Origin: a virus | Length of the DNA: 64,000 nucleotides | IMG/VR virus record: IMGVR_UViG_3300045988_020586 | Strand: one strand, 5' to 3' | Shown here: piece after piece, positions 1 to 64,000 of the stretch | How the letters are laid out: each line of letters opens with the position of its first letter | How positions within the stretch are numbered: the first letter of the stretch is position 1 | Position numbers and translations under genes: made by a program | The notes under the pieces: generated by a model | What the model was told of the DNA's origin: nothing | Seen by the model: the letters and a program-made list of their open reading frames with translations, nothing else | Database searches by the model: none

Positions 1-2
1 AA

Positions 3-893
3 GATCGAGCTAATAATACAAAGCTTTCTGCTGCATAGAGAAAATAGGGAAGAGATCATGCTGCATGGTGGAATAATGCCATTAAGTAGGCTGAAGTTAA
101 TCCTAATTCTCTTATGAAGAATGGTCTTGTACAGATTGATGAATATGGACAATATTAGCCATCTAGAAGACTTTTGAACGCAGATGGTTACGCAAGCTAT
201 ACAAATGTTGGAACATTCAATGATCCTAAGAAACTTGCTTAGGCTGCTGATAAACAGTATAGTGGATACATGTACAAGCCAACTGGTGGCTCTGCTGAAC
301 ATAAGGTGCTTTTAAATAAGTTTGCAGGAACAGAAAAGCAATAGCAATTTGAACTAATGCAGAATAAACACCTTGCTGTAAATTTCAAAGACTCTAACTT
401 AAGATATTCTCCGATTAGAAGAATAAATGTTACAGGCAACAAGAGACTTAGATATGCAACAACAATGCGTAAGTTTGATAGATGGCTTAAGAGTGGATCT
501 GCTGGTAGAGGGGCACTTGTAAACGAGGATCTTAATGCCGGATGGATACCAGGTAAACATAAGTAGTTCGATATAGCTGGACATGTTACAATTACTGGTA
601 AACAATTCAGTGAGTTCTGCGTATCAATCGGAGCTACTTCTAATAATAATAAAGCAAGGATAGCATCAGAACTTGGTCTTGATGCATTTGATGCAGCATC
701 TAAGCCTGTAACAAAGAAAGAAAAAGTTGGATCTGCTACATATTACTAGATACCTATGACTAGGACAATCCAGAACAACGGCGGGTTTAAAATTGGTGAA
801 TTCAACGATGATATAAACAAGGCAAAGTTTGGACAAAGTGCCGCATTTAAGATGGCTAATGATGCACAAAATTCTTCATTAATGATAAATTAA
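3..893 (+). CDS. 3' part (296 codons) of a large virion/ejection-module protein; open only if TAG is sense
   Basis: Frame 3 read codon by codon from nt 3 to TAA 891-893: 8 in-frame TAG, no TAA/TGA. Text is protein-like. Track ORF 357-566 is one fragment of it. Confidence 0.7.
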
Positions 894-902
894 TAAAATA
901 TT

Positions 903-3900
903 ATGGCAAATAAAAATAAAAAGACGTTTACATACAACTAGGCGTATAGTAGAGGAGCTTAGATAGCGTAGGATTTACAGCGTAGTATAGCACAAAGAAG
1001 TGCTGACTACGCCGCTCCTTATGTTGAGGGGAGTATGGGCGCCTATACAGATGTCAGCGATTTTAACAATATGACATTCCCTGCGTATACTACGCTGGAT
1101 AAACAGGGTAAAGCTGTTGTAGACACAGAAGAAGACAATAGTGGTTCTCTTGGTGATTTCCTTTTAGGAGATTCTTGGGACTTAAGTAAGATGAAAGAGA
1201 GATGGGATAAATTCTCTTTCAAGGATATGTATAGGCTTACATTCGAAAAGGGGTATGGAGCCTATGTAGACTCTAAAGAAAAAGAACTTGATAATGTTAC
1301 TTTTCAATAGAGTTCTTTAAAAGTAGCTTAGGACTACAATAATCTTCTAAAACAAAGAGAAGACCTTATAAATCAATATAAAGCCTTTAAGAGTCATGGA
1401 TACGCCTCAAAAGAATAGACTAGACAATTATAGGATGCTATTATAAAGGTAGATGATCAAGTTAAGAAATACCAGGATTTCTTTAAATAGCATAAGAACG
1501 ACGATGTATTTTTAGACTTGTTCTACGACACAAATAAAGCTGGAGCTAGCGATTATTTAGCTGCTCTTAAAGATAATACGTTAACTACTCATTAGTAGTT
1601 TAATACTAATGGTATTATTGGTACTATAAACAATGCATTAAAATACACAGCTGGTACATTGTCTGAAGGCCTTGAGAATATAGCACTTACTACATAGAAT
1701 GCTATAGGTAAGGTTCTTCCTTAGGCAATTGGTGGAGATAAAAATGGAACATTTATTAAACGCGCCATAAAGAATGGTACTAGTAATTACGATAATTTAT
1801 TTGAAGGATATTCAACAAAAAATGGATCGCAATTATTGCAGACAAAGATAAATGCCTTAAAAACTGATCTTGACAGAGAACAGAACAAGAAGGAGATTTC
1901 GTTAAGATCAGCCATAAATCAATATAAAAATGGTAACTGGCTATTTGATCCTAAGAAAATTAATCCGGAATTTAGAGACCTTTAGAATCAGAATAGAGGC
2001 GGTTTAATTGGTTCTATTATCGACCCTACGCAATGGGGTTATTCAATACCAGAGATGGGTACATCATACAGTGATGCTGCAAGCTTTGCAGGAATGATAG
2101 CAACTAATGCTGGTGGTGCATTAGCTACAAAAGCAGCTGTTAAATTTCTTACTAGAAAGATTCCTGGATTAGGTGCTGTGTTAACTGCTGAAGATATGGC
2201 AAAAGCTTTTAATTCTGCAGAAAATGCAGAGTAGGTTGCTAATGCATTAAGTAGAGTAGAATTGGCTAAAAATGTAATAGGTGGTTCTACTGCTGCAGCT
2301 GGAATGTATTGGACAAAACAAATGCGCTAGTCGGAGACTAATGGCGAAGCTATAAATGCTTTAGCACAAAGAGTTTTGGATTCTTCATATAAAACAGATG
2401 TAGATTTTAACAAGGTATTTAATGCTGTCGATTAGTATTCTAAGCGTATAGGTGTAGATTCAAAAGACCTTGATTAGCTTGAAAAAGTAAAGCTCGCATT
2501 AGCTTACAACATACCTACAGGTGATGCTAACTTCGATAAGATTAAAGTAGACTCTAGAAAGGGTTTGGCTAAACTTATAAACGATAACAACGCAATGGCG
2601 TTCGAGGATTATTTACAAGCTTTACCTTTTATGGATTATACGAGAGGAGTGATATCTAAGGCTGCTAACAACGTGTTTTCTAGAGCTCCAAAGATGTACA
2701 TATAGGATTAGGTATTAGATAAGGCTACAAAAGCTGCTGCTACCGGAGTTGTAGATAATGCTATAGATAGAGTAGCTATGAGTAAATTTAGCAATATAGG
2801 CGATAGACTTAAATTTGTTCATGGTTCAAAATATCTTGCAAAGAAATTTGAAAGAGCATTCCCTCTTGCTACATCAGAGGCACTTGAAGAAGGTAGACAG
2901 TAGTTACTTACATCTAGATTTGAAAGAGGAGAATATGATAACTACTCAACAGGTGAGTCTTCTTTTTATTTGCCAAGTGTATTTGATAACTAGTTCTTAA
3001 ACGCAGATGCTGCAGCAGCTTATCTTGGAATATCATCTGGAGATCCAGATAACGGCGACTCAGAGTTAAGAAGGTCAATGGAAATAGGAGCTATGACAGG
3101 ATTGCTGTTTAGAATTCCTCATAATGTTAAAAACCTATTAACTCCATACAGAGAAGATAGTACTAGCCCTTTTAGCTCAAGCGATAAGTATAGTTTAAGA
3201 AATACTATAGCATAGCTTAGAAACGATAATGTTATTCGTAGTATAGCTGCTAATAATTATCAACTTGCACAAGATAATGATCATGTAGGAATATTCTTTG
3301 ACGCATTTAGTAGAGCCGGTGTAAATAAAGATAGATTACAGACAGCTCTTGATGATATGAAAAAGTATAAAGGGTCTTTACTACAAGATGGTTCAGATAG
3401 TTATATAGAGAATGACAAAGAGCTTCTTAATGCTGCGTGGTTTGTATATAACAATAAGAACCTTGAATAGTCTATGAAAGATCTAAACATTTCTAGAAAT
3501 AGCGAGGATCATAAACAGCTCGTACAAGCAGCTACTAGAGTCATGATAGATTCTAACAACGCAGCAAAAGATTCCGAGAAAGCTAGAAACAACATTGATT
3601 CTATAATAAATAAGACTGTACAGGATTACGAAAATGCTACATAGGAGAACAATCCGGCATTGTTTAATATTATCAATAAAATAAAGCAGGACTACCAGAA
3701 GTTTAATGAATCTATAAACGCTAGAAGAAATCAATTCAAGAACTCTGAAGAAGGAAAGAAAGCTGGGCAAGAGTGGATCGATAAGAATGAAACTTATTAT
3801 GAAGATTATGCACAAAGAACACCTTTGGATAAGGCTATCGAAAACGCAATGAATGAACGTGATAAGTTCAAGGTTGATCCAGAGAATGAATATATATAGT

Positions 3901-6900
3901 CTAGACTTGAATCAATATTCAGCTATAGAGAGTATAAGGCAGCTCAGAAGTTATCTAAAGATCTGAAGGATTAGAAAAGAAGGCTCTAGTTGATATCTAA
4001 TGAAACTGGAACAGATATTAATACCGATAAGCTTACTGGAATGATTGATTATCTTGATAAGCTTATAGAAAACAGAAGAAGTAAAGTAGAGAACTCTAAG
4101 GAGATACTTGCATACAATGAGAAGGTTGACTTATTAAACGCTTCTATAAGCGATAAAAAGAAGTAGTATAAGAAGATAACTTATGATTCTATCTTTAAGG
4201 ATTATTAGAATTTTGATAACCAGGATGAAATAGATAAAGCTTATTAGGCGTTTCTTATAAACGATGCTTTATACAACGTGCTCAAACCAATGTCTGTAGC
4301 GTTTACTACTGGACAAGTTGACCCTAGATCTGTATATTTTTCTAGAAGAGAATAGAACTGGAGCGAATTATCTGATGAACAAAAATCCGAATTCACTAAA
4401 AAAGTATAGGGTTTATATCAAGAGCAAGGCAAACAAGCTCCAACTGAAGCGTAGATAAGAGCTGCATACTTAAACGAACAAAACAAGAAGAGAAAATTCA
4501 TAAAAGAGTTATCTAAAAAATACGCAGAATTAAGAGATAAGATTGAAGGCAATGATGATATATCTAATATGAGTATGGATGATATCGCTCGTCTTACTGA
4601 TATGGAAAGAGAGGCAGCTAGAGATCTTATTAGCTCAGTTCTTGCCGACAAAAAGAATCGTATGCGTATAGCTCGTAGAGAATGGAATCAAGAAAGACCA
4701 CTTACACCAGATGATGTTTAGCAAGCTGAAGAAGGTACCGCCGATGAAGAAGTGACTCAGAGAATCAAAGATCTTGCTGGTGAGCCTAAGAGTCCAGATG
4801 TCGAGAAAGAAGCTGAAGATATGAATGTTCAGCCAATATCTTAGGATAAGTCTGTGCTTGATACATCTGAGCTTGATGCAGCTATGGATAATTCCCAGAA
4901 AGGTTCTACAGAAAACGAAAGAAATCTCGAAGAGGCTTTGGGTATGAGTCCTGCTGAAGATAAATAGCAGCAGAAACTTAGAGAGAAGCAGCAGAAATAG
5001 AAGGTTAAAGATAAAGAATAGTCTGATTCTACTAATTTTACAGATGAGAAAGATGATAATGATAGCAACGAATTACCACCTGTACCAGACAATGTAACAA
5101 TTAATGGCGATGGAACTGTAACTGTAAAGCCAGAAAAGTCTCAAGAAGCTTAGCAAAATAGCACAGATACTGGTGTTTAGGATAATACTGAAAAATAGCC
5201 TGAACAATAGCAGGTACAAGAAGGTGAAGAGCCAGAAGATGGAGATAATGATAATTCTCCAGATTTGACTCCAGATAAGAACACTGCTGATACAGGTCTT
5301 AATATTGAATAGATTTAGGATGATCAGGACTTTCCTGACGACAATCCAGAGGATGATAACAACGATGGCATAGATCAGATTCCTTAGAAAGAAGGCAAGA
5401 CAGCGTAGGTTTTGAATCCTAGTGATATTGATGTTGAAGATACTTTAAATACAGAAAGCCCTTTAGAACACGAAGAGCCAGAAGTGTTACCTAAGAAGTA
5501 CGATGATAACGGAACTTTAAATATAGAAGATCTTCCAGAAAAGTTAGATGTAGATATATAGAGTGAGTCTGATACTCTTAGTGATATGGATAATCAAACT
5601 GAGTCAACTGATACATCTGGAGCATATGACGATAGAAAACCTAAGCCATGGGCTGTGCAGGAAGCAGAAGACATAGAAAGAAGATATGCTGATCATACAT
5701 TCTTCTATAGACCTGATGCGGAAGAACCTATGAAGATAAAGGTTAATGGTAAAGATGTGAAGTTGCCAGAAGGGTGCACTATTGGCACCGGTGCAGAACT
5801 TGCACAGAAACTTACTTAGAAAGGCTGGTTTGAAAAAGCTGACAAGTTCTATGTTGTGTCATAGATGTAGAAATACTAGGAAGGAAATATTGGTGACGAA
5901 AGAGATGTGTTCACAGTATCTTTAGCCATAAGAGATGGTAATAAAATATACTTCTCTACACTTAGGGCGTTAGGATAGTATCATGATAACTACAGAAAAA
6001 CAGACGTTGATCTTTCATACGAGCTCGCTAATAAACTTAAATTTATAGGCGTCGATATGGATGCCTACAAGGTCAATCTGTTTGAGACTGCTAAAAATTA
6101 TTACTTACTTCATAATAATGTTGATCAATCTCTTCTAGAAAACGATGATAAACTGAATAAGGAAGTAATAGATTGGTATAACAACCTACATGAAAGTGAT
6201 CCAGAAAACGCCGGTTAGATACGTGCATATATAGACGATACTGCTAGAAATAAGTCCGCTCTTCCAGGCAAGGTTCCTTTGACAAATAATTAGGTTACAC
6301 AGCAAATATAGAGACTTAGAGATAATAGAAACGCCATAATTGAAGCATATTGTACATTTAAGGATGGTAAGTATATAATACCATAGACTATTAGAACTGA
6401 TGTAAAGCCACAAGAATCAAGTATAAGTAACGGTAAAATATAGACTAGGCCAAAACTTGAAAATAATCTTGTTGATTTTAGACCTCTTACAGAGAAAGAT
6501 TTAAATCTTGATATTCCTTCTGATCCAGAAGAACTTACAATGAAGCTTGAGAATGGCGCTATAACACTTGGTTATGGTACTGGAGTAATGGCTGATGAAG
6601 GTAACAGATTCCTTATTCGTAACCTCTACAATCCTTCTGGAGATACAATAGACGGTAAAGGCTATTCTGGTAAATTGTACTTTACAATAACCGGTCCTAG
6701 TGGATATGTTGTTCCTATAATGCTTAGAGAAGAAAGATTCAACTAGGTTTAGGGCAAAGATGGTAAGATGCAGTTTATTGATCCTGTTAATATGTAGTTA
6801 GCTATAGATCCAAATACAGGAAAGATAAATAGAAACACCCCATTATCTATGGCTGAGCTTATACTGTATATGGTTACCGGTAAGATTAATCCAGAAGAAT

Positions 6901-9900
6901 TTGAAGGAAACCAGGGACTTATTGCAGATTTACTTGCGTTAAGTGTTCATACTACGTTTGCTACTAAAGCTGACAAAAAACATCCGTATTTAGCTTCTAA
7001 GCAGTTCTATTTCGACGATGAGAAGAACTAGCTTGTGTTAACTCAACCAGGCACTAGATAGGATTTAAGATTGTCTATGGATTAGTTGTTTGGTGATTAG
7101 TCTGAGAAGACAAGAAGGTCTACTATTAGATACATAGCAAACAATTTACACTGGAACACAGATAAAGAAGACATGGTTGAACATTTTAATAAATCTATGC
7201 CTAAATTATCTGCGTTCTTAAGATAGTATTTTGAAGATAATCCAAAAGCTAAGTCATATAAATTCTTTGGTCTTAATCAGCTCGAATTTAAGAGAGACGA
7301 GTTGTTCTCTACAAACAAGAATGGTTAGCTTAATCCTAAAAATGTATCACTTGCTGCATGGATGATAAATAATGGCAAACTTCTTACAGACTTAGCTCCA
7401 CAGCATTTCTACGCTCCATTTATATACTCTGACGGAGTACAGGCTTCAACAAAAAAGAAGGCTGTAGCAAAGGTAAAGAGAGAAAGTAAAAAGTAGGAGT
7501 ATCCTAGTGCAATTGAGGCAGAGGCAAATATAGCGGCAAAGAGATTTACTGACGATGCTATAAGCAGAATGCAGAGTAGATATAAAAATAATTCATAGAA
7601 GCAGAAGGTTACTAAAGATGATTTCTTAGTTCTGTCTGATGATGCTAGAAAAGATGTGCTAAACAACTATAGAAAACGTGGTATATATGATATAGTTGTA
7701 ATCGATGTACTTAAAGAGGATGTAGAAGGTAAATCATTAGACGAAGTTAAACATATTATTGCATAGCATGTATAGAAATATGTAGACTACGCTAATTCTT
7801 AGGAAGGTTAGAAGTTTGATGTAAAAGATCTTACTTTCGTATCTGATACTATGCTGAAGAATATTACGAGCAAAGGCTATGTTCCTATACTTAATGTCGG
7901 TGTAAATGGGAAGCTTCATATAAATGCATAGGATCCATTGTCTATACTTCGCAACAACAAGGTTAGGTAGGATGGATATACTGGAGTATTCTCTAGATTC
8001 AAATCAAAAGGAAAATTTGACGAGAAAGCTGCTAGAAAGTGGCTTAGCGAAAAGCTTGGATTAGATGATACTAAAGTAATCGTTCTTGACGGAGTTCTTA
8101 AAAGCTGCGAAAATAGTAAAGTATATGGTATAACAAGTCTTGCGGCAGATTATATAGATAGATAGATTAATGGTGTTATTACTTTATCAAATGAGGCTGG
8201 ATATGGTATTCATTATCATGAGGCATGGCACTACGTTAACTTATTGTTAAACAATAAAGCTCAGAGGCTTAGATTATATGATGCTTACATTAAATCACAC
8301 AACTTAAAGAATATCACATTTGGAGAAGTTGAAGAGTTAATGGCTGAAGACTTCCGTAGATATGCAGAAATGCGAAACGGAAAGGGAATCGTTAACACGA
8401 TCAAGAGATTGTATAATAATATACTTGATTTTGTAAATGTATCAAGAAAGAAAGATATTGTACGCAATGTATTTAACGCAATTAATAATGGACAGTACTT
8501 CGACGTACATATGGATAAAGACTCTATAAAAGAGTTTGAGAATAGATATCCAAACGGCGTGACTTCAGCAGACTACTATGTGCCTACTGTAGATCAATCT
8601 ACTCTTGATAAGCTTGAAGGAATAAAGGATTATCATACATTCTATCAGTGTGGTGTAGCCTTGGCACAGAAGTTGTTAAGCGATTACGGATTTAAAACTC
8701 CAAACGATATTAATAGTAAAAAAGTATCTAAATTCAATGATCTTATTGAAGACTTAAAGAATAATAATGAGTTTGAATCAGATCCGTTAAAGCAATCTAT
8801 AATAAACGATATTTGTAATAATCCTAAGGCTTTTGAAGGTATTGTAGCCAATGTGTTTGCTTAGTATGGAATAAAGGCTAATGTAAAGAAATTCTCCTAG
8901 ATGGATGAGACTAATGATCTTACGAATAAAGATTCTATAAATGATGACGATTAGTCTAGAGATATTGGCGATAGAGCAGATAATACTTGGGACGTAATGT
9001 AGTTATCTATAAGCAAAAAAGACAACGTAGCATTTAGAGCTAAGCTTTTCTTAAGCCTTATAGAAAAAGGTAAGTTTGTTCTTGATCCAGAAACAGGAGA
9101 GCGTGAGTACGAGACATAGTTTAATGATATTATTAACGATGTTCCTTTGTATTGGAGCTATAGTGAAGCATGGAGCTCTATATTGAAGAATTTATGGATG
9201 TGCGAATCTTATGATAACATAGATCCGAATACTGGCGTATTTGCAGCCAATTCAATTAGAGGCAAGGTTAAATAGCTCGCTGATAGAAAGATGGCTTTAT
9301 TTGTTTCTCTTAACGATAAGCTTGAAGAAGTAGAAGGCGATATAGAGCTTGAGAACTAGATACTTGCTACAGTAAAGAGTTCTTATAACCAGGTAGCATA
9401 GATTTGGCTTAATGATCCAGTAGAGAAATCTATGGGCATTATGGATTTGCCAGAAGATATGGTATCATCTGTAGTAGAAGTACCTACTGACGAGAAGCGT
9501 ACGTGGGAGATAAGAAATGATAACACACTCAAGGCAAAGAGAAACTAGCCACGTTTATGGAGCTAGGAATTTGCTTCTTCTAATGTAATTATTTCTAAAG
9601 ATGGATAGACTATTATAAATCCAGAGTATGTAGACACACTTGTAAAGATGCGCCAGGATGCTATAGATCTTTCCAAAGTTCTCAATGAGCCTACTATCCA
9701 AGATTTATCTTCGGCTTACGATGAAGCTGCTACATAGGTTGTTAAAATTCTTAACTACATTGGTATACCATTCGATAGAGAAACACTTGATGCTTATACA
9801 TATTAGGTAAAGGATGAATCTAATGGTAAAAATCCTATGTTAGCATAGCTTTAGGCCTTACAAATGATGCTTGGCGGCTCCATGTAGAAGAAAAATGGAT

Positions 9901-12900
9901 CAAAAAACAACTATAAATGGAAGACTAATAAGTAGACTGGCTCTTTGTCATACTTTATTGATTTGCTTGATAAATATAAAGGTCAACCTTATCTTGAAAC
10001 TAAACAGTCAAAGAGAAATAAGGATGTTGTTACAGTTGATCAGCTGTTTGTTGGATACGGTTTAAAGACACCTATATCAAAGATGGCTGAGGTTTATGCG
10101 CAGACTAACCCATCTTCTACCGATGTAAGTATTAAAGGACCAGATGGAGCTACATTATACCCTATAAGTGAAAATAATGAAGCTTCTGATAAACTTCGTC
10201 ATATAAATGATAATAAGGATGGAGTTGTTGAATAGATGATGCTATCACCATATGCTAAGCATAGTTCTATTCTTAATATAGCTAGAAATGATCAGCTTGG
10301 AGATAGGCCTGGAGATAATACAAATAAGTTTAAACTTAATGCATTTGTTGGAATAAAAGATACCAGAGAGAATACTGGAGACGATTACTTTGGAATAACA
10401 CCTCTTGCAGACTATATTTCAAAGATGGTTATGAAACATAATAACATGCTTGTATTCCCTACAATGGCTGATAAAAAGACATGGTATTCTATATCTTACG
10501 ATCCTCTTACAAAGGATGCCGAAGGCAAGATATTGTCTGACGGTTTATGTGTACATGACCTTATCACATATAACCATACAGATGAAGCTGGTAAATGGAA
10601 TGCCTTAAGATTCTCCGAAGGTACTCTTAATAGATTTGTTGGATATTTCAACGATGAGCTTGAATCGCTTAAACAATACTACGATAGAAAGAATATAGCA
10701 TACTTTGTAAATAATCCTGGAAGAGCAAGAGATAATTTCCACGGTAAAATTAAAGATGGTAGAATGGATATGGCCGGAAACGGCGGAATGTTCAGATACT
10801 TCTATGACGCTATAAAGATAAAGGATGATAACGGTAAGGAGATGAATCTTAACCAATATCTTGAATTCCTTTACAATAAACAGTAGGCTATAGAAAAGAA
10901 TCCTGTTAAGAACGGTGGTCTTGGTACCATAAGAGAAGGAGCTAACGAACTTGATGGATTTGAGCTTGTAAGAAGATACATAAATGAGCTTAGTGATTAG
11001 GTTAAATCAGATCCATCTATGCTTAAAGACGGTATAAATCATATGCTTATATCTAGGGTCAGTGATGAGTTCTAGACTATATCTGACGATGGTTCTACAA
11101 AGGTTGTTTACTTTGATGGTAAAACATATCTTCCTAGAGCCATACCTGTGCAGATACTTGATTACTATCATAATAGATTCGGAAAGAGTGGAAGAGTATT
11201 ATCTGACTACTATGAGGACGAAGCTGGTAATGTTGCTGATTGTACATTGTCTGCAATAGCCAATAATGTAGCAAACGAAATGATATCCACAATAGAGCTT
11301 GAGAAAGTATTTACTGGAGACCCTGCTTATTACAAATGGCAGTACAACAGAAAGATTCTTGACAAATTTACTGTAGATGGTAGTACTTAGGAAGTAAGAA
11401 GATTGACTGCTAAGGATGCTGATAAGATTAAACGTTTAGGAGCTATACTTTCTCCAGGACAGAATCTTAGAACAGAATATTCTGATAGAGAGATACAAGA
11501 ATTTAAAGACCCTATAAGCGGCAAAGAAGAGCTTAGAGGAAGTAAATATACAGTTCTCAATATAAACGATATTGTAGCTAGATCTAAGTTTATAAATGAC
11601 GTTTAGACTCAGTTTGGAAGACAGATACTTGCAGATGAGATTAGATCTAATCCAGAATGGTTTGACAAGATTGTTGAAAAAGAGTCTAAAAAGTCAGGTG
11701 AAAAACTTACAAGAGAAGGATAGATTACTAAGATGTATCTTAAAGATAATTATTACAAATCTATTCTTGATAAGGCTCCAAAGAGCGTAAAAGAAGCTGT
11801 TGATATTCGATCTAAACAACAGATGTCTCCATACGAAGAAATTACTGTATCAGATGCGTAGGTTTGTATCAGACCAGCCTTGTATAGAAAGATCCGTATG
11901 AACCTTGGTAACTGGACTACAGATCCAGATGAATCTGGATATTCTGACGAGGAGGCTTATAAGATACTTGAAACTGATGGTTCTTGGATGAATGATCCGG
12001 AGAAAGCTAGAAAGGTTAGCAAACTTTAGCTATTCCCTCTTAAGATGACTTACTTCAGTAATAGTCCTACAGAACTTGGTCCTGGTATATTCCAGAATCT
12101 TCCTGTGTATAATAAGATGGCTATTTTCCCTATGTTCAAGTATGCCACATAGAGTACATCTGGTAGATAGCTTTATGATCGCATGAACAAAGAGGGTAAT
12201 GAGATAGATATGACAGCATTTGAATCTGCTGTTAAAGTTGGTGACAACCAGAATAGATACTCTCCATATAATAAAGATGTAAAGATTATAGATGGAGATA
12301 TAACAACTATGGATGATGCTATCAACAATGAGTCTGACTAGTATATTGATAGATCTACAGGAGAAGTTAAAGCTAATACTACTGAAGGAAGTAAGCTTTC
12401 TGTACAGGTACAGGATCTTAATGGAATTCGTATGCAGCTCAATACCGATGCTCATGAGGCTACCGAAAGATCTATTGGTACACAGATGTTTAAACTTGCA
12501 TTCTCTAACTTGTTTGATAATCTTAAGTATGGTTTAAATAAAGCTGACTGGCAAGGTTAGAGTAAACCTTCTAGATATGGTAGAGAAATAAAAGCCGATC
12601 TTATGGCTTGTATTAATGCTATGACTATGCTTGGTATTAACAAAGTATAGGATAGATTCTATTCTTAGAATGATGAAGGTAGGTTTACTCATATAAACTA
12701 GAGATAGGTAAGAAACCTTGTAGAAACTATCGTTAAGAACAATGGACTTGGTGTATCTGCTGAAGAGATTATTCACAATGGCGGTGTTGTAGCATCACTT
12801 ATGTCTAGAAAGGTATTTGAACAAAGCGTATTCTCTGCAGTTAGTAAAGATGTAATAGATATACAAACCAAAGGAGGCTCTGCTGTCCAGCAATCTATAT

Positions 12901-15900
12901 TTGGCTTTACAGGATTTGATGATAATAGTGTTAGATCTTACGAAGACGGCGATTATCATTTGCTTAACGGCGGTAGAGAGATTAGATGGAATACATAGAA
13001 TGGTAGTATGGAAGTTATGCTTTCTATCAACTTCTTTAGACCAGTTGTTCCTCAAGAGTATCAGAATACGTATGGTATGATGAGACAGTGGCTTATCGAC
13101 CATGATGTTATTAATGGTAAAAAGACTGATGGCTCTCAATCTCATCCTAAACCTTTTGGTATTGGCTATCGTATTCCTACGCAGGGTATGTCGTCTATGT
13201 TCGCTATGACAGTAGCAGATGTGCTTCCTACACAATCTGGTGACACAATAGTAGTACCTAGAGAGTTTACCGCTTAGACTGGTTCTGACTTCGATGTCGA
13301 TAAACTGTTTATTGCTACTATGTCTTACACAAATGGTGAATTAGATACTATTACAGAAGAGTAGGAAAAATAGATATCAGATATATTCTCTAGTAAAGTA
13401 AAAGGATCTAAGCAAAATGCAGTATAGAAAGTTTTACAGCAAGCTTCTTATGGAGCTATATAGAATAGATTGCTCAATAATTACATTGACATCATATCTG
13501 ACACAAGAAACTTCTCTAATGCACGTGCTTCTATTGATACAATTACAGACGTTATTAAGTCGTAGATTCTTCCTCACTTAAAGAGCGGATTAAACGAATA
13601 TAGACCATCTATGTATGAGCTTACTCCTTCATTCCAGTCTAGACGTAAGATGGAGTTCTCTACAGGTAAAGACGGTATTGGTCCATTCGCGTTGAACGTA
13701 ACAAATATGGCTCTTACATAGTTTACTCATTTGTCTATGAGATACGGAGATAATCAATTCGGATTCCATGACCTTGACTAGGTTCTTGGAGAAGATGGAG
13801 AACGTATTTCAGACTGGTTGTCAGCTATGGTTAATGCCCATGTGGACGTTGCCAAGGACCCATATATCTTTGACCTTAATATTAACTCTGCTACATATAA
13901 TCATGTAAACTTCTTACTTAGAGCAGGAAAAGGTAAGGCTACATTCTCATTTATCGCATAGCCAATACTTAAGAAGTACGGATAGTTAATGGGTTCCGCC
14001 AAGGGTACATTTGGAAAGAACTTCAAAGCTGACGGAAAATCTTAGGAATTAAATAACCATTCTTAGATATATAGTTATCTTCTTAATGTAACTAGACAGA
14101 ATCTTGCTGATAAGCTTGATTTAAATAAATTATATAATACATATAAGAGAAAATCCGGTGGTGTATCTTATTCTCTCAATGAAGATTATGTCAAGAAAAA
14201 TAGAGATGGAATCATTAAGGCTATTAAGAATTCATTAAAGTCCGATGGCGAAAAGAACTAGGATGTTATAAACAAGTATGCTACAGATATATTTAATCTT
14301 ATCATAAATAATGATAAAGATATACAGTGGAAAGATGCCATGAACTTTTAGAAGGGTGTTTATGCTATAGAACATGCCGATTCTACATTTGGCTTGTATT
14401 ACCAAATGCTGTCATTAAGATCATTTGGCAAGATAAAGACATATGCAGACGAGCTTGCAGACCTTGTAAAGGTGTCTAAGATCGACACAAAGAAGTTTGG
14501 TAATAACATTTCTTCACATATCAACTTTAAGAATACATACGAGCAGTTTAAGTATGGAGATCATAAGGTTGAGTGGTATATAAATGATGGCAATAAATAC
14601 GAGTAGAAGATAGACGAAAATACTGGAGAGGAATTGACTCCTACTGAGACAACAGCTGCTCTTATGAGATACTTCCATAATTTGTTCTTGGATTCTAAAT
14701 TCTACAATGCCACAGAGCTTGTATAGAGGATATTGTAGAACCAAACATTTTCAGCTACTCCTTTGTATGCTAATTTGCTTAGAACAGCTCTCGCTAGCTT
14801 AAATGCTGATGAATAGTTCTAGGGGTATACGAAATGGAGATTTGACAAGGATGGTAATTATACTGGAACTCCTTATGACGGATACAAATAGGTAATGAAA
14901 GATGATGTCGTGCAAGCTATTGGTTCATCAATAGAAAGTATGTTAAGATTCTAGGCATTACTTGATTTTGCTCCAAAGATTGAGGCGACAGATGATTACA
15001 CTGGTCCTATAGACTTTACGTTTGGTGGAGATAGATAGGAAATAGAAAGGAATTACAAAAGAATTCTGTATGGAGATAAAGAAGGAGATGAATATGATAG
15101 AAATACAATATTCTAGAACCTTGCTAATCTTATGTAGAGCATAATAGATGATCCGGATTCAGATGATGCTCAAGGCCTTGTAGATTAGGATGGTGTTATC
15201 AGTAACGAATTATTTGAATATCTTAGACCATAGACTGGAATAAAAGGTTCAAGCGTAGGAAGAATGATGCTTTCGAAGACTTAGATGAATGTTGGAGTAG
15301 AACAGAAATAGAGGCTTATGTCTGCATTCGATTAGCTGTTGACTCATCCGTCTGAAAGAGTTAGAAGAGTAGCTAGGGATTTAGCTATATATGCATACTA
15401 TTCTACATACGATACTAATAGCGCTTATTCTTTCTCTGATATAATTCCACCTAAATATAGACATCAATATGATAGAGCTCTTAGCTTAGCTCTTGATTCT
15501 AGAACCAGAAACGGATATCAGCATAAGTCTTTAGGAGACGCTTAGGCTATGGCTAACGATATTCTTGATGTAATAGCAAGAAACCTTTATAAGAATGATG
15601 ACGTTGTTCCTATGTATTTCGAAGATAAAAAAGATATTATTAAATACGAAGGAACTATTCTTAAAGTTGATGGTATAAAGAAGAAGGTTAATGCTCTTCT
15701 TATTTCTAATTCTAGAAGTATACCTAAATCTAGGTACTTTAAGATTAAACGAGGAGATCAGTATGTTGTTTATAGATATGCAGGTACAATCGAAGGTTTG
15801 AATAAAGAAAATAAAGCATTAGAAACTAAGAGAGTTTATATGATTGTTCCTAAGTTTGGATTATAGATAAAAGGAACATAGTTGTACGAATTTATGTAGG

Positions 15901-17024
15901 GTTCTGAAGGTATTTCTATATTCGACGAAAACAAATTACCTAGTACATTTAAGGCGGATAAACTTTTAGATTACGCTGAACAATATGCGAAGGATCTTAC
16001 AGAGTCTTTGTCTAAAGATTAGAAGAATAGAAAATCTAAGCCAAAAGACGAATCTAAACAAGTTGTTATGTACAGATTTTCTTCAACAATAAATCCTATG
16101 AAGATAAACGGTTCGTATTACGAAGTTAACCCTAACGATAATAAGCTTAATAACAAGGTTACAAACGAAGATGGTTCTGTAGAATTTGTATCAGCTATTA
16201 ATCCTATTAATAAGATTGAGCAGGACATAAAAAGTTCTGGAGTTGATATAAATATCAACAATGCTAATTTACAGCAGATTGTTGAATAGATACAATCAAG
16301 ACAGAGTATCGGAATATATAGTTTTATACATTTCAATGGAGATATATCCAAGTTTGAACCATCTAAAAAGCAGGTAAGCGATTATATCACATAGAAAGAA
16401 AGTGAATATGAAGACACCCTCGCTTCAGATTTAACTAAAGCTCAACGCAGATAGTTTATAGCAGAATACTCTAAGAAACTCAAAGATGAAGCTCCAGGCG
16501 TATTGTTGCAGAAGAATGTAAACGACAAGGTTGATTCTATTGTAAAGGATTTAATTTCATCAAATGTAACAAACTTTACAATATTATCTACCGGTGATGG
16601 TGTTATAGAGCAAGCTGGAGCACATTCAGCTATGCTTAATCAGTCTAATATAACATCTACACTTGGACCTTGTAGGGTATATATTCTCGGCAAAACTATG
16701 AGTAATCCGGAGTCTTTGGAAGCTGAAAAGTAGAAATATATACTTGATGATGTTGATGTTAAAACTGATGAACAAAAAAGTACCGAAGATGATATAAATA
16801 TGTTGTAGGATGCAGCTGACAACGCTGTTACAAATATCGAAGATATTTAGAACGCACAGTCTGCAGATGATCTGTTATCATAGATAAAGGATTAGGATAA
16901 ACAAGAGTCTGCTCCTAGTGTTGATAATCCTAACGAAACTGCTGGTAGTTTAGATGATTTATTGTCCTAGATTGGTGCTTTGTCAGAAGAGTCTAAAGAA
17001 ACAAATGATAATAAAAACTGTTAA
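903..17024 (+). CDS. Giant (5,373-codon) virion protein with a crAss-type two-barrel RNA polymerase domain; TAG read as sense
   Basis: ATG 903 to TAA 17022-17024. All 17 track ORFs from 1035 to 16503 lie in this one frame. Every codon read by eye: TAG is the only stop triplet in frame (25 in the first ~1000 codons). DFDVD at 13287-13301, flanked by ..IPTQGMSSMFAMTVADVLP.. and ..SAMVNAHVDVAKDPYIF.. Confidence 0.8.
13287..13301 (+). other. DFDVD (DFDxD) putative catalytic metal-binding motif of the virion RNA polymerase domain
   Basis: Codons gac ttc gat gtc gat, about residue 4129 of the giant ORF. DFDxD is the signature reported for crAss-like virion RNAPs such as Cellulophaga phage phi14:2 gp66. 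Confidence 0.6.
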
Positions 17025-17026
17025 TT

Positions 17027-20000
17027 ATGTTTTGTCCTTATTATAAAAATAAAGATGTTTTTGATGGCTTTAACAGTATAATATAGGCACTTGGTGGTAA
17101 ACCAATGACAGAAGAGGAATTTAGGTCCGCAGAGCTGAGAAATCAGCGACGCGGGCTTGATTACTCTGCTATGGAAGCAGCCTATAAAGCCTATCATGCT
17201 AATAATGGTAATCTTATGGATTTAGCTCCAAATGGCTAGCCATCATTAGTATTTCAACAGCTATTGTAGATATACAATGGAGATATAAATAAAGCCATAA
17301 AAGCTAAAACTAATTTATATTCAAAGACGTTTAGAAAGCACTTTGGAGATTGGCTTAGCGATAGTATCAGTAAGGATAAAGTTGATATTAACGGAGAGCC
17401 TATACTTCCTTTTGGGGAGTCATTAGAAAAAGCAAAAGCTTCTGCTTCACTTAGGTCAAAGATTGGTATACAAAACAAATTTAAGAGAGCTAATGTATAT
17501 TCTACTTTTGGAGAATCTATATCAAGTGCTTTATAGAGTGGTAAAGAATAGTCTAGTAAAGATATTGTTTCCAGATTCTCATAGTTGAGATTATTCTCTC
17601 CGTAGAACGAAAAGCTTGCAGAAGTTTTATAGCGTCATGAAATACCTACTGTTTTCAAAAATCATGAAGATGGTAGCCTAATGAAGGCTTATACAATAAA
17701 TGGTAAAAGCGCAATATCTATTGATCCATAGTTAGCTAACAATGTATCTAACCAGTATTTGGCTGATACATATCTACATGAGATAATACATACTATAACA
17801 ACAGATCCTATAAATGACGCAAAAACTAAGGAAGATATTAAATTCAGAGACTAGAATAGGAAAGTATTTAATATATTTAGTAAGTTGTTTCCTAAGGAAT
17901 TATTTAGCAGAATGGATATGTCTGGCCTTTACTATTGTCTTGAAAACGAAAAAGAGTTTGCTTCTGAATTCGCTACAAGACAAGATGTAAGAAGCATGCT
18001 GTACCAGAGAGCTATTCTTGAAGATAAAAAGAATAACAAGGCTCCAATTCTTGCGTTAAAAAACCTTGTAAATAGCCTATCTAGATTATTAGCAAACAGT
18101 AATGTATTTAACACAAATAAAGACCAATTAAAGCTGTATTAGAATACTGCAGCGTCTTATCTATTTAATAGGCCTATTCTTAAATTTGAAGGCTTGTAGG
18201 CGTCTAAAATAATCCAGGAAGTATATAAATCTTTAGATAATTCTGTTCTATCAAACGACCAGATATAGTAGACTAGAGAAGATTTGATCAGATCAACTAA
18301 TTATGCAGAAGTTAATAATTCTATGCGAGTTGATAGAATTAATTATAACGATCTTGGACTTAATACACGAGACTCTGAAGAGATAGCTTAGAAGAGGATA
18401 GAAGAAATGTGTAGCAACATAGCCACTGCCTTATCAAAGAGACAGGCTGCTATTAAAGTATCTTAGCTTCCAGAAGAGTATAAGAGTGAGAATATAGAAA
18501 TACTTAGGTCTCAAGTTTAGTCTTTTAAAGACCGACTTGGAGGAACGTTTTATTCAATAGCTAGTCTTGTACAATAGATTGCACCATAGCTTCTTGTTGA
18601 TTCAAAAAAGATACACAAGATAAGACAAGATAATATGACTATAAGCGATGCTGAGTACATGTTCTTGACACACGATAACTTTGGTACATATTAGAAGATT
18701 TTGTCAGAGATTAATAGCGCTCTTAATTCTCCTACTGTAATAGATTTACTCATAAAAGAACTTGAAGATAAACCGCAACAGGATAGAGCCACTTCTAACG
18801 ATATACAAAGAATAATCTAGATTGTACAAAGTTCAGAAGCTGTAGCAGCAGATGCCACATCTCTTATGTCGGAGATTCTTGTCAATAACATGAAGAAAAG
18901 ATTTGCATAGATAGGTAATGATGTCCATTCTCCTACAATAGCAGATTATATTAATCACCTTAAGACTATAGGATATGATACAAGCTGGTTCTACACTACT
19001 GTAGGTTCTATGGATTCTGCAAAAGACGAAGCTTTAAGAGCAATGGCTTATCTTATAGATAAGGCTACTCATAAAGCTGATAGAGACACTCATGATAGAA
19101 TAGTAGAACTTATGTAGCTTAAAGAATAGCTCAAGTTTGGCGAAAGTGTTCTTGATCTTTATGAGGTTGATGATAATGGGTTTACTACAGGTTACTTAGT
19201 AAGAGCCTTGAATTATGGTAAATTTTTCAGAAAGAGATAGGAGTTTATGGAAAAGCTTAATCTCAAATACGGATTGGATCCATCTAATAGAGAGTAGCCA
19301 AAAGGCGATGATGGTGTAAAATGGAGTAAAGAAGTAAATGACTGGTTAAGCAAAAACTGCCATAGGAAATACAAGAAAGAATACTATGAAGCATTTGCTA
19401 ACCTTTCTGCCGATACTATGAGAGCACGCGATTCTATCTAGATATAGATTAAAGCTATAAAGTCAAGATGTAAAGATGAGTTTGGAAACTATCATTTTGA
19501 TAGACTTACAGATTCTGAATGGAATACACTTAGAGGATTATATATACAAAAGAAATAGTTGGCTTCAGACTATGATGTAAATGGAGATCTTAAGATAGAA
19601 GGTACTCCAGAATATCGTATGGCTAAAGAGCTTTAGAAACTGAACGAGACTCTCTTTAATTCTTCCGATAAAGTTAAAAAGGATACAAAGAGATGGTAGG
19701 CTGACAGAGATAAGATTATCTAGGAATGTGGTGGTCTTGAAGAAATGGCTAAAGGAGAAGATGGTAATTTCGATTTCGATAAGCTTAGAAAATGGGACTC
19801 AAGAAATAGTAAAACTAGACTTAAGGTAAATGAAGAGACAGGTAAAGCATTGCTCTGGGAAACTATTGACAATGAAGTAGAAAAGCCTGTATATGCAATA
19901 ATTGTAGACGAAGTTAGCGACCATGGAGCTAGATATGAAGAATTGTAGCAACAGAAGTATAATATACTGTCTACATACAGAGATTACAATACCGGTGATA

Positions 20001-22864
20001 TAAATCCTTCTAAATTATAGAAGTCTATACAGAATAAAATACAAGAAATAGACAAAGAGTTAGCTAAGATTAGAAAGCAAGCTGTAAGAGAGGATAAAGA
20101 TTTAAAAAAGCTTGCTAAAAATCGTGCAAAAATTTTTAGAAAATACGCTAAATCTTCATTGACTGATGTGTATAAAGAAATGCGTAGATTGGCAGTTCTT
20201 AGAGACAAGGATGAGCCAGGCTATCTTGATACATTCGAAAGAAATACAGGTAGACTCGTAGAGGACGTAGAAGGAGAAATATCATGGTAGGCTAAACCTT
20301 GGTTTAGAAAAGTAGTCGCAAAGCAGGCTTACTACGACAGATTTATGGAAGTATTGCCAGGAGATGGTTATCTTAACTCTGATGAGAACAATGATTTGCT
20401 CGATAAGGATTTCGACGAGAGTTACGGATAGGCATTTGTGCCAAAGAAGGAATTATACGACAATTCTAATTAGTATAACAAGATTGTTAAATCGAAAACC
20501 CTTAAAGCTCTTTATGATAAGACATATCAAACAATTAAAGAGTCTAACGAATTGTAGACAAATAGAAACTATGTAGACAATTATCTTCTTCCATAGATAA
20601 CTGGCTCATTCTTTAAATACCTTAAAAAGCATAGCGGCAAATGGAGAATGGCTTGGGACTTTATCAAAACTGGAAATGTAGACCCATCTTCTTCTGGAGG
20701 TGCTCTTAGAGAATATTTCAAAGATACTGTTGGTATTGGAGAGAAAGGATGGGAGCAAGATGGCACATACGGATAGTTTATTGATTAGGCGTTGTCTGAC
20801 TAGGATTAGTTTGGGGATATCATCAACTCAAAAGATCCTACGTTCGGTAGCGAAATAAGTGGAGAGCGTCCAGATGGTAGACAGCTTAATATGATACCAC
20901 AGTACTATACCAGAAGACTTAAGGATACATCATAGCTTTCGTCTGATTTAATAGGTATACTTGGAGAGTACTACAACTAGTCTTAGAAATATAAGAACAA
21001 GAAGTAGATAGAAGCTACGTGCGAATCTATGGTTGATATGATTGAGAATAGAAATCATGAAAAGGTATCAATTACTGGTAGCATAGGTAATCTTAAGAGA
21101 ACTACTAGAAATGTTACTGGAAAGTCTTCTAATACATATAAGGCTGCTAGAAAATTCTTGGATATGAACCTATATAACATACGTTCTTCAAGAATGTAGG
21201 TAAACATATTCGGCAGATAGGTTAATATGGGCAAGATAGCTCAGTTATTTAGGGCTGCTACAACACTCGTAAACCTTGGCTGTAATATAGCTGTAGCCGG
21301 AACTGGTTTTACTACTGCTATATGGGCACATGTTGTAAATTCTATAGTTGGATAGAAATATAGTTTTTCAGATGCCTGCGCTGCCACTAGATTCGTCTTA
21401 CATCATTTGGTTGAAAATGGCATGGGCGCCAAATATATAGAAGATCGCAATTCTAAAGACCTATTGATGCTTATAATGGAGCATTTTAATATAGCAAGTC
21501 AGCTTGAGAGAAAAATGAAGGATTCGAATAGAAATAAGTTCATAAATGCCATAACTCATAACTGGGCATTCGGCGGTCTTACTATGTTTGACTTTTGTGC
21601 TAAGGCTCCTATAGCTATTTCTACTATAATGTCTTACAGATATTACAATGGAGAATTTACAACCAAGGATGACGTTATAATGAATAATATCCTTAATCCA
21701 GAAGAAGCTAAAAAGCGGATTAAAGAATGGAAAAAAGGAAAGAGTTTGCTGTCTATTATGAAAGAATAGAATGGTAAGCTTACTGTAGATAAACAGTATT
21801 ACAAATAGTATAAACAGATAGAAGACGTACTCCATTCTAGAATTGAGAGATATGCAGAAAATGCAGATGGTATGGCTACCGAATCACAAAAAGCTGCTAT
21901 TACAACAAATGCATTAGGTGCCGCAGTTTTAGTTCATAGGCAATATTTCCCTCTTATGCTTCAAGAGAGATTCGGCGATACTGTATGGGATAATTCTACT
22001 TAGCAATTTAAAGGCGGTTCATTTAGGTCTGGATTACAATTACTCAATGTGCTGTCTAAAGGATATTCTGATGAAGTAAACCTATAGAACTTTTAGGTGA
22101 ACAGAAAGAAGTCAGTCTTAACCGGTCTTGCAACAGGTGCAGCATTAGGCTCGTTTTTACCTATTGTAGGCCCTATGGCTGGTGTTGCTATAGGTTCTGC
22201 AATTGGCGCATTATTGGGCGCTAGAGCGAAAAATTCTAGGTCTTTACAGAGATATTTGTACGACAATTCATCAGAAAATTAGGCTAGATTGTGCAGATTT
22301 AGACGTCAGCAATTAAAACGTCTTGCGACTGAAATCGCTTTATACAAACTAGTTGTTTGCCCTGCTGTTGCCTTAATATGTGCATATGCCGACTCTGATG
22401 ATGATAATAAATTAATGTAGCTACTTGCATATATTGCTGTACGTACAAAATGGGAGGTATTCACTCCTTATCGTTTTGATGATGCATTAAATAACTTTAA
22501 ATCTGTATCAGCGTAGACTGGTACTTTGGATGCTTTTTAGAGCGTTGCTAAATCCGTTCCGGAATACGCATTATATTCCATCATGCCTCGAGGATCGCTA
22601 TTGGATACTTTCCTAGGTGGCTCCTTTAACGATTATGATTCAAGTATATAGCGAGGTATTTACTCTGATTACAATATTCCATTTACAGATACTGAATGGA
22701 ATAAAGCTTCAAGAGATATATTCAAAGCAACACCATTTCATCATGCTTATGAACAAATTCTTGACTCAAAGAGTAAAAGAAGCTATTACGAAAATCAAAT
22801 CATTCAAAATAAATCTTCAGATGACCCATTATATAATTGGGCTTTGGATAAGTTTAGTAAATAA
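17027..22864 (+). CDS. 1,945-codon virion/ejection protein with HExxH zincin motif and C-terminal Gly/Ala-rich hydrophobic segment; TAG read as sense
   Basis: ATG 17027 lies 2 nt after the previous stop; tandem TAA TAA at 22862-22867. Track ORFs 17885, 19745, 21407 and 22097 share this frame. Read by eye, only TAG interrupts it. HEIIH at 17777-17791; ..LTGLATGAALGSFLPIVGPMAGVAIGSAIGALLGA.. at 22097-22240. Confidence 0.75.
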
Positions 22865-22871
22865 TAAAAAG

Positions 22872-22910
22872 ACCCCGACTGCTCTCACGAGTGGCCGGGG
22901 TTTATTTATT
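22872..22910. terminator. Bidirectional intrinsic terminator at the convergence of the + and - modules
   Basis: Hairpin 22872-22901 (ACCCCGACTGCTC / GAGTGGCCGGGGT, loop TCAC), preceded by an A-run and followed by TTTATTTATT. Confidence 0.6.
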
Positions 22911-22912
22911 CA

Positions 22913-23302
22913 CTAATTCAAAACTTCTTGGGAATAATATCCCCAATATATTGCGTTATCAACTACATTCTGCTTTGTTAGGATATCAAATCCACCTTGT
23001 TCTATACAAGATACTTCAGCTTTCTTTGCTTTCGGTATTTCGTACAAGACTTCAAGAAGAACTTTGCTATTAGATTCTACATCGATCTTAGAGTCAAAGT
23101 AATATTCACTCTCAGATTGTTTATATATCCAATAACGCTGTGCAACAGAAATAGGATTATAAAGAAGTCGCATATACTTCTTTTCTCCTACTGTAACTAT
23201 TTCTGAAGAATAAAGAGCATTTGTAGTTAGTAATTCCCTATTTGTTATTATATAGGGAACTACAAATATAGAGTTATTTTTAAATTTCTCTTTATTAAAC
23301 AT
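22913..23302 (-). CDS. hypothetical protein (129 aa)
   Basis: Track ORF, ATG start checked. Ends TAG 22913-22915, immediately followed by in-frame TGA 22910-22912. Confidence 0.6.
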   Translation of the reverse strand: MFNKEKFKNNSIFVVPYIITNRELLTTNALYSSEIVTVGEKKYMRLLYNPISVAQRYWIYKQSESEYYFDSKIDVESNSKVLLEVLYEIPKAKKAEVSCIEQGGFDILTKQNVVDNAIYWGYYSQEVLN

Positions 23303-23441
23303 CCAAAATTGCTGCTTCTAATTCTTCACCTGTAGCACAATTCTTAAAATCGTCTACATTAAATGTATTTTCAAGATCCATAACATTGAACGTATTTTCC
23401 AACATTTCAATATTCAAAGTTTCATTTTCCATTTTACTCAT
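23295..23441 (-). CDS. small acidic hypothetical protein (48 aa)
   Basis: ATG overlaps the upstream TGA (ATGA) and the TAA overlaps the downstream ATG. Fills the gap between two track ORFs. Below the track length cutoff. Confidence 0.4.
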   Translation of the reverse strand: MSKMENETLNIEMLENTFNVMDLENTFNVDDFKNCATGEELEAAILDV

Positions 23442-24478
23442 AGGTTTAAGGTTTCACTACCGTCTCCAGTGTAATAATCATAACTGTGGTCCCAGCTATT
23501 TGTTCTCAAGTGCCATAAATAAACGATCATAAAATCATGTATTGCCACATCTCTAGAAGTAACTTGAAATGCAGACAATTTGAATACCCTTATTTCATTG
23601 CTACCTGTTGTATCTATAGCTATGATATAGAATTCAAATCCCCACTTATCGATTTCATTATTGCTTAATTTTAGTACATTAGCCAGATACCAATATACTG
23701 CTTTCTGATAAAAACACAATTGTCTACAGTAATCAAATTCTTTCATACTGTCTTCAAAGTGCCATAACTTAGCTGTAGTTTTGATATCCATAATTGTACA
23801 CGTTCTTGTGTCGAAGTTAAATGTACAGCTATCAAGCAATGATTTACATGCAACAGTAGTATATGCTCCATGATTCAGTTCATCTATAATCCAGTAATCC
23901 CAGTTTATCTGGAACTCGTGGTATACGTGAACATTTTTATAATCGCCAGCCTTTTGTACTAATTGTTTTGCTAGTTTATGTTCTCCAACATTATGCTGAA
24001 TCTTCATAAGCTGGTCTAAGTCATACTGAGATATAAGTATTTTCTTAGACTTAATAGCTTCGATATAATCCTTATACTCTACGCTTATTTTAAGCGCTTC
24101 TGAGAGGATTTTATCTTCACTCTTGCCAACTATACTATAAGACTTGCGATAGGCCTCTGAGAGCTGTTTATTTAGCTCTATTTCAACGGTATTTATTAAG
24201 TTTTCGCAGAACTTTTGTGCCTGTGCACTTTTAGGCTTGTCGCCATCGAACAGAACGTAATCATTCCAGAATTGATCTGGTTGAAGTAGGAACTCATGTA
24301 TCATGGTTCCTTTACGTAACTGTGGCAAATCTAAGCCTTTCTCTTTACCATCCAGCATATTACGAAAATAGGCTGGCCCTTTATTTAAGAACCAGCCTAT
24401 CGCGCTATTACTAATACGCGATCCGTCTTCGTAGTATGGAATGTCGTATTCTGGTATTTTGTACTCTGGTGTAATCAT
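23438..24478 (-). CDS. PD-(D/E)XK family nuclease (RecB/Cas4-like exonuclease)
   Basis: ..IMDIKTT.. (D-x-K) and ..YCRQLCFYQ.. (QxxxY) motifs. Start set at the ATG forming TAATG with the upstream stop; the track start 24499 is a TTG. Confidence 0.65.
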   Translation of the reverse strand: MITPEYKIPEYDIPYYEDGSRISNSAIGWFLNKGPAYFRNMLDGKEKGLDLPQLRKGTMIHEFLLQPDQFWNDYVLFDGDKPKSAQAQKFCENLINTVEIELNKQLSEAYRKSYSIVGKSEDKILSEALKISVEYKDYIEAIKSKKILISQYDLDQLMKIQHNVGEHKLAKQLVQKAGDYKNVHVYHEFQINWDYWIIDELNHGAYTTVACKSLLDSCTFNFDTRTCTIMDIKTTAKLWHFEDSMKEFDYCRQLCFYQKAVYWYLANVLKLSNNEIDKWGFEFYIIAIDTTGSNEIRVFKLSAFQVTSRDVAIHDFMIVYLWHLRTNSWDHSYDYYTGDGSETLNL

Positions 24479-25410
24479 TAGCATCCTGCACAACAACAAT
24501 CACAACAACAATCATCTGAAGCTGCTTTCTTCTTAATATTCTTCAGACAATTAGCTTTACAAGAACGAGAATGAGGCTTTATAGTACCTTTTGAAGAAAG
24601 GTTCATATCCTCAAACAACTCCTCGAATGTTGTAGTAGGATAATTGTTGGCCTCCTTTACGAAAGACACAATGTTATCAAAACTACATACCTCGAAGTTA
24701 TCCTTAATGAAGTCTGTCAAAGACTTGACTTCTTTCTTGTCGTTAAGCTTGTCGTTCAACACCTCCATAATAAGAGATGGAGACATTTCTTCAAACTCGC
24801 GCCAATAGCGAATACGAGAACAACGGTCTATCAGATACTCTGATATCTCGCTATCGTCATTACAAGTAAACAAGATCATATGCTTACCTTTAGTATCAGA
24901 ACCATCCAATACCTGTAACAAGAAAGAATCATCATAACCCTCAAGAACTTTATCAAGCTCGTCGAACAAGAAACAAACACTTGTATCACCTAACTTTTCT
25001 ACAATATTTCGAAGGATATGTGGACGTATATTTTTGTCTATATTTATAATTGGAAGACCACTCTTGTTGGCAATCATCTTAGCCATTACAGTCTTACCTG
25101 ATCCTTTCAATCCTGCGAGCATTACACCAGTAAATCCGTTCTCAGACAGATTATAACTATTAATAACCTTGTCCATGAAGCGTTCGTCACGTGGTGTACA
25201 ATATACCTTAGAAGGTAAAGATAAATCACCGGATTCTTGAAGTGATATGGCATCTGTGTAGCGGTCTACAATAATATTGTAAACTGTTCCTGGAACCAAA
25301 TCATACTCAAGACCATCTGTGTTAAACTTAAAGTTTATACTGTTACCTACTTTCAAAAATTTCTTTTCCATATTTACTGATATTATAATACTCAAATATT
25401 GGTTATTCAT
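24478..25410 (-). CDS. AAA+/P-loop ATPase with C-terminal poly-Cys tail
   Basis: Walker A GLKGSGKT and Walker B CFLFDELD. Ends ..SDDCCCDCCCAGC. An alternative start is ATG 25371 (MEKKFLKV). Confidence 0.7.
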   Translation of the reverse strand: MNNQYLSIIISVNMEKKFLKVGNSINFKFNTDGLEYDLVPGTVYNIIVDRYTDAISLQESGDLSLPSKVYCTPRDERFMDKVINSYNLSENGFTGVMLAGLKGSGKTVMAKMIANKSGLPIINIDKNIRPHILRNIVEKLGDTSVCFLFDELDKVLEGYDDSFLLQVLDGSDTKGKHMILFTCNDDSEISEYLIDRCSRIRYWREFEEMSPSLIMEVLNDKLNDKKEVKSLTDFIKDNFEVCSFDNIVSFVKEANNYPTTTFEELFEDMNLSSKGTIKPHSRSCKANCLKNIKKKAASDDCCCDCCCAGC

Positions 25411-25891
25411 CTAATTTAATAGATGGATATTTTTTAACAAAATCAAGTTTTGCTTTTTTTAGTTTATTTTCTAGCTCTTTGATTCTGTCTAATTCGTACT
25501 CATATGTATGAACATAATGTTTTCGTTTTAAATGTACATCTTTATATGTATTGTTATATAATGATGTACACCATTCTAGATTATCAACACAATTATTGTG
25601 TTTATTCTCATCTTTATGGTTTAAAACTGGTTTATTTTCAGGATTAGGTATAAAAGCGTTTGCAACTAATCTGTGAACGGTAAATGTTCTACCTCTATCT
25701 AAGTTAGATAAAGACACATATAAATATCCATTCGTTTTGTTTTCTACGCATGTCATCATATGTTCTTTTACAGTTCTATATTTCCCTTTATATCTACCGG
25801 GACATTTATGTTCCAGACACTTTACTCTACCAAGATTACTGACTTGGTATAATCCTTCAAAATTTTTTATATCTTTCCAAACTTCATTCAT
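25403..25891 (-). CDS. HNH homing endonuclease with NUMOD4-like N-terminus
   Basis: ..WKDIKNFEGLYQVSNLGRVK.. and ..VHRLVANAFIPNPENKPVLNHKDENKHNNCVDNLEW.. Confidence 0.8.
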   Translation of the reverse strand: MNEVWKDIKNFEGLYQVSNLGRVKCLEHKCPGRYKGKYRTVKEHMMTCVENKTNGYLYVSLSNLDRGRTFTVHRLVANAFIPNPENKPVLNHKDENKHNNCVDNLEWCTSLYNNTYKDVHLKRKHYVHTYEYELDRIKELENKLKKAKLDFVKKYPSIKLDE

Positions 25892-26288
25892 AATTTTGTG
25901 ATTTTATCTTTTCAACCAACTCATCTACTTGCTTGTGATTTCTCACAATATAATAACGCATTTTACTGTTATGCCGTTTCAAGTAATGCTTAAAAAGTTT
26001 CCATCTTAATGGAAAAGAATCACCCATTAACCCCTTGCATTCTATTACAAAGGATCGTTTTTTATATTTACCAATAAAATCTGGAAGATAAGTTATTGCT
26101 CTTACATGTTCGCCGAATATCTCGAACTTATCCAGTAATACGAAATGCTTTGGCTCATATTTAACTGGTATTCCAGCTTTCATAAAAGCTTCATAAGTAT
26201 AGCATTCGAGTTTGCTCCTAAAATGGAGGCCATACTTATCGACCTTAGTCGCATTCCGCACCCTGCCTTTAGATTTCTTGCCTATCAT
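25884..26288 (-). CDS. T7 endonuclease I-like Holliday junction resolvase
   Basis: ..FRSKLECYTYEAFMKAGIPVKYE..ITYLPDFIG..FVIECKG.. follows the T7 gp3 pattern FRSGLE..YE..YTPDF..ETKG. Confidence 0.65.
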   Translation of the reverse strand: MIGKKSKGRVRNATKVDKYGLHFRSKLECYTYEAFMKAGIPVKYEPKHFVLLDKFEIFGEHVRAITYLPDFIGKYKKRSFVIECKGLMGDSFPLRWKLFKHYLKRHNSKMRYYIVRNHKQVDELVEKIKSQNYE

Positions 26289-26583
26289 AATAAAAATTCT
26301 TTCCCCTTATCTTGGATACAGAAGTCTTATTAAAATAGACAATTTCGCCGTCAGTTACTTTTTGTTCACCTACGTGATGGACACACGCACATATACACCC
26401 ATCATCACTATAACTATCCCAGATAGTCATCTGCAATTTATTTGGAAGATAAATGCGCATAAAACCACCTTTACTAAGGTGAATTTTCTTAGTCAGCTTC
26501 TTTGTAAGCCATTTATGCAATAGAGGAGACATTACTGCACCTCCCAGCACACCAAGCAGGCATCCTATTACTACATCAATCAT
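26269..26583 (-). CDS. hypothetical membrane-anchored protein (104 aa)
   Basis: Track ORF with ATG start and an N-terminal hydrophobic segment VVIGCLLGVLGGAVM. Confidence 0.5.
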   Translation of the reverse strand: MIDVVIGCLLGVLGGAVMSPLLHKWLTKKLTKKIHLSKGGFMRIYLPNKLQMTIWDSYSDDGCICACVHHVGEQKVTDGEIVYFNKTSVSKIRGKNFYYDRQEI

Positions 26584-27547
26584 ATTTCTGTAACGTTTTT
26601 GTTAACCAGTCTTTCATGGTGCTAAATCCGTTGTCACGAACAGCATCTGATAGATCTTTGGCTTTAAATTTCTTATTAATGAAAAAAGCATCTATATTGT
26701 ATTGTTTGCTATATTGTCTAGCCTTAAGCATACCTGTTTTATCTCTATCGTACAGTATAACTATATGTTTCCATTTGGAACGTAGAGACCTAAGTATATC
26801 TTCAGGTATAAATACAGTTTCACTAGCAGCAGCTATTGCATTAAAACCCATCTCGTAGCAACACATCACATCTTTCAGTGACTTTGTTATTATGAGCAGG
26901 TCGCCTCCTTCCTTAGGCAATTCGGATAATCCCTGTACGTGCCGATTTGTCAGATTGGTACGCCATTTAGTAAGCTTGGAAGCAAGTGGACGATAAATCT
27001 TAAACTTATCATACACTTTATATGCATACATAGGACTATTTTCTTTGTAGATACTTCGGACGATACTATTACAAAGAAAGTATTTAATGCTGAATACATT
27101 GAACTTTTTCAGAGTATCAATATGTATTCCAAACTGTTTCCAGTATTGTTTGTCTACATTGGTAAACGGCTGTCGAACTATTCCGATATCGGTATCTCCT
27201 TTCGGTATATCATACGTATTTGTCCTTACTGTTGTATTAGGATTTATTCTGCGTACGATTCTCAATAATTCTCGTTCAAGTTCTTCTCTAGTCGTTATAC
27301 CTTTGTATTCTTTTATGAACTTTAGAGCATTTCCATACTCTCCGGTTCCAAGGTCTTTCCATAGCAGTCCTCCGGTTTTGGAATGAAATATTCCAAATGA
27401 CGGGTTTTTATCTCCAGACCTTAAAGGACTATTCATAAGCTTTCCAACTTTGAATTGTCCTAGACAATACGTATAGATGTCTAAATCATTTACTTTGTCC
27501 AAGATGTCTCTCAAGGACATAGTAACTGCTGTTCTAGTACTATACAT
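26576..27547 (-). CDS. DNA primase (toprim-type)
   Basis: ..GDKNPSFGIFHSKTGGLLWKDLGTGEYGN.., ..LLIITKSLKDVM.. and ..ILYDRDKTG.. Sits among the replication genes. Confidence 0.6.
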   Translation of the reverse strand: MYSTRTAVTMSLRDILDKVNDLDIYTYCLGQFKVGKLMNSPLRSGDKNPSFGIFHSKTGGLLWKDLGTGEYGNALKFIKEYKGITTREELERELLRIVRRINPNTTVRTNTYDIPKGDTDIGIVRQPFTNVDKQYWKQFGIHIDTLKKFNVFSIKYFLCNSIVRSIYKENSPMYAYKVYDKFKIYRPLASKLTKWRTNLTNRHVQGLSELPKEGGDLLIITKSLKDVMCCYEMGFNAIAAASETVFIPEDILRSLRSKWKHIVILYDRDKTGMLKARQYSKQYNIDAFFINKKFKAKDLSDAVRDNGFSTMKDWLTKTLQKYD

Positions 27548-27670
27548 AACTTATAAGTTAGTGGGCGTCCACCGTCTCGAACCGTGACTATATATTTCTA
27601 TATTAGAGCTTCCCTTCCTCACGCCCTTATAAAAATGAGCAGTTTAATGACATGCTCAGGTCGCGACGGA

Positions 27671-27693
27671 TGGATAGTTTACGGACATATCCA
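27671..27693. repeat. Hairpin related to the GTTTTACAACA-loop family (family 3)
   Basis: TGGATA / GTTTACGGACA / TATCCA followed by GGTCGGGG. Same architecture as 43969-43989 and 44049-44069. Confidence 0.4.
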
Positions 27694-27846
27694 GGTCGGG
27701 GACTTCATTAGTACATCCCAGATCCAACTTAAGTATGGTTCACTCATGAAATCTGGCGCCCCAGGAGAACCGGGGTGCAATAAAAAGAGTGTGCACCTAT
27801 CCTCACGGACCGGAGTTTCCTGCATATATTTGTACCAATGAAATTG

Positions 27847-27943
27847 TGGCTATGCTAGGAATCGAACCTAGCAGAATGGACAAAAGAAAATACACTAAAA
27901 ATAAACCATTCTTGTCATGTGTCTCACGACACCCCGACTAGCC
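27847..27943 (-). ncRNA. 97-nt aberrant tRNA-like element
   Basis: Canonical T-arm CTAGG-TTCGATT-CCTAG. Acceptor GGCTAGT/CATAGCC pairs 5 of 7. D-like arm GTGTC-GTGA-GACAC has a 4-nt loop. A 7-bp stem AGAATGG/CCATTCT closes a 26-nt AU-rich loop. No assignable anticodon. Confidence 0.4.
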
Positions 27944-28139
27944 TTATTGGAGGCATTTCACCTCCAAAGGGTAACTGAATTACCTAGCTCCACCAACACC
28001 CTTTTATGGCAGTATTACCTCCCTTGGGTGTATCCACTTGTCGTATAGTTTGACACTCCTGCTATATAGACGGTATAAAAACCATCTACCGGATTTCATA
28101 CAATCAAGTAGTATTTCTATTTCTTCAGGCGTAAATCCC

Positions 28140-28745
28140 TTAAAAGGGAAGGTCAGATGCGCCTGCTGCATCCACAGTTTCCGGAGTAACGGTTGGTGGT
28201 ACATTAAGCGGATCGTTGTTCTCCTTATCAGCAACAACTGGACGCTCCATAAGGTCGTTCTTAAAGAGCTTAATCTGCGAATTTGTGTTAGACATGTCTT
28301 CAATGAAGATTCCGAGCTTACTTACCTGAGTATAGCCCTTCTTATCGTAAATAACCTTCAAACGGAGCTTCTTCTTAGTAGCGATCATAGGATCAAGCAT
28401 CTGCTTTGTCCAGTCGATCATCTCCTTAAATGTAGAAAGCTCTGCATCTGGTCTCTGTGGATAAAAACAGTCAAGAATCTGACAAACTCGTCCAAACTGA
28501 GCGTTATCACGCTTCTGCAGGTCTTCGTCTGTCTTAATATACATTCCCTTTGTATTCTTCCACTCTGTCATAGTAGCCGTCTGACCATCCTCATTCTCAA
28601 ATACGATCTCGAGGAAATCGAGACCCTGAGGAGACTTGTTACAGTTTACCTCTTTAAGAGTGATATTCTGGTTGATGCCTACTGGCATATAACTACCATT
28701 ACTAAATTCTTCGTTGTTAATTGCGGCTGTCTTTGTACTAAACAT
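28140..28745 (-). CDS. ssb: single-stranded DNA-binding protein
   Basis: 201 aa with a C-terminal acidic tip ..AAGASDLPF, as in the bacterial SSB D-D-D-I-P-F tail. Located between primase and a recombination ATPase. Confidence 0.7.
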   Translation of the reverse strand: MFSTKTAAINNEEFSNGSYMPVGINQNITLKEVNCNKSPQGLDFLEIVFENEDGQTATMTEWKNTKGMYIKTDEDLQKRDNAQFGRVCQILDCFYPQRPDAELSTFKEMIDWTKQMLDPMIATKKKLRLKVIYDKKGYTQVSKLGIFIEDMSNTNSQIKLFKNDLMERPVVADKENNDPLNVPPTVTPETVDAAGASDLPF

Positions 28746-28835
28746 AATCTCTATTATTTTAATATACGTAATGCTAACATATCAAGTTTATTCTCAGCAT
28801 AGTATGCTGTTAATCGAATAAATCGATACATCAAT

Positions 28836-29576
28836 TTACTTAAATATTCTATCCCAATGTGTTGTAAGTGTCCCATCTTCATTACCTTCTGCAATAACAA
28901 TATCCTTTCCAGCTATGTGTCTTGCACGAGCTTCCATAATGGTATCAGATGTACCACCTTTAAAGGATATATGTGTTTCATTTCCTTTGCGATATACATA
29001 ACCAACCGCATCAGCTAATCCACACACAATTTTACTCAGTTTACCAACCAAGTCTAGTTCTTTTGCAGAAACTTCAACACCGTCTTTTTCAGTTACGGTG
29101 TCTTTAACGTGACCTACAAGAATAAATTCGTCACACAAATCTCGGAACATATCAACTACCTTCTTTACTGCGTCTCTAAGATACTTATAACCTGCACCGT
29201 TAGGTAAAGTTGTTACGTCTGTGCCGTCCCATTTTTTACCCATTGGAGTCTGGCGATAGAGTGTACAAGCATAGCTCATACAGATATCTTCGAGTCGTGT
29301 AGCATTGTCAATAGTGATATGCTTATAGAAATTATGACCTACTTCTTTATTCTTGGCACGAATGGCACTTGCTGCTTCTCCTAAATCGTTGATCGTACGA
29401 CACTGGATGGCCATCGCATCAACGAAGACAGAGCCTCCCTCAAGGTCTATGATAAGGTTATTATCCAGCTGCGCAAGACAAGATGTCTTACCAGCCTTTG
29501 GAAGACCATAGAGTATAAGATATCTAGGGTTTTCAGAAACTGCAGGAATTTTACTAGTAGGTAATGTTAAACTCAT
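28836..29576 (-). CDS. AAA_24 / RecA-like P-loop ATPase (Sak4-like)
   Basis: Walker A LYGLPKAGKTS; Walker B-like FILVGHV. Confidence 0.65.
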   Translation of the reverse strand: MSLTLPTSKIPAVSENPRYLILYGLPKAGKTSCLAQLDNNLIIDLEGGSVFVDAMAIQCRTINDLGEAASAIRAKNKEVGHNFYKHITIDNATRLEDICMSYACTLYRQTPMGKKWDGTDVTTLPNGAGYKYLRDAVKKVVDMFRDLCDEFILVGHVKDTVTEKDGVEVSAKELDLVGKLSKIVCGLADAVGYVYRKGNETHISFKGGTSDTIMEARARHIAGKDIVIAEGNEDGTLTTHWDRIFK

Positions 29577-29601
29577 GATACAATGATACTAAAAGTTTTA
29601 A

Positions 29602-30054
29602 TTAAAGCTTAATGTTAATATTAATGATTGTCTTCTTAACCTCTGGACTAAGTGAAGAGATAAAGTCGTAATCACTAAAATCAGAATAGCTATAAATGTC
29701 GGTACCAATCTGGATCTCATCATTGTAGAAAATGATAGGGAGACCATTCTCAAGACGGTAAATCTTACCGAGCTTAATACCCTTCATAGTATTCTTCTTC
29801 TTGCCATAGTTAGCAAGAATATCACAAGCCTTTGCGAACAAAGTGTCGCCCTTCAGAGACTTGTAGATATAAGTATGATCCAACTCGTTGAACATGGCAT
29901 CAATCAGATCGTCCTCCTTCTTTGTGTTAAACAAATAAGAGTTGTTCTTCTTTACAGTAGAAAGAATAATATCATCGAGAATCTGAGAATAAATGTTACC
30001 ATTGTTAGTGTTCTTAATGTTGTTATCAGTAAACTTAATATCGTATGTTGTCAT
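29602..30054 (-). CDS. hypothetical protein (150 aa)
   Basis: Track ORF with ATG start, in the head-to-tail minus-strand array. Confidence 0.55.
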   Translation of the reverse strand: MTTYDIKFTDNNIKNTNNGNIYSQILDDIILSTVKKNNSYLFNTKKEDDLIDAMFNELDHTYIYKSLKGDTLFAKACDILANYGKKKNTMKGIKLGKIYRLENGLPIIFYNDEIQIGTDIYSYSDFSDYDFISSLSPEVKKTIININIKL

Positions 30055-30077
30055 AATTCAGCCTAAATTTTAATTGC

Positions 30078-31019
30078 TTAACTTTCTATCAAGTTGTTAT
30101 ATGCTAAGTCATTCTGGAATTCAAGTATGCAGGGCTTTCCTGCGTCTCGATTCTTCAAGATATGTAAATACACCTTGTTCTGAGTAGGTAAATGGCTCGG
30201 GCCGTATTCTTGTATTCCAAGAATTTCAGGCCTATGAATAACTATAACATAATCGCTAGCTTGAAATAAAGCGTCAGCAGATGAAATGTCGCTTCTCATA
30301 GGATAATGCGACAAAAAATTGTTTATTCTTTCTGGTGATTCGATATTTCTATTCATTTGTGCTAGTTGTATCACTGATGTCATAGGGTACTTTTTAGCAC
30401 TTATGAAAACTCTTTCGAGTTCCTGCATGGTTTCTATAACACTGCCTATAGGCTTTGTCAACAGAGCGTGGTCATACATTATTATAAAGTGTTTATTAGT
30501 ACCTTTTACATATGTATTATAGAAATACCTAATAATATCTTCTGCTTCCTTGGGAGTTGTAGGATTATCTACAAACCATATAGGATACTCCTTTAGTTGA
30601 TTAGATACTGAGATGACTTTTCTGAAGGTATCGTCATCCAGGTCCGTTTCCGAACTATACAGAGTCGAAGTCGTTTTCCTAAGCTTACTAGAAAGCGTTC
30701 TTCCAACCTGCCTAAATCCAACCATCTCTAACGAGAAAATCAGAATTACTATTTCTTCATCAGGATTCAAATCAACAATATCAGTTGAGATCTCGTTTGC
30801 AAACGAGCTCTTTCCACTTCCTGAAATACCAGCTATGGTGTAAACGGTATTAGGTTCAATACCTCCCATACACTGCTTATTAAACTTAGCCCATCTAGTC
30901 TTAAGAGAAGTTATAGAATGTTCTCTTCGACCAGATATGTAGTTTATTGCCTCTTGGGCTACAACTGACATTGGTCGTATAAGATTAGATAAGTTCTGTT
31001 CCATAAGTCGATTCCTCAA
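30078..31019 (-). CDS. DnaB-like replicative helicase (RecA-fold domain)
   Basis: Walker A IAGISGSGKSSF; ..IFSLEM..; ..IMYDHA.. (Walker B-like). Confidence 0.7.
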   Translation of the reverse strand: MRNRLMEQNLSNLIRPMSVVAQEAINYISGRREHSITSLKTRWAKFNKQCMGGIEPNTVYTIAGISGSGKSSFANEISTDIVDLNPDEEIVILIFSLEMVGFRQVGRTLSSKLRKTTSTLYSSETDLDDDTFRKVISVSNQLKEYPIWFVDNPTTPKEAEDIIRYFYNTYVKGTNKHFIIMYDHALLTKPIGSVIETMQELERVFISAKKYPMTSVIQLAQMNRNIESPERINNFLSHYPMRSDISSADALFQASDYVIVIHRPEILGIQEYGPSHLPTQNKVYLHILKNRDAGKPCILEFQNDLAYNNLIES

Positions 31020-31551
31020 TTTTAGAGTTGTCTTGCATTTCTTCCTCAGATTCTTCCCATTGGTGGTCTACGAGCCATCTCCACATCGTCTTCATATAAC
31101 TTAGTTTACCTTCGTTAGTCTTTTTCTTCATTTCGAAGTCAAGACACTGAATAAGATGCTGAGCCATAGCCTCACTTTGGCCTACATAGACATTGAATAA
31201 ATGCCTACATTTGTTAACGTTGGCTCTTAGATAGTTTTTTGTACCATCTGGTCGTAGAACGTATATTGGGTACATTTCATAGAACAGATCGAAATAGTCC
31301 TTTTTAGGGCGGACTACATCCTTAAGCGCATCTGTTGCATGATATGTAATTGACTTACCTCTCTCGATCGAGGTAATAAGTCCCTGAGAAATTAAGTTTG
31401 ATATTTCTTCGTCGCTAATTAGGCTGACAATTTTGCGGACGTCTTGATTATAAGTTTTTTGATTCTTATCCAATACCAAACTTAGGAATATTAATTGATT
31501 TGAATTTAATCCTGGAATGTCCAGGAGTTTTGTGTTTAGTTCAATAATCAT
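30985..31551 (-). CDS. hypothetical protein (188 aa), possible helicase loader by position only
   Basis: Track ORF with ATG start, directly upstream of and overlapping the helicase gene. Confidence 0.5.
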   Translation of the reverse strand: MIIELNTKLLDIPGLNSNQLIFLSLVLDKNQKTYNQDVRKIVSLISDEEISNLISQGLITSIERGKSITYHATDALKDVVRPKKDYFDLFYEMYPIYVLRPDGTKNYLRANVNKCRHLFNVYVGQSEAMAQHLIQCLDFEMKKKTNEGKLSYMKTMWRWLVDHQWEESEEEMQDNSKIEESTYGTELI

Positions 31552-31572
31552 CTTATATACGTTGATAAACGA

Positions 31573-33483
31573 TTAATCATCGAAGATTGTCAACTGGCGG
31601 TTAACAAACTCACTAGCTATCTTTTTTGCTTTGCTAATGTAGTATTGGTAATCCAGGTGACGATTTTCTATTGGTGTGGCATCCATCTTATTAAGGATTC
31701 GGACTCCATGTTCTGTTATTCTTGTTTCAGAACGCTTTTCATACATTTTATCCTTGACCCTTATAAGATAGTAGCCACTATTCGATGCGTAGTATCTATT
31801 AATACGTTGAATCAGGTTTCCACCATACTCAACTTTTGATTCCTTATTTACGCTTTGTGACATTAAAAAATCACGGATATCTCTATCCTTCTTAATAAAC
31901 TTGTCTATCGGTTCATTGTTCAAAAAATAGTTTATCACAGCTTTGGAGATAACAACTGGTGTCATACTATTGTTAAGACCAATATCTGTGATAAACTTGC
32001 CTTTCTTTTCTATCAGTCTCGGATCTCCAGATTGAGAGTATCCTTTGCGAACACCAAAGTAATTGTTCACGTCGTACTGATAAAACGACTCGTAATCATC
32101 GGATTCGAATGTCAACTGGGTTAATTGCTCAACTTCCTTAATTGCATCGGCTATTGCGAAGCGGGCGGATTTGTCAGCAATGTAGACGACACCATCTGTA
32201 TTGACTTGTACAATCTTACAATTCAATTCTAGAAGCTTATCCACTAACATAAGTAGTATAAGTTGCCCATTTATACGTATCTTGTATACGTTAAGTGGAT
32301 CATATGCCCAGCTACTTTCTTGTTGCATCTTTCCGGTAAGAGCATTAAGAGCCTGTTTGAACGCCTTAGACTTTAATAACTCTCCATTACGTTTGGCAGC
32401 TAACCGCTCCTTGTATAGAGCGTTGTACACATTCCAAAAATCTTCTCCTAAGTGAACCGGAAACCAATGGTTTATAATGGCTAACGAAGGATACATAGAC
32501 GTAACGTCGGAGTGTCCTATAAATTGTTCATCTGTAGGTTTGTAGACTCTAGGTTCGTTGATGGTGTGTATACCACCTTCTCCTATAGAGTAGCAAATGT
32601 TTGAGAGAACGAACTTCTTCTCATAGTTTTCTTGTTTCTTATCAGACTTACTTGCGTTGCAAGTAGCATTCTTTACATCCAATAAGACTTCTTTCAACTT
32701 TGGATTAGAATATTGTATGAATGGGAGTATAATGTCACCTAAACGAATGTTTCCGACTTTTCGAGTACGAGTTTTTAGCTCGTCTTTTGTTGTGTTGGTA
32801 ATGTCTAAAACTGTGCGCAAGAGTATTTCCTCTCCAAATCGTACGCCACTCATTGACAGTGCATCAAACCCCCATTCTTTTTCAACTTCAAGACGTAGTT
32901 CTACATCTTCTTTTACTTTGTTAAGCAAAGCTTCAGTAGCATCTACGTCGTTCACATTATACTCTATCATAGCATCGATATTGCATTCTTCTATCTGCAT
33001 ATCAAAGTTACCTTCGTACTCTTGCACATTTGGCATATGTAAAAGTATTTCGATTTCTTTTAAGCTTTTCTGTTGCTTAGCACTATAGAGCATCAACATA
33101 AGATCAAACGAATAAAAGTAATTTGCATATTTGTATTGTTTTATCTTATCAATATTTCCTGTTTTTTCCGAACTTATTATTTCTTTACTAAGATAATACA
33201 GAGAACTACAAATTCTCGAGTATCCTAGTCGCTTCATTCTATTATAGAAACAGATAATATAGTTTATGATTATATCATCATAGTGCTTATTGTTATATCC
33301 GCACATTATATGTTCTGTTCTATTTGTATAGAAGAAGTCAACTAATTCTTTTAGTTGATTTTTTCGACAGGATATCTCGAATTTATATAGGTTATGATTC
33401 TCTGAATCTTTACAAGTACAATGAAAACAGTTTGGAAAAACTTCTATGTCATATAGAACTACTGGTCTTTCCTTTACTATCAT
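31573..33483 (-). CDS. family B DNA polymerase (636 aa)
   Basis: ExoI ..LYDIEVFPN.., motif A ..DVTSMYPS.., motif B-like ..KQALNALTGK.., motif C ..VNTDGVVY.. Start set at ATG 33483; the track ORF extends to 33582 across a tRNA gene. Confidence 0.85.
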   Translation of the reverse strand: MIVKERPVVLYDIEVFPNCFHCTCKDSENHNLYKFEISCRKNQLKELVDFFYTNRTEHIMCGYNNKHYDDIIINYIICFYNRMKRLGYSRICSSLYYLSKEIISSEKTGNIDKIKQYKYANYFYSFDLMLMLYSAKQQKSLKEIEILLHMPNVQEYEGNFDMQIEECNIDAMIEYNVNDVDATEALLNKVKEDVELRLEVEKEWGFDALSMSGVRFGEEILLRTVLDITNTTKDELKTRTRKVGNIRLGDIILPFIQYSNPKLKEVLLDVKNATCNASKSDKKQENYEKKFVLSNICYSIGEGGIHTINEPRVYKPTDEQFIGHSDVTSMYPSLAIINHWFPVHLGEDFWNVYNALYKERLAAKRNGELLKSKAFKQALNALTGKMQQESSWAYDPLNVYKIRINGQLILLMLVDKLLELNCKIVQVNTDGVVYIADKSARFAIADAIKEVEQLTQLTFESDDYESFYQYDVNNYFGVRKGYSQSGDPRLIEKKGKFITDIGLNNSMTPVVISKAVINYFLNNEPIDKFIKKDRDIRDFLMSQSVNKESKVEYGGNLIQRINRYYASNSGYYLIRVKDKMYEKRSETRITEHGVRILNKMDATPIENRHLDYQYYISKAKKIASEFVNRQLTIFDD

Positions 33484-33485
33484 AG

Positions 33486-33558
33486 TAGTTCTAACCGGAT
33501 TCGAACCGATGACCTCCGGGTTATCTACCCGGTGCTCTGGCCACTGAGCTATAGAACT
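33486..33558 (-). tRNA. tRNA with anticodon GAU (Ile) and an unusual anticodon loop UAGAUAA (A at position 33)
   Basis: Full cloverleaf folded by hand: acceptor AGTTCTA/TAGAACT, D arm GCTC-AGTGGCCA-GAGC, anticodon stem CCGGG/CCCGG, T arm ATCGG-TTCGAAT-CCGGT. The 3' end lies 2 nt from the polB ATG. Confidence 0.75.
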
Positions 33559-33767
33559 GACCCCGTCGGGTCTGCATGACATACACGATATGTGCGGACG
33601 CTGATTGATGTTTTACGTCTTTCGGTACCTTTCTCGCTGCCACATATCAGTACCACATGTTGTCCCTAGTGAGGGTTTGCACCTCGCAGTCATATCCTTT
33701 CGGAGCACACTAGGGTGACCAGTGGTGTCCTGGTCTATTCCATTAACAGTAGGGAAGTTCGTATAAT

Positions 33768-34430
33768 CTAAGCCGCCATTCGCATTTTATTTGCGTTTGG
33801 CAACAGAATACGTCCTGTCTTCTTGCGATGGTCTTTAAGGTTTGTACAAACAAGATTACTGCGTTTTGCCTTTACCTTATTTGTCTCTTTACGAGCCATC
33901 TTCATGACTTTACTGTGTTCTGGAAGTTTGTTTACGCCTCCATACTTAGCAGTTTCGCCATTATCTTTTATCTGAGCAATTTCTTGCTCGTGGAACAACT
34001 CGTCAGTAGAAGAGAACCTACCAATAAGTTGTAATTTGTCATATTTAGCGACAACTAAGTCTCTAATACGTTCTTCAGCCGCGACTCTCTCTGCCTCCCA
34101 AACCGGGAATTGCTGCGAGTAGAATAAGTCGTCTTTCTTAACCGGACATGGGTTCTTTCGTTCCCATTTCTGCAGCTTGTGCTGAACATAGCCTTCCATG
34201 AGCTCGATGCGGTTAAGCTTTGTAACCTTTCTGCGAGATTCAATTTTGATTGAATTACGCTTGAGCAGTACGAACCAAGGTCTCTTACGAGAAAGACCGT
34301 GGATGCAATGTTCTTTACAGAACTTAGAAGTAGTTCCGTGAGACTTGTTAAAGTCCTTAAGCCACTTCTCTTTAGTGTCACGATAAGTTTTAACATAATC
34401 GTCCAAATATTGATTATTCTGGGTATTCAT
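33768..34430 (-). CDS. hypothetical basic protein (220 aa)
   Basis: Track ORF with ATG start; ends at TAG. Confidence 0.6.
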   Translation of the reverse strand: MNTQNNQYLDDYVKTYRDTKEKWLKDFNKSHGTTSKFCKEHCIHGLSRKRPWFVLLKRNSIKIESRRKVTKLNRIELMEGYVQHKLQKWERKNPCPVKKDDLFYSQQFPVWEAERVAAEERIRDLVVAKYDKLQLIGRFSSTDELFHEQEIAQIKDNGETAKYGGVNKLPEHSKVMKMARKETNKVKAKRSNLVCTNLKDHRKKTGRILLPNANKMRMAA

Positions 34431-34447
34431 AACGTTGTCTCCTATAA

Positions 34448-35437
34448 TTAAGCTGCCTGTTTAGCTGACTTTTGTTTAATTTCCTTAACCTGTGTAGGCT
34501 TCTTGTTTACAGCCTTAGCCTTAACCTTAAGCCCACGACGAAGCTTACGTCCCTCGGCCTTAGATCCGTGACTGAAGTTGTACGTGTTCTTCTCAAGGGT
34601 CTCCTTAGCCTTCTTCTTAGCTCTACGGAGATTATAGAAGTTAACACTAGCATTCTTAGAACACTCGATAGTATGAGGATCACCTCCATTCTTGTGCTTA
34701 TTGTGGTTGCTTGCAGATACGTCTATACTAGCCTCATTAAATGGAGACTTACTATCAGAACGATACTGATAGAACGTAGCGTTACCCACAAGGTCACGCA
34801 GTTTTTCTACCACGTTTGCTGGCACATCCTTAAAGAATGCTGTAGAATTGGTAATACATGCAGATTTAATTCCGCAGTCTTTTACCAACTTCTCAAGTTC
34901 TCCCTTCTTCTTCAGAACGGAGTCGCACACAACTGTTATATTGTATACAGTAGCGTTGTCCCACTGTTTCTTTGCGATGTCTACTACCTTCTTGGTGTCA
35001 GCATCATTGAGACGCATTCGCTTGCATCGACGGGTAATTGATGCGATATGACGAGCCTGAGCGACATTGCGACGCTCTTCCTGCTTCTTCAAACGCTCCT
35101 CCAGAGTGATTTTAACAGGTCCTGAAGCCTTTGTCTTCTTGGAGTCGATCAACTTATCCATGATGCTCTTTTTACGCGCCTGACGAGCCTCTGCGCGAGC
35201 CTTAGAAGCAGCATACTTAGCCTGCTCCTTCTCGGCTTTAGCCTTCTTCTTAGCTGCCTTGAGTTCAGCATGCTTCTTAGCCTTCTCTGCATCAGCAGCA
35301 CGACGCTTCTTAATGTTCTCTATTGTCTTATTAGCAGCATTAGACTCTTCCTTCTTAGCTGCCTCAGCCTTAACTGGTGTAGTTCCTATCTTAGCCTGAA
35401 CCTTCTTGAGGTTCTTCTTATTATTCTTCTTAGACAT
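34448..35437 (-). CDS. Lys/Ala-rich (histone H1-like composition) hypothetical protein (329 aa)
   Basis: N-terminal 100 aa read ..KKHAELKAAKKKAKAEKEQAKYAASKARAEARQARKK.. and the C-terminus is also K-rich. G+C is visibly higher than in neighbouring genes. ATTATCAAG leader before the ATG. Confidence 0.65.
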   Translation of the reverse strand: MSKKNNKKNLKKVQAKIGTTPVKAEAAKKEESNAANKTIENIKKRRAADAEKAKKHAELKAAKKKAKAEKEQAKYAASKARAEARQARKKSIMDKLIDSKKTKASGPVKITLEERLKKQEERRNVAQARHIASITRRCKRMRLNDADTKKVVDIAKKQWDNATVYNITVVCDSVLKKKGELEKLVKDCGIKSACITNSTAFFKDVPANVVEKLRDLVGNATFYQYRSDSKSPFNEASIDVSASNHNKHKNGGDPHTIECSKNASVNFYNLRRAKKKAKETLEKNTYNFSHGSKAEGRKLRRGLKVKAKAVNKKPTQVKEIKQKSAKQAA

Positions 35438-35562
35438 AATCTTGATAATTTAATGTGTTAATAATGTTGTTTTTAAGGCAAGGGATTCCTTATTTGTGGT
35501 TCGTGTAAGCCTCGATCTTACTCCTTTCGGCGACCCTTGTATTTGTCTCGAACCTATAGCAT

Positions 35563-36111
35563 TTAAACTGCGAGATCCATCTCGAACTTATCTGCAATAG
35601 TATCCTTAATCTCAATAGAAGTCTCATTGTTAAACTTCTCGAGATTGGCGTCAAACTTATTTGCTAGTAGCTGCTGCTCGTGAATAAGCTGTGCAATCTT
35701 AGCTGATGAGAACACCTCACGCTTAGGCATAGCCTTCAATCCCTTCTTTGCCTTAGTTGATGGATCAAGTGTCTTGATCATCTTGAGCTGAGCTATAGCC
35801 TCCTTTGCCTCACATGCTGCAAAAATGCTATAGTTATTTGTCTTCTTAAAATCCTCATAAGAGAATGTAGTAGTACCTGTGTTAAGAGCTACCAAAATAC
35901 CCTTAATCATAATACGCTTCTCACTAAGCTGTACAATCTGATTATACAAACTCTTGAGATCTAAGCCAGAACCCTGCTTTGCTGCAATTGCCTTCTTAGA
36001 CATCAGGTTCTCTGCTCGAATGATTCGCCAATACTTATTGATAGTAATATCAATGTTCTTGCGAATTGTAATAATGTTTGCTGAGTTCAATTTAATTGAT
36101 TTCTTATTCAT
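35563..36111 (-). CDS. hypothetical protein (182 aa)
   Basis: Track ORF with ATG start. Confidence 0.6.
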   Translation of the reverse strand: MNKKSIKLNSANIITIRKNIDITINKYWRIIRAENLMSKKAIAAKQGSGLDLKSLYNQIVQLSEKRIMIKGILVALNTGTTTFSYEDFKKTNNYSIFAACEAKEAIAQLKMIKTLDPSTKAKKGLKAMPKREVFSSAKIAQLIHEQQLLANKFDANLEKFNNETSIEIKDTIADKFEMDLAV

Positions 36112-36207
36112 ATAGTTTGATTAAAATTAAACAATTTACTTGAATCAGCCACTTACCTAGCTCCTATACTACATATTACTGTAATAAAGGATAAAAGGGT
36201 ATCCATT

Positions 36208-36566
36208 GGTAATCCTACCCCGCAGGGCGGATTACCTATTCTCCGCAGAGAACTTTTAAGGATGCCCTTTAATATAAACTAATAATATTGTTATTGTATT
36301 TTCTTGCAAACAATAACGGTAACTTCATGCATGAATGTGTACTCTTCTGCGCACAGATTGTACACCATTCCCGCAGGAATGTTTCTGTTTATGGCATTAC
36401 TCGTTTAGCGTTTACAATTCCATACTCCAACTCAATCATTGGTTTACCAATGCAGTCTTTCACCTGCAAAACTTCTTTACGTCCGTTGATATTGATAACA
36501 ATTTTATCAGGAAACTCTTGCTGAGCGTTAAGCCTTGGCCCTGACACCCGGGACCCCGCAGGGTCC
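36208..36566 (-). repeat. Four hairpins capped by the same UGCG (UNCG-type) tetraloop, each with a different stem
   Basis: On the + strand: CCC-CGCA-GGG nested in GGTAATCC/GGATTACC (36208-36236); TTCTC-CGCA-GAGAA (36239-36252); CATTCC-CGCA-GGAATG (36366-36381); GGACCC-CGCA-GGGTCC (36551-36566). Confidence 0.5.
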
Positions 36567-36973
36567 GCTCCTACGCCATCAGCAATGCTAGAATTCTGAC
36601 ATACTTTTGTCGCAACATCATACAGTCGTTCTACGACCCAGTTAAAGTTTTTGTCTTTAACTCCTTTCATCACAATTTCTTGCGATAGTCCTTCCATAAT
36701 GGCTTTTTGGTTAAGCCCTGTAGAAAGACTCACTAGTGCATCCCATACCTTAAGAGCGAAGCTCTCAAATGGTAAGGTTTGCTCACAGCCGATTATCTTG
36801 TTCCAAAAATGGAATCTAGTTGAACCAAGAGTAATACTACCATCATCGTTAATGGTATAGATCTTGTATTTCTCTGTATGGTCCAACTTTTCATAAACGG
36901 CTGCCTTAATTTTCGGTTCTGAGAGCATTACTGCTATAAGCTTAACGCTCTTTTCTGTTAAAACAGCCTCCAT
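36389..36973 (-). CDS. hypothetical protein (194 aa)
   Basis: Track ORF with ATG start. The 3' third contains one UGCG hairpin, and another lies 8 nt past the stop. Confidence 0.55.
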   Translation of the reverse strand: MEAVLTEKSVKLIAVMLSEPKIKAAVYEKLDHTEKYKIYTINDDGSITLGSTRFHFWNKIIGCEQTLPFESFALKVWDALVSLSTGLNQKAIMEGLSQEIVMKGVKDKNFNWVVERLYDVATKVCQNSSIADGVGADPAGSRVSGPRLNAQQEFPDKIVININGRKEVLQVKDCIGKPMIELEYGIVNAKRVMP

Positions 36974-36977
36974 GAAC

Positions 36978-37571
36978 TTATGCTATCTTATCAGCTGGTT
37001 TAGAATCTGCCTTCTGACGCTCGTAGTCGGCAACGATCTTCTCGTTTGCTGCAATGGCAGACAAACACTGAGCCTTAGCCTTATTAGCCTGCTCAATAAT
37101 TGCCTCAAGGCGAGCGATCTCACCACGGTTAAGATCGTTAAGAATGCCACTCAAATCCTTAGGATCTGAGAACACAGCCTTAGAGTTCTTGTCCTTAAGA
37201 GCGTTCTGAACTGCCTCCTCTGTGGTCTCACCAAACTTGGTGCTGTTCTCACCGAGAGGGATATCAATCTGGTGCTCGGTGCCCTCATTGAGACGGCAAA
37301 CGACATCACCGATTGCATTCTGCTTGGTTGCCATAGACTCAATCGTAATATAGCCGATCGCAAAACGGCGAGGTGAACGATTGAGGACAAGGTTTACATT
37401 GGAGCCCTGCTTAGCCTGCTCCAAAACCTTATCATGATCTGGGTTGAACATACGGGTCTGAGGAATAAATACGTCCTGACCGAACATTCTGCCACCGAGC
37501 AAGCTCAGTGGGGTACGATTTGACTTAATTGTAGTTTCCACGATGTTTACATTAATTTCTGACATAATCAT
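36978..37571 (-). CDS. hypothetical protein (197 aa)
   Basis: Track ORF with ATG start (alternative ATG 37565) and higher G+C. Confidence 0.6.
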   Translation of the reverse strand: MIMSEINVNIVETTIKSNRTPLSLLGGRMFGQDVFIPQTRMFNPDHDKVLEQAKQGSNVNLVLNRSPRRFAIGYITIESMATKQNAIGDVVCRLNEGTEHQIDIPLGENSTKFGETTEEAVQNALKDKNSKAVFSDPKDLSGILNDLNRGEIARLEAIIEQANKAKAQCLSAIAANEKIVADYERQKADSKPADKIA

Positions 37572-39731
37572 ATCCTTTTTGATATCGTTATTGATTAACT
37601 AACGATATGATTTTTAAAATATGGTGTATTTTGGCTACACCTTTGCCGTTGTTTATTGAATAAAGCAACGCTGATACGAAGATACTCGGTTACTACTTTG
37701 CTTACTTAGTTTTCTAAAGAAAGTTCTACTATTGTAGACGCTTTTCATAGACTTAGCTACACTATTTCTACTACAACAATAGGGTAGTAGACTTGTAGCA
37801 GGAATTACGTACGTATGACGTAATTAACATTTACTGGATTATCCAGGCCCATCGTCTAAAGCTTTGAATGCTTTCTTTGCATAATCAAATGCTGAACTAT
37901 TTTCTGCTATTTTGTTCACGTTTTTTCTAACTTAACTATTCTAATCTTCGTTGGTGAAATTTTGCAGAGCAACTAACACTCATAGAATCTTAGAATCCTT
38001 ATAACCCACGAAAATATGTAGAATCTCGGTCGTATTTCCCTTACTATACTTACAAGATATTCCTACACGATTGTTATTAAAGCAGATGATCTCTACTGCT
38101 AACTTAAAAGCGACTGTCAGCTAGGTCTCCTTACTGCGGTACTCGGCTTATGGCATGTACCCAGCGGTTGGTTATCGGAATGTCTCAGGATCAAACCCAT
38201 CACAGACTTTACGGCTTTTTACATCTTTGCTGATGTTTGCAATTTTTCTGTACCGGTATTACTACCTCCTATTTATAGTGCACGAATATTGGGAATTCAA
38301 CCCATACATTTCATCTTGTCACCCACTTATAAACGTAATATACATGTATAGAGACAGTATACACATATAATATACACAGTCGTTTTACAACATAGAATAT
38401 AAGCTGCCCATCAATTTCCTGTATTGCTTCGAACCTTTGTGTTTACATATACTGTTGCACAGTATACTTTAGCATGGTTGGCATATCGGTTGGCACTCGA
38501 TTTCTTTACCTCAAGTCCTTACTTACAACGTAAGATACACTCTATAAAGGGACATCAATTTTTTGTTAAACATGTTACATTTTAAACTTTCTAGATTTTC
38601 ATAGTCTATATCTTTTGCATACAACATACGCATATATAATATACCAGCTTACTACTCTGTAGAGACTATATAATATTGCATATCATAATACAAATAGACT
38701 ATTGGTCTAAATTGTTTTGGATGAAAGTGGAGGTCAAATGATCCTGGCTGGATATATCTCGAATCAACTTTCTACCTATTTTGCTATTTCTTATTCTAGG
38801 ATAGCTTTCCATCAATTTTCTTTGACTGTAACGGAGTCATCGATCATAGTCTCATGAACGATTTAATTTTCATGGAAATTGGCTGTAAGTTCGGATTGCC
38901 TAACATCCTAATTGCAACTGGAATAGATTTTCACCGCGATCTTCACCCGCGTACGATACTCCCGTAGAGCTTCGATTAAGGGACTGCCCAACCCTTGTGC
39001 TTGTTTTACTTTTATATACCGCATAAACAAGAAAAGCCTGGCGGTCTACCATGAACTCAGACGTCTTACACCTCATCCCTGGCACCCCTTCAATGGAGTT
39101 GTGACGAATCGAACGTCAAGGACTATATGCCAACGTATTCACCATACGTCCCGTGAGTATTATCCTCACGATATTGCGTCTTAGATAAATTTTTCGGCCT
39201 TTATACTAGCTTTGGACACTAGAAACACTACCTACGGCTTAATAATACTTCTATATTGTTTGGGATATCCTCGGTTCTTCCAGCACCATGCACCATACCA
39301 TGTATGCAATTCTGTTCACCTACTGGGGACCAATATAGTTCATCTCGTGTAACGTTCGTGTATGCTTAGTATTATCACATACAATTCCGATACGGTTCAT
39401 TATGCCCTTCTTGGGACTTATGCGTTTTTAGATTACACAGCCTCATCCAGCTTGTCTCCAGACGGTTCTCACAAGTCCAGCTGTGTAATCTATAGGAGTT
39501 GATACAACGCTACTCCTACCTATATCAAACCGTTTCAATGTTTGATACATTTCATCCTACCTTTTGAGTGATCTCGCCCTGCAAGACAGGGTTAACATAT
39601 TCTCGGATCCAGTTTAATTTGATTGAGTTTTTCTTCTAGCTCCTTCGCGGGGGGATGTTCCAGAATAGTACGTAGACTAATGGGATCTACTATATGTACT
39701 TACCTAATTATAGCACATAGGGTTCTTATGT
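37572..39731. other. 2,160-nt ORF-free, hairpin-dense region (candidate ncRNA locus, origin or regulatory region)
   Basis: No ORF of 75 aa or more on either strand, even with TAG as sense. Many perfect inverted repeats, e.g. 37803-37825 (8 bp), 39431-39490 (11 bp) and 39577-39591. AT-rich core at 38560-38720. Confidence 0.6.
37672..37686. repeat. Family 1 motif TGATACGAAGATACT, copy D
   Basis: Exact 15-mer shared with 45143, 45314 and 45412. Lies about 100 nt upstream of the ATG of 36978-37571. The flanking stem is imperfect. Confidence 0.5.
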
Positions 39732-40133
39732 TTACTTATGTACATTAGAGGCGATTTGGATATAATCACGGAGCTCTCCCTTACGAATGGTAGAGTTGTG
39801 ATTAGTGGAGTCGACCTTTTCTCCAGGTTCCATAATATACAGAAGTGGTACATACGACGTATCTGTCTTCTTAATTATGGTGCGTTTAACAATTGCCTTT
39901 GCAGGCAACTGTTTATGATTACAAGGTACAGGCACTTTTACCTTAACGGTATCATGCACTGTATCAGGATTAGCACGATTCATCTGACCAAACAAATGGT
40001 CCATTGGTTGCGATACAGTAGATGCTGCTACTGTTTGCACTGTCGTCGGAAGGGGCACGTTCTTAAGATCTGCAATATTCATGCCGATCGCAAGAAATGC
40101 TGCACCTAGCAACGTTGTTACTAATTTTTTCAT
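39732..40133 (-). CDS. secreted or membrane-anchored hypothetical protein (133 aa)
   Basis: N-terminal signal-like MKKLVTTLLGAAFLAIGMN. Confidence 0.55.
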   Translation of the reverse strand: MKKLVTTLLGAAFLAIGMNIADLKNVPLPTTVQTVAASTVSQPMDHLFGQMNRANPDTVHDTVKVKVPVPCNHKQLPAKAIVKRTIIKKTDTSYVPLLYIMEPGEKVDSTNHNSTIRKGELRDYIQIASNVHK

Positions 40134-40234
40134 ACTTTGATAGTTAAATTATTTGCGTTCACTTTGCCATTGGATATCAAAGGCTCTTCTAACGCGACCA
40201 ACTAGTTGTGAACCAGCTTTCTTAATTGGCCGTA

Positions 40235-41746
40235 TTATTTTTTTACCTGAGCCTTAGCCTTACCCTTGGCTTCCTTCTTCTTGTTCTCTGCTGCCTTCTT
40301 ATCAGCTGCTTCCTTAGCAGCCTTGGCAACAGCCTCTTCCTCGGCCTTGATCTCTTCGTCGGTCTTAAATGCCAAGTCGATAATATTCTCCTTAGCATAA
40401 CCTACGAGCGGATCAGAAGGATTACGGAACAGATTAGAGATGATACCTGCATACTGAGTAGCGTTATCCAGCATAGAATCAGACTTAACCTTAGCCATCA
40501 TCTCTGGAACTACATCGCGATAGTATGCACGCTTAATAGAGATAACAGTCTTCTTAGCGAAGCTATTACCATCCAAGAAGTTCTTCTTCAGGTTCTCAAC
40601 AAACTCACCTGGAGCTGCAATAACTGCTGCAGTAGCCTTATCGGCAAATGCGATATTCTTGTTAGCTGTATCGATATGCGCCTGAACACGCTCCTTCTCA
40701 GGAAGCTTGTTCTCTTCCTCAATCATAATCTTGCCCTTAGAGCGAACCTCATCAGCACTGATAAGAACAAGACATCTTACAGCGTCTGCAATCTGATTAT
40801 CGGTATACTTACATACACCGGTGTTCTTGTCTGTAGAATGGTCAAGAAGCTCACAGAACGCAGATACAGGAGATCCTGACGTAGCGGTAACGTTGAAGAG
40901 GTGAGCGCCAATTCCATAAGTGAGAGTTCCGACACGACCCGTAAGGCTAACAACCTCACGAAACACGTCATGAAAATTCATGTTGTTGACACGCTCAAGA
41001 TTACTCTTAGCAGAAGCAAGAGCCTTCTCAGCGTTTTCCTTGTACTTCTTGTCCTTGGTGTCCTTAAGTGTCTTCTCGGCGGACTCGATCGCACGCTTAG
41101 CTTCGATAGAGCGATATGCCTTATAGAAGTTCACGCACTGCATAATGCTGTCCATAAGCTTAGAATCACGATTCATAGCCAGGAAACCAGACAACGCCTC
41201 CTTAAGCTCTTCCTCATCCTTGATCTTTGTAGGATCAAAGACCTTACCTGCTGTTGCAGCACGAGCCTGTGCGTCTTTGTCAAGATTCTTTGCAGTCTCT
41301 TCTGAAACTTGTACAGCTGCACCTGTAACCTCAACTGCTTCAGCGTCTTCGGTCGAAGGCAAGAGCTTAGCCTCGTCAAAGTTTACACCAATCTCTTTAA
41401 GAGCTTCCTTAAGCTCTGGGAGCGCAGACTTGCGAATTACTAACGCAAAGTCACTAGAACCATACTTAACCTCATTGCACATGCATACAGCAATGCCAAG
41501 AGCATTAATATGATTGATCTTGTCGATGGCTCCCTGCGGGATACCAGTATGCTCTGCAGCGTTCTCATCCAAGAAGAAACGATCATGAGCCATCTTCAAC
41601 AAGTCTACCTGATGGTTACGGTCCATGCTTGACCCACCTGTTGTTGTGAGCATAGCTGCAGCCTCAACAGCTGCATTTACACCGTTATCACCATTGTTGT
41701 TATTCTGGGCAACCTTAACGTTACCCTTGTTCTTTTTATTAGCCAT
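40235..41746 (-). CDS. hypothetical protein (503 aa) with Lys-rich C-terminal tail
   Basis: Longest leftward ORF. Higher G+C (26/60 at 41281-41340 versus 20/60 at 48421-48480). Tail ..AAKEAADKKAAENKKKEAKGKAKAQVKK. ATTATCAAA leader. Confidence 0.7.
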   Translation of the reverse strand: MANKKNKGNVKVAQNNNNGDNGVNAAVEAAAMLTTTGGSSMDRNHQVDLLKMAHDRFFLDENAAEHTGIPQGAIDKINHINALGIAVCMCNEVKYGSSDFALVIRKSALPELKEALKEIGVNFDEAKLLPSTEDAEAVEVTGAAVQVSEETAKNLDKDAQARAATAGKVFDPTKIKDEEELKEALSGFLAMNRDSKLMDSIMQCVNFYKAYRSIEAKRAIESAEKTLKDTKDKKYKENAEKALASAKSNLERVNNMNFHDVFREVVSLTGRVGTLTYGIGAHLFNVTATSGSPVSAFCELLDHSTDKNTGVCKYTDNQIADAVRCLVLISADEVRSKGKIMIEEENKLPEKERVQAHIDTANKNIAFADKATAAVIAAPGEFVENLKKNFLDGNSFAKKTVISIKRAYYRDVVPEMMAKVKSDSMLDNATQYAGIISNLFRNPSDPLVGYAKENIIDLAFKTDEEIKAEEEAVAKAAKEAADKKAAENKKKEAKGKAKAQVKK

Positions 41747-41814
41747 TTTGATAATGTTTTAAAAATGTTAAATACTAAAATTAATTAATAAAATCCTGGG
41801 CAACTAACTTAGAT

Positions 41815-42210
41815 TCAACTTGTGTCGAATATAAAGTTCGTTTTTAACCAATCTTGTGGAGGCTTAGTGAGCACTTTAATATGCCCATCTTCACTCAAGT
41901 TAAGCGCAGCGACAGTATCTGCTACAACTGTATCCTTACCTGCTGGTTTTATCTCATTACATGTACCAGCGCCCTCTGAGGGTTCCAAAGCCTGAAGTGA
42001 GCACGTCGGTGCCAGCATGGGAGTTGTAGAAGATTTAACTGTGCTGGCTTCACTTTTATGGTCAACAAAGGCACTGTTGACCATGCTCTTACCAGTAAAA
42101 CCAAGCAAGAGACTCACAAGAATGATCCAGAACAACTTGTTACTCTTGTTGTATCTTGCGAAACCAAGAGCGATAAAGATTGAGAGAATCAATAATAAAA
42201 GTGAAGTCAT
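41815..42210 (-). CDS. hypothetical membrane protein (131 aa)
   Basis: Two N-terminal hydrophobic segments. Starts 4 nt after the sigma factor stop. Confidence 0.55.
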   Translation of the reverse strand: MTSLLLLILSIFIALGFARYNKSNKLFWIILVSLLLGFTGKSMVNSAFVDHKSEASTVKSSTTPMLAPTCSLQALEPSEGAGTCNEIKPAGKDTVVADTVAALNLSEDGHIKVLTKPPQDWLKTNFIFDTS

Positions 42211-42214
42211 TTTG

Positions 42215-42772
42215 TTAAACTTTTAAGTTATTTTTAATTTTCCTACGAGTGCGGCTTAATGCTGCTTTTATAGTGCCTGTAGGAGTTTTTAGCACTTTGC
42301 TAATTTCGTCAACTGATAGATCCTCTACGTAAAACAAATTAAAAATCTTTTGTGTCTTTTTAGGGAGCTTTTCAAACTCCTTTAAAAGAAATTCGTGTTC
42401 AAGAAGATTGACAAGATCTTCTTCTTCCGAAGAACTAGTTAATTCTACGGGTAGTCGGCCCATATCTTCTCCTAATTCCATAGATTTCTCCTTTATCTTT
42501 CGTAAATAATCTATAGCCGTTCTATTAGCTATAATTCTCAGCCATCCGCCAAAAGACGAATAATCTGTGAATGTCGAGAGTTTCTGGTGAACCTTAAGAA
42601 ATACAACATTTGTAAGATCTTTAGCTTCATCCATATCATTCACGTAATGAAAGAGTACGTTGTCAACGAACTCCTTATAACGGTTAAACAATTTATTAAA
42701 CGCAAGCTCATTTCCCTTCTGAGCTTCTTTTATGGTCTCAATCTCAGATTGAGTGATACGCTGATACTCCAT
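42215..42772 (-). CDS. ECF-type sigma-70 family RNA polymerase sigma factor
   Basis: Region 2-like ..VVFLKVHQKLSTFTDYSSFGGWLRIIANRTAIDYLRK.. and region 4-like ..KIFNLFYVEDLSVDEISKVLKTPTGTIKAALSRTRRKI.. Confidence 0.75.
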   Translation of the reverse strand: MEYQRITQSEIETIKEAQKGNELAFNKLFNRYKEFVDNVLFHYVNDMDEAKDLTNVVFLKVHQKLSTFTDYSSFGGWLRIIANRTAIDYLRKIKEKSMELGEDMGRLPVELTSSSEEEDLVNLLEHEFLLKEFEKLPKKTQKIFNLFYVEDLSVDEISKVLKTPTGTIKAALSRTRRKIKNNLKV

Positions 42773-42801
42773 ATTGTGGAGTAGGGGAGATCTCTCTCAC
42801 C

Positions 42802-43218
42802 CTACCCCTGATAAAACGGAAGGTCATATACCATCTTTTGACGGTACAATGACCAAACGTTGTTGACGAAATTGTTGAAAAGAATCAATTTTAAATCCTT
42901 TCCGCCGGTCTTCATTTCTACTTTTTCAAGTAGTCCTGAACCAATACGCATACGAGTTGTAAGTGTTTTGAACTTCATAGAATTGGTTAGGACTATTGTT
43001 TTCATAATCCAATCACCAACTCTACGCAAATGTTCATTACAACAGTATTCGTATATACAATCTTCGTCTAGGCTATCTCCAGCACAGAATACGTGCGCTC
43101 CATCAGTGAAGCCCTTTTTAAGGCGATTGTGGAACCAGTTAATCACATCTTCTACGTTGTCACTTTCATAGCCTAACAGACTAGCTCTGTAAATTAGCAT
43201 TTTAGGGAAATACTCCAT
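42802..43218 (-). CDS. hypothetical protein (138 aa)
   Basis: Track ORF with ATG start; ends at TAG. Confidence 0.55.
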   Translation of the reverse strand: MEYFPKMLIYRASLLGYESDNVEDVINWFHNRLKKGFTDGAHVFCAGDSLDEDCIYEYCCNEHLRRVGDWIMKTIVLTNSMKFKTLTTRMRIGSGLLEKVEMKTGGKDLKLILFNNFVNNVWSLYRQKMVYDLPFYQG

Positions 43219-43230
43219 TTTCTATTTTGT

Positions 43231-43752
43231 TTAATTAAATGTTTTCTTAATAAACTTAGAAAAATCTTCAAGATATTCATCTAGAAATCCAGCTTTCTCT
43301 GACAAGAAATTATCAAATAGTGCCATATTACCGCATTTACATGATATTTTGTAATAGTTATCTAGGAATTTATAGTTATTTTGAAACCATACAACCCAAC
43401 TATTAACCCATATCCAAAATGCGTATTCTCCAGCATTGAAAGTCTTGTTAATACATTCTAAGTTTATAGAGTCTGCAAAATTAAAATTTTGAGACCCCTC
43501 GTGGATTCCAAGAGCTTTTCTTATTGACGCATTCTTTTCATCTGTTCTAGGTCTCCCTTTTCCAGTGTTGTAGATTGCTATATTCTCTTGATATACACGG
43601 TCTATCCATCGCGTTTTAACGGCATACTTAATTCTTTCGTGTGGCTTCTTACCAATATTTGATAATCTACCAAACTCTGTACACCATTTAAACGCGAGGT
43701 CGACAACATAAGGACACCTGTCCTTTATCATCGCTTTGTATCCCTTTGTCAT
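43231..43752 (-). CDS. hypothetical protein (173 aa)
   Basis: Track ORF with ATG start. Confidence 0.55.
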   Translation of the reverse strand: MTKGYKAMIKDRCPYVVDLAFKWCTEFGRLSNIGKKPHERIKYAVKTRWIDRVYQENIAIYNTGKGRPRTDEKNASIRKALGIHEGSQNFNFADSINLECINKTFNAGEYAFWIWVNSWVVWFQNNYKFLDNYYKISCKCGNMALFDNFLSEKAGFLDEYLEDFSKFIKKTFN

Positions 43753-43761
43753 AACTAATAG

Positions 43762-43820
43762 GAAGAAGCTGGGGAATCGAACCCCAGACCCAAACCAAAA
43801 GGCGACGGTACCAACTTCTT
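43762..43820 (-). ncRNA. 59-nt tRNA-like minihelix: acceptor plus T-arm, no D or anticodon arms
   Basis: T-arm TGGGG-TTCGATT-CCCCA. Acceptor AAGAAGT/GCTTCTT has 7 bp including one G-U. Only 27 nt lie between the acceptor 5' strand and the T stem. Confidence 0.35.
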
Positions 43821-43968
43821 TCTTCTCTCCACTTAGGTAGGAAGCACCTAGACTAAACTTACGCTACGCAAGTATAGTCTACAATGTTATTTACATTGCC
43901 GTTTAATTTATAGTATAGTGCTTAATGTATTTATCTCCTCTGTCTGTCAAAACCAAACACGCCCGTGT

Positions 43969-43989
43969 AGGCAGTTTTACAACATGCCT
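43969..43989. repeat. Family 3 hairpin, copy 1 (loop GTTTTACAACA)
   Basis: AGGCA / GTTTTACAACA / TGCCT followed by AGGTTG. Confidence 0.55.
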
Positions 43990-44048
43990 AGGTTGCCACG
44001 TTTTCGCGAACAAAAATGTGATCTGTCATACATAGACACAAACAGAAT

Positions 44049-44069
44049 AGACAGTTTTACAACATGTCT
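44049..44069. repeat. Family 3 hairpin, copy 2 (loop GTTTTACAACA)
   Basis: AGACA / GTTTTACAACA / TGTCT followed by GGGTTG. A compensatory G-to-A and C-to-T change relative to copy 1 keeps the stem paired. Confidence 0.55.
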
Positions 44070-44180
44070 GGGTTGTTGTTCAGATTGAACACTCTCTGCG
44101 GGAGGGTGTGGACGTGAGGGGAGTCGACAAAATCTTCAAGTTCATTGCAACTATTCCACTCTGCTCCACGTTATATTTAT

Positions 44181-44798
44181 ATGGAACAGATAAAGAAATA
44201 TATGCAAAACAGAAAGTTAATAACTTTCGTTTGTGATTGTTGTGGAAAAGAAGCTCAAAAACCTCTTTCCGAATACAACAGAAACAAGAAACTTGGTAGG
44301 AAGAATTTTTGTAGTAGAAGTTGTGCAATTCGTTATGCTAATAAAAATAAATTACATACATTTACAGATAAATGTAGAGAACATCTTTTAAGTATTTGCA
44401 ACAATCAAATAGACGAATATACCGATTTTAGATATATCCTTAGAAGTGTCTATAAAAGATTTAAAGAAGTAGATATAGATTTAGAGTATCTAAAACAACT
44501 TTGGGAGACACAAAAAGGAATTTGCCCTTATACTGGTATAAAATTAAAGCTTCCAACATATAAAAGCCATAACTTCTATTTTGATTGTGCATCTTTAGAC
44601 AGAATAGATTCTTCTAAAGGCTACGTTAAAGGAAATGTTCAATTCATATCATTACCTATAAATTATATGAAATCTACTAAATCAGATATTGAAATCAGAC
44701 AATTTCTTAAACAAATTTCTTCTTACACTTCACATTTCTGCGAAGATGAGACTATCTCTTCACCTAAAGAGGTGTTGGGCGCTCGAGCTGGTAATTAA
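44181..44798 (+). CDS. HNH-family endonuclease, free-standing and opposite in orientation to its neighbours
   Basis: ..CASLDRIDSSKGYVKGNVQFISLPIN.. and N-terminal Cys pairs CDCCGKE..CSRSC. Start set at ATG 44181. Confidence 0.7.
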   Translation: MEQIKKYMQNRKLITFVCDCCGKEAQKPLSEYNRNKKLGRKNFCSRSCAIRYANKNKLHTFTDKCREHLLSICNNQIDEYTDFRYILRSVYKRFKEVDIDLEYLKQLWETQKGICPYTGIKLKLPTYKSHNFYFDCASLDRIDSSKGYVKGNVQFISLPINYMKSTKSDIEIRQFLKQISSYTSHFCEDETISSPKEVLGARAGN

Positions 44799-45137
44799 GA
44801 AGACTATACTTCTCCAGTAGTCGTTGCACTTTCTTGTGGTGTACCACAAGCTTAGCTCAGGGTTAGCATGAACAATACTAGCTTTGAGCTATTATTGTTT
44901 TTAGCCTTCCTTGAATTCACCCAATATGGGCTCGGTAAGAACCCCTGTCCAAACAGATTATTTCATACACACTGTACATTTGTTTTGTAAATGTCCTGAT
45001 GATCAGTCAGAACATTTGATTTAAACCACTTTAGGTGCGTTCTAAGGCATTTTTGCGACACTTGTGGTTAATTACTCCACTCGGTGACATACTCTGCCTC
45101 AGAATGCATTAGAACATGGTTGAAAATATATAGGAAT

Positions 45138-45163
45138 CCTCATGATACGAAGATACTTAGAGG
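45138..45163. repeat. Family 1 hairpin, copy A
   Basis: CCTC / ATGATACGAAGATACTTA / GAGG. Confidence 0.5.
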
Positions 45164-45304
45164 GCTATATTCAGCATTTTTGATACATTTTGCAGGGTTC
45201 GATTAACTTTCTCAGAGCAACCAAATCTCCCCGATACAAAGATACGCACAAAACATATTGTTTGATCTACTGTCCCAATTTATTGTGTGGGTTCACATCT
45301 CTTC

Positions 45305-45337
45305 TTCTCATCGTGATACGAAGATACTTGATGAGAA
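45305..45337. repeat. Family 1 hairpin, copy B
   Basis: TTCTCATC / GTGATACGAAGATACTT / GATGAGAA (8-bp stem). Confidence 0.6.
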
Positions 45338-45406
45338 TGTTAATTCATTCTGAGATTCCTTCACTGTCTCGTCCCTCGGGACCTCCTGTAGTACTTGAGA
45401 ATCTGT

Positions 45407-45431
45407 GTACGTGATACGAAGATACTTGTAC
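45407..45431. repeat. Family 1 hairpin, copy C
   Basis: GTAC / GTGATACGAAGATACTT / GTAC. Lies 12 nt beyond the stop of 45443-45937. Confidence 0.55.
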
Positions 45432-45442
45432 TAGAAGAAGAA

Positions 45443-45937
45443 TTAGAAGCGATCGAACTGATAGTTGGCATAATACCAGCTGTTTGGATACTTGTCGCGC
45501 AACTCACGGTCGTGCTTCTCGTACTCCTGGTTCAGTTCGGTCATCTGCTTACGCTGATCCTCATCGATCTTCTGAGACAGGTCACGGAACATATTTGGCG
45601 TGATCTTCTGGTCGTCAGGAACGACGGTACCATTCTCGTCCTTGCCCAGAAGACGGGCCAACAGCTCTGTACGCTTCTTCAGAATATCGAGGGTGATCTT
45701 TGCCTTCGCACGGTCCTTACGGACATTGAGAAGCTCCTTAATACGGAGATAGTCAGCACACTTAACGATCTCTTTGACCTGGGAGATCTTACGCTTCTCC
45801 TCATCCTGGCGGATCTCTTCTGCCGCCTTGTCTGCAATGTCGGTTACGAGGTTACCCTTAACCAACTTTTCAACAACGTTGTCTACTGACGCATTCTGCT
45901 GCTCTTTAGCAGCACCTTTTGTTTCTGCTTTTGCCAT
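45443..45937 (-). CDS. charged coiled-coil-like hypothetical protein (164 aa)
   Basis: Track ORF with higher G+C and an ATTATCAAA leader. Confidence 0.65.
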   Translation of the reverse strand: MAKAETKGAAKEQQNASVDNVVEKLVKGNLVTDIADKAAEEIRQDEEKRKISQVKEIVKCADYLRIKELLNVRKDRAKAKITLDILKKRTELLARLLGKDENGTVVPDDQKITPNMFRDLSQKIDEDQRKQMTELNQEYEKHDRELRDKYPNSWYYANYQFDRF

Positions 45938-45970
45938 TTTGATAATGATTTAAAATGTTTGTAAATAAAA

Positions 45971-46204
45971 TTAATTAACACATGTTACTTCGCCCACACT
46001 CCATGATGGATTCTTAACCAATACTGCACCGTCGCTATTAACGGTGATATCACATGGAGCCTTGTGGGCGTAGTTAGCCAAATGAATGAGTGCGAATCTA
46101 GCTTTTTGAGCTTGACTCTCATCAGGGTATTTGGATTCGAATGCCAATGTCTTGACAATCTTACCCTTTACCTTCTTAGTCGTATACACTGGAATCTTCC
46201 ACAT
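45971..46204 (-). CDS. hypothetical protein (77 aa)
   Basis: Track ORF with ATG start. Confidence 0.5.
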   Translation of the reverse strand: MWKIPVYTTKKVKGKIVKTLAFESKYPDESQAQKARFALIHLANYAHKAPCDITVNSDGAVLVKNPSWSVGEVTCVN

Positions 46205-46316
46205 AATCGAGAGGATTTAATTTGTTCTGAAACTTGTCACGCTTATAAGCTTTTGCTTTAGCTTCTGCATGACGTTGACGATACACTTTCTTTGTATTAC
46301 GTTGTGTTCTACACAT
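46176..46316 (-). CDS. possible small basic protein (46 aa)
   Basis: ATG 46316 lies 2 nt after the upstream stop. MCRTQRNTKKVYRQRHAEAKAKAYKRDKF.. Overlaps the next gene by 29 nt. Below the track cutoff. Confidence 0.3.
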   Translation of the reverse strand: MCRTQRNTKKVYRQRHAEAKAKAYKRDKFQNKLNPLDYVEDSSVYD

Positions 46317-46318
46317 AG

Positions 46319-46738
46319 TTACATATTATCTTGAACCATTTTGAATACACAAATAACATCGGTAGAAATACCATAAGAATCACGCATTCTCTTACTTACA
46401 CCACAAGATATAATCTTGATAGCGCTTGTGAGAGACTCGTTGTTAGGCTCGTCATTTACAGCCTCGGACAATGCAAGCAACAACTTCATTTTTGAGTTGA
46501 AGAACTTGCCAAACTTCTCTTTTGCGTAGATGCACGCAGACTCTGCGACAGACAATTCTGTAGCACTCTTGTTTTCTGCGTGGCGGATAACAATGGAACT
46601 GACTTCTCTTTCATCCATTGTAGATACATGCACATCCGTAACATCTGATTTAATAACCTTTAATTGTGAGGCTATCAACGCAACTTCAGATGGGCCCAAA
46701 TCTGAACCTTTGTAAGAGATAACGATGTACTGCTTCAT
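46319..46738 (-). CDS. hypothetical protein (139 aa)
   Basis: Track ORF with ATG start. Confidence 0.55.
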   Translation of the reverse strand: MKQYIVISYKGSDLGPSEVALIASQLKVIKSDVTDVHVSTMDEREVSSIVIRHAENKSATELSVAESACIYAKEKFGKFFNSKMKLLLALSEAVNDEPNNESLTSAIKIISCGVSKRMRDSYGISTDVICVFKMVQDNM

Positions 46739-46740
46739 AG

Positions 46741-47232
46741 CTAATCCTCCTTTGGTATTATGTTAGTACTGGAGGACTGCACAATCTGCACATGCTTACC
46801 ATCAATAATGGTATCAATTGTTTCCGTGTTAGGAATGTCTGGCGGAGTCAAGATATTGTATTGGTCTGATTTATCGGGCAAGTTCATATACACATGCTTG
46901 TTAACCTCGAACTCATGGGATATACTTCCCTTAGTTATTGGTTCCCCAGATTTCTCTAGGACCGATACAACGTCACGCATAACCTTTTCAGGTATGCTGA
47001 AGAATACAGAATCCTGATGTCTCCACTGACCTTCCGTCTTCTGATATGTCAATGCATCAGAATAGTCGGCGAATGTAGGATTGTCAATTTCCTGCATCAT
47101 CTTTGATACCATGAGCGAATCATCGTGTCTGATTTCGCTCTTTGTCTGCTTCACATAGTCACATGATGACACTGCGAAAGCTACAATAAGCACGATTAAG
47201 CACATGCTAAGCTTTTCAAATAATCTCTTCAT
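46741..47232 (-). CDS. putative lipoprotein (163 aa)
   Basis: Signal plus lipobox-like ..LIVLIVAFAVSSCDY.. ATTATCAAA leader. Ends at TAG. Confidence 0.55.
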   Translation of the reverse strand: MKRLFEKLSMCLIVLIVAFAVSSCDYVKQTKSEIRHDDSLMVSKMMQEIDNPTFADYSDALTYQKTEGQWRHQDSVFFSIPEKVMRDVVSVLEKSGEPITKGSISHEFEVNKHVYMNLPDKSDQYNILTPPDIPNTETIDTIIDGKHVQIVQSSSTNIIPKED

Positions 47233-47303
47233 TTTGATAATTTATTAGAGATTTAACAAATGTTAACTATCCGGGTTTTAAAGATTCACGGAATCATCTA
47301 TTG

Positions 47304-47376
47304 TGATACATATGGGACTCGAACCCATGACCCATAGATTAAAAATCTATTGCTCTACCAACTGAGCTAATGTATC
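47304..47376 (-). tRNA. tRNA-Lys (UUU)
   Basis: Cloverleaf folded by hand: acceptor GATACAT/ATGTATC, anticodon arm ATAGA-TTTTTAA-TCTAT, T arm ATGGG-TTCGAGT-CCCAT. Confidence 0.85.
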
Positions 47377-47468
47377 AAAAGAAGGAATACACACATACAC
47401 CTAGTATTCGTTTAAGTATGCCCTCCTACAGCGGTTACCAGGAACGCCGCACCACCTCTTCCTTCTTG

Positions 47469-47542
47469 TGGACCAGCTAGGGTTTGAACCTAGGACCTCC
47501 AGATTATGAGTCTGTTGCTCTAACCGACTGAGCTACAAGTCC
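47469..47542 (-). tRNA. tRNA with CAU anticodon (elongator Met, or Ile2 if lysidine-modified)
   Basis: Acceptor GGACTTG/CTGGTCC with one mismatch. D arm AGCTCAGTCGGTTAGAGC, anticodon loop CTCATAA, T arm CTAGG-TTCAAAC-CCTAG. Confidence 0.8.
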
Positions 47543-47668
47543 AAATGGCAGTTTTTCGTCTTGTTTTTATCCCTTTCTTAGATACTGCCAAACTCTACCC
47601 AGGACGCTATAATGCGTGATTTTATGCAGACTTGAACTGCTATGTAGGCCTTTAACCTAATAAATCTC

Positions 47669-47690
47669 GGGGACAGTATAAACTGCCCCC
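47669..47690 (-). terminator. Intrinsic terminator-like hairpin after 47702-47923
   Basis: GGGGACAGT-ATAA-ACTGCCCC, 11 nt past the TAG stop. On the - strand it is followed by GAGATTTATT. Confidence 0.5.
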
Positions 47691-47701
47691 TTGAAATGCA
47701 A

Positions 47702-47923
47702 CTAAATATATTTTTCCTCCTCCTCTTCTATTATATCATTCCACGTAAAGTAGAATAATAGAAGGCCAAAAATCAAAGCAACTACCAACCATATTATTAT
47801 AAGACCAATAGCAAGTGTACTTATCTCTCGCACATTACCTAATGCCTTTATAAGGCTAAGTAGCGGATAAAATGAAGCTAACATAATCAATAAGCTTCCA
47901 CCTAAATATATTAATCTACTCAT
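47702..47923 (-). CDS. small membrane protein (73 aa)
   Basis: Two hydrophobic segments and an acidic tail EEEEEKYI. Ends at TAG. Confidence 0.5.
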   Translation of the reverse strand: MSRLIYLGGSLLIMLASFYPLLSLIKALGNVREISTLAIGLIIIWLVVALIFGLLLFYFTWNDIIEEEEEKYI

Positions 47924-48188
47924 GATCTAGTAATTGTTGAGTTCTACTAAAATTGAAGTCGTGCACAAAATAACTCTCTAGACTATTGCTAAGATATTCT
48001 TTTGTAGACCCAACTTCATATTCACTTTGAGACAATATACATACATCATCATTAAGGGCTTCATCAAACTCTAACAACGCGATATTATTATCTCTACATA
48101 CTTTCTTGAGCTTTCTTACGTCGCTATGAAAACGACGCAACTCAAGTTCAGATTCGGACATTTGTCCGTTCTTTCTACGTTTTGCCAT
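47916..48188 (-). CDS. hypothetical protein (90 aa)
   Basis: Track ORF with ATG start; overlaps its neighbours by a few nt. Confidence 0.5.
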   Translation of the reverse strand: MAKRRKNGQMSESELELRRFHSDVRKLKKVCRDNNIALLEFDEALNDDVCILSQSEYEVGSTKEYLSNSLESYFVHDFNFSRTQQLLDHE

Positions 48189-48190
48189 AA

Positions 48191-48385
48191 TTAAGGACTA
48201 ATAAAAATTATTCCGTCTTCAATGCAAGATGGTGATTCTTTATTATCCAAATTCTTTGAGTCGTTTATTCTTGGACAAGAAAAAGGATTATTAAAGACAC
48301 ATCCATTGCAATTGTATTGACGTTTAGCCCTAACAATAATGCCATTTATTTTGTAGATTCTGCCAGGACTAAGTTTTTTACTCAT
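48191..48385 (-). CDS. small Cys-rich protein (64 aa)
   Basis: ..SPGRIYKINGIIVRAKRQYNCNGCVFNNPFSCP.. Resembles 50370-50618. Confidence 0.5.
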   Translation of the reverse strand: MSKKLSPGRIYKINGIIVRAKRQYNCNGCVFNNPFSCPRINDSKNLDNKESPSCIEDGIIFISP

Positions 48386-48834
48386 AGTTCATCAATCAAT
48401 TGTAGTTTATACATTGGCTTTTTGACTGGAACGATTTGATAATCTTTAATAGTTTCGCCAACTTTTCGTAGTACTCTAGATACTTCTCCAAGATGAAATG
48501 TTCTATGTACAGTTTCTCCATTCTTAGCTAGAATAAAGCATACAAATTTTGTAGGGTTTGCGTATAATTTATCATACACATAGGATACTTCGTGATAGAA
48601 CGAACCAACTCCTTTCATAGCGTCAATTTTATTCATATCACTTTCTCCAACCATAATTTTTGTAGTTTCTAGCTTTTCCAGACTGCTTGACTTATATATA
48701 CAACATTTCCCAGTTGATACATCTCTAACAGCTGTGCATTTACCACCAGCTCCAGTGATTACCACCATCAAACCACCTACCATTGTTCCACTTGGTAGAA
48801 CTCGGCGAACTACATCATTCTTCTGAAATTTCAT
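48382..48834 (-). CDS. hypothetical protein (150 aa)
   Basis: Track ORF with ATG start and a 4-nt overlap on each side. Confidence 0.55.
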   Translation of the reverse strand: MKFQKNDVVRRVLPSGTMVGGLMVVITGAGGKCTAVRDVSTGKCCIYKSSSLEKLETTKIMVGESDMNKIDAMKGVGSFYHEVSYVYDKLYANPTKFVCFILAKNGETVHRTFHLGEVSRVLRKVGETIKDYQIVPVKKPMYKLQLIDEL

Positions 48835-49211
48835 TTACGTACAAATTTAATTTTATAACGAACAATAGACGTAATTACGCCATTTCTCAATCTAATACCA
48901 AGTGTTGGCTCAATAGAGAATTGCTTGCACGTATTGATGTAATCAACAACACTCTTTGAGATTGGGATAATCTCTGAGAATCCTGCTGACTTATCAATGT
49001 ATGCAGCCATATACTTAACGGTTTTGCCGTTAGAACTAGGTTGTTGTACTATTTGCTTAATACATTCAACCTTACAGATCATAGTATCAATCGCTGCTTT
49101 TTGCTGCGCGTGACACTTTGAGGTCAGGAGTAGTAATAATATTATTACAACTACTGCTATCAGTGGGCCAGGATTGTTTTTGTCCGGCTTCTCGTATAAT
49201 CTTACAGCCAT
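48831..49211 (-). CDS. hypothetical secreted or membrane protein (126 aa)
   Basis: Hydrophobic ..LIAVVVIILLLLLTSKCHA.. Confidence 0.5.
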   Translation of the reverse strand: MAVRLYEKPDKNNPGPLIAVVVIILLLLLTSKCHAQQKAAIDTMICKVECIKQIVQQPSSNGKTVKYMAAYIDKSAGFSEIIPISKSVVDYINTCKQFSIEPTLGIRLRNGVITSIVRYKIKFVRK

Positions 49212-49217
49212 TTTTTA

Positions 49218-49598
49218 TCATCCTTTAGTAATTTCACAAATACATCCTACAGATTCAAGATCGGCCTTCATATTATGAATGTAAGATTCGTCGAAGGACT
49301 GAGATAACAACACTTCTTCGCTTTCAACAGACGCATCCATAATAGCTTTTGCTTTTCCCAAAGAAATACTAAGCTGTGCTGATAACTCTCTTGCCGTACT
49401 CAATTTATTATCATTTTTTACTTTATTCAAGTATAAATAATAAGTGGTTCGTACAGGCCCTTTGTTGACTTTCTCTTCCATCTCCATAGATGATACTAAT
49501 GCTAACAACAAATTAACATTATGTCTCATCTCTTTTACACCAGAGCATTCTGTCTGAATCTTGATCTTTCCATCGTTCTGGATAGTAACATTCAACAT
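49218..49598 (-). CDS. hypothetical protein (126 aa)
   Basis: Track ORF with ATG start. Confidence 0.55.
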   Translation of the reverse strand: MLNVTIQNDGKIKIQTECSGVKEMRHNVNLLLALVSSMEMEEKVNKGPVRTTYYLYLNKVKNDNKLSTARELSAQLSISLGKAKAIMDASVESEEVLLSQSFDESYIHNMKADLESVGCICEITKG

Positions 49599-49602
49599 AA
49601 GT

Positions 49603-49860
49603 TCAATGAATCGTTAAAAATTTAACACTTGTCTTGCCAGCTCCTGGAACATTTGCATGCTTGTTATTAATATAACTTCTCAAAGTGTTCTCAAGGGACT
49701 TAGCATTGACCTTACTTAACCCAGAAGAGAGGATCATTGTAGATCCTCCCTCTTTAGCAACTACCTTGTAGTTAAGATACTCAGCATCAGGTTTCCCTTT
49801 TGCTGACTGTGGCTTAACTGCTTGGTTATGCGTCTGCTTGTGTTTCTTCTGACTCATCAT
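49603..49860 (-). CDS. hypothetical basic protein (85 aa)
   Basis: Track ORF with ATG start. Confidence 0.5.
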   Translation of the reverse strand: MMSQKKHKQTHNQAVKPQSAKGKPDAEYLNYKVVAKEGGSTMILSSGLSKVNAKSLENTLRSYINNKHANVPGAGKTSVKFLTIH

Positions 49861-50242
49861 CTACATGAATAAATGGTTTGCAATCCATTCCGATGTTCTT
49901 GATAGTCTCAGGCTCACTGAGCTTTTCTTCCGCAATGCTGCTGATAGCAGCGGCAATATGTACAAGATGGTTCAGATGAGTGATACCATTGAACTTTCCA
50001 GCTACTTCAACTGTCACATTAATACTCTGCTCCCCAGTCTCCTGGTTCTTCGTAACTCCAATCCCATTAAGAATTGGAACATACTTCTCGAACTTGGTCT
50101 CCACATAACTTGGAGAGTCAAGATCAACGTGGTTAGGAGACAGTATACAAGACACTGTCACAATTGTTGTAGCACCATCAGCAAAAATAGCTGTTTCAAA
50201 CTTTGGGTAATCATTATCCACCAACTTATTTAAAATGTTCAT
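49826..50242 (-). CDS. hypothetical protein (138 aa)
   Basis: Track ORF with an ATTATCAAAATT leader before the ATG. Confidence 0.55.
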   Translation of the reverse strand: MNILNKLVDNDYPKFETAIFADGATTIVTVSCILSPNHVDLDSPSYVETKFEKYVPILNGIGVTKNQETGEQSINVTVEVAGKFNGITHLNHLVHIAAAISSIAEEKLSEPETIKNIGMDCKPFIHVDDESEETQADA

Positions 50243-50369
50243 AATTTTGATAATTTAAACATTATTTACTTGTATAGGACTACTTCTCACCTATACTTGA
50301 GTTTTGTGTTCCATCTGTAATTCGGTTTCCCTTTGGAGGCTTTGGACTCCCTACGGCTACATTAAACAC

Positions 50370-50618
50370 TTAGGGTTGATGCAACTCAACCCTTATGTTT
50401 TTAATTAATCTAAAATAGCACCAATGTAAGTTATGAAGACAATACTTACACCAGTCTTTTTGTTCATGAAAATTTAAATCGCACATGTAACAATCTGTAA
50501 AACTAGATTTATTTTTCACAATTCTAAATACATTCTTACAAATTGTAATCAATTGCCCTGGTTTATAATTCTTATGAGTACCAGATGTCTTCTGTGTGGT
50601 CTTCTTTTTCAAATTCAT
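50370..50618 (-). CDS. small Cys-rich protein (82 aa)
   Basis: ..KPGQLITICKNVFRIVKNK..CYMCD..CKYC.. Possible paralogue of 48191-48385. Confidence 0.5.
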   Translation of the reverse strand: MNLKKKTTQKTSGTHKNYKPGQLITICKNVFRIVKNKSSFTDCYMCDLNFHEQKDWCKYCLHNLHWCYFRLIKNIRVELHQP

Positions 50619-50626
50619 TCATACAC

Positions 50627-50920
50627 TTACTTGTTAATTAAGTTGTCTACTTTGGATTTTGCTTCTAAGTAATCACTACCATAATCTGTTGCAAGATCTG
50701 TATCCATAAGATCAAGATTATGTGTTCCATTGAGAGAGTCAAGCAATGTTTCGACACATGTATAGTATCTTTCATATGCTTCTATCTTTTTCTCTGCTTT
50801 TTTGCCCTTACCTGTATGGTAATTTGACATAAAGCAGGCACCCACAAAGCAGCCTAATACTGCTCCTACTAACAATAAATTCATGTTGTCCATAAAACGA
50901 TGTACTTTATTCTTTTCCAT
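50627..50920 (-). CDS. hypothetical membrane-anchored protein (97 aa)
   Basis: Hydrophobic ..LLLVGAVLGCFVGACFM.. Confidence 0.5.
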   Translation of the reverse strand: MEKNKVHRFMDNMNLLLVGAVLGCFVGACFMSNYHTGKGKKAEKKIEAYERYYTCVETLLDSLNGTHNLDLMDTDLATDYGSDYLEAKSKVDNLINK

Positions 50921-50952
50921 ATATATAATTATTGATTAATATACATAATAAA

Positions 50953-50982
50953 AACGTGCCTATCTTCACAGACCAGCACGTT
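50953..50982. repeat. Family 2 hairpin, copy 1 (loop CTATCTTCACAGACCA)
   Basis: AACGTGC / CTATCTTCACAGACCA / GCACGTT. Confidence 0.65.
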
Positions 50983-51460
50983 GAGCATCGAAATAAAACC
51001 TACGTCACTTAGTAAAAGATGATGTAAGAAAATCGGTATGGTAAAAAACAAATTGAAGTGGTTACTGGACTCGAACCGTCGCTATGTTGCGCTTTACTAT
51101 AGCCAAGTACAATATCCATATAATGCATTTGTACATAGTATACCCTCTTGCTTTAGCAAGTGTATAATAACCACTATCCGTCTCTCCAGATTGTCATAGA
51201 GACTGGGTCTACATTTGACAGATTGCACCTTTTGCAAATAGGCTGTAGTTACCGTATCTCAGTTTTACACGTAAACCTATTGCCTATAGACGACTCACCC
51301 TCTGTGTTCTACAATCGACATCTTATAGCTTTGCAAGTACCATAAGCACGTGTTGTAGTCATGGGCTTGGGACCATGAACGCCACATTACTGCCTACGAT
51401 TTATCACGTTAGCGTAGGCGCTCCGTCATCCTAGTTTATATACCGCATGAGATAACGGTT

Positions 51461-51492
51461 TAATACAACTATCTTCACAGACCATTGTATTA
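51461..51492. repeat. Family 2 hairpin, copy 2
   Basis: TAATACAA / CTATCTTCACAGACCA / TTGTATTA. Confidence 0.65.
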
Positions 51493-51609
51493 TGAGGTCT
51501 ATTCGCGCTTTGAGTAATGAATCAGACTACACCATGATGCAACATGTGTAGTTTCGTCTAGGTCTCATCAGTGATGATTTTAGACTCTCCCTAGCTGAGT
51601 TTAAATAAA

Positions 51610-51641
51610 ACATACCACTATCTTCACAGACCATGGTATGT
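51610..51641. repeat. Family 2 hairpin, copy 3
   Basis: ACATACCA / CTATCTTCACAGACCA / TGGTATGT. Confidence 0.65.
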
Positions 51642-51791
51642 GCCAAACCTATTGTTGTTACACTTAACAACTACAACCTACATCCTAACTAAAAAACCTG
51701 ACATTTATTTGATTATTATACGTCTTTATTTGTCTTTCCAAATGCCAACGCTTATTTATACTCTTGCGTATAGAGTTATGTTATTATACAT

Positions 51792-51980
51792 TTAATCAAA
51801 AATGTAATATACTAACACCTTGTTTGCAGCCTTTACATACGAAATACAAGGTATATTCAATGATGAAGCAAACTTGTCTGCTAAATCATTGCCATCAAAC
51901 ATTATCTCGACACCAAATTCTGTTATTAAACAGTTTTGGATATCTTTGTTTGCTGCTCCATTCTCAATTATTGCTTTCAT
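51792..51980 (-). CDS. hypothetical protein (62 aa)
   Basis: Track ORF with ATG start, isolated between two ORF-free regions. Confidence 0.4.
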   Translation of the reverse strand: MKAIIENGAANKDIQNCLITEFGVEIMFDGNDLADKFASSLNIPCISYVKAANKVLVYYIFD

Positions 51981-52357
51981 ATTGATTATGTTTTTATTAC
52001 CGATTTAAAAGTGTTCGTCTGTTCCGAACTGCCAACACAAGTCTTGTCTTGTGATTAATTTACTTTCCAAGATGTCTGTTACTAATTTTTATGTGCTATA
52101 TGTAACAATATATACACAAGTATTTTTGTAGAAAAACACAAAACTATTTATCTCATACTATTTGCTCGGTTATGATAAATAGTTTACCGAACAAAGCTTC
52201 TATAATGATTACACAACTAATTTGTCCTTCGTAATAACTTGTATTACGAAATTAGTTTCCATGTTGTTATAGAAGCAATTAAGTTTACACATCTACGCAA
52301 TGTGCATAAAAGCTATATATTAAAACAGCCTATTTGAGCTGTTACGTAGAATTTTTC

Positions 52358-52401
52358 TGAAAAAAGGGGTTTGGGAGATTGTTTTACCAATCCCCATCCC
52401 C
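52358..52401 (-). terminator. Intrinsic terminator after 52403-52921
   Basis: Hairpin GGGGTTTGGGAGATTG-TTTTAC-CAATCCCCATCCCC at 52366-52401, directly after the TAG stop. On the - strand it is followed by a 6-nt U-run (52360-52365). Confidence 0.6.
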
Positions 52402-52402
52402 A

Positions 52403-52921
52403 CTAGTCTTCGTCGTCTGTTGAGTAGTCGAAATTGTCGCTTATCATATCAGCCAGGCGGACTTTTAGTTTCTTTACTTCTGCTTGCTCATCATCAACAT
52501 TGCCAAGGTAAGTATTGGCAAGGCTTGAGTAAGTGTGCTCCCCGTCAGTGATTGATTTTTCTTTTCCGTCAGTAAGTTCAGAAATTGTGTAATCAAACGT
52601 GCTAAAGCGCGCCTTTTTACCTACAAACTTTGCGGACAATTCTTTTAACGCTTCATCCTGTGCCTTTTCTGTATGCTTATTACCTTCTAGCACTCTATCA
52701 AAATTAAGAATGCAAGAATAAGACTTTCCGACAACTGCGCCGGCATCAGCGAAAGCCGCCAAAGAAAGGAAATCTTTATCCTCCTTATTATCGGAAGAAT
52801 TAGAAATTGCGTAAGTTACACGCAATGCTACTCTGAATGTTTCGTTATCCTCATTAAATGAGTATAACTTTTCATTGAGTGATACGCTGTTAATTACAGC
52901 GATTTCGTTAACTTTTTTCAT
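52403..52921 (-). CDS. hypothetical acidic-tailed protein (172 aa)
   Basis: Start set at ATG 52921 (MKKVNEIAV..); the track ORF extends to 53044 through structured sequence. Ends ..DYSTDDED then TAG. Confidence 0.55.
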   Translation of the reverse strand: MKKVNEIAVINSVSLNEKLYSFNEDNETFRVALRVTYAISNSSDNKEDKDFLSLAAFADAGAVVGKSYSCILNFDRVLEGNKHTEKAQDEALKELSAKFVGKKARFSTFDYTISELTDGKEKSITDGEHTYSSLANTYLGNVDDEQAEVKKLKVRLADMISDNFDYSTDDED

Positions 52922-53087
52922 GTGCTTTGAGTTTTTAATGTGAATAAATTGTGTTTTGTCTTGGGGGGATATCCCAATCCGAAAGTATATACCGGGGTGT
53001 GATTCATTGCTGTTTCTCGTCTTTACACATTTATCACAATTCAAAAAAAATCAAAAAAATATTTTTCTTACGTCCAAACAACAAAAA

Positions 53088-53109
53088 AGCCGAGGCGTAA
53101 ACCCCGGCT
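53088..53109 (-). terminator. Intrinsic terminator
   Basis: AGCCGAGG-CGTAAA-CCCCGGCT. On the - strand it is followed by TTTTTTGT. Confidence 0.55.
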
Positions 53110-53281
53110 AATTAGCTTTTGCATTTTACTTTATACGCACATATATATACGTTTTAACTGCTCTAAATCCTTGAATATATCCAGATGTTCTGCTTCTTTA
53201 ACTATCATGCCAACAAGGAAGAAATCAAATAATTTACACAGATGTAGTGTATAATCGTGATAAATTACGCACGGAAGACGC

Positions 53282-53701
53282 TTATTTTGCTATGTTGAAA
53301 TCTTCGTTGTTTTTAGAATCATCTTCTGCATAATCTTCGCATTCTACTTCTTTTACAAGTATTTGTCTACCTCCCTTATGGCCCCTAGGAACATATCCCG
53401 ATCCAAGCTGATCATGTATAATCTCTGTTACAGTCTTCTGTTTCTTAGGCTTTAAAGTATTTTGCATAGTAGGCGTAGAGTCTATCTCGCCATTCTCTAC
53501 TATAGATTCGTAATCGGTATATAAAGGAGAACTTACATCCTCAAACTTCTTAAAGAAATCCTTTACTTCGCGCATGTATTTGTGACCTTCTCTCTCATAT
53601 AATACCGAATCTATCCATGCGCCATCAAAATCGTTTTTAAATTTTCCAATTCCAAGGTATTTGTAGTCTTTACCTTTATATCTGTATATATAATCTTCCA
53701 T
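53282..53701 (-). CDS. hypothetical protein (139 aa)
   Basis: Track ORF with ATG start. Confidence 0.55.
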   Translation of the reverse strand: MEDYIYRYKGKDYKYLGIGKFKNDFDGAWIDSVLYEREGHKYMREVKDFFKKFEDVSSPLYTDYESIVENGEIDSTPTMQNTLKPKKQKTVTEIIHDQLGSGYVPRGHKGGRQILVKEVECEDYAEDDSKNNEDFNIAK

Positions 53702-53754
53702 TACCTTGTCTCCTTATTAGCAATTTTTAACCTATTTATCTATCTCTAGAAATA

Positions 53755-54030
53755 CTATTCTGCATCTGCAGTATTATGTTCGGCTTTATCTGGCTCAATA
53801 CCAGGAGTGCATCCAGTGCCAATAATGTCTCCGATTCTATCAAGTGTAGTAGATCTATCTGGCTCTGCGAGTCTTATAAACTCAGATGCTTCCATCATTT
53901 TGTATACTCCACGGTATTTGTAGAGTATGGTATCTACCAATTTTCCAGAAGCTAATTGAAATTGACCGGTGCCGATATATATTACTTTTACATCACTATT
54001 TCTATTTAATATAAATCTATCATTCTCCAT
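53755..54030 (-). CDS. hypothetical protein (91 aa; 18 codons longer if TAG is read through)
   Basis: Ends at TAG. With TAG as sense, the frame runs through three more TAG to TAA 53701-53703, which forms TAATG with the next gene start. Confidence 0.5.
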   Translation of the reverse strand: MENDRFILNRNSDVKVIYIGTGQFQLASGKLVDTILYKYRGVYKMMEASEFIRLAEPDRSTTLDRIGDIIGTGCTPGIEPDKAEHNTADAE

Positions 54031-54035
54031 ACACG

Positions 54036-54356
54036 TTATTTCTTTAAATTAGCAATCTTTAATCTAATTGACAATAGCTTCTTATTAACATTCTTGTCGT
54101 TCTTGATCAATCTCTTTGCCACAGTTATGTATTTAATGATCTTTACGACAGGGATTGCAAGTTTTATTCCAATAAGAGAAATAGCTGCCCATAAAGGTAG
54201 AATTGCAAAGCATACGTACAATAGTATCGCCCAAAATGCCAAGTTTAGCATACTTACTGTAACACTTTTAGCATTCATAGCCTTACATACATTATCAAAT
54301 ATCTCCTTTTCATCTGCGTTTAATTCGTTTCTAATCTCATATATATCTACTAACAT
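54036..54356 (-). CDS. hypothetical membrane protein (106 aa)
   Basis: Hydrophobic ..LAFWAILLYVCFAILPLWAAISLIGIKLAIPVV.. Confidence 0.5.
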   Translation of the reverse strand: MLVDIYEIRNELNADEKEIFDNVCKAMNAKSVTVSMLNLAFWAILLYVCFAILPLWAAISLIGIKLAIPVVKIIKYITVAKRLIKNDKNVNKKLLSIRLKIANLKK

Positions 54357-54373
54357 ATTTTAATCTCCTATTT

Positions 54374-54637
54374 TTAAAATCTCCACCATCTAGTAGTCTC
54401 TTTCTTTAATTCATTGAGACACGTCTCATATTTGTCTTTCCAATAACTAGTGTGCTCTTCCTGGCGTGCCAACTGTCTCTGCAGCAGTGTTATCTGAGCA
54501 TCTCTAGCTTCTAACGCACTCTCATTATCTATTGACTTACTATTCTGTACAAGCTTTTCGTAATCTTTTCTATCTAGAATTACATAATCCCTAAGCTGTC
54601 TAATCAATTGAACTAAGTCTAATTCCTTCGTCTCCAT
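54374..54637 (-). CDS. hypothetical coiled-coil protein (87 aa)
   Basis: Track ORF with ATG start. Confidence 0.5.
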   Translation of the reverse strand: METKELDLVQLIRQLRDYVILDRKDYEKLVQNSKSIDNESALEARDAQITLLQRQLARQEEHTSYWKDKYETCLNELKKETTRWWRF

Positions 54638-54657
54638 ATATAATATCCAATAACATT

Positions 54658-54888
54658 TTAGTTGTTTCGGGATAATCCGAGAACATCTTTATCATCTATT
54701 CTGCTATCCCCGAACACTTCTTTAAATTTGTAGAACTCTCCTTTTTCATCAAGCTGCAGCGCTAATTGTAATATCTGTCTCGTTGGTGCTGCTTCCTCTC
54801 CTAGATTTTCTAGTTCCTTCAGTAATGTCTGATACGCATCCCTCTGTCCTGGATCCATCTTTTCCTGTCTCTTCATCTTCTGTGTCAT
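54658..54888 (-). CDS. hypothetical protein (76 aa)
   Basis: Track ORF with helical-looking text. Its first 140 nt overlap 54749-55087 in another frame. Confidence 0.45.
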   Translation of the reverse strand: MTQKMKRQEKMDPGQRDAYQTLLKELENLGEEAAPTRQILQLALQLDEKGEFYKFKEVFGDSRIDDKDVLGLSRNN

Positions 54889-55087
54889 TTAAAGCGTTTG
54901 TACCCATTTTTACTTTCTTTTTGAAGTTGTCATATCTTTCAATAACTTCATCAGCTGCCACATCCTTATCCTTAGGATCGTTTGGGTTATATAATACTTC
55001 TACTGGCCCAAAGCTTTTTAATATCTCTAGAAGCTCTTTGAAGTCCTCTTCATCTGCTCCGTCATTAAGTACTTGCATTGTTTCCAT
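54749..55087 (-). CDS. hypothetical acidic protein (112 aa as tracked; the last ~45 aa are doubtful)
   Basis: The N-terminal ~65 aa are protein-like. The 3' part overlaps 54658-54888 and is S/T/R/G-rich. Confidence 0.45.
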   Translation of the reverse strand: METMQVLNDGADEEDFKELLEILKSFGPVEVLYNPNDPKDKDVAADEVIERYDNFKKKVKMGTNALNDTEDEETGKDGSRTEGCVSDITEGTRKSRRGSSTNETDITISAAA

Positions 55088-55174
55088 CTTTTTGGATTAT
55101 TTTGTCTGTATTCTTTTATAGCTTTCCCTATAAAGGTACACGCTTCGATAGGCGTGAGTACAATTGGTTTTGGG

Positions 55175-55462
55175 TTAAGCTGCGATCGTCTCATTTGCTT
55201 CGTTTAAAGCGTTTACAACTTCAGCTTTGGTAGTCTTTGTTTTAGACTGCTCAATAAGCTTTTGTACAAGTTCGTCCTTATGAGGATTACCTTTTTGTGC
55301 ATACATGTGCATAAGGATTGCTGTAGCACTTGCAAACTCTCTAGAGTTTTTGTCAAGTGTGTCTATAAGTTCCTCAAGTTCTTCAATTGTATATTTTCCT
55401 GGCTTATGCAAGAACTTTCCATCTTTGTCGTACAGGTTACTATTTTTGCTAATTTTTCCCAT
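55175..55462 (-). CDS. hypothetical protein (95 aa)
   Basis: Track ORF with ATG start. Confidence 0.5.
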   Translation of the reverse strand: MGKISKNSNLYDKDGKFLHKPGKYTIEELEELIDTLDKNSREFASATAILMHMYAQKGNPHKDELVQKLIEQSKTKTTKAEVVNALNEANETIAA

Positions 55463-55633
55463 TATTACTTACTCCTTTAAGTATTACCCAACCAGCTGTA
55501 ACAGCTATTATTGGGATGATTAAAAATATAGTTATTATATCAAATGGATTCATCATTGTCTGGTTCATAAAACCCTAATCTTCTTCCGTTTTTCTCGGCT
55601 CTTTCTATTATTTCCGCAGCTCTTAAAAAGTCT

Positions 55634-56089
55634 TTATCTTTTGCTATTTTGCTCAGCATGGGCTATGTATTTTGTGCACTCTTCCTCTATAATTTCACCA
55701 TCGTCGTTACGTGTTAAATGTGTGTATTTCATCTTTGATCTGTTGAATTTAAACGCTCTAAACGCCTTATCTCGCTCCTATTTGTCATCATATCTATGGA
55801 TGTATTTCATCATTTGTGTAGCATTTACAGATCCTGCTACCCCAAGATTACATAGGTTTTTAATAAAGCTCATAGCCCCGTCTTCTCCAAACTTATGCTT
55901 TAGCATACTATACTCTTTAAGGCTCTTCTAGAACCACTAATTGTCTATATCGTATACTGGATCTTGCTCAACAATATATGCTATATTTATTGGCACACCG
56001 TGCACAAAGAAGTATTTGCACTACTATGTACAAGGTTTATTTTGATATTGTAGAGATAAGAAGTCAGCGTAATATAGTACGGCGCTCAT
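55634..56089 (-). CDS. hypothetical protein (151 aa) needing 5 TAG read-throughs; missed by the standard-code track
   Basis: ATG 56089 lies 12 nt after the upstream stop; TAA at 55634-55636. All 152 codons checked on the reverse complement. In-frame TAG at 56024-56026, 56021-56023, 55937-55939, 55928-55930 and 55778-55780. Text ..KYFFVHGVPINIAYIVEQDPVYDIDN.. Confidence 0.65.
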
Positions 56090-56100
56090 CTCAAACTAAT

Positions 56101-56496
56101 TCATACTTTACTTGCTGTTTTGTTTACACACTCTGTAAAGTATCCAATCAAGTATGCGAATACCTCGTTAGTATCTTCAGAGAGATTTATATGACACGAT
56201 TCTAGTATATCTACAGCCGCATGAAATGACTCGTGAGCAAACGTGTTTACATCATTATAATCATTCCAGATCTTGTTTACTACTATGATTTCGCAATCTT
56301 CGTCCGTTGATTTATCATATGCTCCATTTACTGTATAAGCCGTATATTTAGAATATTCACCATCGCATATAGATGATTCATCTTGTCTAAATGCAAATCT
56401 TTTATCTATTACAGACTTATCTGGGTTAACTATAACGAATAAACTAAACCCATATACTGTATTGTATTCGTCTATTATACACTTCTTTTTATCCAT
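56101..56496 (-). CDS. putative HExxH metallopeptidase-like protein (131 aa)
   Basis: ..NTFAHESFHAAVDILE.. First gene of the leftward module. Confidence 0.45.
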   Translation of the reverse strand: MDKKKCIIDEYNTVYGFSLFVIVNPDKSVIDKRFAFRQDESSICDGEYSKYTAYTVNGAYDKSTDEDCEIIVVNKIWNDYNDVNTFAHESFHAAVDILESCHINLSEDTNEVFAYLIGYFTECVNKTASKV

Positions 56497-56533
56497 ACTA
56501 TTCTTATTAGTCTTACTATTATTGTTAAGCTTA

Positions 56534-56597
56534 TATATAGCTCTACTATACTGTAATAGCTTATTATACTATATAGTCTTACTATACTGTAATAGCT
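56534..56597. repeat. Two 28-nt direct repeats (period 36 nt) in the divergent intergenic region
   Basis: TATATAG-CTC-TACTATACTGTAATAGCT at 56534-56561 and TATATAG-TCT-TACTATACTGTAATAGCT at 56570-56597. Confidence 0.6.
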
Positions 56598-56799
56598 GTA
56601 CTACTAAAGTAGATCTCCTAAAGAGAATATATAAGAGAAAGGGTTCTTAGTCTGACTAACCCCTACTATCCCCCTAACGCAAAAAAGCTAAAAAAGTTGC
56701 ATATTGAATAGAAAAGTGCAATTTATATAAAATTTTTATGCAGTTTGCAACCATTCTTACAAAAGTTTACGTTATGACGGCGTAAAACAATTAAATTTA

Positions 56800-57225
56800 A
56801 TGGATATGACAAAGATTTTAAAGGTTATTAAGCCTTTCTTCGTAATGGAGGTTGGCGATACATTTGAGTACAACGACAAAACAAAGGAGTACAAGAGTGT
56901 ATATAACGAAGAGCATAATAGTTCAAACGAAGAGAATTCTACAGTTGTTTCCTCATACAATTCAGTTTACACTATTTCTGAAGACTACGCAAAGATGCTG
57001 GTTGAAAACGGTTATCTTGAAGAGGTTATGCAAAACACAAACAATGACAAGCAGTTTGTTAACATATTTGATGAGATTGAACATTTGCTTATTCAGTATA
57101 ATACTGATTTGAATATTCTCTTAAACTCTGATGACGATACACCTCAGTGTTTGAAAGTCGAGAAAGAGACAGTTCTTCGCAATATGATCAAATTACTCAA
57201 ACACCTTAAGTCGTTGAAAAAGTAA
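56800..57225 (+). CDS. hypothetical protein (141 aa)
   Basis: Track ORF; first gene of the rightward block. Confidence 0.55.
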   Translation: MDMTKILKVIKPFFVMEVGDTFEYNDKTKEYKSVYNEEHNSSNEENSTVVSSYNSVYTISEDYAKMLVENGYLEEVMQNTNNDKQFVNIFDEIEHLLIQYNTDLNILLNSDDDTPQCLKVEKETVLRNMIKLLKHLKSLKK

Positions 57226-57226
57226 T

Positions 57227-57658
57227 ATGGAAGAAGAGAAGATGATAGATCAGACTCAGCTGGCAGAGGACTTAAGCTCAAAGATAAAGTATGAGTTTAG
57301 ACAGATGTTCTTGGTAAAGCCGCTTGAGCCTGTTAAAGTTAAAAAGAAGATCTCCGAACCTGTGGCTAAGGACACTAAGCCAAAGAAGGATAAGGATGGG
57401 ATCGAAGCAGTTGATTACGATGATGTAAAGACAGAGATTAAGGAAGTTGATTCAGATTTCTCTAGAGCTGTTGTGCTTAAGTTGCCATATGAGTATACAC
57501 ACCCATACGACGATGAAAAGATTCAGCAGATGCCTATCAAGGTTGGTGATATTGTTATATACAGATCTGCTAGAGGAGCTATGTATTTCGACTTACTTAA
57601 AGATTCTCAACTTGTATCTCTTTACGATATTGTAGCAACGGAGACAGTAGAGAAGTAA
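57227..57658 (+). CDS. hypothetical protein (143 aa)
   Basis: Track ORF; its ATG lies 1 nt after the previous TAA. Confidence 0.55.
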   Translation: MEEEKMIDQTQLAEDLSSKIKYEFRQMFLVKPLEPVKVKKKISEPVAKDTKPKKDKDGIEAVDYDDVKTEIKEVDSDFSRAVVLKLPYEYTHPYDDEKIQQMPIKVGDIVIYRSARGAMYFDLLKDSQLVSLYDIVATETVEK

Positions 57659-57888
57659 TGAATATAGATAAAGTTTGTAGATAGATCGGACGACAATTAA
57701 ACGAAGATCCAGAACTAGTAAAGCAAATAGTAATGCATTAGTTCTAGTTTGTAGTTGATGTTATGAAAGATCCAGATGACACTAGAGATGTGTTAATAAA
57801 CAAACTATTTAGATTCAAGCTTAAGAATAGATTTAAAGATAATAAGAATAAACCATTAAGTCCATATGAAGAAGATAATAAACATTGA
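57658..57888 (+). CDS. hypothetical protein (76 aa) with 3 in-frame TAG
   Basis: TAATG overlap with the previous gene; ends at TGA 57886-57888. Codons read from the raw lines. Fills an ORF-free gap in the track. Confidence 0.5.
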
Positions 57889-58240
57889 TCGTAAGCCGAT
57901 TATGGTTGACACAGAGACGGCTTTTGTAACATCGATAGATAGATCTACAAGAGGAATTGATGATGTATACGTTATCCCAGAAGATGCTCATATCGAATGG
58001 AGATCAAGAATGTTCCCAGACAAAACAATTGAGGCGGATGTAAAGAAAGATGATATTCTTGTCACATTCTACGATAAGGATCTCGGTACAGATTTTGTAA
58101 TAATCAAGTCTGCTGATTGGTTAAACGCTCTTAATAATGCAGCAGATGCTGATCAGAAGAGAAAGGAAGAGTGGGCAGCTAAACAGAAAAGCTCAAATTC
58201 TGAAGCTCTTGATTGTGGAGATAATTGTAGACCATGTTAA
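57866..58240 (+). CDS. hypothetical protein (124 aa)
   Basis: Track ORF. Confidence 0.55.
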   Translation: MKKIINIDRKPIMVDTETAFVTSIDRSTRGIDDVYVIPEDAHIEWRSRMFPDKTIEADVKKDDILVTFYDKDLGTDFVIIKSADWLNALNNAADADQKRKEEWAAKQKSSNSEALDCGDNCRPC

Positions 58241-58250
58241 TATTTAAGTT

Positions 58251-58574
58251 ATGAAGAAAGTTGTTAAAAAGACAGTTAAGGTAGCAAAGCCAAAGTACAC
58301 AATTTCTATGATTGATGCAGCTAATGTAAGTGATATTACAGCATACTTTATTGGCCAGAAGATTTTAAATGGCATGAAGCTCACTGATTCAGATATCAGT
58401 ACAATCGTATCAATTGTTACAGATATTGTACTTGAGGATCTTATGCCAGAGGATTGTGCAGCAATTGTAAACGATAATGGCACATACAGAAAGTGTACTG
58501 CTATTAGAGTTGAGAACAAGGTTAAGAAGCCTTGGTACAAGCGAGTATGGAATTGGATTACTCGTACTAAGTAA
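58251..58574 (+). CDS. hypothetical protein (107 aa)
   Basis: Track ORF. Confidence 0.55.
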   Translation: MKKVVKKTVKVAKPKYTISMIDAANVSDITAYFIGQKILNGMKLTDSDISTIVSIVTDIVLEDLMPEDCAAIVNDNGTYRKCTAIRVENKVKKPWYKRVWNWITRTK

Positions 58575-58584
58575 TCACCTTTAG

Positions 58585-58658
58585 AGTCTATTAGTCAAAC
58601 GGTAAAGACAGCCCGATATAAAGGGAATAGTTAGCAGGTTCGACTCCTGCATAGACTC
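58585..58658 (+). tRNA. tRNA-like gene with a degenerate anticodon arm (possible pseudo-tRNA or non-canonical decoder)
   Basis: Good acceptor AGTCTAT/ATAGACT, D arm GTC..GG..GAC and T arm GCAGG-TTCGACT-CCTGC. The anticodon arm is only CCC/GGG around an 8-nt loop GATATAAA. Confidence 0.45.
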
Positions 58659-59124
58659 CGACTTTTTGAATTCATTTGTTATCATATAAAAAGAATTTAA
58701 GATTTATTTGAAATAGATTACGCCCGATTTTGTAATCTCGACCAGTTTGCTGGAATTAGTCGTTAAATATAGTAAACCAGCCGGTATTGCACCAGATGCC
58801 GTTATTTGTCTGGCGAAGACAAAGACACGAAGGAGGTCCAGCTTATTGGTGAGGCTAAACCAATCCCTTCCTGGTAGGGGTTAGATACCATTTGAGTGGC
58901 ATCCCTGTGTGTACACTATAAATAAAAGGCTTCCATTGTAAGCTGACACAGGGACCCAATACTGGTTCTGCGTAACTCCAGCTAAAGGTTACGTGCTTAT
59001 ATCGAATGGGGTGCAGGTGGCAATACCTCATTAGATATTTTCATCATAAAAATGAATTTATTTTAATAGGTCGCATGAGTTTTGCGAAATAGTTTTGTGT
59101 GTTTCTATAAAAAATACACAATAT

Positions 59125-59195
59125 CGCGGGATGGTGAAATGGTATCACGTGTGGCTCATAACCATAGATTGCTAGTTCGACTCTAGCTCCCGCAA
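59125..59195 (+). tRNA. tRNA-Met (CAU) with a C1-A72 mismatch (initiator-like)
   Basis: Acceptor CGCGGGA/TCCCGCA, D arm GTGA-AATGGTA-TCAC, anticodon arm TGTGG-CTCATAA-CCATA, T arm GCTAG-TTCGACT-CTAGC. Confidence 0.8.
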
Positions 59196-60433
59196 CACTG
59201 AGCTTCGATTGTGTGGTGTTCTACATATTTGGCCACCAGGAGCGAAATTGATATCAGAAAAATATGTCGGCTACAATGGTTTAAAGTGTAGCAATGTAGT
59301 TTTAGGCAGATAAAAAGCTCGGTAGCCTAAGGTGAGCTTCTACAATATTGCCCATTCGCGTACCAGCTAGCGCACCGGGCTCTTTTGTCCAATGAATAAT
59401 TGAATATATAATAATGGAAAATAAAATATATAAACTCTCAGACGAACAGTTTGTTGAGTTACTCAAGAAAAGTTCAACAATATCTGAAGTGTTGTTTAAA
59501 CTTGGTTATACAGTTAAAGGAAACTCTTGGGGATATTCCCAAGTAAAAAGAAGAATGGATGATCTGAATTTAGACTATTCTATATTCAAAGGCAAATCAG
59601 CTGTTATAAAAACAACCAAGTTAAACAATGTAAAGAAGGAAGATATACTAAAGAAAAATTGTAGGCATCAGCGTACAGTACTAAGGAGATACGTTATTAA
59701 AAATAATTTAATCCCATACAAATGCGCGATATGCGGATGCACCGAATGGCAAGGAAAAACATTAAGCTTGGAACTTGATCATATAAATGGTGTAAACAAT
59801 GACAATAGATTAGAAAACCTTAGGTTTTTATGCCCTAATTGTCATAGTCAAACTTCAACGTATGGAAGCAGAAATCAGCAACTTAATAGTTCTGAATATG
59901 ATATCCCAGACGATTTAAGAAAGATGGTTGAAGAGAAGTATGATGAAGTTAAAAGTGTTAAAAGAGTATCATCAATACTTGGAATACGAAGATGCGTTGT
60001 TACAAAAATAGTTAATGAATCAGGTCAAAAACATTCTAATCAAAAGTATATAATAAGGTACGATAAAGATTGGAATGAGCTCGCAAGATACGGTTCTCTC
60101 GTAGAAGCTGCCAAAGCTTTAATAGAAGCTAATGAAGTTAAAACAAAGCGAGTAAAGACTTGTACTAGAACTATAATGTACAATAAAGATAATTTTTGGT
60201 TGAACAGTCATTGGAAAATATTGGATGGTAGCGGGATAATAAATAATCCGCTATTAGAACCTTCTCTAATTGACTCGGAAGACACTGTTGACGAGGCGCA
60301 AGCGAAAGCAGCGTGACAGACTAAACGAGAAGGCTGACCTTAGGGTTGGATGCAATAGTCGAGCTAATGAACCCCGGGGGAGTGGGGGCAGCACCTACAT
60401 GGGCGACAATAATTAAACAATATTATAAATACT
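59196..60433 (+). mobile_element. Group I intron-like element carrying an HNH ORF; host exons not identified, boundaries approximate
   Basis: Core-like ACAGACTAAA (60316-60325) and GCAATAGTCGAG (60352-60363). A 12-of-13 long-range pairing joins 59326-59338 to 60332-60344 across the ORF. GAAA-capped helices near 60300. Confidence 0.5.
59414..60316 (+). CDS. HNH homing endonuclease (300 aa)
   Basis: ..CGCTEWQGKTLSLELDHINGVNNDNRLENLRFLCPNCHS.. Confidence 0.8.
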   Translation: MENKIYKLSDEQFVELLKKSSTISEVLFKLGYTVKGNSWGYSQVKRRMDDLNLDYSIFKGKSAVIKTTKLNNVKKEDILKKNCRHQRTVLRRYVIKNNLIPYKCAICGCTEWQGKTLSLELDHINGVNNDNRLENLRFLCPNCHSQTSTYGSRNQQLNSSEYDIPDDLRKMVEEKYDEVKSVKRVSSILGIRRCVVTKIVNESGQKHSNQKYIIRYDKDWNELARYGSLVEAAKALIEANEVKTKRVKTCTRTIMYNKDNFWLNSHWKILDGSGIINNPLLEPSLIDSEDTVDEAQAKAA

Positions 60434-60685
60434 ATGGAGTTAAAATTTAAGAGACTTGAGGACGAAGCGGTCCTCCCTATTCGTAGCACAGAAGGTGCTG
60501 CAGGAATTGATTTGACATGCATTAAGATTGATACAGCTCTTAATGAAGCAAATCAGCTAATGTTGGTTTACCATACAGGATTGGCAGTTGAGATTCCTGC
60601 CGGATATGTTGGTTTACTTATACCACGCTCTAGTATTTGGAAGAAATCATTATGGCTTACTGATAATGTTGGAGTGATTGACGCT
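60434..60685 (+). CDS. dut: dUTPase, exon 1 (84 codons)
   Basis: ..STEGAAGIDL.., ..IPRSS.. and ..NVGVIDA. The frame then runs into intron sequence and stops at 60704-60706. Confidence 0.75.
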
Positions 60686-61614
60686 AGAATATTGATACGT
60701 TATTGAGTATCAATGCAACCAACTCTATTCGCATATCGTTATGATGATATAACTAAACACAAAATATCATGATAACAAAAATTTGCAAACAATGTGGTAA
60801 GGAATTTGATGTACCAGAATACAGAAAGGATGCTAAATACTGCTGTGACGAATGTAAACACAAAGCACTGCATGGAGATTTAAATTGTGAGTGTGAGGTT
60901 TGTGGCAAGAAATTCCACTTAAAACCATACGCTCTTAAAAAGAGTAAACATCATACATGTAGCCGCGAGTGTTTAAACAAACTTAAAAGTACATTATATA
61001 AAGGTGAAGGAAATCATCAATATGGTCTAAAAGGCGATAAGAATTCATCTTTCAAAGGAAACGTAATCCTGCGTAAGAACAATGGACTAATCGAGAGAAT
61101 GATCTACAATCCTAGACACCCATACGCTGATCGTAATGGTAGGATTAAGGAACACAGATTAATAGTTGAGCAGAATTACAAAATGTTTGACGATAAATAC
61201 TTTGAAGTTATAAACGGAGAGCATTATTTAAAGAAGAATGTAGATGTACATCACATTAACTTTAATCATAACGATAATAGAATAGAAAACCTAATTCCCT
61301 TGACTAGAGCGGAACATACAAAGCTTCATAACCAAAATGAAGTTATATACAGAAATGAGAAGGGAATGATAATTGGTGTCTTAAAACAGGGTGAATTGCT
61401 GGAAAAGCCTGAAGAGGTCAATCAGCAGCCAAGCTTGGGTAGTGATACCCTTGAAGGTTCAGAGACTAACAGCCGAGTCTTACGAGACAGTAATGCTGAC
61501 ACGAGTGCCCTGCCCGGAAACGGTGAAGATATAGTCCGATCTACTGATAACAAAATAAACAGTAGAAATATAGAGATAAAGAGCTCTATAGATTAACAAC
61601 TCCTAATTTTGTTG
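60686..61614 (+). mobile_element. Group I intron (about 929 nt) in dut, carrying an HNH ORF
   Basis: It separates GVIDA from DYRGEI. Exon 1 ends in U (gcT) and the intron ends in G (ttgttG). Core-like CAGAGACTAA (61460-61469) and GAAGATATAGTCC (61525-61537), plus UACG- and GAAA-capped helices in between. Confidence 0.7.
60769..61596 (+). CDS. HNH homing endonuclease (275 aa), intron-encoded
   Basis: N-terminal Cys clusters and ..VDVHHINFNHNDNRIENLIPLTRAEHTKLHN.. Its 3' third overlaps the intron core. Confidence 0.75.
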   Translation: MITKICKQCGKEFDVPEYRKDAKYCCDECKHKALHGDLNCECEVCGKKFHLKPYALKKSKHHTCSRECLNKLKSTLYKGEGNHQYGLKGDKNSSFKGNVILRKNNGLIERMIYNPRHPYADRNGRIKEHRLIVEQNYKMFDDKYFEVINGEHYLKKNVDVHHINFNHNDNRIENLIPLTRAEHTKLHNQNEVIYRNEKGMIIGVLKQGELLEKPEEVNQQPSLGSDTLEGSETNSRVLRDSNADTSALPGNGEDIVRSTDNKINSRNIEIKSSID

Positions 61615-61908
61615 GATTATAGAGGAGAGATTATAGCTATAATGAAAGCCACAACAGATGTGGTTCCTGCTATTTATAAGCAGGGCGAGCGCTTCTGTCA
61701 GTTGGTCATAGTTCCGGTGCCAGAATACGAGGTTACAGAAGTGTCTGAGCTTTCTGATACAAAACGAGGCGAGAATGGCTTTGGTTCAACTGGTACCGAT
61801 AATAAGGAAGTTAGCGCAGCTGCGGGAACTGAGGCACAGGCTAGCGAACAGCCACAGTCCGTACCAGAGCAAGCGGCGGCACAAGATGGTGCTGAGGTAG
61901 GTGAGTGA
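61615..61908 (+). CDS. dut: dUTPase, exon 2 (97 codons plus stop)
   Basis: DYRGEIIAIM..GERFCQLVIVP..RGENGFGSTG, then an Ala/Gln/Glu-rich tail. In frame with exon 1 after the proposed splice. Confidence 0.75.
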   Translation, partial: DYRGEIIAIMKATTDVVPAIYKQGERFCQLVIVPVPEYEVTEVSELSDTKRGENGFGSTGTDNKEVSAAAGTEAQASEQPQSVPEQAAAQDGAEVGE

Positions 61909-61931
61909 CAAGCTTGACGATCCTACATAAA

Positions 61932-61959
61932 GGGGATTACCGAAAGGTAGTTCCCTTTT
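61932..61959 (+). terminator. Intrinsic terminator after dut
   Basis: GGGGATTACC-GAAA-GGTAGTTCCC followed by TTTT. Confidence 0.6.
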
Positions 61960-61994
61960 ACTGTTTATATATAAACAATATAGTATTAAATAAT

Positions 61995-63431
61995 ATGAAT
62001 TTTAAGAAACAACCATTAAAAGGTGTAGAGATACATGGCGCTCCACAAGTTGGTACGCGTACAGTAAATATCTTAATGGGCGAACACGCAAACGAATTTG
62101 TCCGTGGTGATATTATGGATGCTAATGCAGTATTGCAGGCATTTGATGAGCTTAAGGGTAATGTTGATACAGATCATGATACGCTTGAAGAGCTTGTTAA
62201 TGAAATCCATAAAAATGCTAATAATATTAGCAATAATAGCACATAGATACAAAAAGTTGATGCCGCATCAAAGGCTAGAGACGAAAAAGAAGCAAAGGAT
62301 AGAACCGATGCAGATAATGCTCTCGGGGTAAGAATTGACGAAGAGGCAGCTGCTCGTAAGGCAGCAGACGCAGCAGAGTTATCTAGAGCAACACAGGAAG
62401 AGGCTAGACTTGATGCAGCAATTAAAGCTGAGGCTAATACCAGAAAGCTTAACGATGATACTATTACAAGCGCATTAAATGCAGAGATTGCCCGTGCAAA
62501 GGCTGCTGAAAAAGATAATAGTAACTCAATTGCAGCAGAAGCTGCTACAAGAAAGTCAGAAGACGACGCTATTAAGAATCTTCTTCAGAATGAGGTAACT
62601 AGAGCTACTGCTGCAGAGACAACACTTCAGGGTAACATAGATAGAGAAGCTGAAGAAAGAAAGGCAAGCGATAACACTATTACAACTAATCTTAACAATG
62701 AAATAGCAAGAGCAAAAGCTGCCGAAAAAGACAACAAGGATAGGATTGATGTACTTGATGGAGATTCTAACACAGAAGGATCTTATAGAAAAGCTATTAA
62801 AGATCTTATCAACGGCGCTCCAGAAGCATATGACACACTTAAAGAAATTGCTGACAAGCTTGCAGAAAATGATGATCTTCATCAGGCTATTGAAGAAGCT
62901 ATTGCAACAAAAGCCTCTAAGGAAGAGCTTAAAGCAGAATCAAATAGAGCAAAGGCTGCTGAAGCTGATAATGCCGCTGCAATAACAGCAGAGAAGAATA
63001 GAGCTACACAGGCAGAAAGTAATATTACTTCAAATCTCAACAAAGAGATAGATAGAGCCAAGAAGGCAGAGTAGGCTAACACTACAGCTATTACAAGCGA
63101 GGTAACCAGAGCTACTGCTAAGGAGGCAGAGTTATCTAATTCTATCGCTGCCGAAGCTAGTACTGCTAGAGCTGCTGAAAAGGCAAACACAGATAAGATT
63201 AATACAGAAATTCAGGATAGAAAGAACGCTGATACAATACTTAATAACGCAATTAATAAAGAGGTAACAGATAGAACTACTGCAATCTCTAATGCTACAA
63301 CAACTCTGAATAATAGTATTAATCAGGTTAGTACAAATCTTGCTAATCTTACAGCTACTGTAAACAACATTAGTGCATCAGTATCAAATATCACAGCAAT
63401 TAGCACAGATTATATTAACGGTTTAAGCTAA
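61995..63431 (+). CDS. tail fibre / receptor-binding-type protein (478 aa) with 2 in-frame TAG
   Basis: Repeated ..E(I)ARAKAAEKDN.. heptad-like units and ..GAPEAYDTLKEIADKLAEN.. TAG at 62244-62246 and 63072-63074; TAA at 63429-63431. Confidence 0.6.
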
Positions 63432-63437
63432 TAAGAT

Positions 63438-64000
63438 ATGAAAGAGAATATTGAAACAAAAGACGTACAGAGAACCGAGTATCTTGACAAGAATGGTCTT
63501 GATATGTTGTGGGCAAAGGTCAAGGAAAACACACATAATCAGGTTGAAGTAGAAAGAAATAGAGCTGTAGCTAAAGAGAATAGTATAATTGATACAAAAG
63601 CTGATAAATCTGCACTTGATAATTACGTTCTTAGCACCGCTCTTGCAGAATATGCAAAGAAGACAGATATTCCAGAAGTCGACACTAGTGATTTTGTAAG
63701 CAAAACTACTACCGACGCACAAATCATTAATTCTTCCTTAGGTATCGTTGGTGGTGATAAATATATACAAATTGTCGAATCTATTGTAGATGAAGACCCT
63801 GTATTTGCGACTTTATCCCCTGCTCTGTTAGAATTCAATGGTAGTGATAGATCTACTATAGAATTAAATGGTTACGATGTAGATTCTAATAAAAGAAGCA
63901 GGATTACAATAGACGCTTTTAACGAAAATCCGCAGATTTTGTTGAATAACACTTCAATTAGCGACACTACCTTTTAGAACTATCTAGAAATAACCAACAA
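63438..64000 (+). CDS. tail fibre-associated hypothetical protein, 3' end outside the window; TAG 63975-63977 read through
   Basis: Track ORF 63438-63977 continues in frame (..DTTF[TAG]NYLEITN..) to the window edge. Confidence 0.5.

Follow-up and report, generated by a model that had tools for sequence, protein, structure and literature searches.

Group I introns that interrupt the anticodon loop are found in several bacterial tRNA genes, including the cyanobacterial and plastid tRNA-Leu(UAA) and tRNA-fMet and the proteobacterial tRNA-Ile and tRNA-Arg. In crAss-like phages, group I introns carrying HNH homing endonucleases have been reported as abundant in the protein-coding genes of the delta and zeta groups (PMC7886860). 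Recoding of TAG to glutamine, mostly confined to late genes, has been described for groups beta, delta and zeta (Yutin et al. 2021, PMC7886860), and LC-MS/MS has confirmed that TAG stands for Gln in two crAss-like phages (Peters et al. 2022, PMC9523058). Where clearly recoded phages appear to lack a suppressor tRNA, this has been put down to incomplete genomes or divergent tRNAs (PMC7886860; bioRxiv 10.1101/2021.08.26.457843; PMC12386605). A search of the literature for intron-containing suppressor tRNAs in phages returned nothing relevant.

The DNA analysed here is a 64,000-nt stretch of viral sequence (IMG/VR record IMGVR_UViG_3300045988_020586), hereafter referred to as the window. By sequence, it is assigned to a gut crAss-like phage of the Suoliviridae (delta group). 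Positions 7–23849 share 91.7% nucleotide identity with CrAssphage cr7_1 (NC_055895.1; Crassvirales, Suoliviridae, Burzaovirus coli), and membership of the Crassvirales is supported by 84–99% coverage at 89–92% nucleotide identity to cr7_1 with syntenic gene order. The window would represent about two thirds of a genome of roughly 100 kb, the part outside our data being some 31 kb of structural module between the terminase gene and the left end of the window. An independent assembly from Logan (SRR3993063, contig L092) matched positions 50769–64000 at 100% identity, a span that takes in the locus of the suppressor tRNA as well as rightward ORFs with in-frame TAG, both discussed below; positions 1–22864 lie outside its coverage. 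This contig extends the right end by 7.6 kb, into the terminase gene, and the gene caller used on it already reads through the TAGs of this lineage. An exact 38-mer of the left end found no match in IMG/VR, and the closest contigs were not among the loci of relatives gathered via MCP and gp22.

Three ORFs on the plus strand occupy the left end of the window, separated by gaps of 9 nt and then 2 nt. The first (3–893) is the 3' part of a virion-module gene, 296 codons long with 8 in-frame TAGs, and is homologous to cr7_1 gp31 (YP_010112777; 94% amino acid identity over the 296 codons). It is followed by a giant ORF of 5373 codons (903–17024), a homologue of cr7_1 gp32 with 153 in-frame TAGs (2.85 per 100 codons; codons 1–1000 contain 25 of them and nt 3900–5586 contain 22), and by an ORF of 1945 codons (17027–22864) with 60 TAGs and 95% amino acid identity to cr7_1 gp33. 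Together they hold 221 TAGs and not a single TAA or TGA in 7614 codons ahead of their terminal TAA. Further TAG-containing ORFs on the same strand are a small one at 57658–57888 (3 TAGs), one of 478 codons at 61995–63431 (2 TAGs), likewise predicted as a 478-aa gene on the Logan contig, and the 5' part of a 423-codon ORF at 63438–64000 (1 TAG inside the window). Every TAG count and both gaps given in an earlier, sequence-only reading of this DNA were reproduced, and our recount found no in-frame TAA or TGA that it had missed in the three virion-module ORFs. Its remark that all genes end in TAA is right for these three and for 61995–63431; if meant to cover 57658–57888, it is wrong there, as that ORF ends in TGA.

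An open frame of this kind does not arise by chance: for 903–17024 the base composition predicts about 318 TAA/TGA codons, with P(0) ~ 5e-139, and the other two frames contain 213 and 669 of them against none in the coding frame. TAG itself is found at similar density in all three frames (153/118/147). The comparison of coding density under tables 15 and 11, suggested by the sequence-only reading as a check, came out in its favour, since coverage of the window by ORFs of at least 100 aa rises from 48.5% under code 11 to 85.4% with TAG as sense; the same measure gives 62% with TGA and 77% with TAA as sense. Were the TAGs genuine stops, with the region a patchwork of short genes, a module decayed into pseudogenes or an artefact of assembly, code 11 would leave only short ORFs, as it does, and the failure of a PHROGs scan to match the giant ORF to any family could be read in the same way. 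This explanation is already refuted by the lack of TAA and TGA across 5373 + 1945 + 296 codons where the other frames hold hundreds, and we give it a negligible probability. Moreover, amino acid identity of 93–95% to cr7_1 continues unbroken through the TAG positions, and an artefact is contradicted by the independent assembly over the part that it covers. In the cr7_1 record, the homologous CDS of 16,332 nt and 5,838 nt are already annotated as running through their TAG codons.

The giant ORF also contains a virion RNA polymerase-like domain (12471–13982, plus strand; aa about 3857–4360), detected with phmmer as a match in two stretches to chain A of PDB 6VR4 (‘DNA-dependent RNA polymerase’, 2194 aa; E = 5.5e-22). 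The motif TGSDFDVDK pairs with TGSDFDIDK of 6VR4, the DFDxD metal-binding motif. This homology runs across TAG codons, which again contradicts genuine stops, and the match to the virion-packaged RNA polymerase gp66 of phage phi14:2 supports the label of virion/ejection module that had been given to the region from its letters.

The sequence-only reading held that the inserted amino acid cannot be read from DNA. Comparison with relatives does read it, with TAG exchanging with CAG and CAA in the manner of a synonymous codon. Opposite the 221 window TAGs, cr7_1 has 172 TAG, 25 CAG, 9 CAA and 15 other codons; hence 34 of the 49 that differ are CAG or CAA there, nine of them two-step TAG/CAA exchanges. 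In the reverse direction, TAGs of cr7_1 face CAG 29 times and CAA twice in the window. No exchange of TAG with TAA or TGA was found between the two genomes. As this comparison and the two that follow were made at the codon level, they are not circular with database translations. In distant relatives (35–41% identity), Q is the commonest residue opposite window TAGs (23 of 178, a 3.8-fold enrichment), and the substitution profile of TAG is that of CAA/CAG, unlike those of Y, W, L, S, K and E. The terminase of the same phage, available from the Logan contig, has five conserved TAG sites at which 80 relatives carry CAA, CAG or TAG, with the exception of one GAG and one CGT. It could be argued that TAG encodes another amino acid (Tyr, Lys, Glu, Trp, Ser, Leu or pyrrolysine), given that ARAGORN labels CUA tRNAs ‘Pyl’ by default and that a minority of TAG positions stand opposite K, E, Y or N codons. 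We consider this very improbable in view of the exchanges with cr7_1 and the terminase sites; in the cr7_1 alignment TAT, TAC, TGG, TTG and TCG never exchange with TAG, and AAG does so once and GAG three times against 29 for CAG. Proteomics of related phages also identified glutamine (PMC9523058). The codon comparison with cr7_1 and the 80 terminase relatives thus bears out the supposition of the sequence-only reading that this phage, like its crAss-like relatives, reads TAG as glutamine. Of the 420 Gln codons in the three leftmost virion-module ORFs, 221 are TAG (about 53%). As for the recoding itself, it was already known for the family and adds nothing new; the lineage is well documented and annotated in RefSeq.

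The minus strand presents a different picture. Homology to cr7_1 identifies a replication/early block at 23438–56496 (exonuclease, ATPase, primase, RecA-like, helicase and DNA polymerase), in which 30 larger genes totalling 6337 codons contain no in-frame TAG and therefore read identically under either code. Several leftward genes have their first TAG near the 3' end, with a backup TAA or TGA 1–25 codons further on. Early and replication genes fit the standard code with three exceptions, all on the minus strand: 55634–56104 (156 codons, 6 in-frame TAGs), which is a 156-aa gene in the Logan contig and equal in length to cr7_1 gp71, 47567–48064 (4 TAGs) and 22910–23386 (3 TAGs). TAG is therefore sense in the rightward virion module, as had been claimed, but it is not restricted to the rightward strand. 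We propose that the phage operates two regimes, a TAG-avoiding leftward replication block and a TAG-rich virion module, TAG being a frequent Gln codon in the latter, in the downstream tail and packaging genes and in a few others. With in-frame TAG avoided, the leftward block should be translatable by an unmodified host ribosome.

ARAGORN reported no tRNA(CUA) in the window, also with intron options and lowered thresholds, and a crude scan of the window for an unsplit cloverleaf with a YUCUARN loop gave only weak AT-rich matches inside coding regions. In cr7_1, an intact 72-nt tRNA(CUA) adjoins the dUTPase gene. The slot of the window that is syntenic with the tRNA(CUA) of relatives is occupied by two exons on the plus strand. 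The 5' exon (59349–59383) covers positions 1–35 of the suppressor tRNA and ends ...CUCU with U35 of the anticodon CUA, while the 3' exon (60370–60406) runs from A36 to the discriminator A73, so that the gene is interrupted by 986 nt inserted between anticodon bases U35 and A36. Once joined, the exons give a 72-nt minimum free energy cloverleaf (−29.3 kcal/mol) with the 7-nt loop CUCUAAC, U33 and the anticodon CUA. The predicted spliced junction is …GGGCUCU/AACCCCGG…, also written GCACCGGGCUCU/AACCCCGGGGGAG. Upstream of the suppressor gene lies the first member of the tRNA array, a tRNA-Met(CAU) with a C1xA72 mismatch (59125–59196, plus strand; Rfam tRNA, 57.8 bits). This tRNA was considered as the replacement for the suppressor and rejected, as relatives have the Met and suppressor tRNAs in tandem and the exons are located further downstream.

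Alignment of 15 distinct intact or spliced suppressor tRNAs showed the cloverleaf to be 97.8% paired, with compensatory changes in 15 of 21 pairs. In the split tRNA, all four stems are fully paired across variants, including a double change from C27-G43 to U27-A43. The signs of charging with Gln are indirect: all 15 sequences begin with U, and 14 have a weak 1:72 pair (U-G or U-A), as bacterial tRNA-Gln does; the discriminator is A73 rather than G73. Window-type exons are without the canonical D-loop GG (D loop ACCAGCUA) and have the T loop GGCAGCA instead of the canonical TTCRANY, and ARAGORN found nothing in the joined exons, even at -ps80. Two of the split homologues (L134 and L136) have canonical D and T loops. 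The intron in the anticodon, together with the non-canonical D and T loops, explains why tRNA finders report no suppressor.

The 986-nt intervening sequence (59384–60369, plus strand) has a group I-like architecture and ends in G. On the same strand, helices were assigned as P2 (60229–60235/60247–60253), P3 (60260–60266/60327–60333), P4 (60274–60277/60292–60295), P6 (60297–60313), P7 (60319–60323/60356–60360) and P8 (60334–60349), in addition to a helix that closes off an internal ORF (59389–59395/60208–60214); P3 and P7 form a pseudoknot in group I order. In all six homologous sequences 41 of 41 pairs are paired, and six pairs show compensatory double changes, which fall in five helices (the ORF-closing one and P2, P3, P7 and P8). 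The observed value was not reached in any of 500 shuffles. The splice borders, ...CUCU/UUUG... and ...AAUG/AACC, follow the rule that the exon ends in U and the intron in G, which is true in five of the six homologues, the junction in L154 being ambiguous. A tentative candidate for P1 and its internal guide sequence, 3 bp picked by eye, pairs exon UCU with GGA at about 60223–60225, upstream of P2. The internal ORF (59414–60316, plus strand) is free of TAG and encodes a 300-aa HNH endonuclease (Pfam PF01844, 23.1 bits with a cut-off of 21.4). Together, the core helices, the splice borders and the HNH ORF suggest a group I-type intron, predicted to be of the self-splicing type. Rfam model RF00028 gave no match over the intervening sequence when scanned against the window, 58500–62000, 59340–60415 at E ≤ 10 and five related loci. 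Elsewhere in the window, the same scans do recover two group I introns, one with an HNH_3 ORF in the dUTPase gene (about 60686–61614) and one at 44728–45020 on the minus strand. For the dUTPase intron, a junction at 60692/61615 was rejected because it gives a frameshift; the motif GVIDA/DYRGE puts the junction at 60685/61615.

In other genomes, suppressor tRNAs that are otherwise canonical have the same insertion between U35 and A36, and the split arrangement recurs in at least 12 IMG/VR genomes. Of 80 related terminase loci, an intact CUA tRNA is present in 24 and a split one in six, with no locus containing both, and none of 28 metagenome loci with a window-type 3' exon has an intact CUA tRNA. 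Such presence or absence of an intron at one site across genomes fits homing. These data bear on a second explanation of the locus, in which TAG is sense but the split tRNA is the dead remnant of an HNH element, suppression being supplied by a tRNA in the approximately 31 kb outside our data, by a near-cognate tRNA-Gln of the host combined with weakened termination by RF1, or by a co-infecting relative. The non-canonical D and T loops, the rejection of the spliced product by ARAGORN and the lack of recognition of the intron by Rfam would all suit a remnant, as would the absence of any unsplit copy of window-type exons from JGI metagenome contigs and from the 238 loci gathered, and recoded phages with no detectable suppressor tRNA are on record (PMC7886860; bioRxiv 10.1101/2021.08.26.457843). 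A decaying pseudogene, however, would not keep all four stems paired, double change at 27-43 included, and the same intron sits at the identical site in fully canonical suppressor tRNAs. The covariation of the intron helices and the mutual exclusion of split and intact genes argue in the same direction. As for other sources, the structural-module regions of relatives gathered around MCP and gp22 yielded no tRNAs, and near-cognate leakage is unlikely to sustain 153 TAGs in one 5373-codon ORF. We therefore regard a dead remnant as unlikely.

We propose instead that the decoder is a phage amber-suppressor tRNA(CUA). Its gene belongs to a short array of tRNA genes upstream of dUTPase and has a group I-like intron of 986 nt, with an HNH homing endonuclease, inserted between U35 and A36. 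Because the gene is interrupted, the mature 72-nt tRNA would be formed only after removal of the intron; charging with Gln, presumably by the GlnRS of the host, would follow, and at UAG the tRNA would have host RF1 as its competitor. That this is a two-regime TAG = Gln crAss-like phage with a tRNA(CUA) gene split by a group I-like intron as its decoder seems to us probable. With less assurance, we also lean towards the more specific claim that the suppressor behind the whole virion proteome is made only after a group I-type intron leaves its anticodon. An anticodon intron would be a concrete and checkable cause of ‘missing’ suppressors, overlooked by standard tools, and if true, the split gene would explain part of the mismatch between recoding and suppressor detection in crAss-like phages. 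The timing of the code switch could then be coupled to RNA splicing. The one point on which all late-gene expression depends would also be the site of a selfish element or, possibly, of a regulatory step.

Comparison with known systems shows that the recoding is shared and that the split-decoder arrangement is the new part. With the code 15 crAss-like phages of the delta group (Suoliviridae), for which our comparison set was NC_055895.1, PMC7886860, Borges et al. (bioRxiv 10.1101/2021.08.26.457843) and PMC9523058, the window has in common its architecture, 91.7% nucleotide identity to cr7_1 and the giant read-through CDS, along with TAG = Gln, the TAG-free replication block and a suppressor locus adjoining dUTPase. 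It departs from cr7_1 at the tRNA(CUA), which is intact and 72 nt long there but split by the 986-nt HNH-containing insert and endowed with non-canonical D and T loops here. The polymerase-like domain aligns with gp66 of Cellulophaga phage phi14:2 (6VR4), DFDxD motif included, although in the window it is embedded in a polyprotein-sized ORF of 5373 aa with 153 TAGs. Group I introns of the kind known from phage protein genes are also present in the window, in two examples, whereas the suppressor intron targets a tRNA gene. The likeness to the bacterial tRNA introns extends to the anticodon-loop site, the U at the exon end, the G at the intron end, the P3–P8 core and the P3/P7 pseudoknot. In contrast to them, the core is so reduced or divergent that RF00028 does not recognise it, a 300-aa HNH ORF is closed by a long-range helix, and the host gene is the phage amber suppressor on which its alternative code depends.

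The rightward frames at the left of the window were found to be open as the sequence-only reading had described. No in-frame TAA or TGA precedes the terminal TAA at 3-893 (+; 8 TAG), 903-17024 (+, the giant ORF; 153 TAG in 5373 codons) or 17027-22864 (+; 60 TAG in 1945 codons), and its sub-counts of 25 and 22 TAG in the giant ORF were reproduced, as were the 9-nt and 2-nt spacings between the genes. Its statement that all genes end in TAA applies to these three frames but not to 57658-57888, which stops at TGA. Since about 318 TAA/TGA codons are predicted from base composition in the coding frame of the giant ORF, and its other two frames hold 213 and 669, chance is excluded as an explanation for their absence. 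In the code comparison that had been proposed, ORFs of at least 100 aa covered 48.5% with TAG as a stop and 85.4% with TAG as sense; the gain was much smaller when TGA or TAA was read as sense instead.

Positions 7-23849 are 91.7% identical over 99% coverage to RefSeq NC_055895.1, CrAssphage cr7_1 (Crassvirales; Suoliviridae; Oafivirinae; Burzaovirus coli), and the replication block is 88.6% identical. The homologous cr7_1 CDS of 16,332 and 5,838 nt are annotated in RefSeq through their TAG codons, and TAG-to-Gln recoding, mainly of late genes, has been described for the beta, delta and zeta crAss-like groups (Yutin et al. 2021, PMC7886860). Peters et al. 2022 (PMC9523058) verified it with LC-MS/MS for two crAss-like phages. 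The recoding is therefore correct as reported but already known for this lineage. A domain of the giant ORF is homologous to the virion-packaged RNA polymerase phi14:2 gp66 (PDB 6VR4, E = 5.5e-22), and as the catalytic motif aligns with that of gp66, the label "virion/ejection module" is reasonable. Recoding intensity contrasts sharply between neighbouring late genes of cr7_1, where the major capsid protein gene has 0 TAG and the portal gene 15 (L003, a cr7_1 stretch, 42679-44214 vs 46875-49346).

Glutamine had been proposed with the proviso that the inserted amino acid cannot be read from DNA; codon-by-codon comparison does, however, inform on it and, together with the cr7_1 annotation and the published recoding, supports the proposal. 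The 221 window TAG codons compared with cr7_1 face TAG (172), CAG (25), CAA (9) or other codons (15), and in the reverse comparison cr7_1 TAG stands opposite CAG 29 times and CAA twice. CAG-TAG exchanges (29) outnumber those between CAG and its synonym CAA (7); TAG was exchanged once with AAG, three times with GAG and, in this alignment, never with TAT, TAC, TGG, TTG or TCG. In two less recoded relatives (L196 and L197; 35-41% identity), glutamine was the commonest partner of window TAG, with 3.8-fold enrichment, and TAG had a substitution profile similar to the CAA/CAG one. This phage's terminase lies just past the window, on a Logan contig (SRR3993063) with 100% identity to 50769-64000; at 5 of its 8 TAG positions, 80 related genomes have CAA, CAG or TAG, save one GAG and one CGT. 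Late proteins would contain 5.5% Gln if TAG encodes it, compared with 4.3-4.6% in less recoded homologues.

Recoding is not strictly confined to rightward genes: 30 larger leftward genes have no in-frame TAG in 6337 codons, but three leftward ORFs do, at 55634-56104 (-; 6 TAG in 156 codons), 47567-48064 (-; 4) and 22910-23386 (-; 3). In five further leftward genes (46735-47232, 42730-43218, 33690-34430, 53701-54030 and 52244-52921, all -) in-frame TAG first appears close to the 3' end and is followed by TAA or TGA 1-25 codons on. TAG there looks like the stop used before suppression, with TAA/TGA as a back-up afterwards, and under suppression these stops may turn into short C-terminal extensions. 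The terminase genes of two IMG/VR loci with ~80% terminase identity (L135 and L149) have no in-frame TAG, so the code state flips over a short phylogenetic distance within the group.

ARAGORN's calls in the window were tRNA-Ile(GAU), tRNA-Lys(UUU) and two tRNA-Met(CAU), with no CUA anticodon among the four. In cr7_1, a 72-nt tRNA(CUA), annotated as tRNA-Gln, lies directly upstream of the dUTPase gene; the flanks of this slot are conserved in the window, with 1.4 kb between them. In relatives, surveyed across 80 terminase-anchored IMG/VR loci, the array in the slot runs from tRNA-Met(CAU) to tRNA(CUA), often with an odd tRNA-like element in between. Aligning the window to these arrays located a suppressor in two halves, at 59349-59383 (+; TGCCCATTCGCGTACCAGCTAGCGCACCGGGCTCT) and 60370-60406 (+; AACCCCGGGGGAGTGGGGGCAGCACCTACATGGGCGA), separated by 986 nt containing a 300-aa HNH ORF (Pfam PF01844, above cut-off). 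The joined halves form a 72-nt RNA, and in its MFE fold, a perfect cloverleaf, the anticodon loop reads CUCUAAC.

Several results indicate that this split gene is real. The identical insertion between U35 and A36 splits fully canonical suppressor tRNAs elsewhere (e.g. in loci L134 and L136; D loop AACGGUA, T loop UUCGAAU), and the anticodon stems of those homologues differ and covary. The exon-intron junction is common to 13 IMG/VR stretches (12 contigs), giving 12 distinct spliced tRNAs, all with the loop CUCUAAC. Across 15 distinct suppressors, intact or spliced, the cloverleaf is 97.8% paired, with compensatory changes in 15 of 21 pairs, a level reached by no shuffle. An intact CUA tRNA is present at 24 of the 80 terminase loci and the split form at six; no locus has both. 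The 3' exon of the window's type was found in 28 metagenome contigs, with no intact CUA tRNA in their fetched stretches. As relatives' structural-module loci contain no tRNA genes, a second suppressor in the unseen ~31 kb from the terminase to the window's left end is unlikely. 

The intervening sequence is structured and very probably self-splicing. It starts after U and ends in G, and a long-range helix (59389-59395/60208-60214) closes off the HNH ORF. Past this helix come a hairpin P2, CCUUCUC (P3 5'), AAUUG, a short P4, a GAAA-capped P6 and GACUA (P7 5'), followed by GAGAAGG (P3 3'), P8, AUGCAA, UAGUC (P7 3') and the terminal G. Helix order and pseudoknot are those of a group I core, and the junction motifs are similar to those of the window's two Rfam-recognised group I introns. 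All 41 proposed pairs form in six distinct homologues, double compensatory changes affect six pairs in five helices (matched by no shuffle), and slid controls fall to 24-50% pairing. Because Rfam RF00028 did not match the sequence at any threshold tried and P1 is only guessed, we call it group I-like, short of a demonstrated family member.

Exons of the window's type have a D loop lacking GG and the T loop GGCAGCA, ARAGORN also rejects their joined sequence, and none was seen without the intron in searches of metagenome contigs and fetched loci; the split suppressor could thus be a decay product after inactivation. However, its stems are intact across variants, including a double change from C27-G43 to U27-A43, and genomes with the split gene use TAG at ~3% of late-gene codons with no other decoder in view. 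On this sequence evidence, we consider the split suppressor probably functional.

Other RNA elements and introns were also recorded. The dUTPase gene (60434-61908, +; exons ~60434-60685 and 61615-61908) is split by a group I intron (RF00028 at 61316-61557, +; Rfam, 65 bits) with an HNH_3 ORF (60769-61596, +), and is uninterrupted in relatives L004 and L005. At the suppressor locus of L004 (IMGVR_UViG_3300045988_012220, 2890-3500), a tRNA resembling the suppressor, with loop CCCTAAA and a T loop that is not canonical, precedes a different HNH ORF, after which comes a duplicate of the 3' portion of a canonical suppressor tRNA. The suppressor gene looks like a homing-endonuclease hotspot. The leftward block contains the second Rfam group I intron (44728-45020, -; 81 bits), adjoining plus-strand ORFs 44181-44798 and 45395-45889, and an intergenic RAGATH-1 hammerhead ribozyme (RF03152; 51520-51601, -; 71.9 bits, gathering score 56.3). 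The element at 58585-58659 (+; Rfam tRNA, 37.9 bits) resembles a tRNA and has an anticodon loop of 6 nt; ARAGORN calls it only at a lowered threshold, and it is identical at 73 of 75 positions in cr7_1. Many relatives have similar odd tRNAs, their anticodon loops 6 or 8 nt long, inside or beside the array. The tRNA-Met(CAU) at 59125-59196 (+) has the C1xA72 mismatch and A73 that are a hallmark of bacterial initiator tRNA and lacks the three G-C pairs typical of the initiator anticodon stem. In cr7_1 (stretch L002, 20629-20992), a permuted tmRNA and a tRNA-Cys(ACA) are called by both RefSeq and ARAGORN; these may be false positives, since the window yielded no counterpart.

We propose that early genes would be translated first, in the host standard code, and that the tRNA array would then be transcribed. 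Intron removal would yield tRNA(CUA), which would be charged with Gln and decode UAG in virion, tail and packaging genes. Position 1 of the suppressor is U in 15/15 sequences, and 14/15 have a weak 1:72 pair, features reminiscent of bacterial tRNA-Gln. The intron may either only parasitise an indispensable gene or also delay the code switch. The recoding itself is known; the intron-split suppressor was not found in the searchable literature, and could explain, in a way open to testing, why suppressor tRNAs seem to be "missing".

Follow-up and report, generated by a model that had tools for sequence, protein, structure and literature searches.

How much of a 5,373-codon reading frame in a phage genome is RNA polymerase (RNAP), what makes up the remainder, and is the whole truly a single gene? 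These questions arise near one end of a 64,000-nucleotide stretch of viral DNA, the window, taken from IMG/VR record IMGVR_UViG_3300045988_020586. The first-pass annotation, made from the sequence alone, had seen a virion RNAP fused with its upstream neighbours, in all approximately 4,100 residues, and had placed the product among the largest phage proteins. The features that we recognise in and around this giant ORF are listed in Table 1.

The frame itself is as first described. With TAG taken as sense it runs uninterrupted on the plus strand from ATG at 903 to TAA at 17022–17024, contains 153 in-frame TAG codons and no TAA or TGA, and has an in-frame TAA at 894, just 5' of its start; from the base composition of the window, the probability of zero TAA or TGA across 5,373 codons is approximately 1e-122. 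Rfam identifies no intron and no other RNA inside 903–17024, and a Kyte-Doolittle scan of the giant protein detects nothing resembling a transmembrane segment. Read in the standard code the same span splits into fragments, none longer than 216 aa, and no amber-suppressor tRNA is found within the 64-kb window, approximately 40 kb of the genome lying beyond it. Both observations would suit an artefactual long ORF, arising either because TAG is a true stop and the locus holds many short genes, or because an assembly or indel error has joined two genes. We regard this as extremely improbable, and the genome comparisons that follow already effectively refute it.

In phage cr7_1 (Burzaovirus coli; Suoliviridae, Oafivirinae) the counterpart of the giant ORF is KNV53_gp32 (YP_010112776.1; 5,443 aa), annotated 'hypothetical protein' and identical over the full length at 91.6% of DNA and approximately 93% of protein positions. 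Start, stop, neighbours (gp31 upstream, gp33 downstream) and TAG recoding are shared, the cr7_1 gene having 148 TAG codons, and the nine indels between the two genes are all in frame. A 40-mer taken from the start of the window recurs in one IMG/VR contig only; this second relative is 92.7% identical and keeps the frame open across all 3,270 codons present. A 40-mer from the other end of the window has no IMG/VR match. The frame is thus preserved in two independent genomes of approximately 92% identity, with every indel a multiple of three, which argues strongly against the assembly or indel error that the first-pass annotation had left to be checked. Codon differences from cr7_1 are mostly synonymous (876, against 313 nonsynonymous), and the synonymous class is the larger in all 250-codon bins but the C-terminal tail, a pattern that shows purifying selection on the giant ORF; homology and selection both continue through all 153 TAGs. 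In cr7_1, 117 of these TAGs align with TAG, and 24 of the 36 that differ are CAG or CAA. Because TAG is exchanged mainly with CAG and CAA, and because cr7_1 encodes a tRNA with a CTA anticodon, the comparison supports TAG as a sense codon predicted to be read as glutamine (genetic code 15 type); TAG would then make up half of the Gln codons predicted for the giant ORF, even though the window has no suppressor tRNA. The syntenic tRNA site in the window carries a different insert instead, and suppressor tRNAs of the cr7_1 type were found in six other IMG/VR contigs only. Minus-strand early/middle ORFs of the window (approximately 23–56 kb) are mostly without TAG.

The gene is widespread. A single CDS of 4,400–5,443 aa is annotated in ten Suoliviridae RefSeq genomes representing five subfamilies; four of the ten use the standard code, and their single ORF (4,460–4,946 aa) has no internal stop of any kind, which further contradicts an artefact. 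Seven such CDSs (cr6_1 gp36, 4,400 aa; cr10_1 gp32, 4,460; cr115_1 gp52, 4,493; cr1_1 gp076, 4,551; cr53_1 gp57, 4,645; cr50_1 gp059, 4,774; cr118_1 gp14, 4,946) have the same module order as the giant ORF, namely an N-terminal domain, an acidic or variable region, HExxH, and DFDxD some 1,480–1,540 residues further on, within the same gene neighbourhood. They are 23–32% identical to the giant ORF and 430–970 residues shorter, a difference that lies mostly in reduced variable regions; four of the seven use the standard code. The single ORF with N-terminal cargo module, HExxH and DFDxD in this order is therefore found here and conserved across the Suoliviridae examined, and none of the related genomes compared has stops or restarts inside the span; a single CDS was seen throughout.

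Metagenomic proteins extend this picture. A search of 1.84 billion proteins with an HExxH-module query (the longest TAG-free stretch, window 8166–8861) gave 356 matches; among the best 150 cluster representatives with the module, 57 reach 4,000 aa or more and 27 reach 5,000 aa or more, the maximum being 6,320 aa, and DFDxD lies mostly 1,400–1,900 residues past HExxH. A word-indexed protein search returned seven matches to a 232-aa query and one fragment to a 1,111-aa query, the latter probably swamped by low-complexity words. In the literature, giant proteins "up to ~6000 aa" and a "single huge polyprotein, likely cleaved", in which RNAP and its cargo neighbours are joined, are already in print. 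The giant fusion is real, typical of Suoliviridae and already known, and it is common in public data at 4,000–6,320 aa. Since it is annotated in a 92%-identical RefSeq phage and present in every Suoliviridae genome checked, the gene is ordinary for its group, and the impression of something unusual for the lineage has to be given up; larger versions are on record.

Table 1. Features of the giant ORF and its neighbours; nucleotide positions are those of the window and aa positions those of the giant ORF.
Feature	Residues	Nucleotides	Strand	Remarks
Upstream gene, 3' part		1..893	+	Corresponds to cr7_1 gp31 residues 379–636, 95% identity (blastp); separate gene
Giant ORF	1–5373	903..17024	+
N-terminal module	1 to ~2580	903..8640 (end approximate)	+	Collinear with crAss001 gp47 (profile-profile hhalign)
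Conserved N-terminal domain	339–908	1917..3626	+	Within aa 1–1300, the part best conserved among Suoliviridae
Acidic low-complexity region	~1265–1590	4695..5672	+	Poorly conserved, length-variable
HExxH module	2371–2542	8013..8528	+	Candidate zincin-like metallopeptidase
Junction of gp47-like and RNAP parts	~2545–2625	8535..8780 (approximate)	+	Inferred from end of gp47 match and start of gp66 match
Virion RNAP module	2626–4549	8778..14549	+	Aligned with phi14:2 gp66 residues 159–1767
DFDVD catalytic motif	4129–4133	13287..13301	+	Aligned to DFDID 1361–1365 of gp66 (6VR4)
C-terminal extension beyond gp66-like part	~4961–5373	15783..17021	+	Acidic, fast-evolving tail
Downstream gene	1,945 aa	17027..22864	+	60 TAG codons; homologous to phi14:2 gp65/crAss001 gp49 RNAP-associated cargo protein

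By homology, the giant ORF contains a crAss-type virion RNAP of the phi14:2 gp66/crAss001 gp50 family. The family profile matches gp66 with an hhalign probability of 100% (E 5.3e-52), phmmer retrieves PDB chain 6vr4_A (E 9.2e-19; chain residues 1126–1385 and 1488–1672), and tblastn matches the module to the RNAP genes of phi14:2, crAss001 and p-crAssphage, so that the RNAP-domain homology on which the original reading depended is indeed present. The alignment spans the regions of gp66 that hold the double-psi beta-barrels and the connector, and TGSDFDVDKLF (aa 4126–4136) aligns with GSDFDIDKMY of 6VR4. The DFDVD motif, whose original placement was exact, occurs also in crAss001 gp50, in p-crAssphage (56% identity over 50 residues) and in all Suoliviridae homologues; it lies approximately 1,500 residues into the module, comparable to residue 1361 in gp66 and residue 1483 in gp50. 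Some 50 residues before it, cr7_1 has an 83-residue in-frame insertion, absent from the window, whose resemblance to an alpha-subunit C-terminal domain falls narrowly short of the Pfam cut-off (RNA_pol_A_CTD, E 7.8e-5). Judged by length, the RNAP module probably reaches approximately aa 4960, and it lies where the late/virion gene block ends, adjoining the gp65/gp49-type gene. The C-terminal extension, which has a net charge of -20 over aa 5201–5373, showed no homology outside Suoliviridae. Because the RNAP module begins at approximately residue 2,600, with DFDVD approximately 1,500 residues inside it, the fused extra amounts to approximately 2,600 residues instead of the 4,100 first proposed.

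What precedes the polymerase resembles crAss001 gp47, a separate virion cargo protein of 2,341 aa, at both ends: aa 339–908 align with gp47 126–694 (hhalign probability 89%, E 2e-6), and aa 2371–2542, including HExxH...E, with gp47 2096–2300 (99.6%, E 4.5e-25). Residues 900–2370 have no detectable similarity to gp47, which aligns at its two ends only. Profile-profile comparison alone reached these unfused gp47-type proteins; jackhmmer from residues 1–2420 did not. Phage phi14:2 gp67, which is without HExxH, has a direct similarity to the N-terminal module below significance and becomes visible only via the gp47-type profile (E 1.5e-5). Direct hhalign comparison of the family profile with phi14:2 gp67, gp68 and gp69, crAss001 gp46 and two p-crAssphage proteins of approximately 860 aa gave nothing significant. 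The giant protein, the following ORF and the fragment upstream had no significant Pfam or PHROGs matches either. The original idea of a polymerase fused with upstream neighbours therefore survives in part: the RNAP is joined to a protein that is separate elsewhere, but to one neighbour (gp47/gp67 type), not several, and two smaller upstream cargo-type genes as well as the downstream gp65/gp49-type gene remain unfused. The acidic spacer, first set at approximately 4700–5590, is real within the slightly different limits of Table 1. Net charge over aa 1201–1600 is -64, with D+E at 26–29%. In the family alignment, gaps are frequent and identity is low across the acidic region, where several of the indels relative to cr7_1 also fall.

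At the end of the gp47-like part lies the HExxH module. Its HEAWH (aa 2439–2443; nt 8217–8231) is followed by EELMAEDF (aa 2477–2484; nt 8331–8354), and across 38 aligned homologues HExxH is invariant and E-E-x-x-A-x-x-F nearly so; all giant homologues carry the HExxH motif. The nearly invariant E2477/E2478, on a predicted helix 34–35 residues past the second His of HExxH, fits in position a putative third zinc ligand (Glu) of the gluzincin type. An AlphaFold model of homologue P0154 (pLDDT 74) has strands and then the HExxH helix. Foldseek against the PDB found no solved structure, zincins included, at E<=0.001 for either HExxH-module model, a BFVD search with the module model returned crAss homologues only, and the module has no Pfam or PHROG match.

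The same parts are differently joined in other systems. Cellulophaga phage phi14:2 has three separate genes, gp67, gp66 and gp65 (1,797, 2,180 and 1,421 aa), in the same order; the giant ORF fuses two of these parts, its homology to gp66 including DFDxD, and the downstream ORF resembles gp65, including HExxH. The downstream gene, 96% identical to cr7_1 gp33, has its own HExxH (HEIIH, aa 251–255 of that protein; nt 17777–17791) and is matched by hhalign to gp65 with a probability of 98% (E 2e-13) and, across the HExxH region, of 92%, and to gp49 with one of 97.5%. In Bacteroides phage crAss001, gp50 is the protein that aligns with the RNAP module, and gp49 the one that aligns with the downstream ORF; gp47, gp50 and gp49 are separate genes, gp47 lying on the strand opposite gp50-gp49, and all three proteins are found in virions by mass spectrometry (PMC10172136). 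The p-crAssphage genome (CrAssphage LMMB) has in the same gene block a 4,070-aa 'RNAP catalytic subunit/RNAP subunit fusion protein' and a 1,957-aa 'RNAP associated protein/zincin protease fusion protein'. By annotation, then, RNAP and downstream partner are fused there while the HExxH protein is separate, the reverse of the giant ORF; our alignments to the C-terminal part of the 4,070-aa protein were below significance. Comparison of these genomes shows that the three cargo partners occur separately, as RNAP with the upstream partner, or (by annotation) as RNAP with the downstream one. That families differ in this way constitutes Rosetta-stone-type evidence that the three would act together.

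We consider it very probable that the giant ORF is a genuine late gene, belonging to a crAss-like phage of the Suoliviridae (Burzaovirus-like), with this architecture and a virion cargo role, a judgement that leaves any cleavage step out of account. Its product would be approximately 600 kDa, by arithmetic from 5,373 residues, and would consist of a module of approximately 2,400 residues equivalent to crAss001 gp47, including a long acidic disordered stretch; the conserved HExxH...E module, which in crAss001 is the C-terminal end of gp47; a single-chain virion RNAP of the phi14:2 gp66 type with a DFDVD active site; and a lineage-specific C-terminal extension. By analogy with the cultured relatives phi14:2 and crAss001, the protein would be packed in the capsid as cargo and ejected, before the DNA or together with it, into a Bacteroidota host, where the RNAP module would transcribe early genes, and the fusion would guarantee 1:1 packaging of both partners. 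Virion packaging and early-gene transcription by this type of RNAP are established only for phi14:2 and crAss001. No Suoliviridae phage has been cultured (PMC10136315).

Post-translational processing has been put forward as a hypothesis (Drobysheva et al., preprint). We tentatively suggest that the embedded HExxH module, or the downstream gp65-like one, may cut the polyprotein near residues 2545–2625 and so free the RNAP. Similarly tentative is the further idea, already floated in the literature and neither supported nor contradicted by our fold searches, that a candidate self-processing protease at the seam would cut the precursor only after packaging or ejection, switching on the virion RNAP; if true, the fusion would be a device for stoichiometric co-packaging and timed release. 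It may also be supposed, with a likelihood somewhat short of even, that the giant protein is never cleaved and acts whole, as a multi-domain machine that is ejected and whose N-terminal module aids envelope passage or anchoring while the C-terminal half transcribes, a reading that contests the cleavage step only and not the identity of the gene. The junction has no stop codon, intron or other feature and its sequence is ordinary and moderately conserved, neither a linker nor a cleavage motif being recognisable in it; the fused state is kept in all Suoliviridae subfamilies and dozens of metagenomic clusters. Large uncleaved virion RNAP fusions are also described for other phages (PMC13434306, PMC10770324): the N4-like virion RNAP (approximately 3,500 aa) and the tape-measure/RNAP fusion of Thermus phage P23-45 (5,002 aa) are giant virion-carried polymerases joined to non-polymerase parts and ejected into the host. 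These belong to unrelated lineages and architectures with no sequence similarity found, so the likeness is a functional analogy only. Steigviridae, however, encode both parts as separate genes, and because the crAss001 parts lie on opposite strands, covalent linkage is not needed for function; two invariant HExxH modules in the gene block, and published opinion, likewise favour cleavage.

Two products could also arise without proteolysis, were internal initiation or an internal transcript near nt 8,500–8,800 to yield the RNAP alone besides the full-length protein. We think this very improbable. Metagenomic proteins of 1,749–3,238 aa with HExxH near the N-terminus (P0066, P0076, P0090, P0112, P0151) suggest that in some lineages a gene may start just upstream of the module, but they may owe their length to contig ends, or to TAG being taken as a stop when genes were called in the standard code, and the RefSeq annotations have no internal gene.

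With the giant gene itself already on record, the use of the present analysis is to place the seam at approximately residues 2545–2625 and to identify the fused extra as one gp47-type protein. The invariant HExxH...E module at that seam is an obvious target for asking whether, and how, these proteins mature, a question that concerns the phages most abundant in the human gut.

The giant ORF (903-17024, +) is open in one frame from its ATG to the TAA at 17022-17024, as the first-pass annotation had reported with TAG read as sense; it has 5,373 sense codons, 153 of them TAG, and lacks both TAA and TGA; an in-frame TAA lies just before it, at 894. Given the base composition of the window, the probability of such a run without TAA or TGA is ~1e-122. 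The acidic spacer described at the same time is also present, with a net charge of -64 over residues 1201-1600. TAG accounts for about half of the putative glutamine codons of this ORF and is abundant in the leftmost plus-strand genes, with 60 in the next ORF. Its use is restricted to the plus-strand late/virion genes (1-22864), most minus-strand early and middle ORFs (23400-56500) having none, which is the distribution described for TAG-recoded crAss-like phages (PMC7886860; PMC10136315); this restriction is module-specific recoding as described for the Suoliviridae.

One close relative was found by megablast among GenBank phages, CrAssphage cr7_1 (NC_055895.1; Burzaovirus coli, Suoliviridae, Oafivirinae), at 91.6% identity across 100% of the span, and its counterpart is annotated in RefSeq as a single CDS (KNV53_gp32, 5,443 aa, 'hypothetical protein'). 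When the two genes were aligned by codon, cr7_1 had TAG opposite 117 of the window's TAGs and CAG or CAA opposite 24 of the other 36; the reverse comparison gave CAG or CAA in 22 of 29. All nine indels comprised whole codons, and codon differences were predominantly synonymous (876, against 313 nonsynonymous), with synonymous changes in excess in all 250-codon bins but the last. In a further relative, a contig from IMG/VR with 92.7% identity to the window, the ORF begins with the same MANKNKK and is open over all 3,270 readable codons. The strongest control on the reality of the ORF is provided by four standard-code Suoliviridae (cr118_1, cr10_1, cr50_1 and cr1_1), in which the homologue is a single ORF of 4,460-4,946 codons containing no TAG, TGA or TAA; the homologous ORF has 4,400-4,645 codons in the TAG-recoded cr6_1, cr115_1 and cr53_1. 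In none of these relatives is the span broken by a stop and restart. Since cr7_1, the IMG/VR relative and the standard-code genomes keep the frame, and Rfam detects no intron or other RNA within the ORF, these comparisons exclude an artefact for practical purposes. They show the giant ORF to be a real, selected gene, whose predicted product links a gp47-type cargo protein with the virion RNA polymerase (RNAP).

Pfam and PHROGs returned nothing in the giant protein, and the domain map therefore rests on comparison with crAss-like phages. A tblastn search with residues 3100-5373 recovered genes annotated as RNAP in phi14:2 (E 4e-20), crAss001 and p-crAssphage, along with ~100 further records, and the sole phmmer match in the PDB was 6VR4, the phi14:2 gp66 DNA-dependent RNA polymerase (E 9.2e-19), in which GSDFDIDKMY aligned with GSDFDVDKLF of the giant protein. 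A profile of six Suoliviridae proteins aligned residues 2626-4549 with gp66 residues 159-1767 (probability 100%, E 5.3e-52). The polymerase homology that the initial reading required around 12,000-15,500 is therefore present, and DFDVD lies at residues 4129-4133 (nt 13287-13301) as proposed. Because the gp66 alignment opens at residue 2626, the predicted start of the RNAP module is near residue 2,600, which puts DFDVD ~1,500 residues into the module, comparable to its position in gp66 (1361), crAss001 gp50 (1483) and p-crAssphage (1433). The cr7_1 polymerase carries an 83-residue in-frame insertion (gp32 residues 4064-4146; nt 20190-20438 of cr7_1) ~50 residues before DFDVD, which the window lacks at the equivalent point (residue 4077, nt ~13131). 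It matches Pfam RNA_pol_A_CTD just under the cut-off (E 7.8e-5; 22.8 bits against 23.8), and it recurs at this site in no fewer than five further giant homologues (cluster representatives P0009, P0010, P0038, P0040 and P0028). The difference is a presence/absence polymorphism of a putative alpha-CTD-like helix-hairpin-helix domain beside the active site.

Upstream of the polymerase, blastp matched residues 2424-2501 to the C-terminal end of crAss001 gp47 (E 6e-8). Profile-profile comparison extended this to residues 2371-2542 (gp47 2096-2300; 99.6%, E 4.5e-25) and added a collinear match of residues 339-908 (gp47 126-694; 89%, E 2e-6); it detected no match to gp47 in residues 900-2370, acidic region included. 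As gp47 is 2,341 aa long, its end maps to ~residue 2,580, and the seam falls at ~residues 2545-2625 (nt ~8535-8780). The downstream ORF (17027-22864) matches phi14:2 gp65 (98%, E 2e-13; its HExxH region separately at 92%) and crAss001 gp49 (97.5%), and window 1-893 holds the 3' part of a distinct gene of cr7_1 gp31 type. From the sequence of these matches, the block reads as gp31-type, fused gp47-type and RNAP, then gp65/gp49-type. The fusion proposed in the first-pass annotation is thus retained, but its upstream part is reduced from ~4,100 to ~2,600 residues and from several neighbours to one, of gp47 type.

The C-terminal end of the gp47-like part contains an HExxH module. Across 38 aligned homologues the H, E and H are invariant, and they are followed 34-41 residues later by a nearly invariant E-E-x-x-A-x-x-F. 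An AlphaFold model of residues 2422-2653 was wholly helical (pLDDT 79.8); that of a 52%-identical homologue with 145 extra upstream residues (pLDDT 74.4) had several strands, then the HExxH helix and a further pair of helices, an order that would be that expected of a minimal zincin. Neither model matched a solved structure significantly in Foldseek, and BFVD returned crAss homologues only, so we label the module a candidate zincin-like peptidase, in which the motif is present and a zincin fold is possible. The downstream protein has a second, unrelated-looking HExxH at its residue 251, a feature that it shares with gp65.

Residues 2422-2653, the longest TAG-free stretch, which includes the HExxH module, were also searched exhaustively against 1.84 billion cluster representatives, giving 356 matches. 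Among the best 150, 57 proteins are 4,000 aa or longer and 27 reach 5,000 aa or more (maximum 6,320), and in most DFDxD lies 1,400-1,900 residues past HExxH (+1,690 in the giant protein); a second group, of 2,000-2,400 aa with the module C-terminal, is the unfused gp47 type. A group of metagenomic homologues of 3,300-4,000 aa (P0047, P0056, P0082, P0098, P0106, P0149 and others) has the N-terminal module and HExxH and ends about where DFDxD would be expected. In some lineages the gene may be divided close to the active site, a situation reported for zeta-group crAss-like phages; alternatively, these proteins may be cut by contig ends.

Features of the window and their positions
Feature	Position	Strand	Remarks
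HEAWH	residues 2439-2443		HExxH instance
EELMAEDF	residues 2477-2484		E-E-x-x-A-x-x-F instance
tRNA-Ile (GAT)	33485-33558	-	same strand as, and inside 5' end of, 669-codon ORF 31573-33582
Group I intron	44728-45020	-	Rfam, above gathering score, 81 bits
RAGATH-1 hammerhead ribozyme	51520-51601	-	Rfam 71.9 bits (gathering score 56.3); early/middle gene region
Site of cr7_1 tRNA(CTA)	58956-60510		flanks conserved both sides; tRNA replaced by ~1.4-kb insert
tRNA, CAT anticodon	59125-59196	+	in ~1.4-kb insert; C1xA72 mismatch (initiator-like)
HNH endonuclease ORF, 300 aa	59414-60316	+	in ~1.4-kb insert
Group I intron	61316-61557	+	Rfam, above gathering score, 65 bits; in or beside HNH_3 endonuclease ORF 60769-61596

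The cr7_1 genome encodes a 72-nt amber suppressor tRNA (anticodon CTA; 'tRNA-Gln' in RefSeq), and no suppressor tRNA was found within the 64-kb window. The ORF overlapping tRNA-Ile probably has its true start downstream of the tRNA; cr7_1 is annotated with a shorter DNA polymerase CDS at this position.

The counterpart genes are three and separate in phi14:2, where they are co-directional, and in crAss001, where gp47 is on the opposite strand, whereas p-crAssphage LMMB has a 4,070-aa 'RNAP catalytic subunit/RNAP subunit fusion protein' adjoining a 1,957-aa 'RNAP associated protein/zincin protease fusion protein'. According to the Drobysheva et al. preprint, virions contain the orthologues of gp66 and of both its neighbours, and gp47, gp49 and gp50 were detected in crAss001 virions and treated as capsid cargo (Bayfield et al. 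2023). Cleavage of the giant protein near the seam is a tentative possibility, and it is about as likely that the protein works uncleaved as one machine; internal initiation within the ORF is a minor possibility. The giant fusion itself is typical of the family, annotated by RefSeq in a near-identical genome and already in the literature (Drobysheva et al. preprint; Yutin et al.). No Suoliviridae phage is in culture (PMC10136315); by analogy with phi14:2 and crAss001, the giant protein would be synthesised late, packaged in the capsid and ejected into the host, where its RNAP module would transcribe the early genes.

What the first reader, a model, noticed from the sequence alone, without database searches (positions are those of the whole stretch)
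22910..56089. TAG appears to have two meanings in one genome: stop in many leftward genes, sense in others
Seen: the leftward genes with 3' ends at 22913, 33768, 42802, 46741, 47702, 52403 and 53755 stop at TAG. For 47702 and 52403, a GC-rich hairpin plus U-run follows within 11 nt and 1 nt (47669-47690; 52358-52401), so TAG looks like the true end. At 22913 and 46741, a TGA follows within 1-2 codons as a backup. Yet leftward gene 55634-56089 needs 5 TAG read-throughs, and every rightward gene stops only at TAA or TGA. Established: stop-codon recoding in phages has been proposed as a temporal switch, with the suppressor expressed late. Inference: the early/late code boundary here does not coincide with the strand switch. 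TAG-terminated early genes would gain C-terminal extensions late in infection.
Basis: partly seen in the sequence, partly recalled or inferred. Interest (0 to 1): 0.7.

Follow-up and report, generated by a model that had tools for sequence, protein, structure and literature searches.

The report
TAG: stop early, glutamine late
This is a crAss-like gut phage in which TAG ends about one in six replication-module genes yet encodes glutamine in late genes and in two small genes beside the strand switch; that two-code layout is already described, but its amber-suppressor tRNA gene escaped the tRNA finders because a mobile intron splits its anticodon.

Summary
The window is a Burzaovirus-like crAss phage, about 88% identical in DNA to cr124_1 and cr7_1.

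- **TAG as sense:** The rightward giant genes are open only if TAG is sense (153 and 60 in-frame TAGs, 51-58% of Gln codons).
- **TAG as stop:** 47 leftward genes hold 238 CAA/CAG and no in-frame TAG. The 48 leftward genes end with TAA 30, TGA 10 and TAG 8. In relatives these TAG stops swap with TAA, never with CAA/CAG.
- **The exception:** Leftward gene 55634-56104 has six in-frame TAGs, not five. It is conserved in 28 relatives with repeated TAG/CAR swaps, so it is a real gene with TAG=Gln. A rightward neighbour, 57658-57888, has three.

The code therefore changes gene by gene within about 1 kb of the strand switch. Dual coding in this lineage is already published (Yutin 2021, Borges 2021, Pfennig 2022). 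The 'backup TGA' idea has no statistical support.

New here: the tRNA(CUA) gene is split between U35 and A36 by a 986-nt group-I-like intron that carries an HNH endonuclease. A phage permuted tmRNA gene is also split by an intron. Temporal use of the two meanings is inferred, not shown.

The parts
897..17024 (+). Giant late ORF (5375 codons), open only if TAG is sense; 153 in-frame TAGs against 145 CAA/CAG
17015..22864 (+). Second giant late ORF (1949 codons); 60 in-frame TAGs against 44 CAA/CAG; homologue of cr124_1 gp02
22913..23302 (-). Leftward gene ending in TAG, followed at once by TGA and a terminator hairpin
33768..34430 (-). Leftward gene ending in TAG; the same codon is TAA in cr124_1 and cr7_1
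42802..43218 (-). Leftward gene ending in TAG (TAG in 8 of 8 relatives), 29 nt upstream of the ECF sigma-factor gene 42215-42772
46741..47232 (-). Leftward gene ending in TAG (18 of 18 relatives); TAG CTA TGA overlaps the start of the next gene
47702..47923 (-). Leftward gene ending in TAG (TAA in 16 of 24 relatives); hairpin 47690-47669 lies 11 nt downstream
47916..48188 (-).
52403..52921 (-). Leftward gene ending in TAG (TAA in 3 of 7 relatives); hairpin 52401-52358 plus U6 starts 1 nt after the stop
53755..54030 (-). Leftward gene ending in TAG, with two more in-frame TAGs and then TAA downstream; in 8 of 11 relatives this codon is sense (in cr124_1 the ORF then ends at the next TAG, 3 codons on)
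55634..56104 (-). gp45-like gene (156 aa) with six in-frame TAGs (56098, 56026, 56023, 55939, 55930, 55780); the only leftward gene found that needs TAG as sense; ATGA overlap with the upstream gene
56101..56496 (-). First leftward gene (gp44-like, HExxH motif); only one Gln codon, so uninformative about the code
56497..56799 (.). Divergent intergenic region at the strand switch, with 18-nt repeats at 56537-56603
57658..57888 (+). gp41-like gene (76 aa) with three in-frame TAGs, conserved in relatives; it lies between TAG-free genes and upstream of the suppressor tRNA
59349..59383 (+). Exon 1 of the amber-suppressor tRNA(CUA), ending ...CUCU
59384..60369 (+). 986-nt group-I-like intron between U35 and A36; holds the HNH endonuclease ORF 59414-60316 (no TAG, TGA stop); conserved core about 60200-60369
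60370..60406 (+). Exon 2 of tRNA(CUA); the joined 72 nt fold as a cloverleaf with anticodon loop CUCUAAC
43768..45011 (-). Permuted tmRNA gene (tag GNVNNIVDYTCVA*), interrupted in its T-loop by an 813-nt group I intron (44940-44128)

Best explanation
**What it is.** The window comes from a TAG-to-glutamine (code 15) crAss-like phage of the Burzaovirus type, which writes its genes in two dialects.

- **Leftward module.** This replication and regulation module (about 22.9-55.6 kb) avoids TAG inside genes and uses it as an ordinary stop in 8 of 48 genes. A standard-code Bacteroidota host can translate it unaided.
- **Late genes.** The giant virion-RNAP-block ORFs and the genes from 61.9 kb onward use TAG for more than half of their glutamines. 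They can be completed only when a phage amber-suppressor tRNA is available.
- **The suppressor.** It sits at the usual place, near the 5' end of the rightward strand. Its gene is split inside the anticodon by a mobile group-I-like intron with an HNH homing endonuclease, so mature suppressor needs transcription and then splicing.
- **TAG-rich small genes.** Two small conserved genes flank the divergent control region: 55634-56104 leftward and 57658-57888 rightward. Both are as TAG-rich as late genes. Their products should therefore appear only once suppressor has built up, whenever they are transcribed.

**Shown versus inferred.**
- Shown: both meanings of TAG, the gene-by-gene boundary, and the split tRNA gene.
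- Inferred: the timing, the splicing, and the fate of TAG-terminated genes once suppressor is present.
For: **Identity of the phage.** The window shows 87-88% DNA identity and full synteny with cr124_1 and cr7_1 (Suoliviridae, Burzaovirus).

**TAG as sense.**
- Coverage by long ORFs over 1-22 kb rises from 6% to 100% when TAG is read as sense.
- The two giant ORFs hold 153 and 60 in-frame TAGs.
- TAG exchanges with CAA/CAG at six or more positions of the gp45-like gene across 28 relatives, and also in the gp41-like gene.

**TAG as stop.**
- 47 leftward genes have 238 CAA/CAG and no in-frame TAG.
- Stops in the 48 leftward genes are TAA 30, TGA 10, TAG 8.
- The orthologous codon is TAA at 33768, 47702, 47916 and 52403, and TAG is kept at 42802 and 46741. 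It is never CAA/CAG.
- Terminator hairpins follow three of the TAG stops.
- In cr124_1 the single 'in-frame' TAGs of leftward genes all lie at the annotated C-termini.

**Suppressor tRNA.**
- The joined exons fold as a perfect cloverleaf (-29.3 kcal/mol) with anticodon CUA.
- The same intron lies at the same position in relatives. Their joined exons are called tRNA(CTA) by ARAGORN, and by inspection of the printed sequences they match the intronless suppressors of L014 and L009, apart from small differences.
- The intron core shows P3-P7-P8 topology: 95% of cells are paired, against 32-50% in slid controls, and seven pairs carry compensatory changes.
- The intron ORF has an HNH domain.

**Literature.**
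- Stop-codon reassignment mostly in late genes: PMC7886860.
- Early genes compatible with the standard code, and a temporal model: 10.1101/2021.08.26.457843.
- Sup-CTA tRNA at the 5' end of the code-15 strand: 10.1101/2022.06.29.495998.
Against: - There are no expression, splicing or proteomic data, so the temporal order is borrowed from other phages.
- The window's own tRNA exons have non-canonical D- and T-loops (ACCAGCUA, GGCAGCA). ARAGORN does not call the joined sequence, and Rfam reported no tRNA at the unspliced locus. This copy could be impaired, and a second suppressor could lie in the roughly 40 kb outside the window.
- Rfam's group I model does not hit the tRNA intron, and I could not assign P1 or the guide sequence.
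- The TAG-rich gene 57658-57888 lies upstream of the suppressor on the same strand. Simple 'suppressor first, recoded genes after' ordering therefore does not hold.
- TAG stops show no excess of nearby backup stops and no distinctive +4 context. Nothing in the sequence itself tells a stop TAG from a sense TAG.
Confidence: 0.78

Rival explanations
1. The whole genome uses a single code (code 15). The leftward 'TAG stops' are glutamine codons, and the true proteins run on to the next TAA/TGA, as the RefSeq annotation of cr124_1 and cr7_1 assumes.
For: The cr124_1 annotation reads through TAG in gp48, 49, 51, 53, 58, 63 and 66. Once suppressor is present some read-through must occur. No sequence context separates stop TAGs from sense TAGs.
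Against: - At four positions the orthologous codon is TAA, and it is never CAA/CAG.
- Sequence after the TAG is not kept as coding. There are indels right after 33768, the tail overlaps the next gene at 42802 and 46741, and terminator hairpins start 1-11 nt after two of the stops.
- 238 Gln codons in 47 genes include no TAG, although TAG is the majority Gln codon in late genes.
Confidence: 0.07
2. Gene 55634-56104 is a decaying pseudogene or a chance ORF, and the leftward strand is purely standard code.
For: It has no Pfam or PHROG match and no structural neighbour. It is the only leftward gene with in-frame TAG.
Against: - The reading frame and length are kept in 28 relatives.
- No TAA or TGA appears in any copy.
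- TAG exchanges with CAA/CAG.
- About 120 homologues of 153-180 aa exist down to 41% identity, with invariant Cys, Tyr and Gly positions.
- AlphaFold2 gives pLDDT 90.5.
- An ATGA overlap couples it to the upstream gene.
Confidence: 0.02
3. The meaning of TAG is set by position or context on the mRNA, not by time. This would resemble ciliates in which a stop codon terminates only near the 3' end of the message.
For: Three TAG stops sit directly before terminator hairpins. TAG-rich and TAG-terminated genes coexist on one strand and could share transcripts.
Against: - The +4 base at 232 sense TAGs (A 39%, G 28%, T 19%, C 14%) matches that after CAA/CAG. The nine stop TAGs show no distinct pattern.
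- Most TAG stops lie inside operons, just before the next gene, not at mRNA ends.
- From general knowledge, no bacterial mechanism is known that senses distance to the 3' end.
Confidence: 0.05
4. The two dialects are an assembly chimera of a standard-code phage and a recoded phage.
For: The relatives are mosaic: only about 60% of each 20-kb locus aligns, at 86-97% identity. One related contig of 162 kb holds two suppressor-tRNA loci of different types.
Against: The same gene order, the same TAG-rich gp45-like and gp41-like genes and the same TAG-free replication block occur in two RefSeq genomes and more than 20 independent IMG/VR contigs of 100-105 kb.
Confidence: 0.01

Closest known systems
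TAG-to-Gln (code 15) 'dual-coded' crAss-like phages: Suoliviridae/Burzaovirus cr124_1 and cr7_1 and the ~105-kb TAG-recoded lineage (Yutin 2021 PMC7886860; Borges 2021 bioRxiv 10.1101/2021.08.26.457843; Pfennig 2022 bioRxiv 10.1101/2022.06.29.495998; proteomic proof of code 15 in crAss-like phages, PMC9523058)
   Same: - Same gene order at 87-88% DNA identity.
- Late genes full of in-frame TAG.
- Replication block readable in the standard code.
- tRNA(CUA) near the 5' end of the recoded strand.
- TAG aligns with Gln.
   Different: - The published rule is that the code switch follows the strand switch. Here it is gene by gene within about 1 kb on both sides.
- The early block is not fully 'dual-coded': 17% of its genes end in TAG.
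- The suppressor gene is split by an intron and is invisible to tRNA finders.
Group I introns in bacterial tRNA anticodon loops (cyanobacterial tRNA-Leu(UAA) and tRNA-fMet, the latter with a homing endonuclease; Azoarcus tRNA-Ile); review PMC3984707
   Same: - Insertion inside the anticodon loop after a U.
- The intron ends in G.
- P3-P7-P8 core with CAGACUAAA...AUAGUC motifs.
- Intron-containing and intronless alleles coexist.
- An endonuclease ORF lies inside.
   Different: - The host gene is a phage amber suppressor. The 2014 review states that all phage group I introns then known were in protein-coding genes.
- Rfam RF00028 does not recognise it.
- About 90% of the intron is ORF, and the core overlaps the ORF's 3' end.
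Permuted (two-piece) tmRNA, Rfam RF04321; and, from memory, the group I intron in the T-loop of the Clostridium botulinum ssrA gene
   Same: - The cr124_1 copy scores 63.3 bits against RF04321.
- The window copy is called a permuted tmRNA once the intron is removed.
- The intron sits in the T-loop.
   Different: - It is phage-encoded, with an unusual tag (GNVNNIVDYTCVA).
- A link to amber suppression (rescue of ribosomes that read through TAG into mRNA ends) is my hypothesis and is untested.
Context-dependent stop codons of some ciliates and trypanosomatids (recalled from memory)
   Same: One codon serves both as sense and as stop within one genome.
   Different: There the choice depends on position in the mRNA within one cell state. 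Here the two uses are partitioned between gene sets, and no context signal was found.

Membership tests
Code-15 (TAG=Gln) dual-coded crAss-like phage | Late or structural genes are open reading frames only when TAG is read as sense | tested here: met
   ORF coverage of 1-22 kb rises from 6% to 100%; 153 and 60 in-frame TAGs
Code-15 (TAG=Gln) dual-coded crAss-like phage | In-frame TAG aligns with glutamine codons in homologues | tested here: met
   TAG/CAA/CAG swaps at six or more positions of the gp45-like gene and in the gp41-like gene. There are occasional E, K, Y or M, reachable by one or two base changes
Code-15 (TAG=Gln) dual-coded crAss-like phage | Replication/early block is translatable with the standard code | tested here: met
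   47 genes, 238 CAR Gln codons, no in-frame TAG; normal gene density
Code-15 (TAG=Gln) dual-coded crAss-like phage | Phage-encoded tRNA with anticodon CUA | tested here: inconclusive
   A tRNA(CUA) is present only as a split gene. The joined exons form a cloverleaf with CUA, but they have non-canonical D- and T-loops and ARAGORN does not call them. Homologues with canonical exons are called
Code-15 (TAG=Gln) dual-coded crAss-like phage | Code switch coincides with the switch of coding strand | tested here: not met
   At 22.9 kb the two coincide. At 56.6 kb the switch is offset and mosaic: leftward 55634-56104 has 6 TAGs; rightward 56800-57658 is TAG-free, and 57658-57888 has 3 TAGs
Code-15 (TAG=Gln) dual-coded crAss-like phage | Sequence relationship to Crassvirales | tested here: met
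   87-88% DNA identity and synteny with Burzaovirus genomes
Group I intron | Conserved core helices P3, P7 and P8 in the canonical order, forming a pseudoknot, supported by covariation | tested here: met
   40 pairs, 95% of cells paired against 32-50% in slid controls; compensatory changes in P2.1 (3 pairs), P3, P7, P8 and P2
Group I intron | 5' exon ends in U and the intron ends in G | tested here: met
   Window...CUCU|UUUG ... AAUG|AAC. The L069/L098/L045 variants end in A, so the rule is not kept in every homologue
Group I intron | Match to the curated covariance model (Rfam RF00028) | tested here: not met
   No hit at E up to 10 on 59330-60420 or 60150-60410. The other two introns of the window do hit
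Group I intron | P1 pairing between the 5' exon and an internal guide sequence | tested here: inconclusive
   By inspection of the sequences I found only a 3-bp candidate (GGA) and no convincing guide sequence
Group I intron | Intronless alleles that match the joined exons (mobility) | tested here: met
   By inspection, the joined L100 exons match the L014 suppressor apart from a 1-nt D-loop indel, and the joined L103 exons match L009 apart from one base
Group I intron | Self-splicing activity | not testable with these tools
   Needs in vitro transcription and splicing, or RNA-seq
Elongator tRNA | Conserved D-loop GG and T-loop T-Psi-C elbow contacts | tested here: not met
   The D-loop is ACCAGCUA and the T-loop GGCAGCA. 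The same exon type occurs in L004, L015 and L022, where the substitutions lie only in loops or preserve pairs
Permuted tmRNA (RF04321) | Match to the model or to a dedicated finder | tested here: met
   The cr124_1 orthologue scores 63.3 bits against a gathering score of 47. ARAGORN calls the window copy a permuted tmRNA after in-silico removal of 44940-44128

The most novel reading that the evidence does not exclude
The phage carries a splicing-gated code switch.

- **Suppressor supply.** The only amber suppressor must self-splice from a transcript that also encodes a homing endonuclease, which sets the delay before UAG becomes readable.
- **Timer genes.** Two small, TAG-rich, conserved genes flank the divergent control region (55634-56104 and 57658-57888). 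They would be transcribed with the early or regulatory genes but translated only once suppressor accumulates, and so act as translational timers for the middle-to-late transition.
- **Clean-up.** The phage's own permuted tmRNA rescues ribosomes that read through TAG-terminated messages into terminators.

A narrower form is more likely, at about 0.55: intron-split suppressor genes explain why some TAG-recoded crAss-like genomes appear to lack a suppressor tRNA.
Probability: 0.2. Interest if true: 0.75.

Novelty: new member of a known kind. Interest (0 to 1): 0.42.

Why it matters
The headline claim, one codon with two meanings in one phage genome, is established for crAss-like phages, so it adds little by itself. 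Three details are useful.

1. **Annotation.** Applying code 15 to a whole genome, as in the RefSeq records of cr124_1 and cr7_1, wrongly extends at least seven early proteins past genuine TAG stops. Block-wise tools that snap the code boundary to the strand switch will break the gp45-like gene.

2. **Missing suppressors.** Reviews note that some recoded Crassvirales seem to lack a suppressor tRNA, which leaves the mechanism open. Here the suppressor is present but hidden, because an endonuclease-bearing intron splits its anticodon. This is a simple, checkable explanation that may apply widely.

3. **Regulation.** Three features suggest concrete experiments on how a phage changes the code of a cell within minutes and copes with the side effects. 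They are TAG-rich small genes at the control region, a suppressor that needs splicing, and a phage tmRNA.

Tried and rejected
- **Suppressor tRNA search.** ARAGORN and Rfam at gathering and E-value thresholds found no CUA tRNA in the window. It turned up only after I compared the window with relatives found by a 3'-half pattern scan.
- **Source genome.** An exact 47-mer from the window's right end has no match in IMG/VR.
- **Rfam group I model on the tRNA intron.** No hit.
- **Function of the gp45-like protein.** No Pfam or PHROG family. There was no significant Foldseek match in PDB or BFVD despite a confident model.
- **Promoters.** The Bacteroidota -33/-7 motif has 0 matches against 2 expected. 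Sigma-70-like sites are no more frequent than in shuffles. No k-mer is shared among the 20 leftward intergenic regions. I therefore could not define transcription units or temporal classes.
- **Backup stops.** No enrichment after TAG stops.
- **+4 context.** No difference between stop TAGs and sense TAGs.
- **Other leftward genes with sense TAG.** None found. The candidate ORFs in the gaps (51404-51712, 47567-48115, 27679-27957) are non-coding or start after the TAGs.
- **tRNA-like 58585-58658 as suppressor.** Rejected: it has a 3-bp anticodon stem and an 8-nt loop without CUA.
- **P1/guide sequence of the tRNA intron.** Could not be assigned.

Full report
**What the window is.** Protein and DNA searches place the window among crAss-like phages of the family Suoliviridae, genus Burzaovirus. 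It shares 87-88% DNA identity and complete synteny with the RefSeq genomes cr124_1 (NC_055899.1) and cr7_1 (NC_055895.1). IMG/VR holds 26 further relatives of 50-105 kb.

The layout is as follows.
- 1-22864 runs rightward and holds two giant ORFs.
- 22910-56496 runs leftward and holds replication and regulatory genes. cr124_1 annotates exonuclease, primase, helicase, RecA-like protein and DNA polymerase here, and Pfam finds an ECF sigma factor at 42215-42772.
- From 56800 the genes run rightward again.

**Checking the observation.**
- All seven TAG stops are as described. An eighth TAG-terminated gene (47916-48188) and a conserved 39-aa membrane ORF (55449-55568) also end in TAG.
- The hairpins after 47702 and 52403 lie at the stated coordinates and are more stable than shuffled sequence (z -4.2 and -2.5). 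The gene ending at 22913 also has a terminator.
- Gene 55634-56089 does contain five in-frame TAGs. The conserved start is the ATG at 56104, which overlaps the stop of the upstream gene (ATGA), so the count is six.

**TAG as sense.**
- With TAG as stop, long ORFs cover 6% of 1-22 kb. With TAG as sense they cover 100%.
- ORF 897-17024 has 153 TAGs against 145 CAA/CAG. ORF 17015-22864 has 60 against 44. TAG is therefore the majority glutamine codon in late genes.
- The gp45-like gene (55634-56104) keeps its frame and length in 28 relatives, each with five to nine in-frame TAGs. TAG alternates with CAA/CAG at six or more positions, and no copy has TAA or TGA in frame.
- About 120 database homologues of 153-180 aa extend the family down to 41% identity. 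AlphaFold2 gives a confident model (pLDDT 90.5). The gene is real and needs TAG read as an amino acid, most simply Gln.
These are Q in L015 and E, Q and K in L026.

**TAG as stop.**
- The 48 leftward genes of at least 62 aa end in TAA 30, TGA 10 and TAG 8. The 47 other than the gp45-like gene contain 238 CAA/CAG and no in-frame TAG.
- The zero is partly by construction, because the ORFs were called under the standard code. The comparative test is independent of that.
- At 33768, 47702, 47916 and 52403 the orthologous codon in relatives is TAA.
- At 42802 and 46741 it remains TAG, in 8 of 8 and 18 of 18 relatives.
- At 53755 it is a sense codon in 8 of 11 relatives. In cr124_1 the ORF then ends at the next TAG three codons on.
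- At no stop position is the orthologous codon CAA or CAG.
- In cr124_1 every single 'in-frame' TAG of a leftward gene sits at the annotated C-terminus. The RefSeq annotation has therefore read through genuine stops.

**Where the boundary lies.**
- At 22.9 kb the change of code coincides with the convergent strand switch.
- At 56.6 kb it does not. The second leftward gene is TAG-rich. The first two rightward genes are TAG-free (4 and 6 CAR Gln), the third is TAG-rich, and the two homing-endonuclease ORFs are TAG-free (10 and 7 CAR). TAG reappears from 61905.
- Near the divergent region the code is therefore a property of individual genes.
- This departs modestly from the published statement that the code switch follows the strand switch.

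**What does not hold.**
- Backup stops after TAG are not enriched. The distances to the next TAA/TGA are 0, 1, 17, 23, 25, 26, 44 and 52 codons (median 24), against a median of 13.5 after TAA/TGA stops.
- The base after TAG does not differ between sense and stop uses.
- I found no promoter motif that would define temporal classes.

**The suppressor tRNA.**
- ARAGORN and Rfam find no tRNA(CUA) in the window, although cr124_1 and cr7_1 have one just upstream of the dUTPase gene.
- A scan of IMG/VR for the 3' half of that tRNA, followed by comparison of the hits with the window, showed that the gene is split.
- Exon 1 is 59349-59383 and ends ...CCGGGCUCU. Exon 2 is 60370-60406 and begins AACCCCGG.
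- The two exons are separated by 986 nt that contain a 300-aa HNH endonuclease ORF (59414-60316, Pfam PF01844).
- The joined 72 nt fold without constraints into a cloverleaf with anticodon loop CUCUAAC.
- The same insertion at the same position (between U35 and A36) occurs in at least eight other contigs. Joined exons were tested for four of them (L100, L103, L036 and L045), and ARAGORN calls all four tRNA(CTA).
- By inspection, the joined L100 and L103 exons match the intronless suppressors of L014 and L009, apart from a 1-nt D-loop indel and one base respectively.

**Is the insertion a group I intron?**
- The last 170 nt or so of the insertion are its most conserved part.
- A hand-built structure places the ORF-bracketing helix first. 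It is followed by P2.1, P3, P4, P6 and P7 (CAGACUA), the 3' strand of P3, P8, a 6-nt J8/7, and the 3' strand of P7 (UAGUC).
- This structure is 95% paired, against 32-50% in slid controls, and seven pairs carry compensatory changes.
- The 5' exon ends in U and the intron ends in G.
- Against membership: Rfam RF00028 does not match, and I could not assign P1.
- I therefore call it group-I-like.

**A caveat on the window's own tRNA copy.**
- Its D-loop and T-loop are non-canonical, and ARAGORN rejects even the joined sequence.
- The same exon type is kept in L004, L015 and L022. The only changes are in loops or preserve pairs, for example U1.G72 becoming U1-A72.

**A phage tmRNA.**
- The ORF-poor stretch 43753-45442 contains an Rfam group I intron (81 bits).
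- Comparison with cr124_1 shows that this intron interrupts the T-loop of a permuted tmRNA gene (GGGGU|...G|UCGACUCCCC).
- The intronless cr124_1 copy matches RF04321 at 63.3 bits.
- After in-silico removal of 44940-44128, ARAGORN calls a permuted tmRNA with tag GNVNNIVDYTCVA*.
- For 47702 and 52403 a terminator comes before any in-frame TAA/TGA. Read-through by the suppressor would then leave ribosomes at an mRNA end, which is the substrate of tmRNA. This link is my inference.

**How it most likely works.**
- Shown: the two uses of TAG, their partition among genes, and the presence and position of a split tRNA(CUA) gene.
- From the literature: crAss-like phages express regulatory and replication genes first and structural genes late. 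Recoded stop codons are thought to hold back late proteins until a phage suppressor is made. Code 15 has proteomic support in crAss-like phages (abstract of PMC9523058, listed).
- Inferred: early on, host RF1 terminates at every UAG, so the TAG-free leftward genes are made and the TAG-rich genes are not. After transcription and splicing of the suppressor, UAG is read as Gln in competition with RF1. The late genes and the two small TAG-rich genes then become translatable. TAG-terminated genes are extended, or tagged by tmRNA, if they are still being translated.

**Comparison with what is known, and novelty.**
- Dual use of TAG in one crAss-like genome, with late genes recoded and early genes compatible with the standard code, is established, including for this approximately 105-kb lineage.
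- As stated, the finding is a new member of a known kind.
- Among the papers I searched I found no report of either the gene-by-gene boundary or the intron-split suppressor.
- A 2014 review states that all phage group I introns then known lay in protein-coding genes.
- Reviews still list recoded Crassvirales without a detectable suppressor as an open problem.
- My literature searches found no description of a split suppressor or of a tmRNA role in these phages. The library is incomplete, so priority cannot be claimed.

Noticed in passing
window 59349-60406 (+): The amber-suppressor tRNA(CUA) gene is split between U35 and A36 by a 986-nt group-I-like intron. The intron carries an HNH endonuclease ORF (59414-60316). 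ARAGORN and Rfam both miss the gene. The exons have non-canonical D- and T-loops.
   Followed up: yes
window 43768-45011 (-): A phage-encoded permuted tmRNA (tag GNVNNIVDYTCVA*) is interrupted in its T-loop by an 813-nt group I intron (44940-44128; Rfam RF00028, 81 bits). Intronless copies in cr124_1 and cr7_1 are annotated as SsrA, and the cr124_1 copy matches RF04321. A role in rescuing ribosomes after amber read-through is possible but untested.
   Followed up: partly
window 60436-61908 (+): The dUTPase gene is split by a third intron (about 60696-61614). This intron contains an HNH_3 endonuclease ORF (60769-61596) and an Rfam group I hit (61316-61557). Relatives L030, L037, L067 and L104 lack this 919-nt segment, and in L030 the dUTPase reading frame is continuous.
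   Followed up: partly
window 58585-58658 (+): A tRNA-like element (Rfam tRNA, 37.9 bits) has normal acceptor and T arms (the D stem has only 3 pairs) but a 3-bp anticodon stem and an 8-nt loop, GAUAUAAA. It is conserved in L022 and L028 (GAUACAAA). Its function is unknown, and it is not a CUA suppressor.
   Followed up: partly
window 59125-59196 (+): A tRNA-Met(CAU) with a C1:A72 mismatch, the hallmark of bacterial initiator tRNA, lies just upstream of the split suppressor.
   Followed up: no
loci L004, L010, L013, L014, L018, L021, L022, L027, L028 (about 6.5-7.5 kb): Relatives carry further odd tRNA-like genes with 6-nt or 8-nt anticodon loops next to the suppressor. One type (loop AACAGA) shows compensatory changes in its anticodon stem.
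   Followed up: no
loci L030 2898-3467, L037 3619-4190, L067 744-1310: Other close relatives have a different arrangement. A tRNA(CUA) with loop CCCUAAA and an odd T-arm comes first, then a small (~135 aa) HNH ORF, and then a duplicated canonical 3' half of the suppressor. This looks like a second, independent endonuclease invasion of the same gene.
   Followed up: partly
window 51520-51601 (-): A RAGATH-1 hammerhead ribozyme (Rfam RF03152, 71.9 bits) lies inside an ~870-nt stretch without ORFs (50921-51791).
   Followed up: no
window 42215-42772 (-): A phage-encoded ECF-type sigma-70 family factor (Pfam Sigma70_r2 and r4) lies directly downstream of a gene whose TAG stop is conserved in all 8 relatives.
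   Followed up: no
window 56483-56603: Tandem and dispersed 18-nt repeats (consensus ATAGCTTACTATACTGTA, 3.6 copies) fill the divergent intergenic region at the strand switch. They may be operator or promoter elements, and the motif is essentially confined to this region.
   Followed up: partly
window 37572-39731: A 2.1-kb stretch of the leftward block has no convincing ORF on either strand and no Rfam hit. It holds only short dispersed repeats (CATCAATTT...). cr124_1 annotates nothing here.
   Followed up: partly
window 55449-55568 (-): A 39-aa ORF encodes a predicted single transmembrane helix. Its stop overlaps the start region of the next gene, and the stop is TAG in 26 relatives and TAA in 1.
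   Followed up: partly
L001 (cr124_1) gp48, gp49, gp51, gp53, gp58, gp63, gp66: The RefSeq annotation used code 15 throughout. It therefore extends these early proteins past TAG stops by 1-23 codons.
   Followed up: yes
window 56101-56496 (-): The first leftward gene, translationally coupled to the TAG-rich gp45-like gene, contains an HExxH motif (FAHESFHAAVD), which suggests a small metalloprotease. It matches only PHROG 1365, of unknown function.
   Followed up: no

Follow-up and report, generated by a model that had tools for sequence, protein, structure and literature searches.

Our analysis indicates that the minus strand at ~37623-39731 of the window (the whole 64-kb stretch of DNA that was analysed) very probably carries a structured RNA gene, a statement made in the absence of expression data. 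We also consider it likely, with somewhat less confidence, that this is the gene for one densely folded non-coding RNA of ~2.1 kb that represents a new RNA family, although that such a transcript exists, where it starts and stops, and how stable it is are all matters of inference. A large structured non-coding RNA was the first option raised in the first-pass annotation of this DNA, and it is supported by covariation on a defined strand, by purifying selection on non-coding sequence and by conservation in three phage subfamilies. The features discussed below are collected in Table 1.

Table 1. Positions in the window of the putative RNA gene, its structural elements and neighbouring features.
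Feature	Position	Strand	Remarks
Large structured non-coding RNA gene, ~2.1 kb, 97 helices (predicted)	37623..39731	-	both ends inferred
gp53-like gene, upstream flank, 133 aa	39732..40133	-	syntenic in all relatives; variable sites by codon position 19/18/37
Conserved 5′ core domain	39438..39625	-	covariance model R1 and cross-subfamily alignment
Hairpin CCCUG-loop-CAGGG (helix 7)	39577..39591	-	covaries
Hairpin with perfect 13-nt arms, invariant UGAGAACCGUCUGG at apex	39429..39492	-	inner stem CUUGU/ACAAG is GUCCA/UGGAC in other genera
T-loop-like hairpin UGACG-UUCGAUU-CGUCA (helix 29)	39102..39118	-	5/5 pairs change on both sides; 97.9% of cells paired
Long irregular AU-rich hairpin (helices 46-50)	38601..38702	-	covariation; apical UCUCUACAGAGUAGUAAGCUGG nearly invariant
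Hairpin with 8-bp inverted repeat (helix 89)	37801..37828	-	8/10 pairs compensatory
Terminator-like hairpin GGUGUAGCCAAAAUACACC, then AUAUUUU	37623..37641	-	probable 3′ end
Palindrome ATATCGTT-N11-AACGATAT, then CAAAAAGGAT	37582..37608	-	directly before the gp51-like start codon
gp51-like gene, downstream flank, 197 aa	36978..37571	-	syntenic in all relatives; variable sites by codon position 32/13/102
Permuted-tmRNA-like gene	~43770-44130		
Group I intron	44728-45020		Rfam scan
RAGATH-1 hammerhead	51520-51601		Rfam scan

Genomic setting and conservation

The window derives from a crAss-like phage of the genus Burzaovirus, subfamily Oafivirinae. The stretch without ORFs (37572-39731) belongs to a standard-code block in which the ECF-sigma/gp54/gp53 group is followed by this stretch and then by the gp51-to-DNA-polymerase group. 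It sits between these two co-oriented gene blocks in the same orientation and adjoins the replication gene block, and all genes flanking it are on the minus strand. The gp51-like protein shows only 28-36% identity between genera. Among the neighbour proteins the ECF-type sigma factor was the sole one with a domain match in PHROGs and Pfam; for seven others, including the gp53-, gp54-, gp51- and gp50-like proteins, these two databases returned no domain, and a PDB sequence search with the flanking proteins was without a match. The AlphaFold model of the gp54-like protein (503 aa) was all-helical and mediocre (pLDDT 68), and Foldseek returned only generic helical-repeat matches for it (E>0.01). 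Neither this model, which has no structural match, nor anything else found bears on the mechanism.

The first-pass annotation had summed the ORF-free DNA of this region to about 5 kb. Part of it is explained by the permuted-tmRNA-like gene, the group I intron and the hammerhead listed in Table 1, while 27548-28139 and 51986-52402 are left without an explanation. Two group I introns were detected by the Rfam scan in other parts of the window (81 and 65 bits), as were RAGATH-9, -20 and -22 RNAs in relatives. The tRNA genes nearest to the ORF-free stretch, as located by ARAGORN, lie 4-8 kb off.

We compared the Oafivirinae (now placed in Darmviridae) with the Loutivirinae and Boorivirinae (both Suoliviridae). 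A gap of 2.0-2.5 kb without a real gene was present at the same position in 11 genera (5/5 Oafivirinae, three Loutivirinae and three Boorivirinae), and an nhmmer profile linked all three subfamilies with E values of 1e-19 to 5e-10. Homology between subfamilies was found in two separate blocks and not end to end. Covariance model R1, which was built from Oafivirinae and Loutivirinae with the Boorivirinae left out, scored 152 bits at the 5′ core and detected the three left-out Boorivirinae genomes at E 1e-12 to 6e-7; in the 100 kb of cr7_1 that were searched it gave one strong match, and in chance loci none. Judged by these sequence comparisons, the position, orientation, size and 5′ core of the locus have been kept in Oafivirinae, Loutivirinae and Boorivirinae. 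The locus is present in at least 120 metagenome contigs; the count for IMG/VR contigs is 71. Pattern matches in five unrelated bacterial genome contigs (L171-L175) and in three short metagenome contigs (L201, L205, L218) had no nhmmer or covariance-model match and were rejected as chance.

Compensatory substitutions and individual helices

The helices of the ORF-free stretch are maintained by compensatory substitutions. The structure was predicted by RNAalifold from an alignment of 30 sequences, and most of the counts reported here were made on that same alignment. Within the 434 predicted pairs, which form 97 helices, 91.3% of cells were paired, compared with 33-46% in slid controls, and 209 pairs were compensatory, having changed on both sides, against 70-83 in the slid controls. 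Shuffles gave 140 ± 5.5 compensatory pairs, and the observed number was reached in 0/500 of them; the covariation score was 0.296 vs 0.05-0.08 in controls. In six held-out genomes 114 of the 136 doubly novel pairs were paired and 22 were unpaired (controls, 13-30 to 19-49). Distant held-out sequences paired less well (68-75%), partly through alignment error. The Loutivirinae taken alone were 93% paired, with 126 compensatory pairs vs 18-28 in controls.

The alifold energy was -482 for the minus strand vs -432 for the plus strand, and pairs predicted from both strands included 170 G-U pairs on the minus strand vs 87 on the plus strand. This G-U asymmetry, together with the orientation of the genes, points to the minus strand as the RNA strand. 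Single-sequence folding gave z-scores of -0.16 and -1.57, compared with -1.80 for a neighbouring coding stretch; since these values are not unusual, the evidence for structure is evolutionary and not thermodynamic.

The first reading of the letters had described the region as packed with perfect inverted repeats. Every repeat named there exists and lies in covarying structure, but the stretch is not above chance in folding energy. The 8-bp repeat at 37803-37825 is AATTACGT/ACGTAATT and forms part of helix 89. The repeat reported as 11 bp at 39431-39490 is real but was given the wrong length, as its perfect arms have 13 nt (39429-39441 and 39480-39492). CCCTG/CAGGG, also noticed at the outset, is a covarying hairpin that reads CCTT/AAGG, GCGCT/AGCG(T), CCGT/ACGG or CTCTG/CAGAG in other genera; across the three subfamilies its two most variable pairs were distributed as CG:13 UA:9 GC:4 AU:2 and CG:17 GC:6 UA:4 AU:1. 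It is one element of the 5′ core, which also contains an AUCC/GGAU helix, CUCAAAAGGUAGGAUGA, a UGAAA loop, an AGGAG...CUCCU hairpin and the invariant UGAGAACCGUCUGG. The T-arm-like TGACG-loop-CGTCA was likewise found as described, with covariation at all five pairs and a conserved UUCGAUU loop. The recurring AGACTAT/ATAGTCT words that had marked an AT-rich core at 38560-38720 are the arms of the long AU-rich hairpin. At 38935-38951 the CGCG...CGCG repeat is present and conserved, with an ambiguous pairing register.

The T-loop-like hairpin was rejected as a tRNA, with no tRNA found there in the Rfam scan or by ARAGORN. A hidden suppressor tRNA around it was rejected as well: the adjacent 7-nt loops have no U33 or CUA anticodon, and an ordinary tRNA(CUA) is present elsewhere in cr7_1.

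An Infernal scan against Rfam, which had been suggested as a check, gave no match in the stretch, group I and group II intron models included. With Rfam 15 no match reached the gathering score in the stretch and none of relevance was seen at E<=10 in 37000-40300; the equivalent gaps in two relatives (L299 and L303) were also without an Rfam match. The models of GOLLD, ROOL, OLE, HEARO, raiA and the other large non-coding RNAs of Rfam 15 did not match, and neither rRNA, RNase P RNA, tmRNA nor tRNA was found in the stretch by Rfam models and ARAGORN. A group I intron was rejected, as Intron_gpI has no match in the stretch though the same scan finds two elsewhere. A group II intron was rejected for lack of an Rfam match at E<=10 and of an internal ORF, and because the two flanking genes do not form exons of a single gene. 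A description of a 2.1-kb RNA of crAss-like phages was not found in the literature searched, and Yutin et al. 2021 do not describe long non-coding regions either.

Inferred transcript ends and competing explanations

Both ends of the RNA gene are inferred: conserved structure begins directly 3′ of the upstream-gene stop codon and extends as far as the terminator-like hairpin. In other genera, too, a hairpin with a T-run precedes the downstream start codon by ~60-100 nt, and no second terminator-like site was seen on the minus strand inside the ORF-free stretch. A sigma-70-like promoter match at 39734-39707 lacks conservation even among close relatives, a conserved promoter motif of the Bacteroidota type (TAnnTTTG) was not found upstream of the RNA locus, and promoter-like matches inside the stretch are at chance level. 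As there is no conserved promoter of its own, the RNA may arise by co-transcription and processing, or by read-through. The palindrome between the terminator-like hairpin and the gp51-like gene is near-invariant across the aligned Oafivirinae genera (weakest in L076) and unique in the window. It is a separate small element, possibly an operator or a translational hairpin, and could be a small regulatory site. The wider option of a regulatory hub, also raised at first, is too loosely defined and was not supported.

Long-range helices that would tie the domains together (1, 4, 20-22, 51 and 85) show little or no covariation, which leaves room for several RNAs side by side. In that case the signal would come from a cluster of independent smaller RNAs, sRNAs or ribozyme-like, of 200-700 nt each, and not from one 2.1-kb molecule. 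The well-supported helices are indeed local, small RNA genes (tmRNA-like, group I introns, hammerhead, RAGATH) are numerous nearby, and homology between subfamilies is detected in two blocks. We nevertheless regard such a cluster as unlikely. Helix 36 spans ~240 columns and has 4/6 compensatory pairs, the total length has been kept at 2.0-2.5 kb in 11 genera, and the stretch contains neither an internal minus-strand terminator-like site nor promoter-like matches beyond chance.

The lack of a conserved promoter, the position directly between two blocks of the same orientation, and the terminator-like hairpin and invariant palindrome immediately ahead of the gp51-like gene would also suit a long structured leader or spacer in cis. 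Such an element would control whether transcription reads through into the gp51-to-DNA-polymerase genes, or how these are processed or translated; it might, for instance, be a timing device between early and replication genes. Its size speaks against this, as 2.1-2.5 kb with ~100 helices is too big in comparison with known leaders; to our knowledge no cis-regulatory leader (riboswitches, T-boxes, put, EAR elements) comes near this length. Moreover, conservation at the 5′ core is as strong as at the near end, although the core lies 2 kb away from the gene that would be regulated, and we consider a cis leader improbable.

A replication origin had been another of the options raised at first, and we add to it a structured RNA that primes DNA synthesis in the manner of ColE1 RNA II; the adjoining replication genes and the AT-rich core agree with either. 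The origin was not supported, with the reservation that no origin-activity data exist: iterons and tandem repeats are absent from the stretch, the turning points of cumulative GC skew lie at ~22 kb and ~56 kb, where gene orientation switches, and not at 38 kb, the AT-rich core turns out to be a covarying hairpin, and the strand-specific G-U pattern indicates selection at the RNA level over the whole 2 kb. We consider an origin or primer at this locus very improbable.

The ORF-free stretch is non-coding and under purifying selection. The initial statement that 37572-39731 holds no plausible ORF was confirmed, and the standard ORF list agrees with the 61-71 aa reported for the longest ones. Counted from stop to stop, the longest open frame has 82-85 codons in the standard code and 146, 101 or 115 codons when TAG, TGA or TAA, respectively, is read as sense; these alternative codes were rejected. 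Variable sites are spread evenly over the three phases in the whole stretch (108/97/103), unlike in flanking genes (32/13/102 and 93/57/308), and no 240-nt sub-window had convincing codon periodicity. Indels within the stretch are of 1, 2, 4 and 7 nt, whereas only those of 3 nt occur in CDS. Within-genus diversity is 0.015-0.09 in the stretch vs 0.05-0.13 in most flanking CDS, and between genera the stretch keeps blocks at 70-80% DNA identity, compared with only 28-36% identity for the neighbouring gp51-like protein. Since its diversity is not above that of the flanking genes, codon periodicity is lacking and indels are not in triplets, the stretch is neither coding nor decaying.

Ordinary protein genes at this place in related genomes would have refuted the RNA reading, and this was not the case, as the few CDS annotated there in public records are not conserved in frame and have no periodicity. 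What remains of a protein-based reading, degraded pseudogenes or a gene in an unconventional reading (another code, frequent frameshifts), including a plus-strand 'hypothetical protein', can practically be dismissed: an open plus-strand frame over ~38880-39360 does recur across many genera, with a CDS annotated for it in cr7_1, Bohxovirus and cr109_1, and the phage does read TAG as sense elsewhere in its genome, but this frame is not kept between close relatives (L087 vs L088), holds TAG stops here within an otherwise standard-code block, has variable sites of 27/26/25 by phase, is broken by indels that separate alleles within one genus, and belongs to a stretch whose diversity, not above that of real genes, argues against decay. 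The RNA strand is rich in purines, a composition that by itself leads one to expect open frames on the plus strand, and the recurrent 'ORF' was rejected as a gene for its inconsistent frame and lack of periodicity.

Possible function and comparison with known large RNAs

The function of the RNA is unknown. We infer that it is transcribed with the early/middle standard-code block, between the ECF-sigma/gp54/gp53 and gp51-to-DNA-polymerase groups, that transcription ends at an intrinsic terminator ~50 nt before the next gene, and that the fold comprises four or more domains, each of roughly 200-700 nt. Our best guess at a mechanism, which we consider less likely than not, is that the RNA acts in trans as a stable scaffold during infection, not as a cis leader, either in a ribonucleoprotein or in an RNA-only assembly of the GOLLD/ROOL type. 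We are close to evenly divided, leaning slightly to doubt, on the broader proposal that a single stable RNA of ~2.1-2.5 kb, of an undescribed class, is conserved across Delta-group crAss-like phages and maybe builds a higher-order RNA or RNA-protein machine. Such a machine might be an RNA-only cage like those of GOLLD and ROOL, or it might be a factor for the takeover of host gene expression, acting at the switch from standard-code early to TAG-recoded late genes.

Apart from rRNA, large structured RNAs are rare, and each new class (OLE, GOLLD, ROOL, HEARO) has brought new biology or a new RNA architecture. The Delta-group crAss-like phages (Darmviridae, Suoliviridae) count as some of the most common viruses in the human gut. 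If the proposal is true, no phage is known to have a larger structured RNA that is not ribosomal. The RNA takes up ~2% of a 100-kb genome and has been retained at one locus in lineages whose flanking proteins have diverged to 20-35% identity. Public records have so far left the locus empty or given it a spurious 'hypothetical protein', and several of these annotations are corrected here. The RNA is an abundant, defined target for cryo-EM and for functional work in Segatella/Prevotella crAss-like phages, whether still uncultured or only recently brought into culture. The genomes of these phages are rich in RNA elements besides, with group I introns, a hammerhead and RAGATH RNAs next to the tmRNA-like gene, and they use amber recoding; RNA-based mechanisms may weigh heavily in their biology.

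Among known systems, group I and group II introns are also large structured RNAs and are frequent in crAss-like phages, but the RNA described here lies between two separate genes, each of them complete and bounded by a start and a stop codon of its own, and it is fixed and syntenic across subfamilies where introns are sporadic. With phi29 pRNA and ColE1 RNA II it shares the status of a non-coding RNA encoded by a mobile element. Those two RNAs are structural or priming parts of packaging or replication machinery, with lengths of 120-550 nt and few helices, whereas the crAss-like RNA has no detected homology to them, and nothing shown here connects it with packaging or priming. OLE (~610 nt), HEARO, raiA and T-large resemble it as large conserved structured RNAs that came from comparative genomics; they are cellular and not known to be phage-borne.

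RAGATH RNAs and the candidates of a screen of phage intergenic regions (29-151 nt) come from the same genomic neighbourhoods as the crAss-like RNA. Unlike it, these motifs are below 200 nt and none spans a 2-kb unit, and the stretch has no match to the RAGATH models of Rfam. The screen reported 8,495 short structured RNA candidates (PMC10690425), and fragments of the crAss-like RNA may be among them.

GOLLD and ROOL share with the crAss-like RNA their large size and their unknown function. ROOL (rumen-originating, ornate, large) has ~580 nt. It is as ornate as its name says and is common in gut and rumen metagenomes and in phage-like contigs; the crAss-like RNA is ~3.5x longer, belongs to a different phage lineage and has no match to the Rfam model of ROOL. 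GOLLD is likewise a multi-domain, covariation-supported non-coding RNA of phages and prophages. Homo-oligomeric RNA-only assemblies have recently been reported for GOLLD, and cage-like RNA-only multimers for ROOL (PMC12286853). Compared with GOLLD, to whose Rfam model it has no sequence or structure match, the crAss-like RNA is ~2.5x longer and occupies, in virulent-type phages of Bacteroidota, a fixed syntenic position that does not adjoin tRNA genes.

Conservation and coding potential of the ORF-free stretch

The genes surrounding the ORF-free stretch at 37572-39731 are all encoded on the minus strand and constitute an early/replication block, running from a tmRNA-like gene through small genes, an ECF-type sigma factor, gp55, gp54 (503 aa) and gp53 (133 aa) to the stretch itself, and then through gp51 (197 aa) and gp50 onward to DNA polymerase, helicase and primase. 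No recognizable domain was found in the neighboring proteins except the sigma factor, and the predicted model of gp54 had no structural match. Two crAss-like phage genomes of the genus Burzaovirus, cr7_1 (94.5% identity) and cr124_1 (92%), match the stretch over its full length, and other genera of the Oafivirinae (assigned to Suoliviridae in public records and to Darmviridae in the 2026 NCBI taxonomy) match it in pieces. The gap between the gp53-like and gp51-like genes measures 2025-2223 nt in all five Oafivirinae genera, where it is unannotated or holds just one stray "hypothetical protein" CDS. Relatives outside the subfamily, reached by tblastn with the gp54-like protein, have the same gene order, with gaps of 2109-2152 nt in Loutivirinae (Buorbuivirus, Buchavirus and Blohavirus) and ~2.1-2.5 kb in Boorivirinae (Cohcovirus, Culoivirus and Canhaevirus). 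Between Oafivirinae genera the gp51 proteins are 28-36% identical, yet segments of the gap remain 70-80% identical at the DNA level. When a profile was made from the Oafivirinae alignment, it matched the gaps of the Loutivirinae, in colinear order and on the strand of the genes, in a 5′ block (E 1e-19 to 5e-10) and a central block (E 1e-14 to 5e-4). A covariance model of the 5′ core (175 positions), built without Boorivirinae sequences, matched the 5′ end of each of the three Boorivirinae gaps (E 1.4e-12, 3.7e-12 and 6e-7); over the 100 kb of cr7_1 that were searched it produced a single strong match, and unrelated loci produced none. Judged by these sequence comparisons, the stretch is a conserved, syntenic element.

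The first-pass annotation had found no plausible ORF here, and this was borne out: the longest stop-to-stop frame spans 82-85 codons in the standard code, and 146, 101 or 115 codons when TAG, TGA or TAA, respectively, is read as sense. In an alignment of 15 Burzaovirus genomes, nucleotide diversity was 0.015-0.09 in the stretch vs. 0.05-0.13 in most of the flanking genes, and variable sites were distributed over the codon phases as 108/97/103, compared with 32/13/102 and 93/57/308 in the flanking genes. A single 240-nt sub-window reached p = 0.02, on 17 sites, and the phase enriched there did not coincide with the third codon positions of the overlapping plus-strand ORF. Indels of 1, 2, 4, 6, 7, 21 and 39 nt were seen in the stretch, and of 3 nt only in the genes. 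By these measures the stretch is neither protein-coding nor decaying.

Records for cr7_1, Bohxovirus and cr109_1 list a recurrent plus-strand open frame (variable sites by phase, 27/26/25) as a hypothetical protein. We rejected it as a gene, as the frame differs between close relatives and the window copy contains TAG stops; the best explanation for it is that the opposite strand is rich in purines. The four "hypothetical protein" CDSs annotated inside the RNA gene in relatives are probably all spurious. The two that we translated (cr7_1 gp52 and its Bohxovirus counterpart) do not keep their frame between relatives and show no codon periodicity, and of the two left untranslated (cr109_1 gp34 and cr10_1 gp22) one is encoded on the opposite strand, the other coinciding in part with a covariance-model match.

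Covarying structure, strand and ends

We folded 30 non-redundant Oafivirinae sequences, aligned in minus-strand orientation, with RNAalifold, which predicted 434 pairs in 97 helices. Standard pairs were formed in 91.3% of cells, compared with 33-46% when the partner was slid by 1-3 columns and 81.9% after shuffling; 209 pairs were changed on both sides (slid, 70-83; shuffled, 140 ± 5.5, with 0/500 reaching the observed value), and the covariation score was 0.296 (slid, 0.05-0.08; shuffled, 0.150). Because the structure had been derived from the same alignment that was scored, we tested it on six unused genomes, 83-85% identical to the nearest training sequence. These showed 88-93% pairing, and where both bases were new to the genus 114 pairs were formed and 22 were not, vs. 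13-30 paired and 19-49 unpaired in slid controls. Five Loutivirinae sequences alone gave 496 pairs, at 93% pairing, with 126 compensatory pairs vs. 18-28 in controls, and in the 5′ core an AUCC/GGAU helix and a CCCUG/CAGGG hairpin covary across the three subfamilies. As inferred from this covariation, the stretch is an RNA structure.

The inverted repeats first noted here are all present, the one described as 11 bp actually having perfect 13-nt arms, and each maps to a covarying helix. The impression of a region packed with such repeats was not upheld in terms of folding energy, which was ordinary (z of -0.16 and -1.57 for the two halves vs. -1.80 for a coding control), therefore raw hairpin density is not above chance. 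The special character of the stretch is visible only by comparing genomes.

Alignment folding energy was -482 kcal/mol for the minus strand vs. -432 for the plus strand, and for the 215 pairs that the two strand predictions had in common the G-U count was 170 on minus and 87 on plus. The conserved structure starts directly past the gp53 stop codon, and in most other genera it opens with a covarying hairpin with the apex UUUGC. Near relatives do not conserve the sigma-70-like promoter at this end, nor do they share a Bacteroidota-type promoter motif upstream; the 5′ end may therefore be set either by an own promoter or by processing. A terminator-like hairpin followed by a U-run lies at the inferred 3′ end and has equivalents in other genera; no second terminator-like site was found on the minus strand inside the stretch. 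Downstream of this hairpin, just ahead of the start codon of the gp51-like gene, is a palindrome that occurs once in the window and hardly varies among the aligned Oafivirinae genera. We regard it as a small element in its own right, possibly an operator or a translational control hairpin.

Features of the window and CDSs annotated inside the probable RNA gene in relatives (L numbers denote the relatives' records)
Feature	Position	Strand	Details
Giant ORF, TAG as sense	897-17024	+	5375 codons, 153 in-frame TAGs
Giant ORF, TAG as sense	17015-22864	+	1949 codons, 60 TAGs
ORF-free region	27548-28139		0.6 kb, upstream of primase gene
Palindrome	37582-37608		ATATCGTT-N11-AACGATAT then CAAAAAGGAT
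Terminator-like hairpin and U-run	37641-37623	-	probable 3′ end
Overlapping ORF	38155-38370	+
Recurring motif	38402-38420, 38553-38566, 38803-38821	-	AAAUUGAUG(G/U)
Recurrent open frame	38876-39355	+
Sigma-70-like promoter	39734-39707	-
tmRNA-like gene	~43770-44130	-	acceptor end GGGGTTCGATTCCCC...; tag frame GNVNNIVDYTCVA*
ORF in insertion	44145-44798	+	217 aa
Group I intron	44728-45020	-	81 bits
Third copy of repeat core	50960-50975		core of ATACnACTATCTTCACAGACCATnGTAT
Palindrome-ended repeat	51463-51490, 51612-51639		ATACnACTATCTTCACAGACCATnGTAT, 28 nt
RAGATH-1 hammerhead ribozyme	51520-51601	-
tRNA	59125-59196	+	anticodon CAT, loop CTCATAA
Group I intron	61316-61557	+	65 bits
CDS, cr7_1 (L001)	7306-7788		gp52, in-frame stops
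CDS, Bohxovirus (L004)	5327-5833		ECCNAKDA_00150
CDS, cr109_1 (L302)	6510-6947		gp34
CDS, cr10_1 (L306)	6734-6919		gp22

Other RNA elements, recoding and distribution

The region 43753-44144, previously counted with the unexplained ORF-free sequence, is indeed ORF-free but is accounted for by a tmRNA-like gene with a T-arm, an acceptor end and an open tag frame. Permuted tmRNAs with similar tags (..VDYT..VA*) were called by ARAGORN at the same place in cr7_1, cr131_1, cr50_1 and cr52_1, and Rfam tmRNA_permuted scored above the gathering score in cr50_1; the window copy was called by neither ARAGORN nor Rfam, and just an 18-nt piece matches. The minus-strand group I intron lies within ~890 nt absent from cr7_1, between the tmRNA-like gene and the next gene, and the ORF in the same insertion has no Pfam domain. 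The hammerhead is flanked by two copies of the palindrome-ended repeat, 149 nt apart, with a third copy of the core 509 nt upstream of the first. RAGATH-9, -20 and -22 were found in the relatives' early regions.

The rightward module is heavily amber-recoded, and the leftward module, in whose early/middle block the RNA lies, uses the standard code. The 64-kb window, which is the part of the genome covered here, has over 200 in-frame TAGs, yet none of its four tRNAs can read UAG. A cr7_1 tRNA of the same length as the tRNA with anticodon CAT, in a probably equivalent place, has the anticodon CTA of an amber suppressor.

A three-motif pattern matched 71 IMG/VR contigs, and a related one at least 120 metagenome contigs, nearly all the longer ones among the matches listed being ~95-106 kb. 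We dismissed as chance the matches in three short metagenome contigs and in five further contigs from bacterial genomes. Two contigs of ~101 kb (L170 and L176), also matched by the related pattern, are complete phage contigs carrying the RNA that were deposited inside Segatella copri MAG bins, which shows phage contamination of the bins and hints at Segatella copri as the host. One relative is named Buchavirus copri, and a recent preprint describes a Darmviridae phage of Segatella copri.

Identity and possible function

The Rfam scan suggested at first pass matched nothing in the stretch even at E ≤ 10 (Rfam 15), and nothing in the corresponding gaps of two relatives; the same scans recovered the nearby group I introns, tRNAs, hammerhead, RAGATH RNAs and permuted tmRNA. 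We found no description of this RNA in the literature, although subscription journals were not covered and a prior report cannot be excluded; a large screen of phage intergenic regions reported motifs of 29-151 nt only (PMC10690425).

The RNA contains a T-loop-like hairpin, conserved GAAA-containing loops, an invariant UAUGG and three copies of AAAUUGAUG(G/U), each adjoining a different helix. This last motif recalls a box-C or kink-turn-like UGAUG element, in resemblance only. Features of these kinds are typical of RNAs with tertiary folds, and because of them we favor, with low confidence and without direct functional evidence, a stable trans-acting scaffold RNA. Ranked below it are several smaller RNAs forming a cluster, a leader acting in cis, and an RNA serving as primer or origin. 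The replication origin proposed at first pass is unsupported, because the stretch has no tandem repeats or iterons and there is no GC-skew turn at 38 kb; the ORF-free region upstream of the primase gene, present also in cr7_1, may be a better origin or promoter-region candidate. That region has no repeats of ≥12 nt and no Rfam match at gathering score. An intron was rejected, as the flanks are separate complete genes. The favored scaffold RNA is conceived by analogy with GOLLD and ROOL, the large phage-associated noncoding RNAs.
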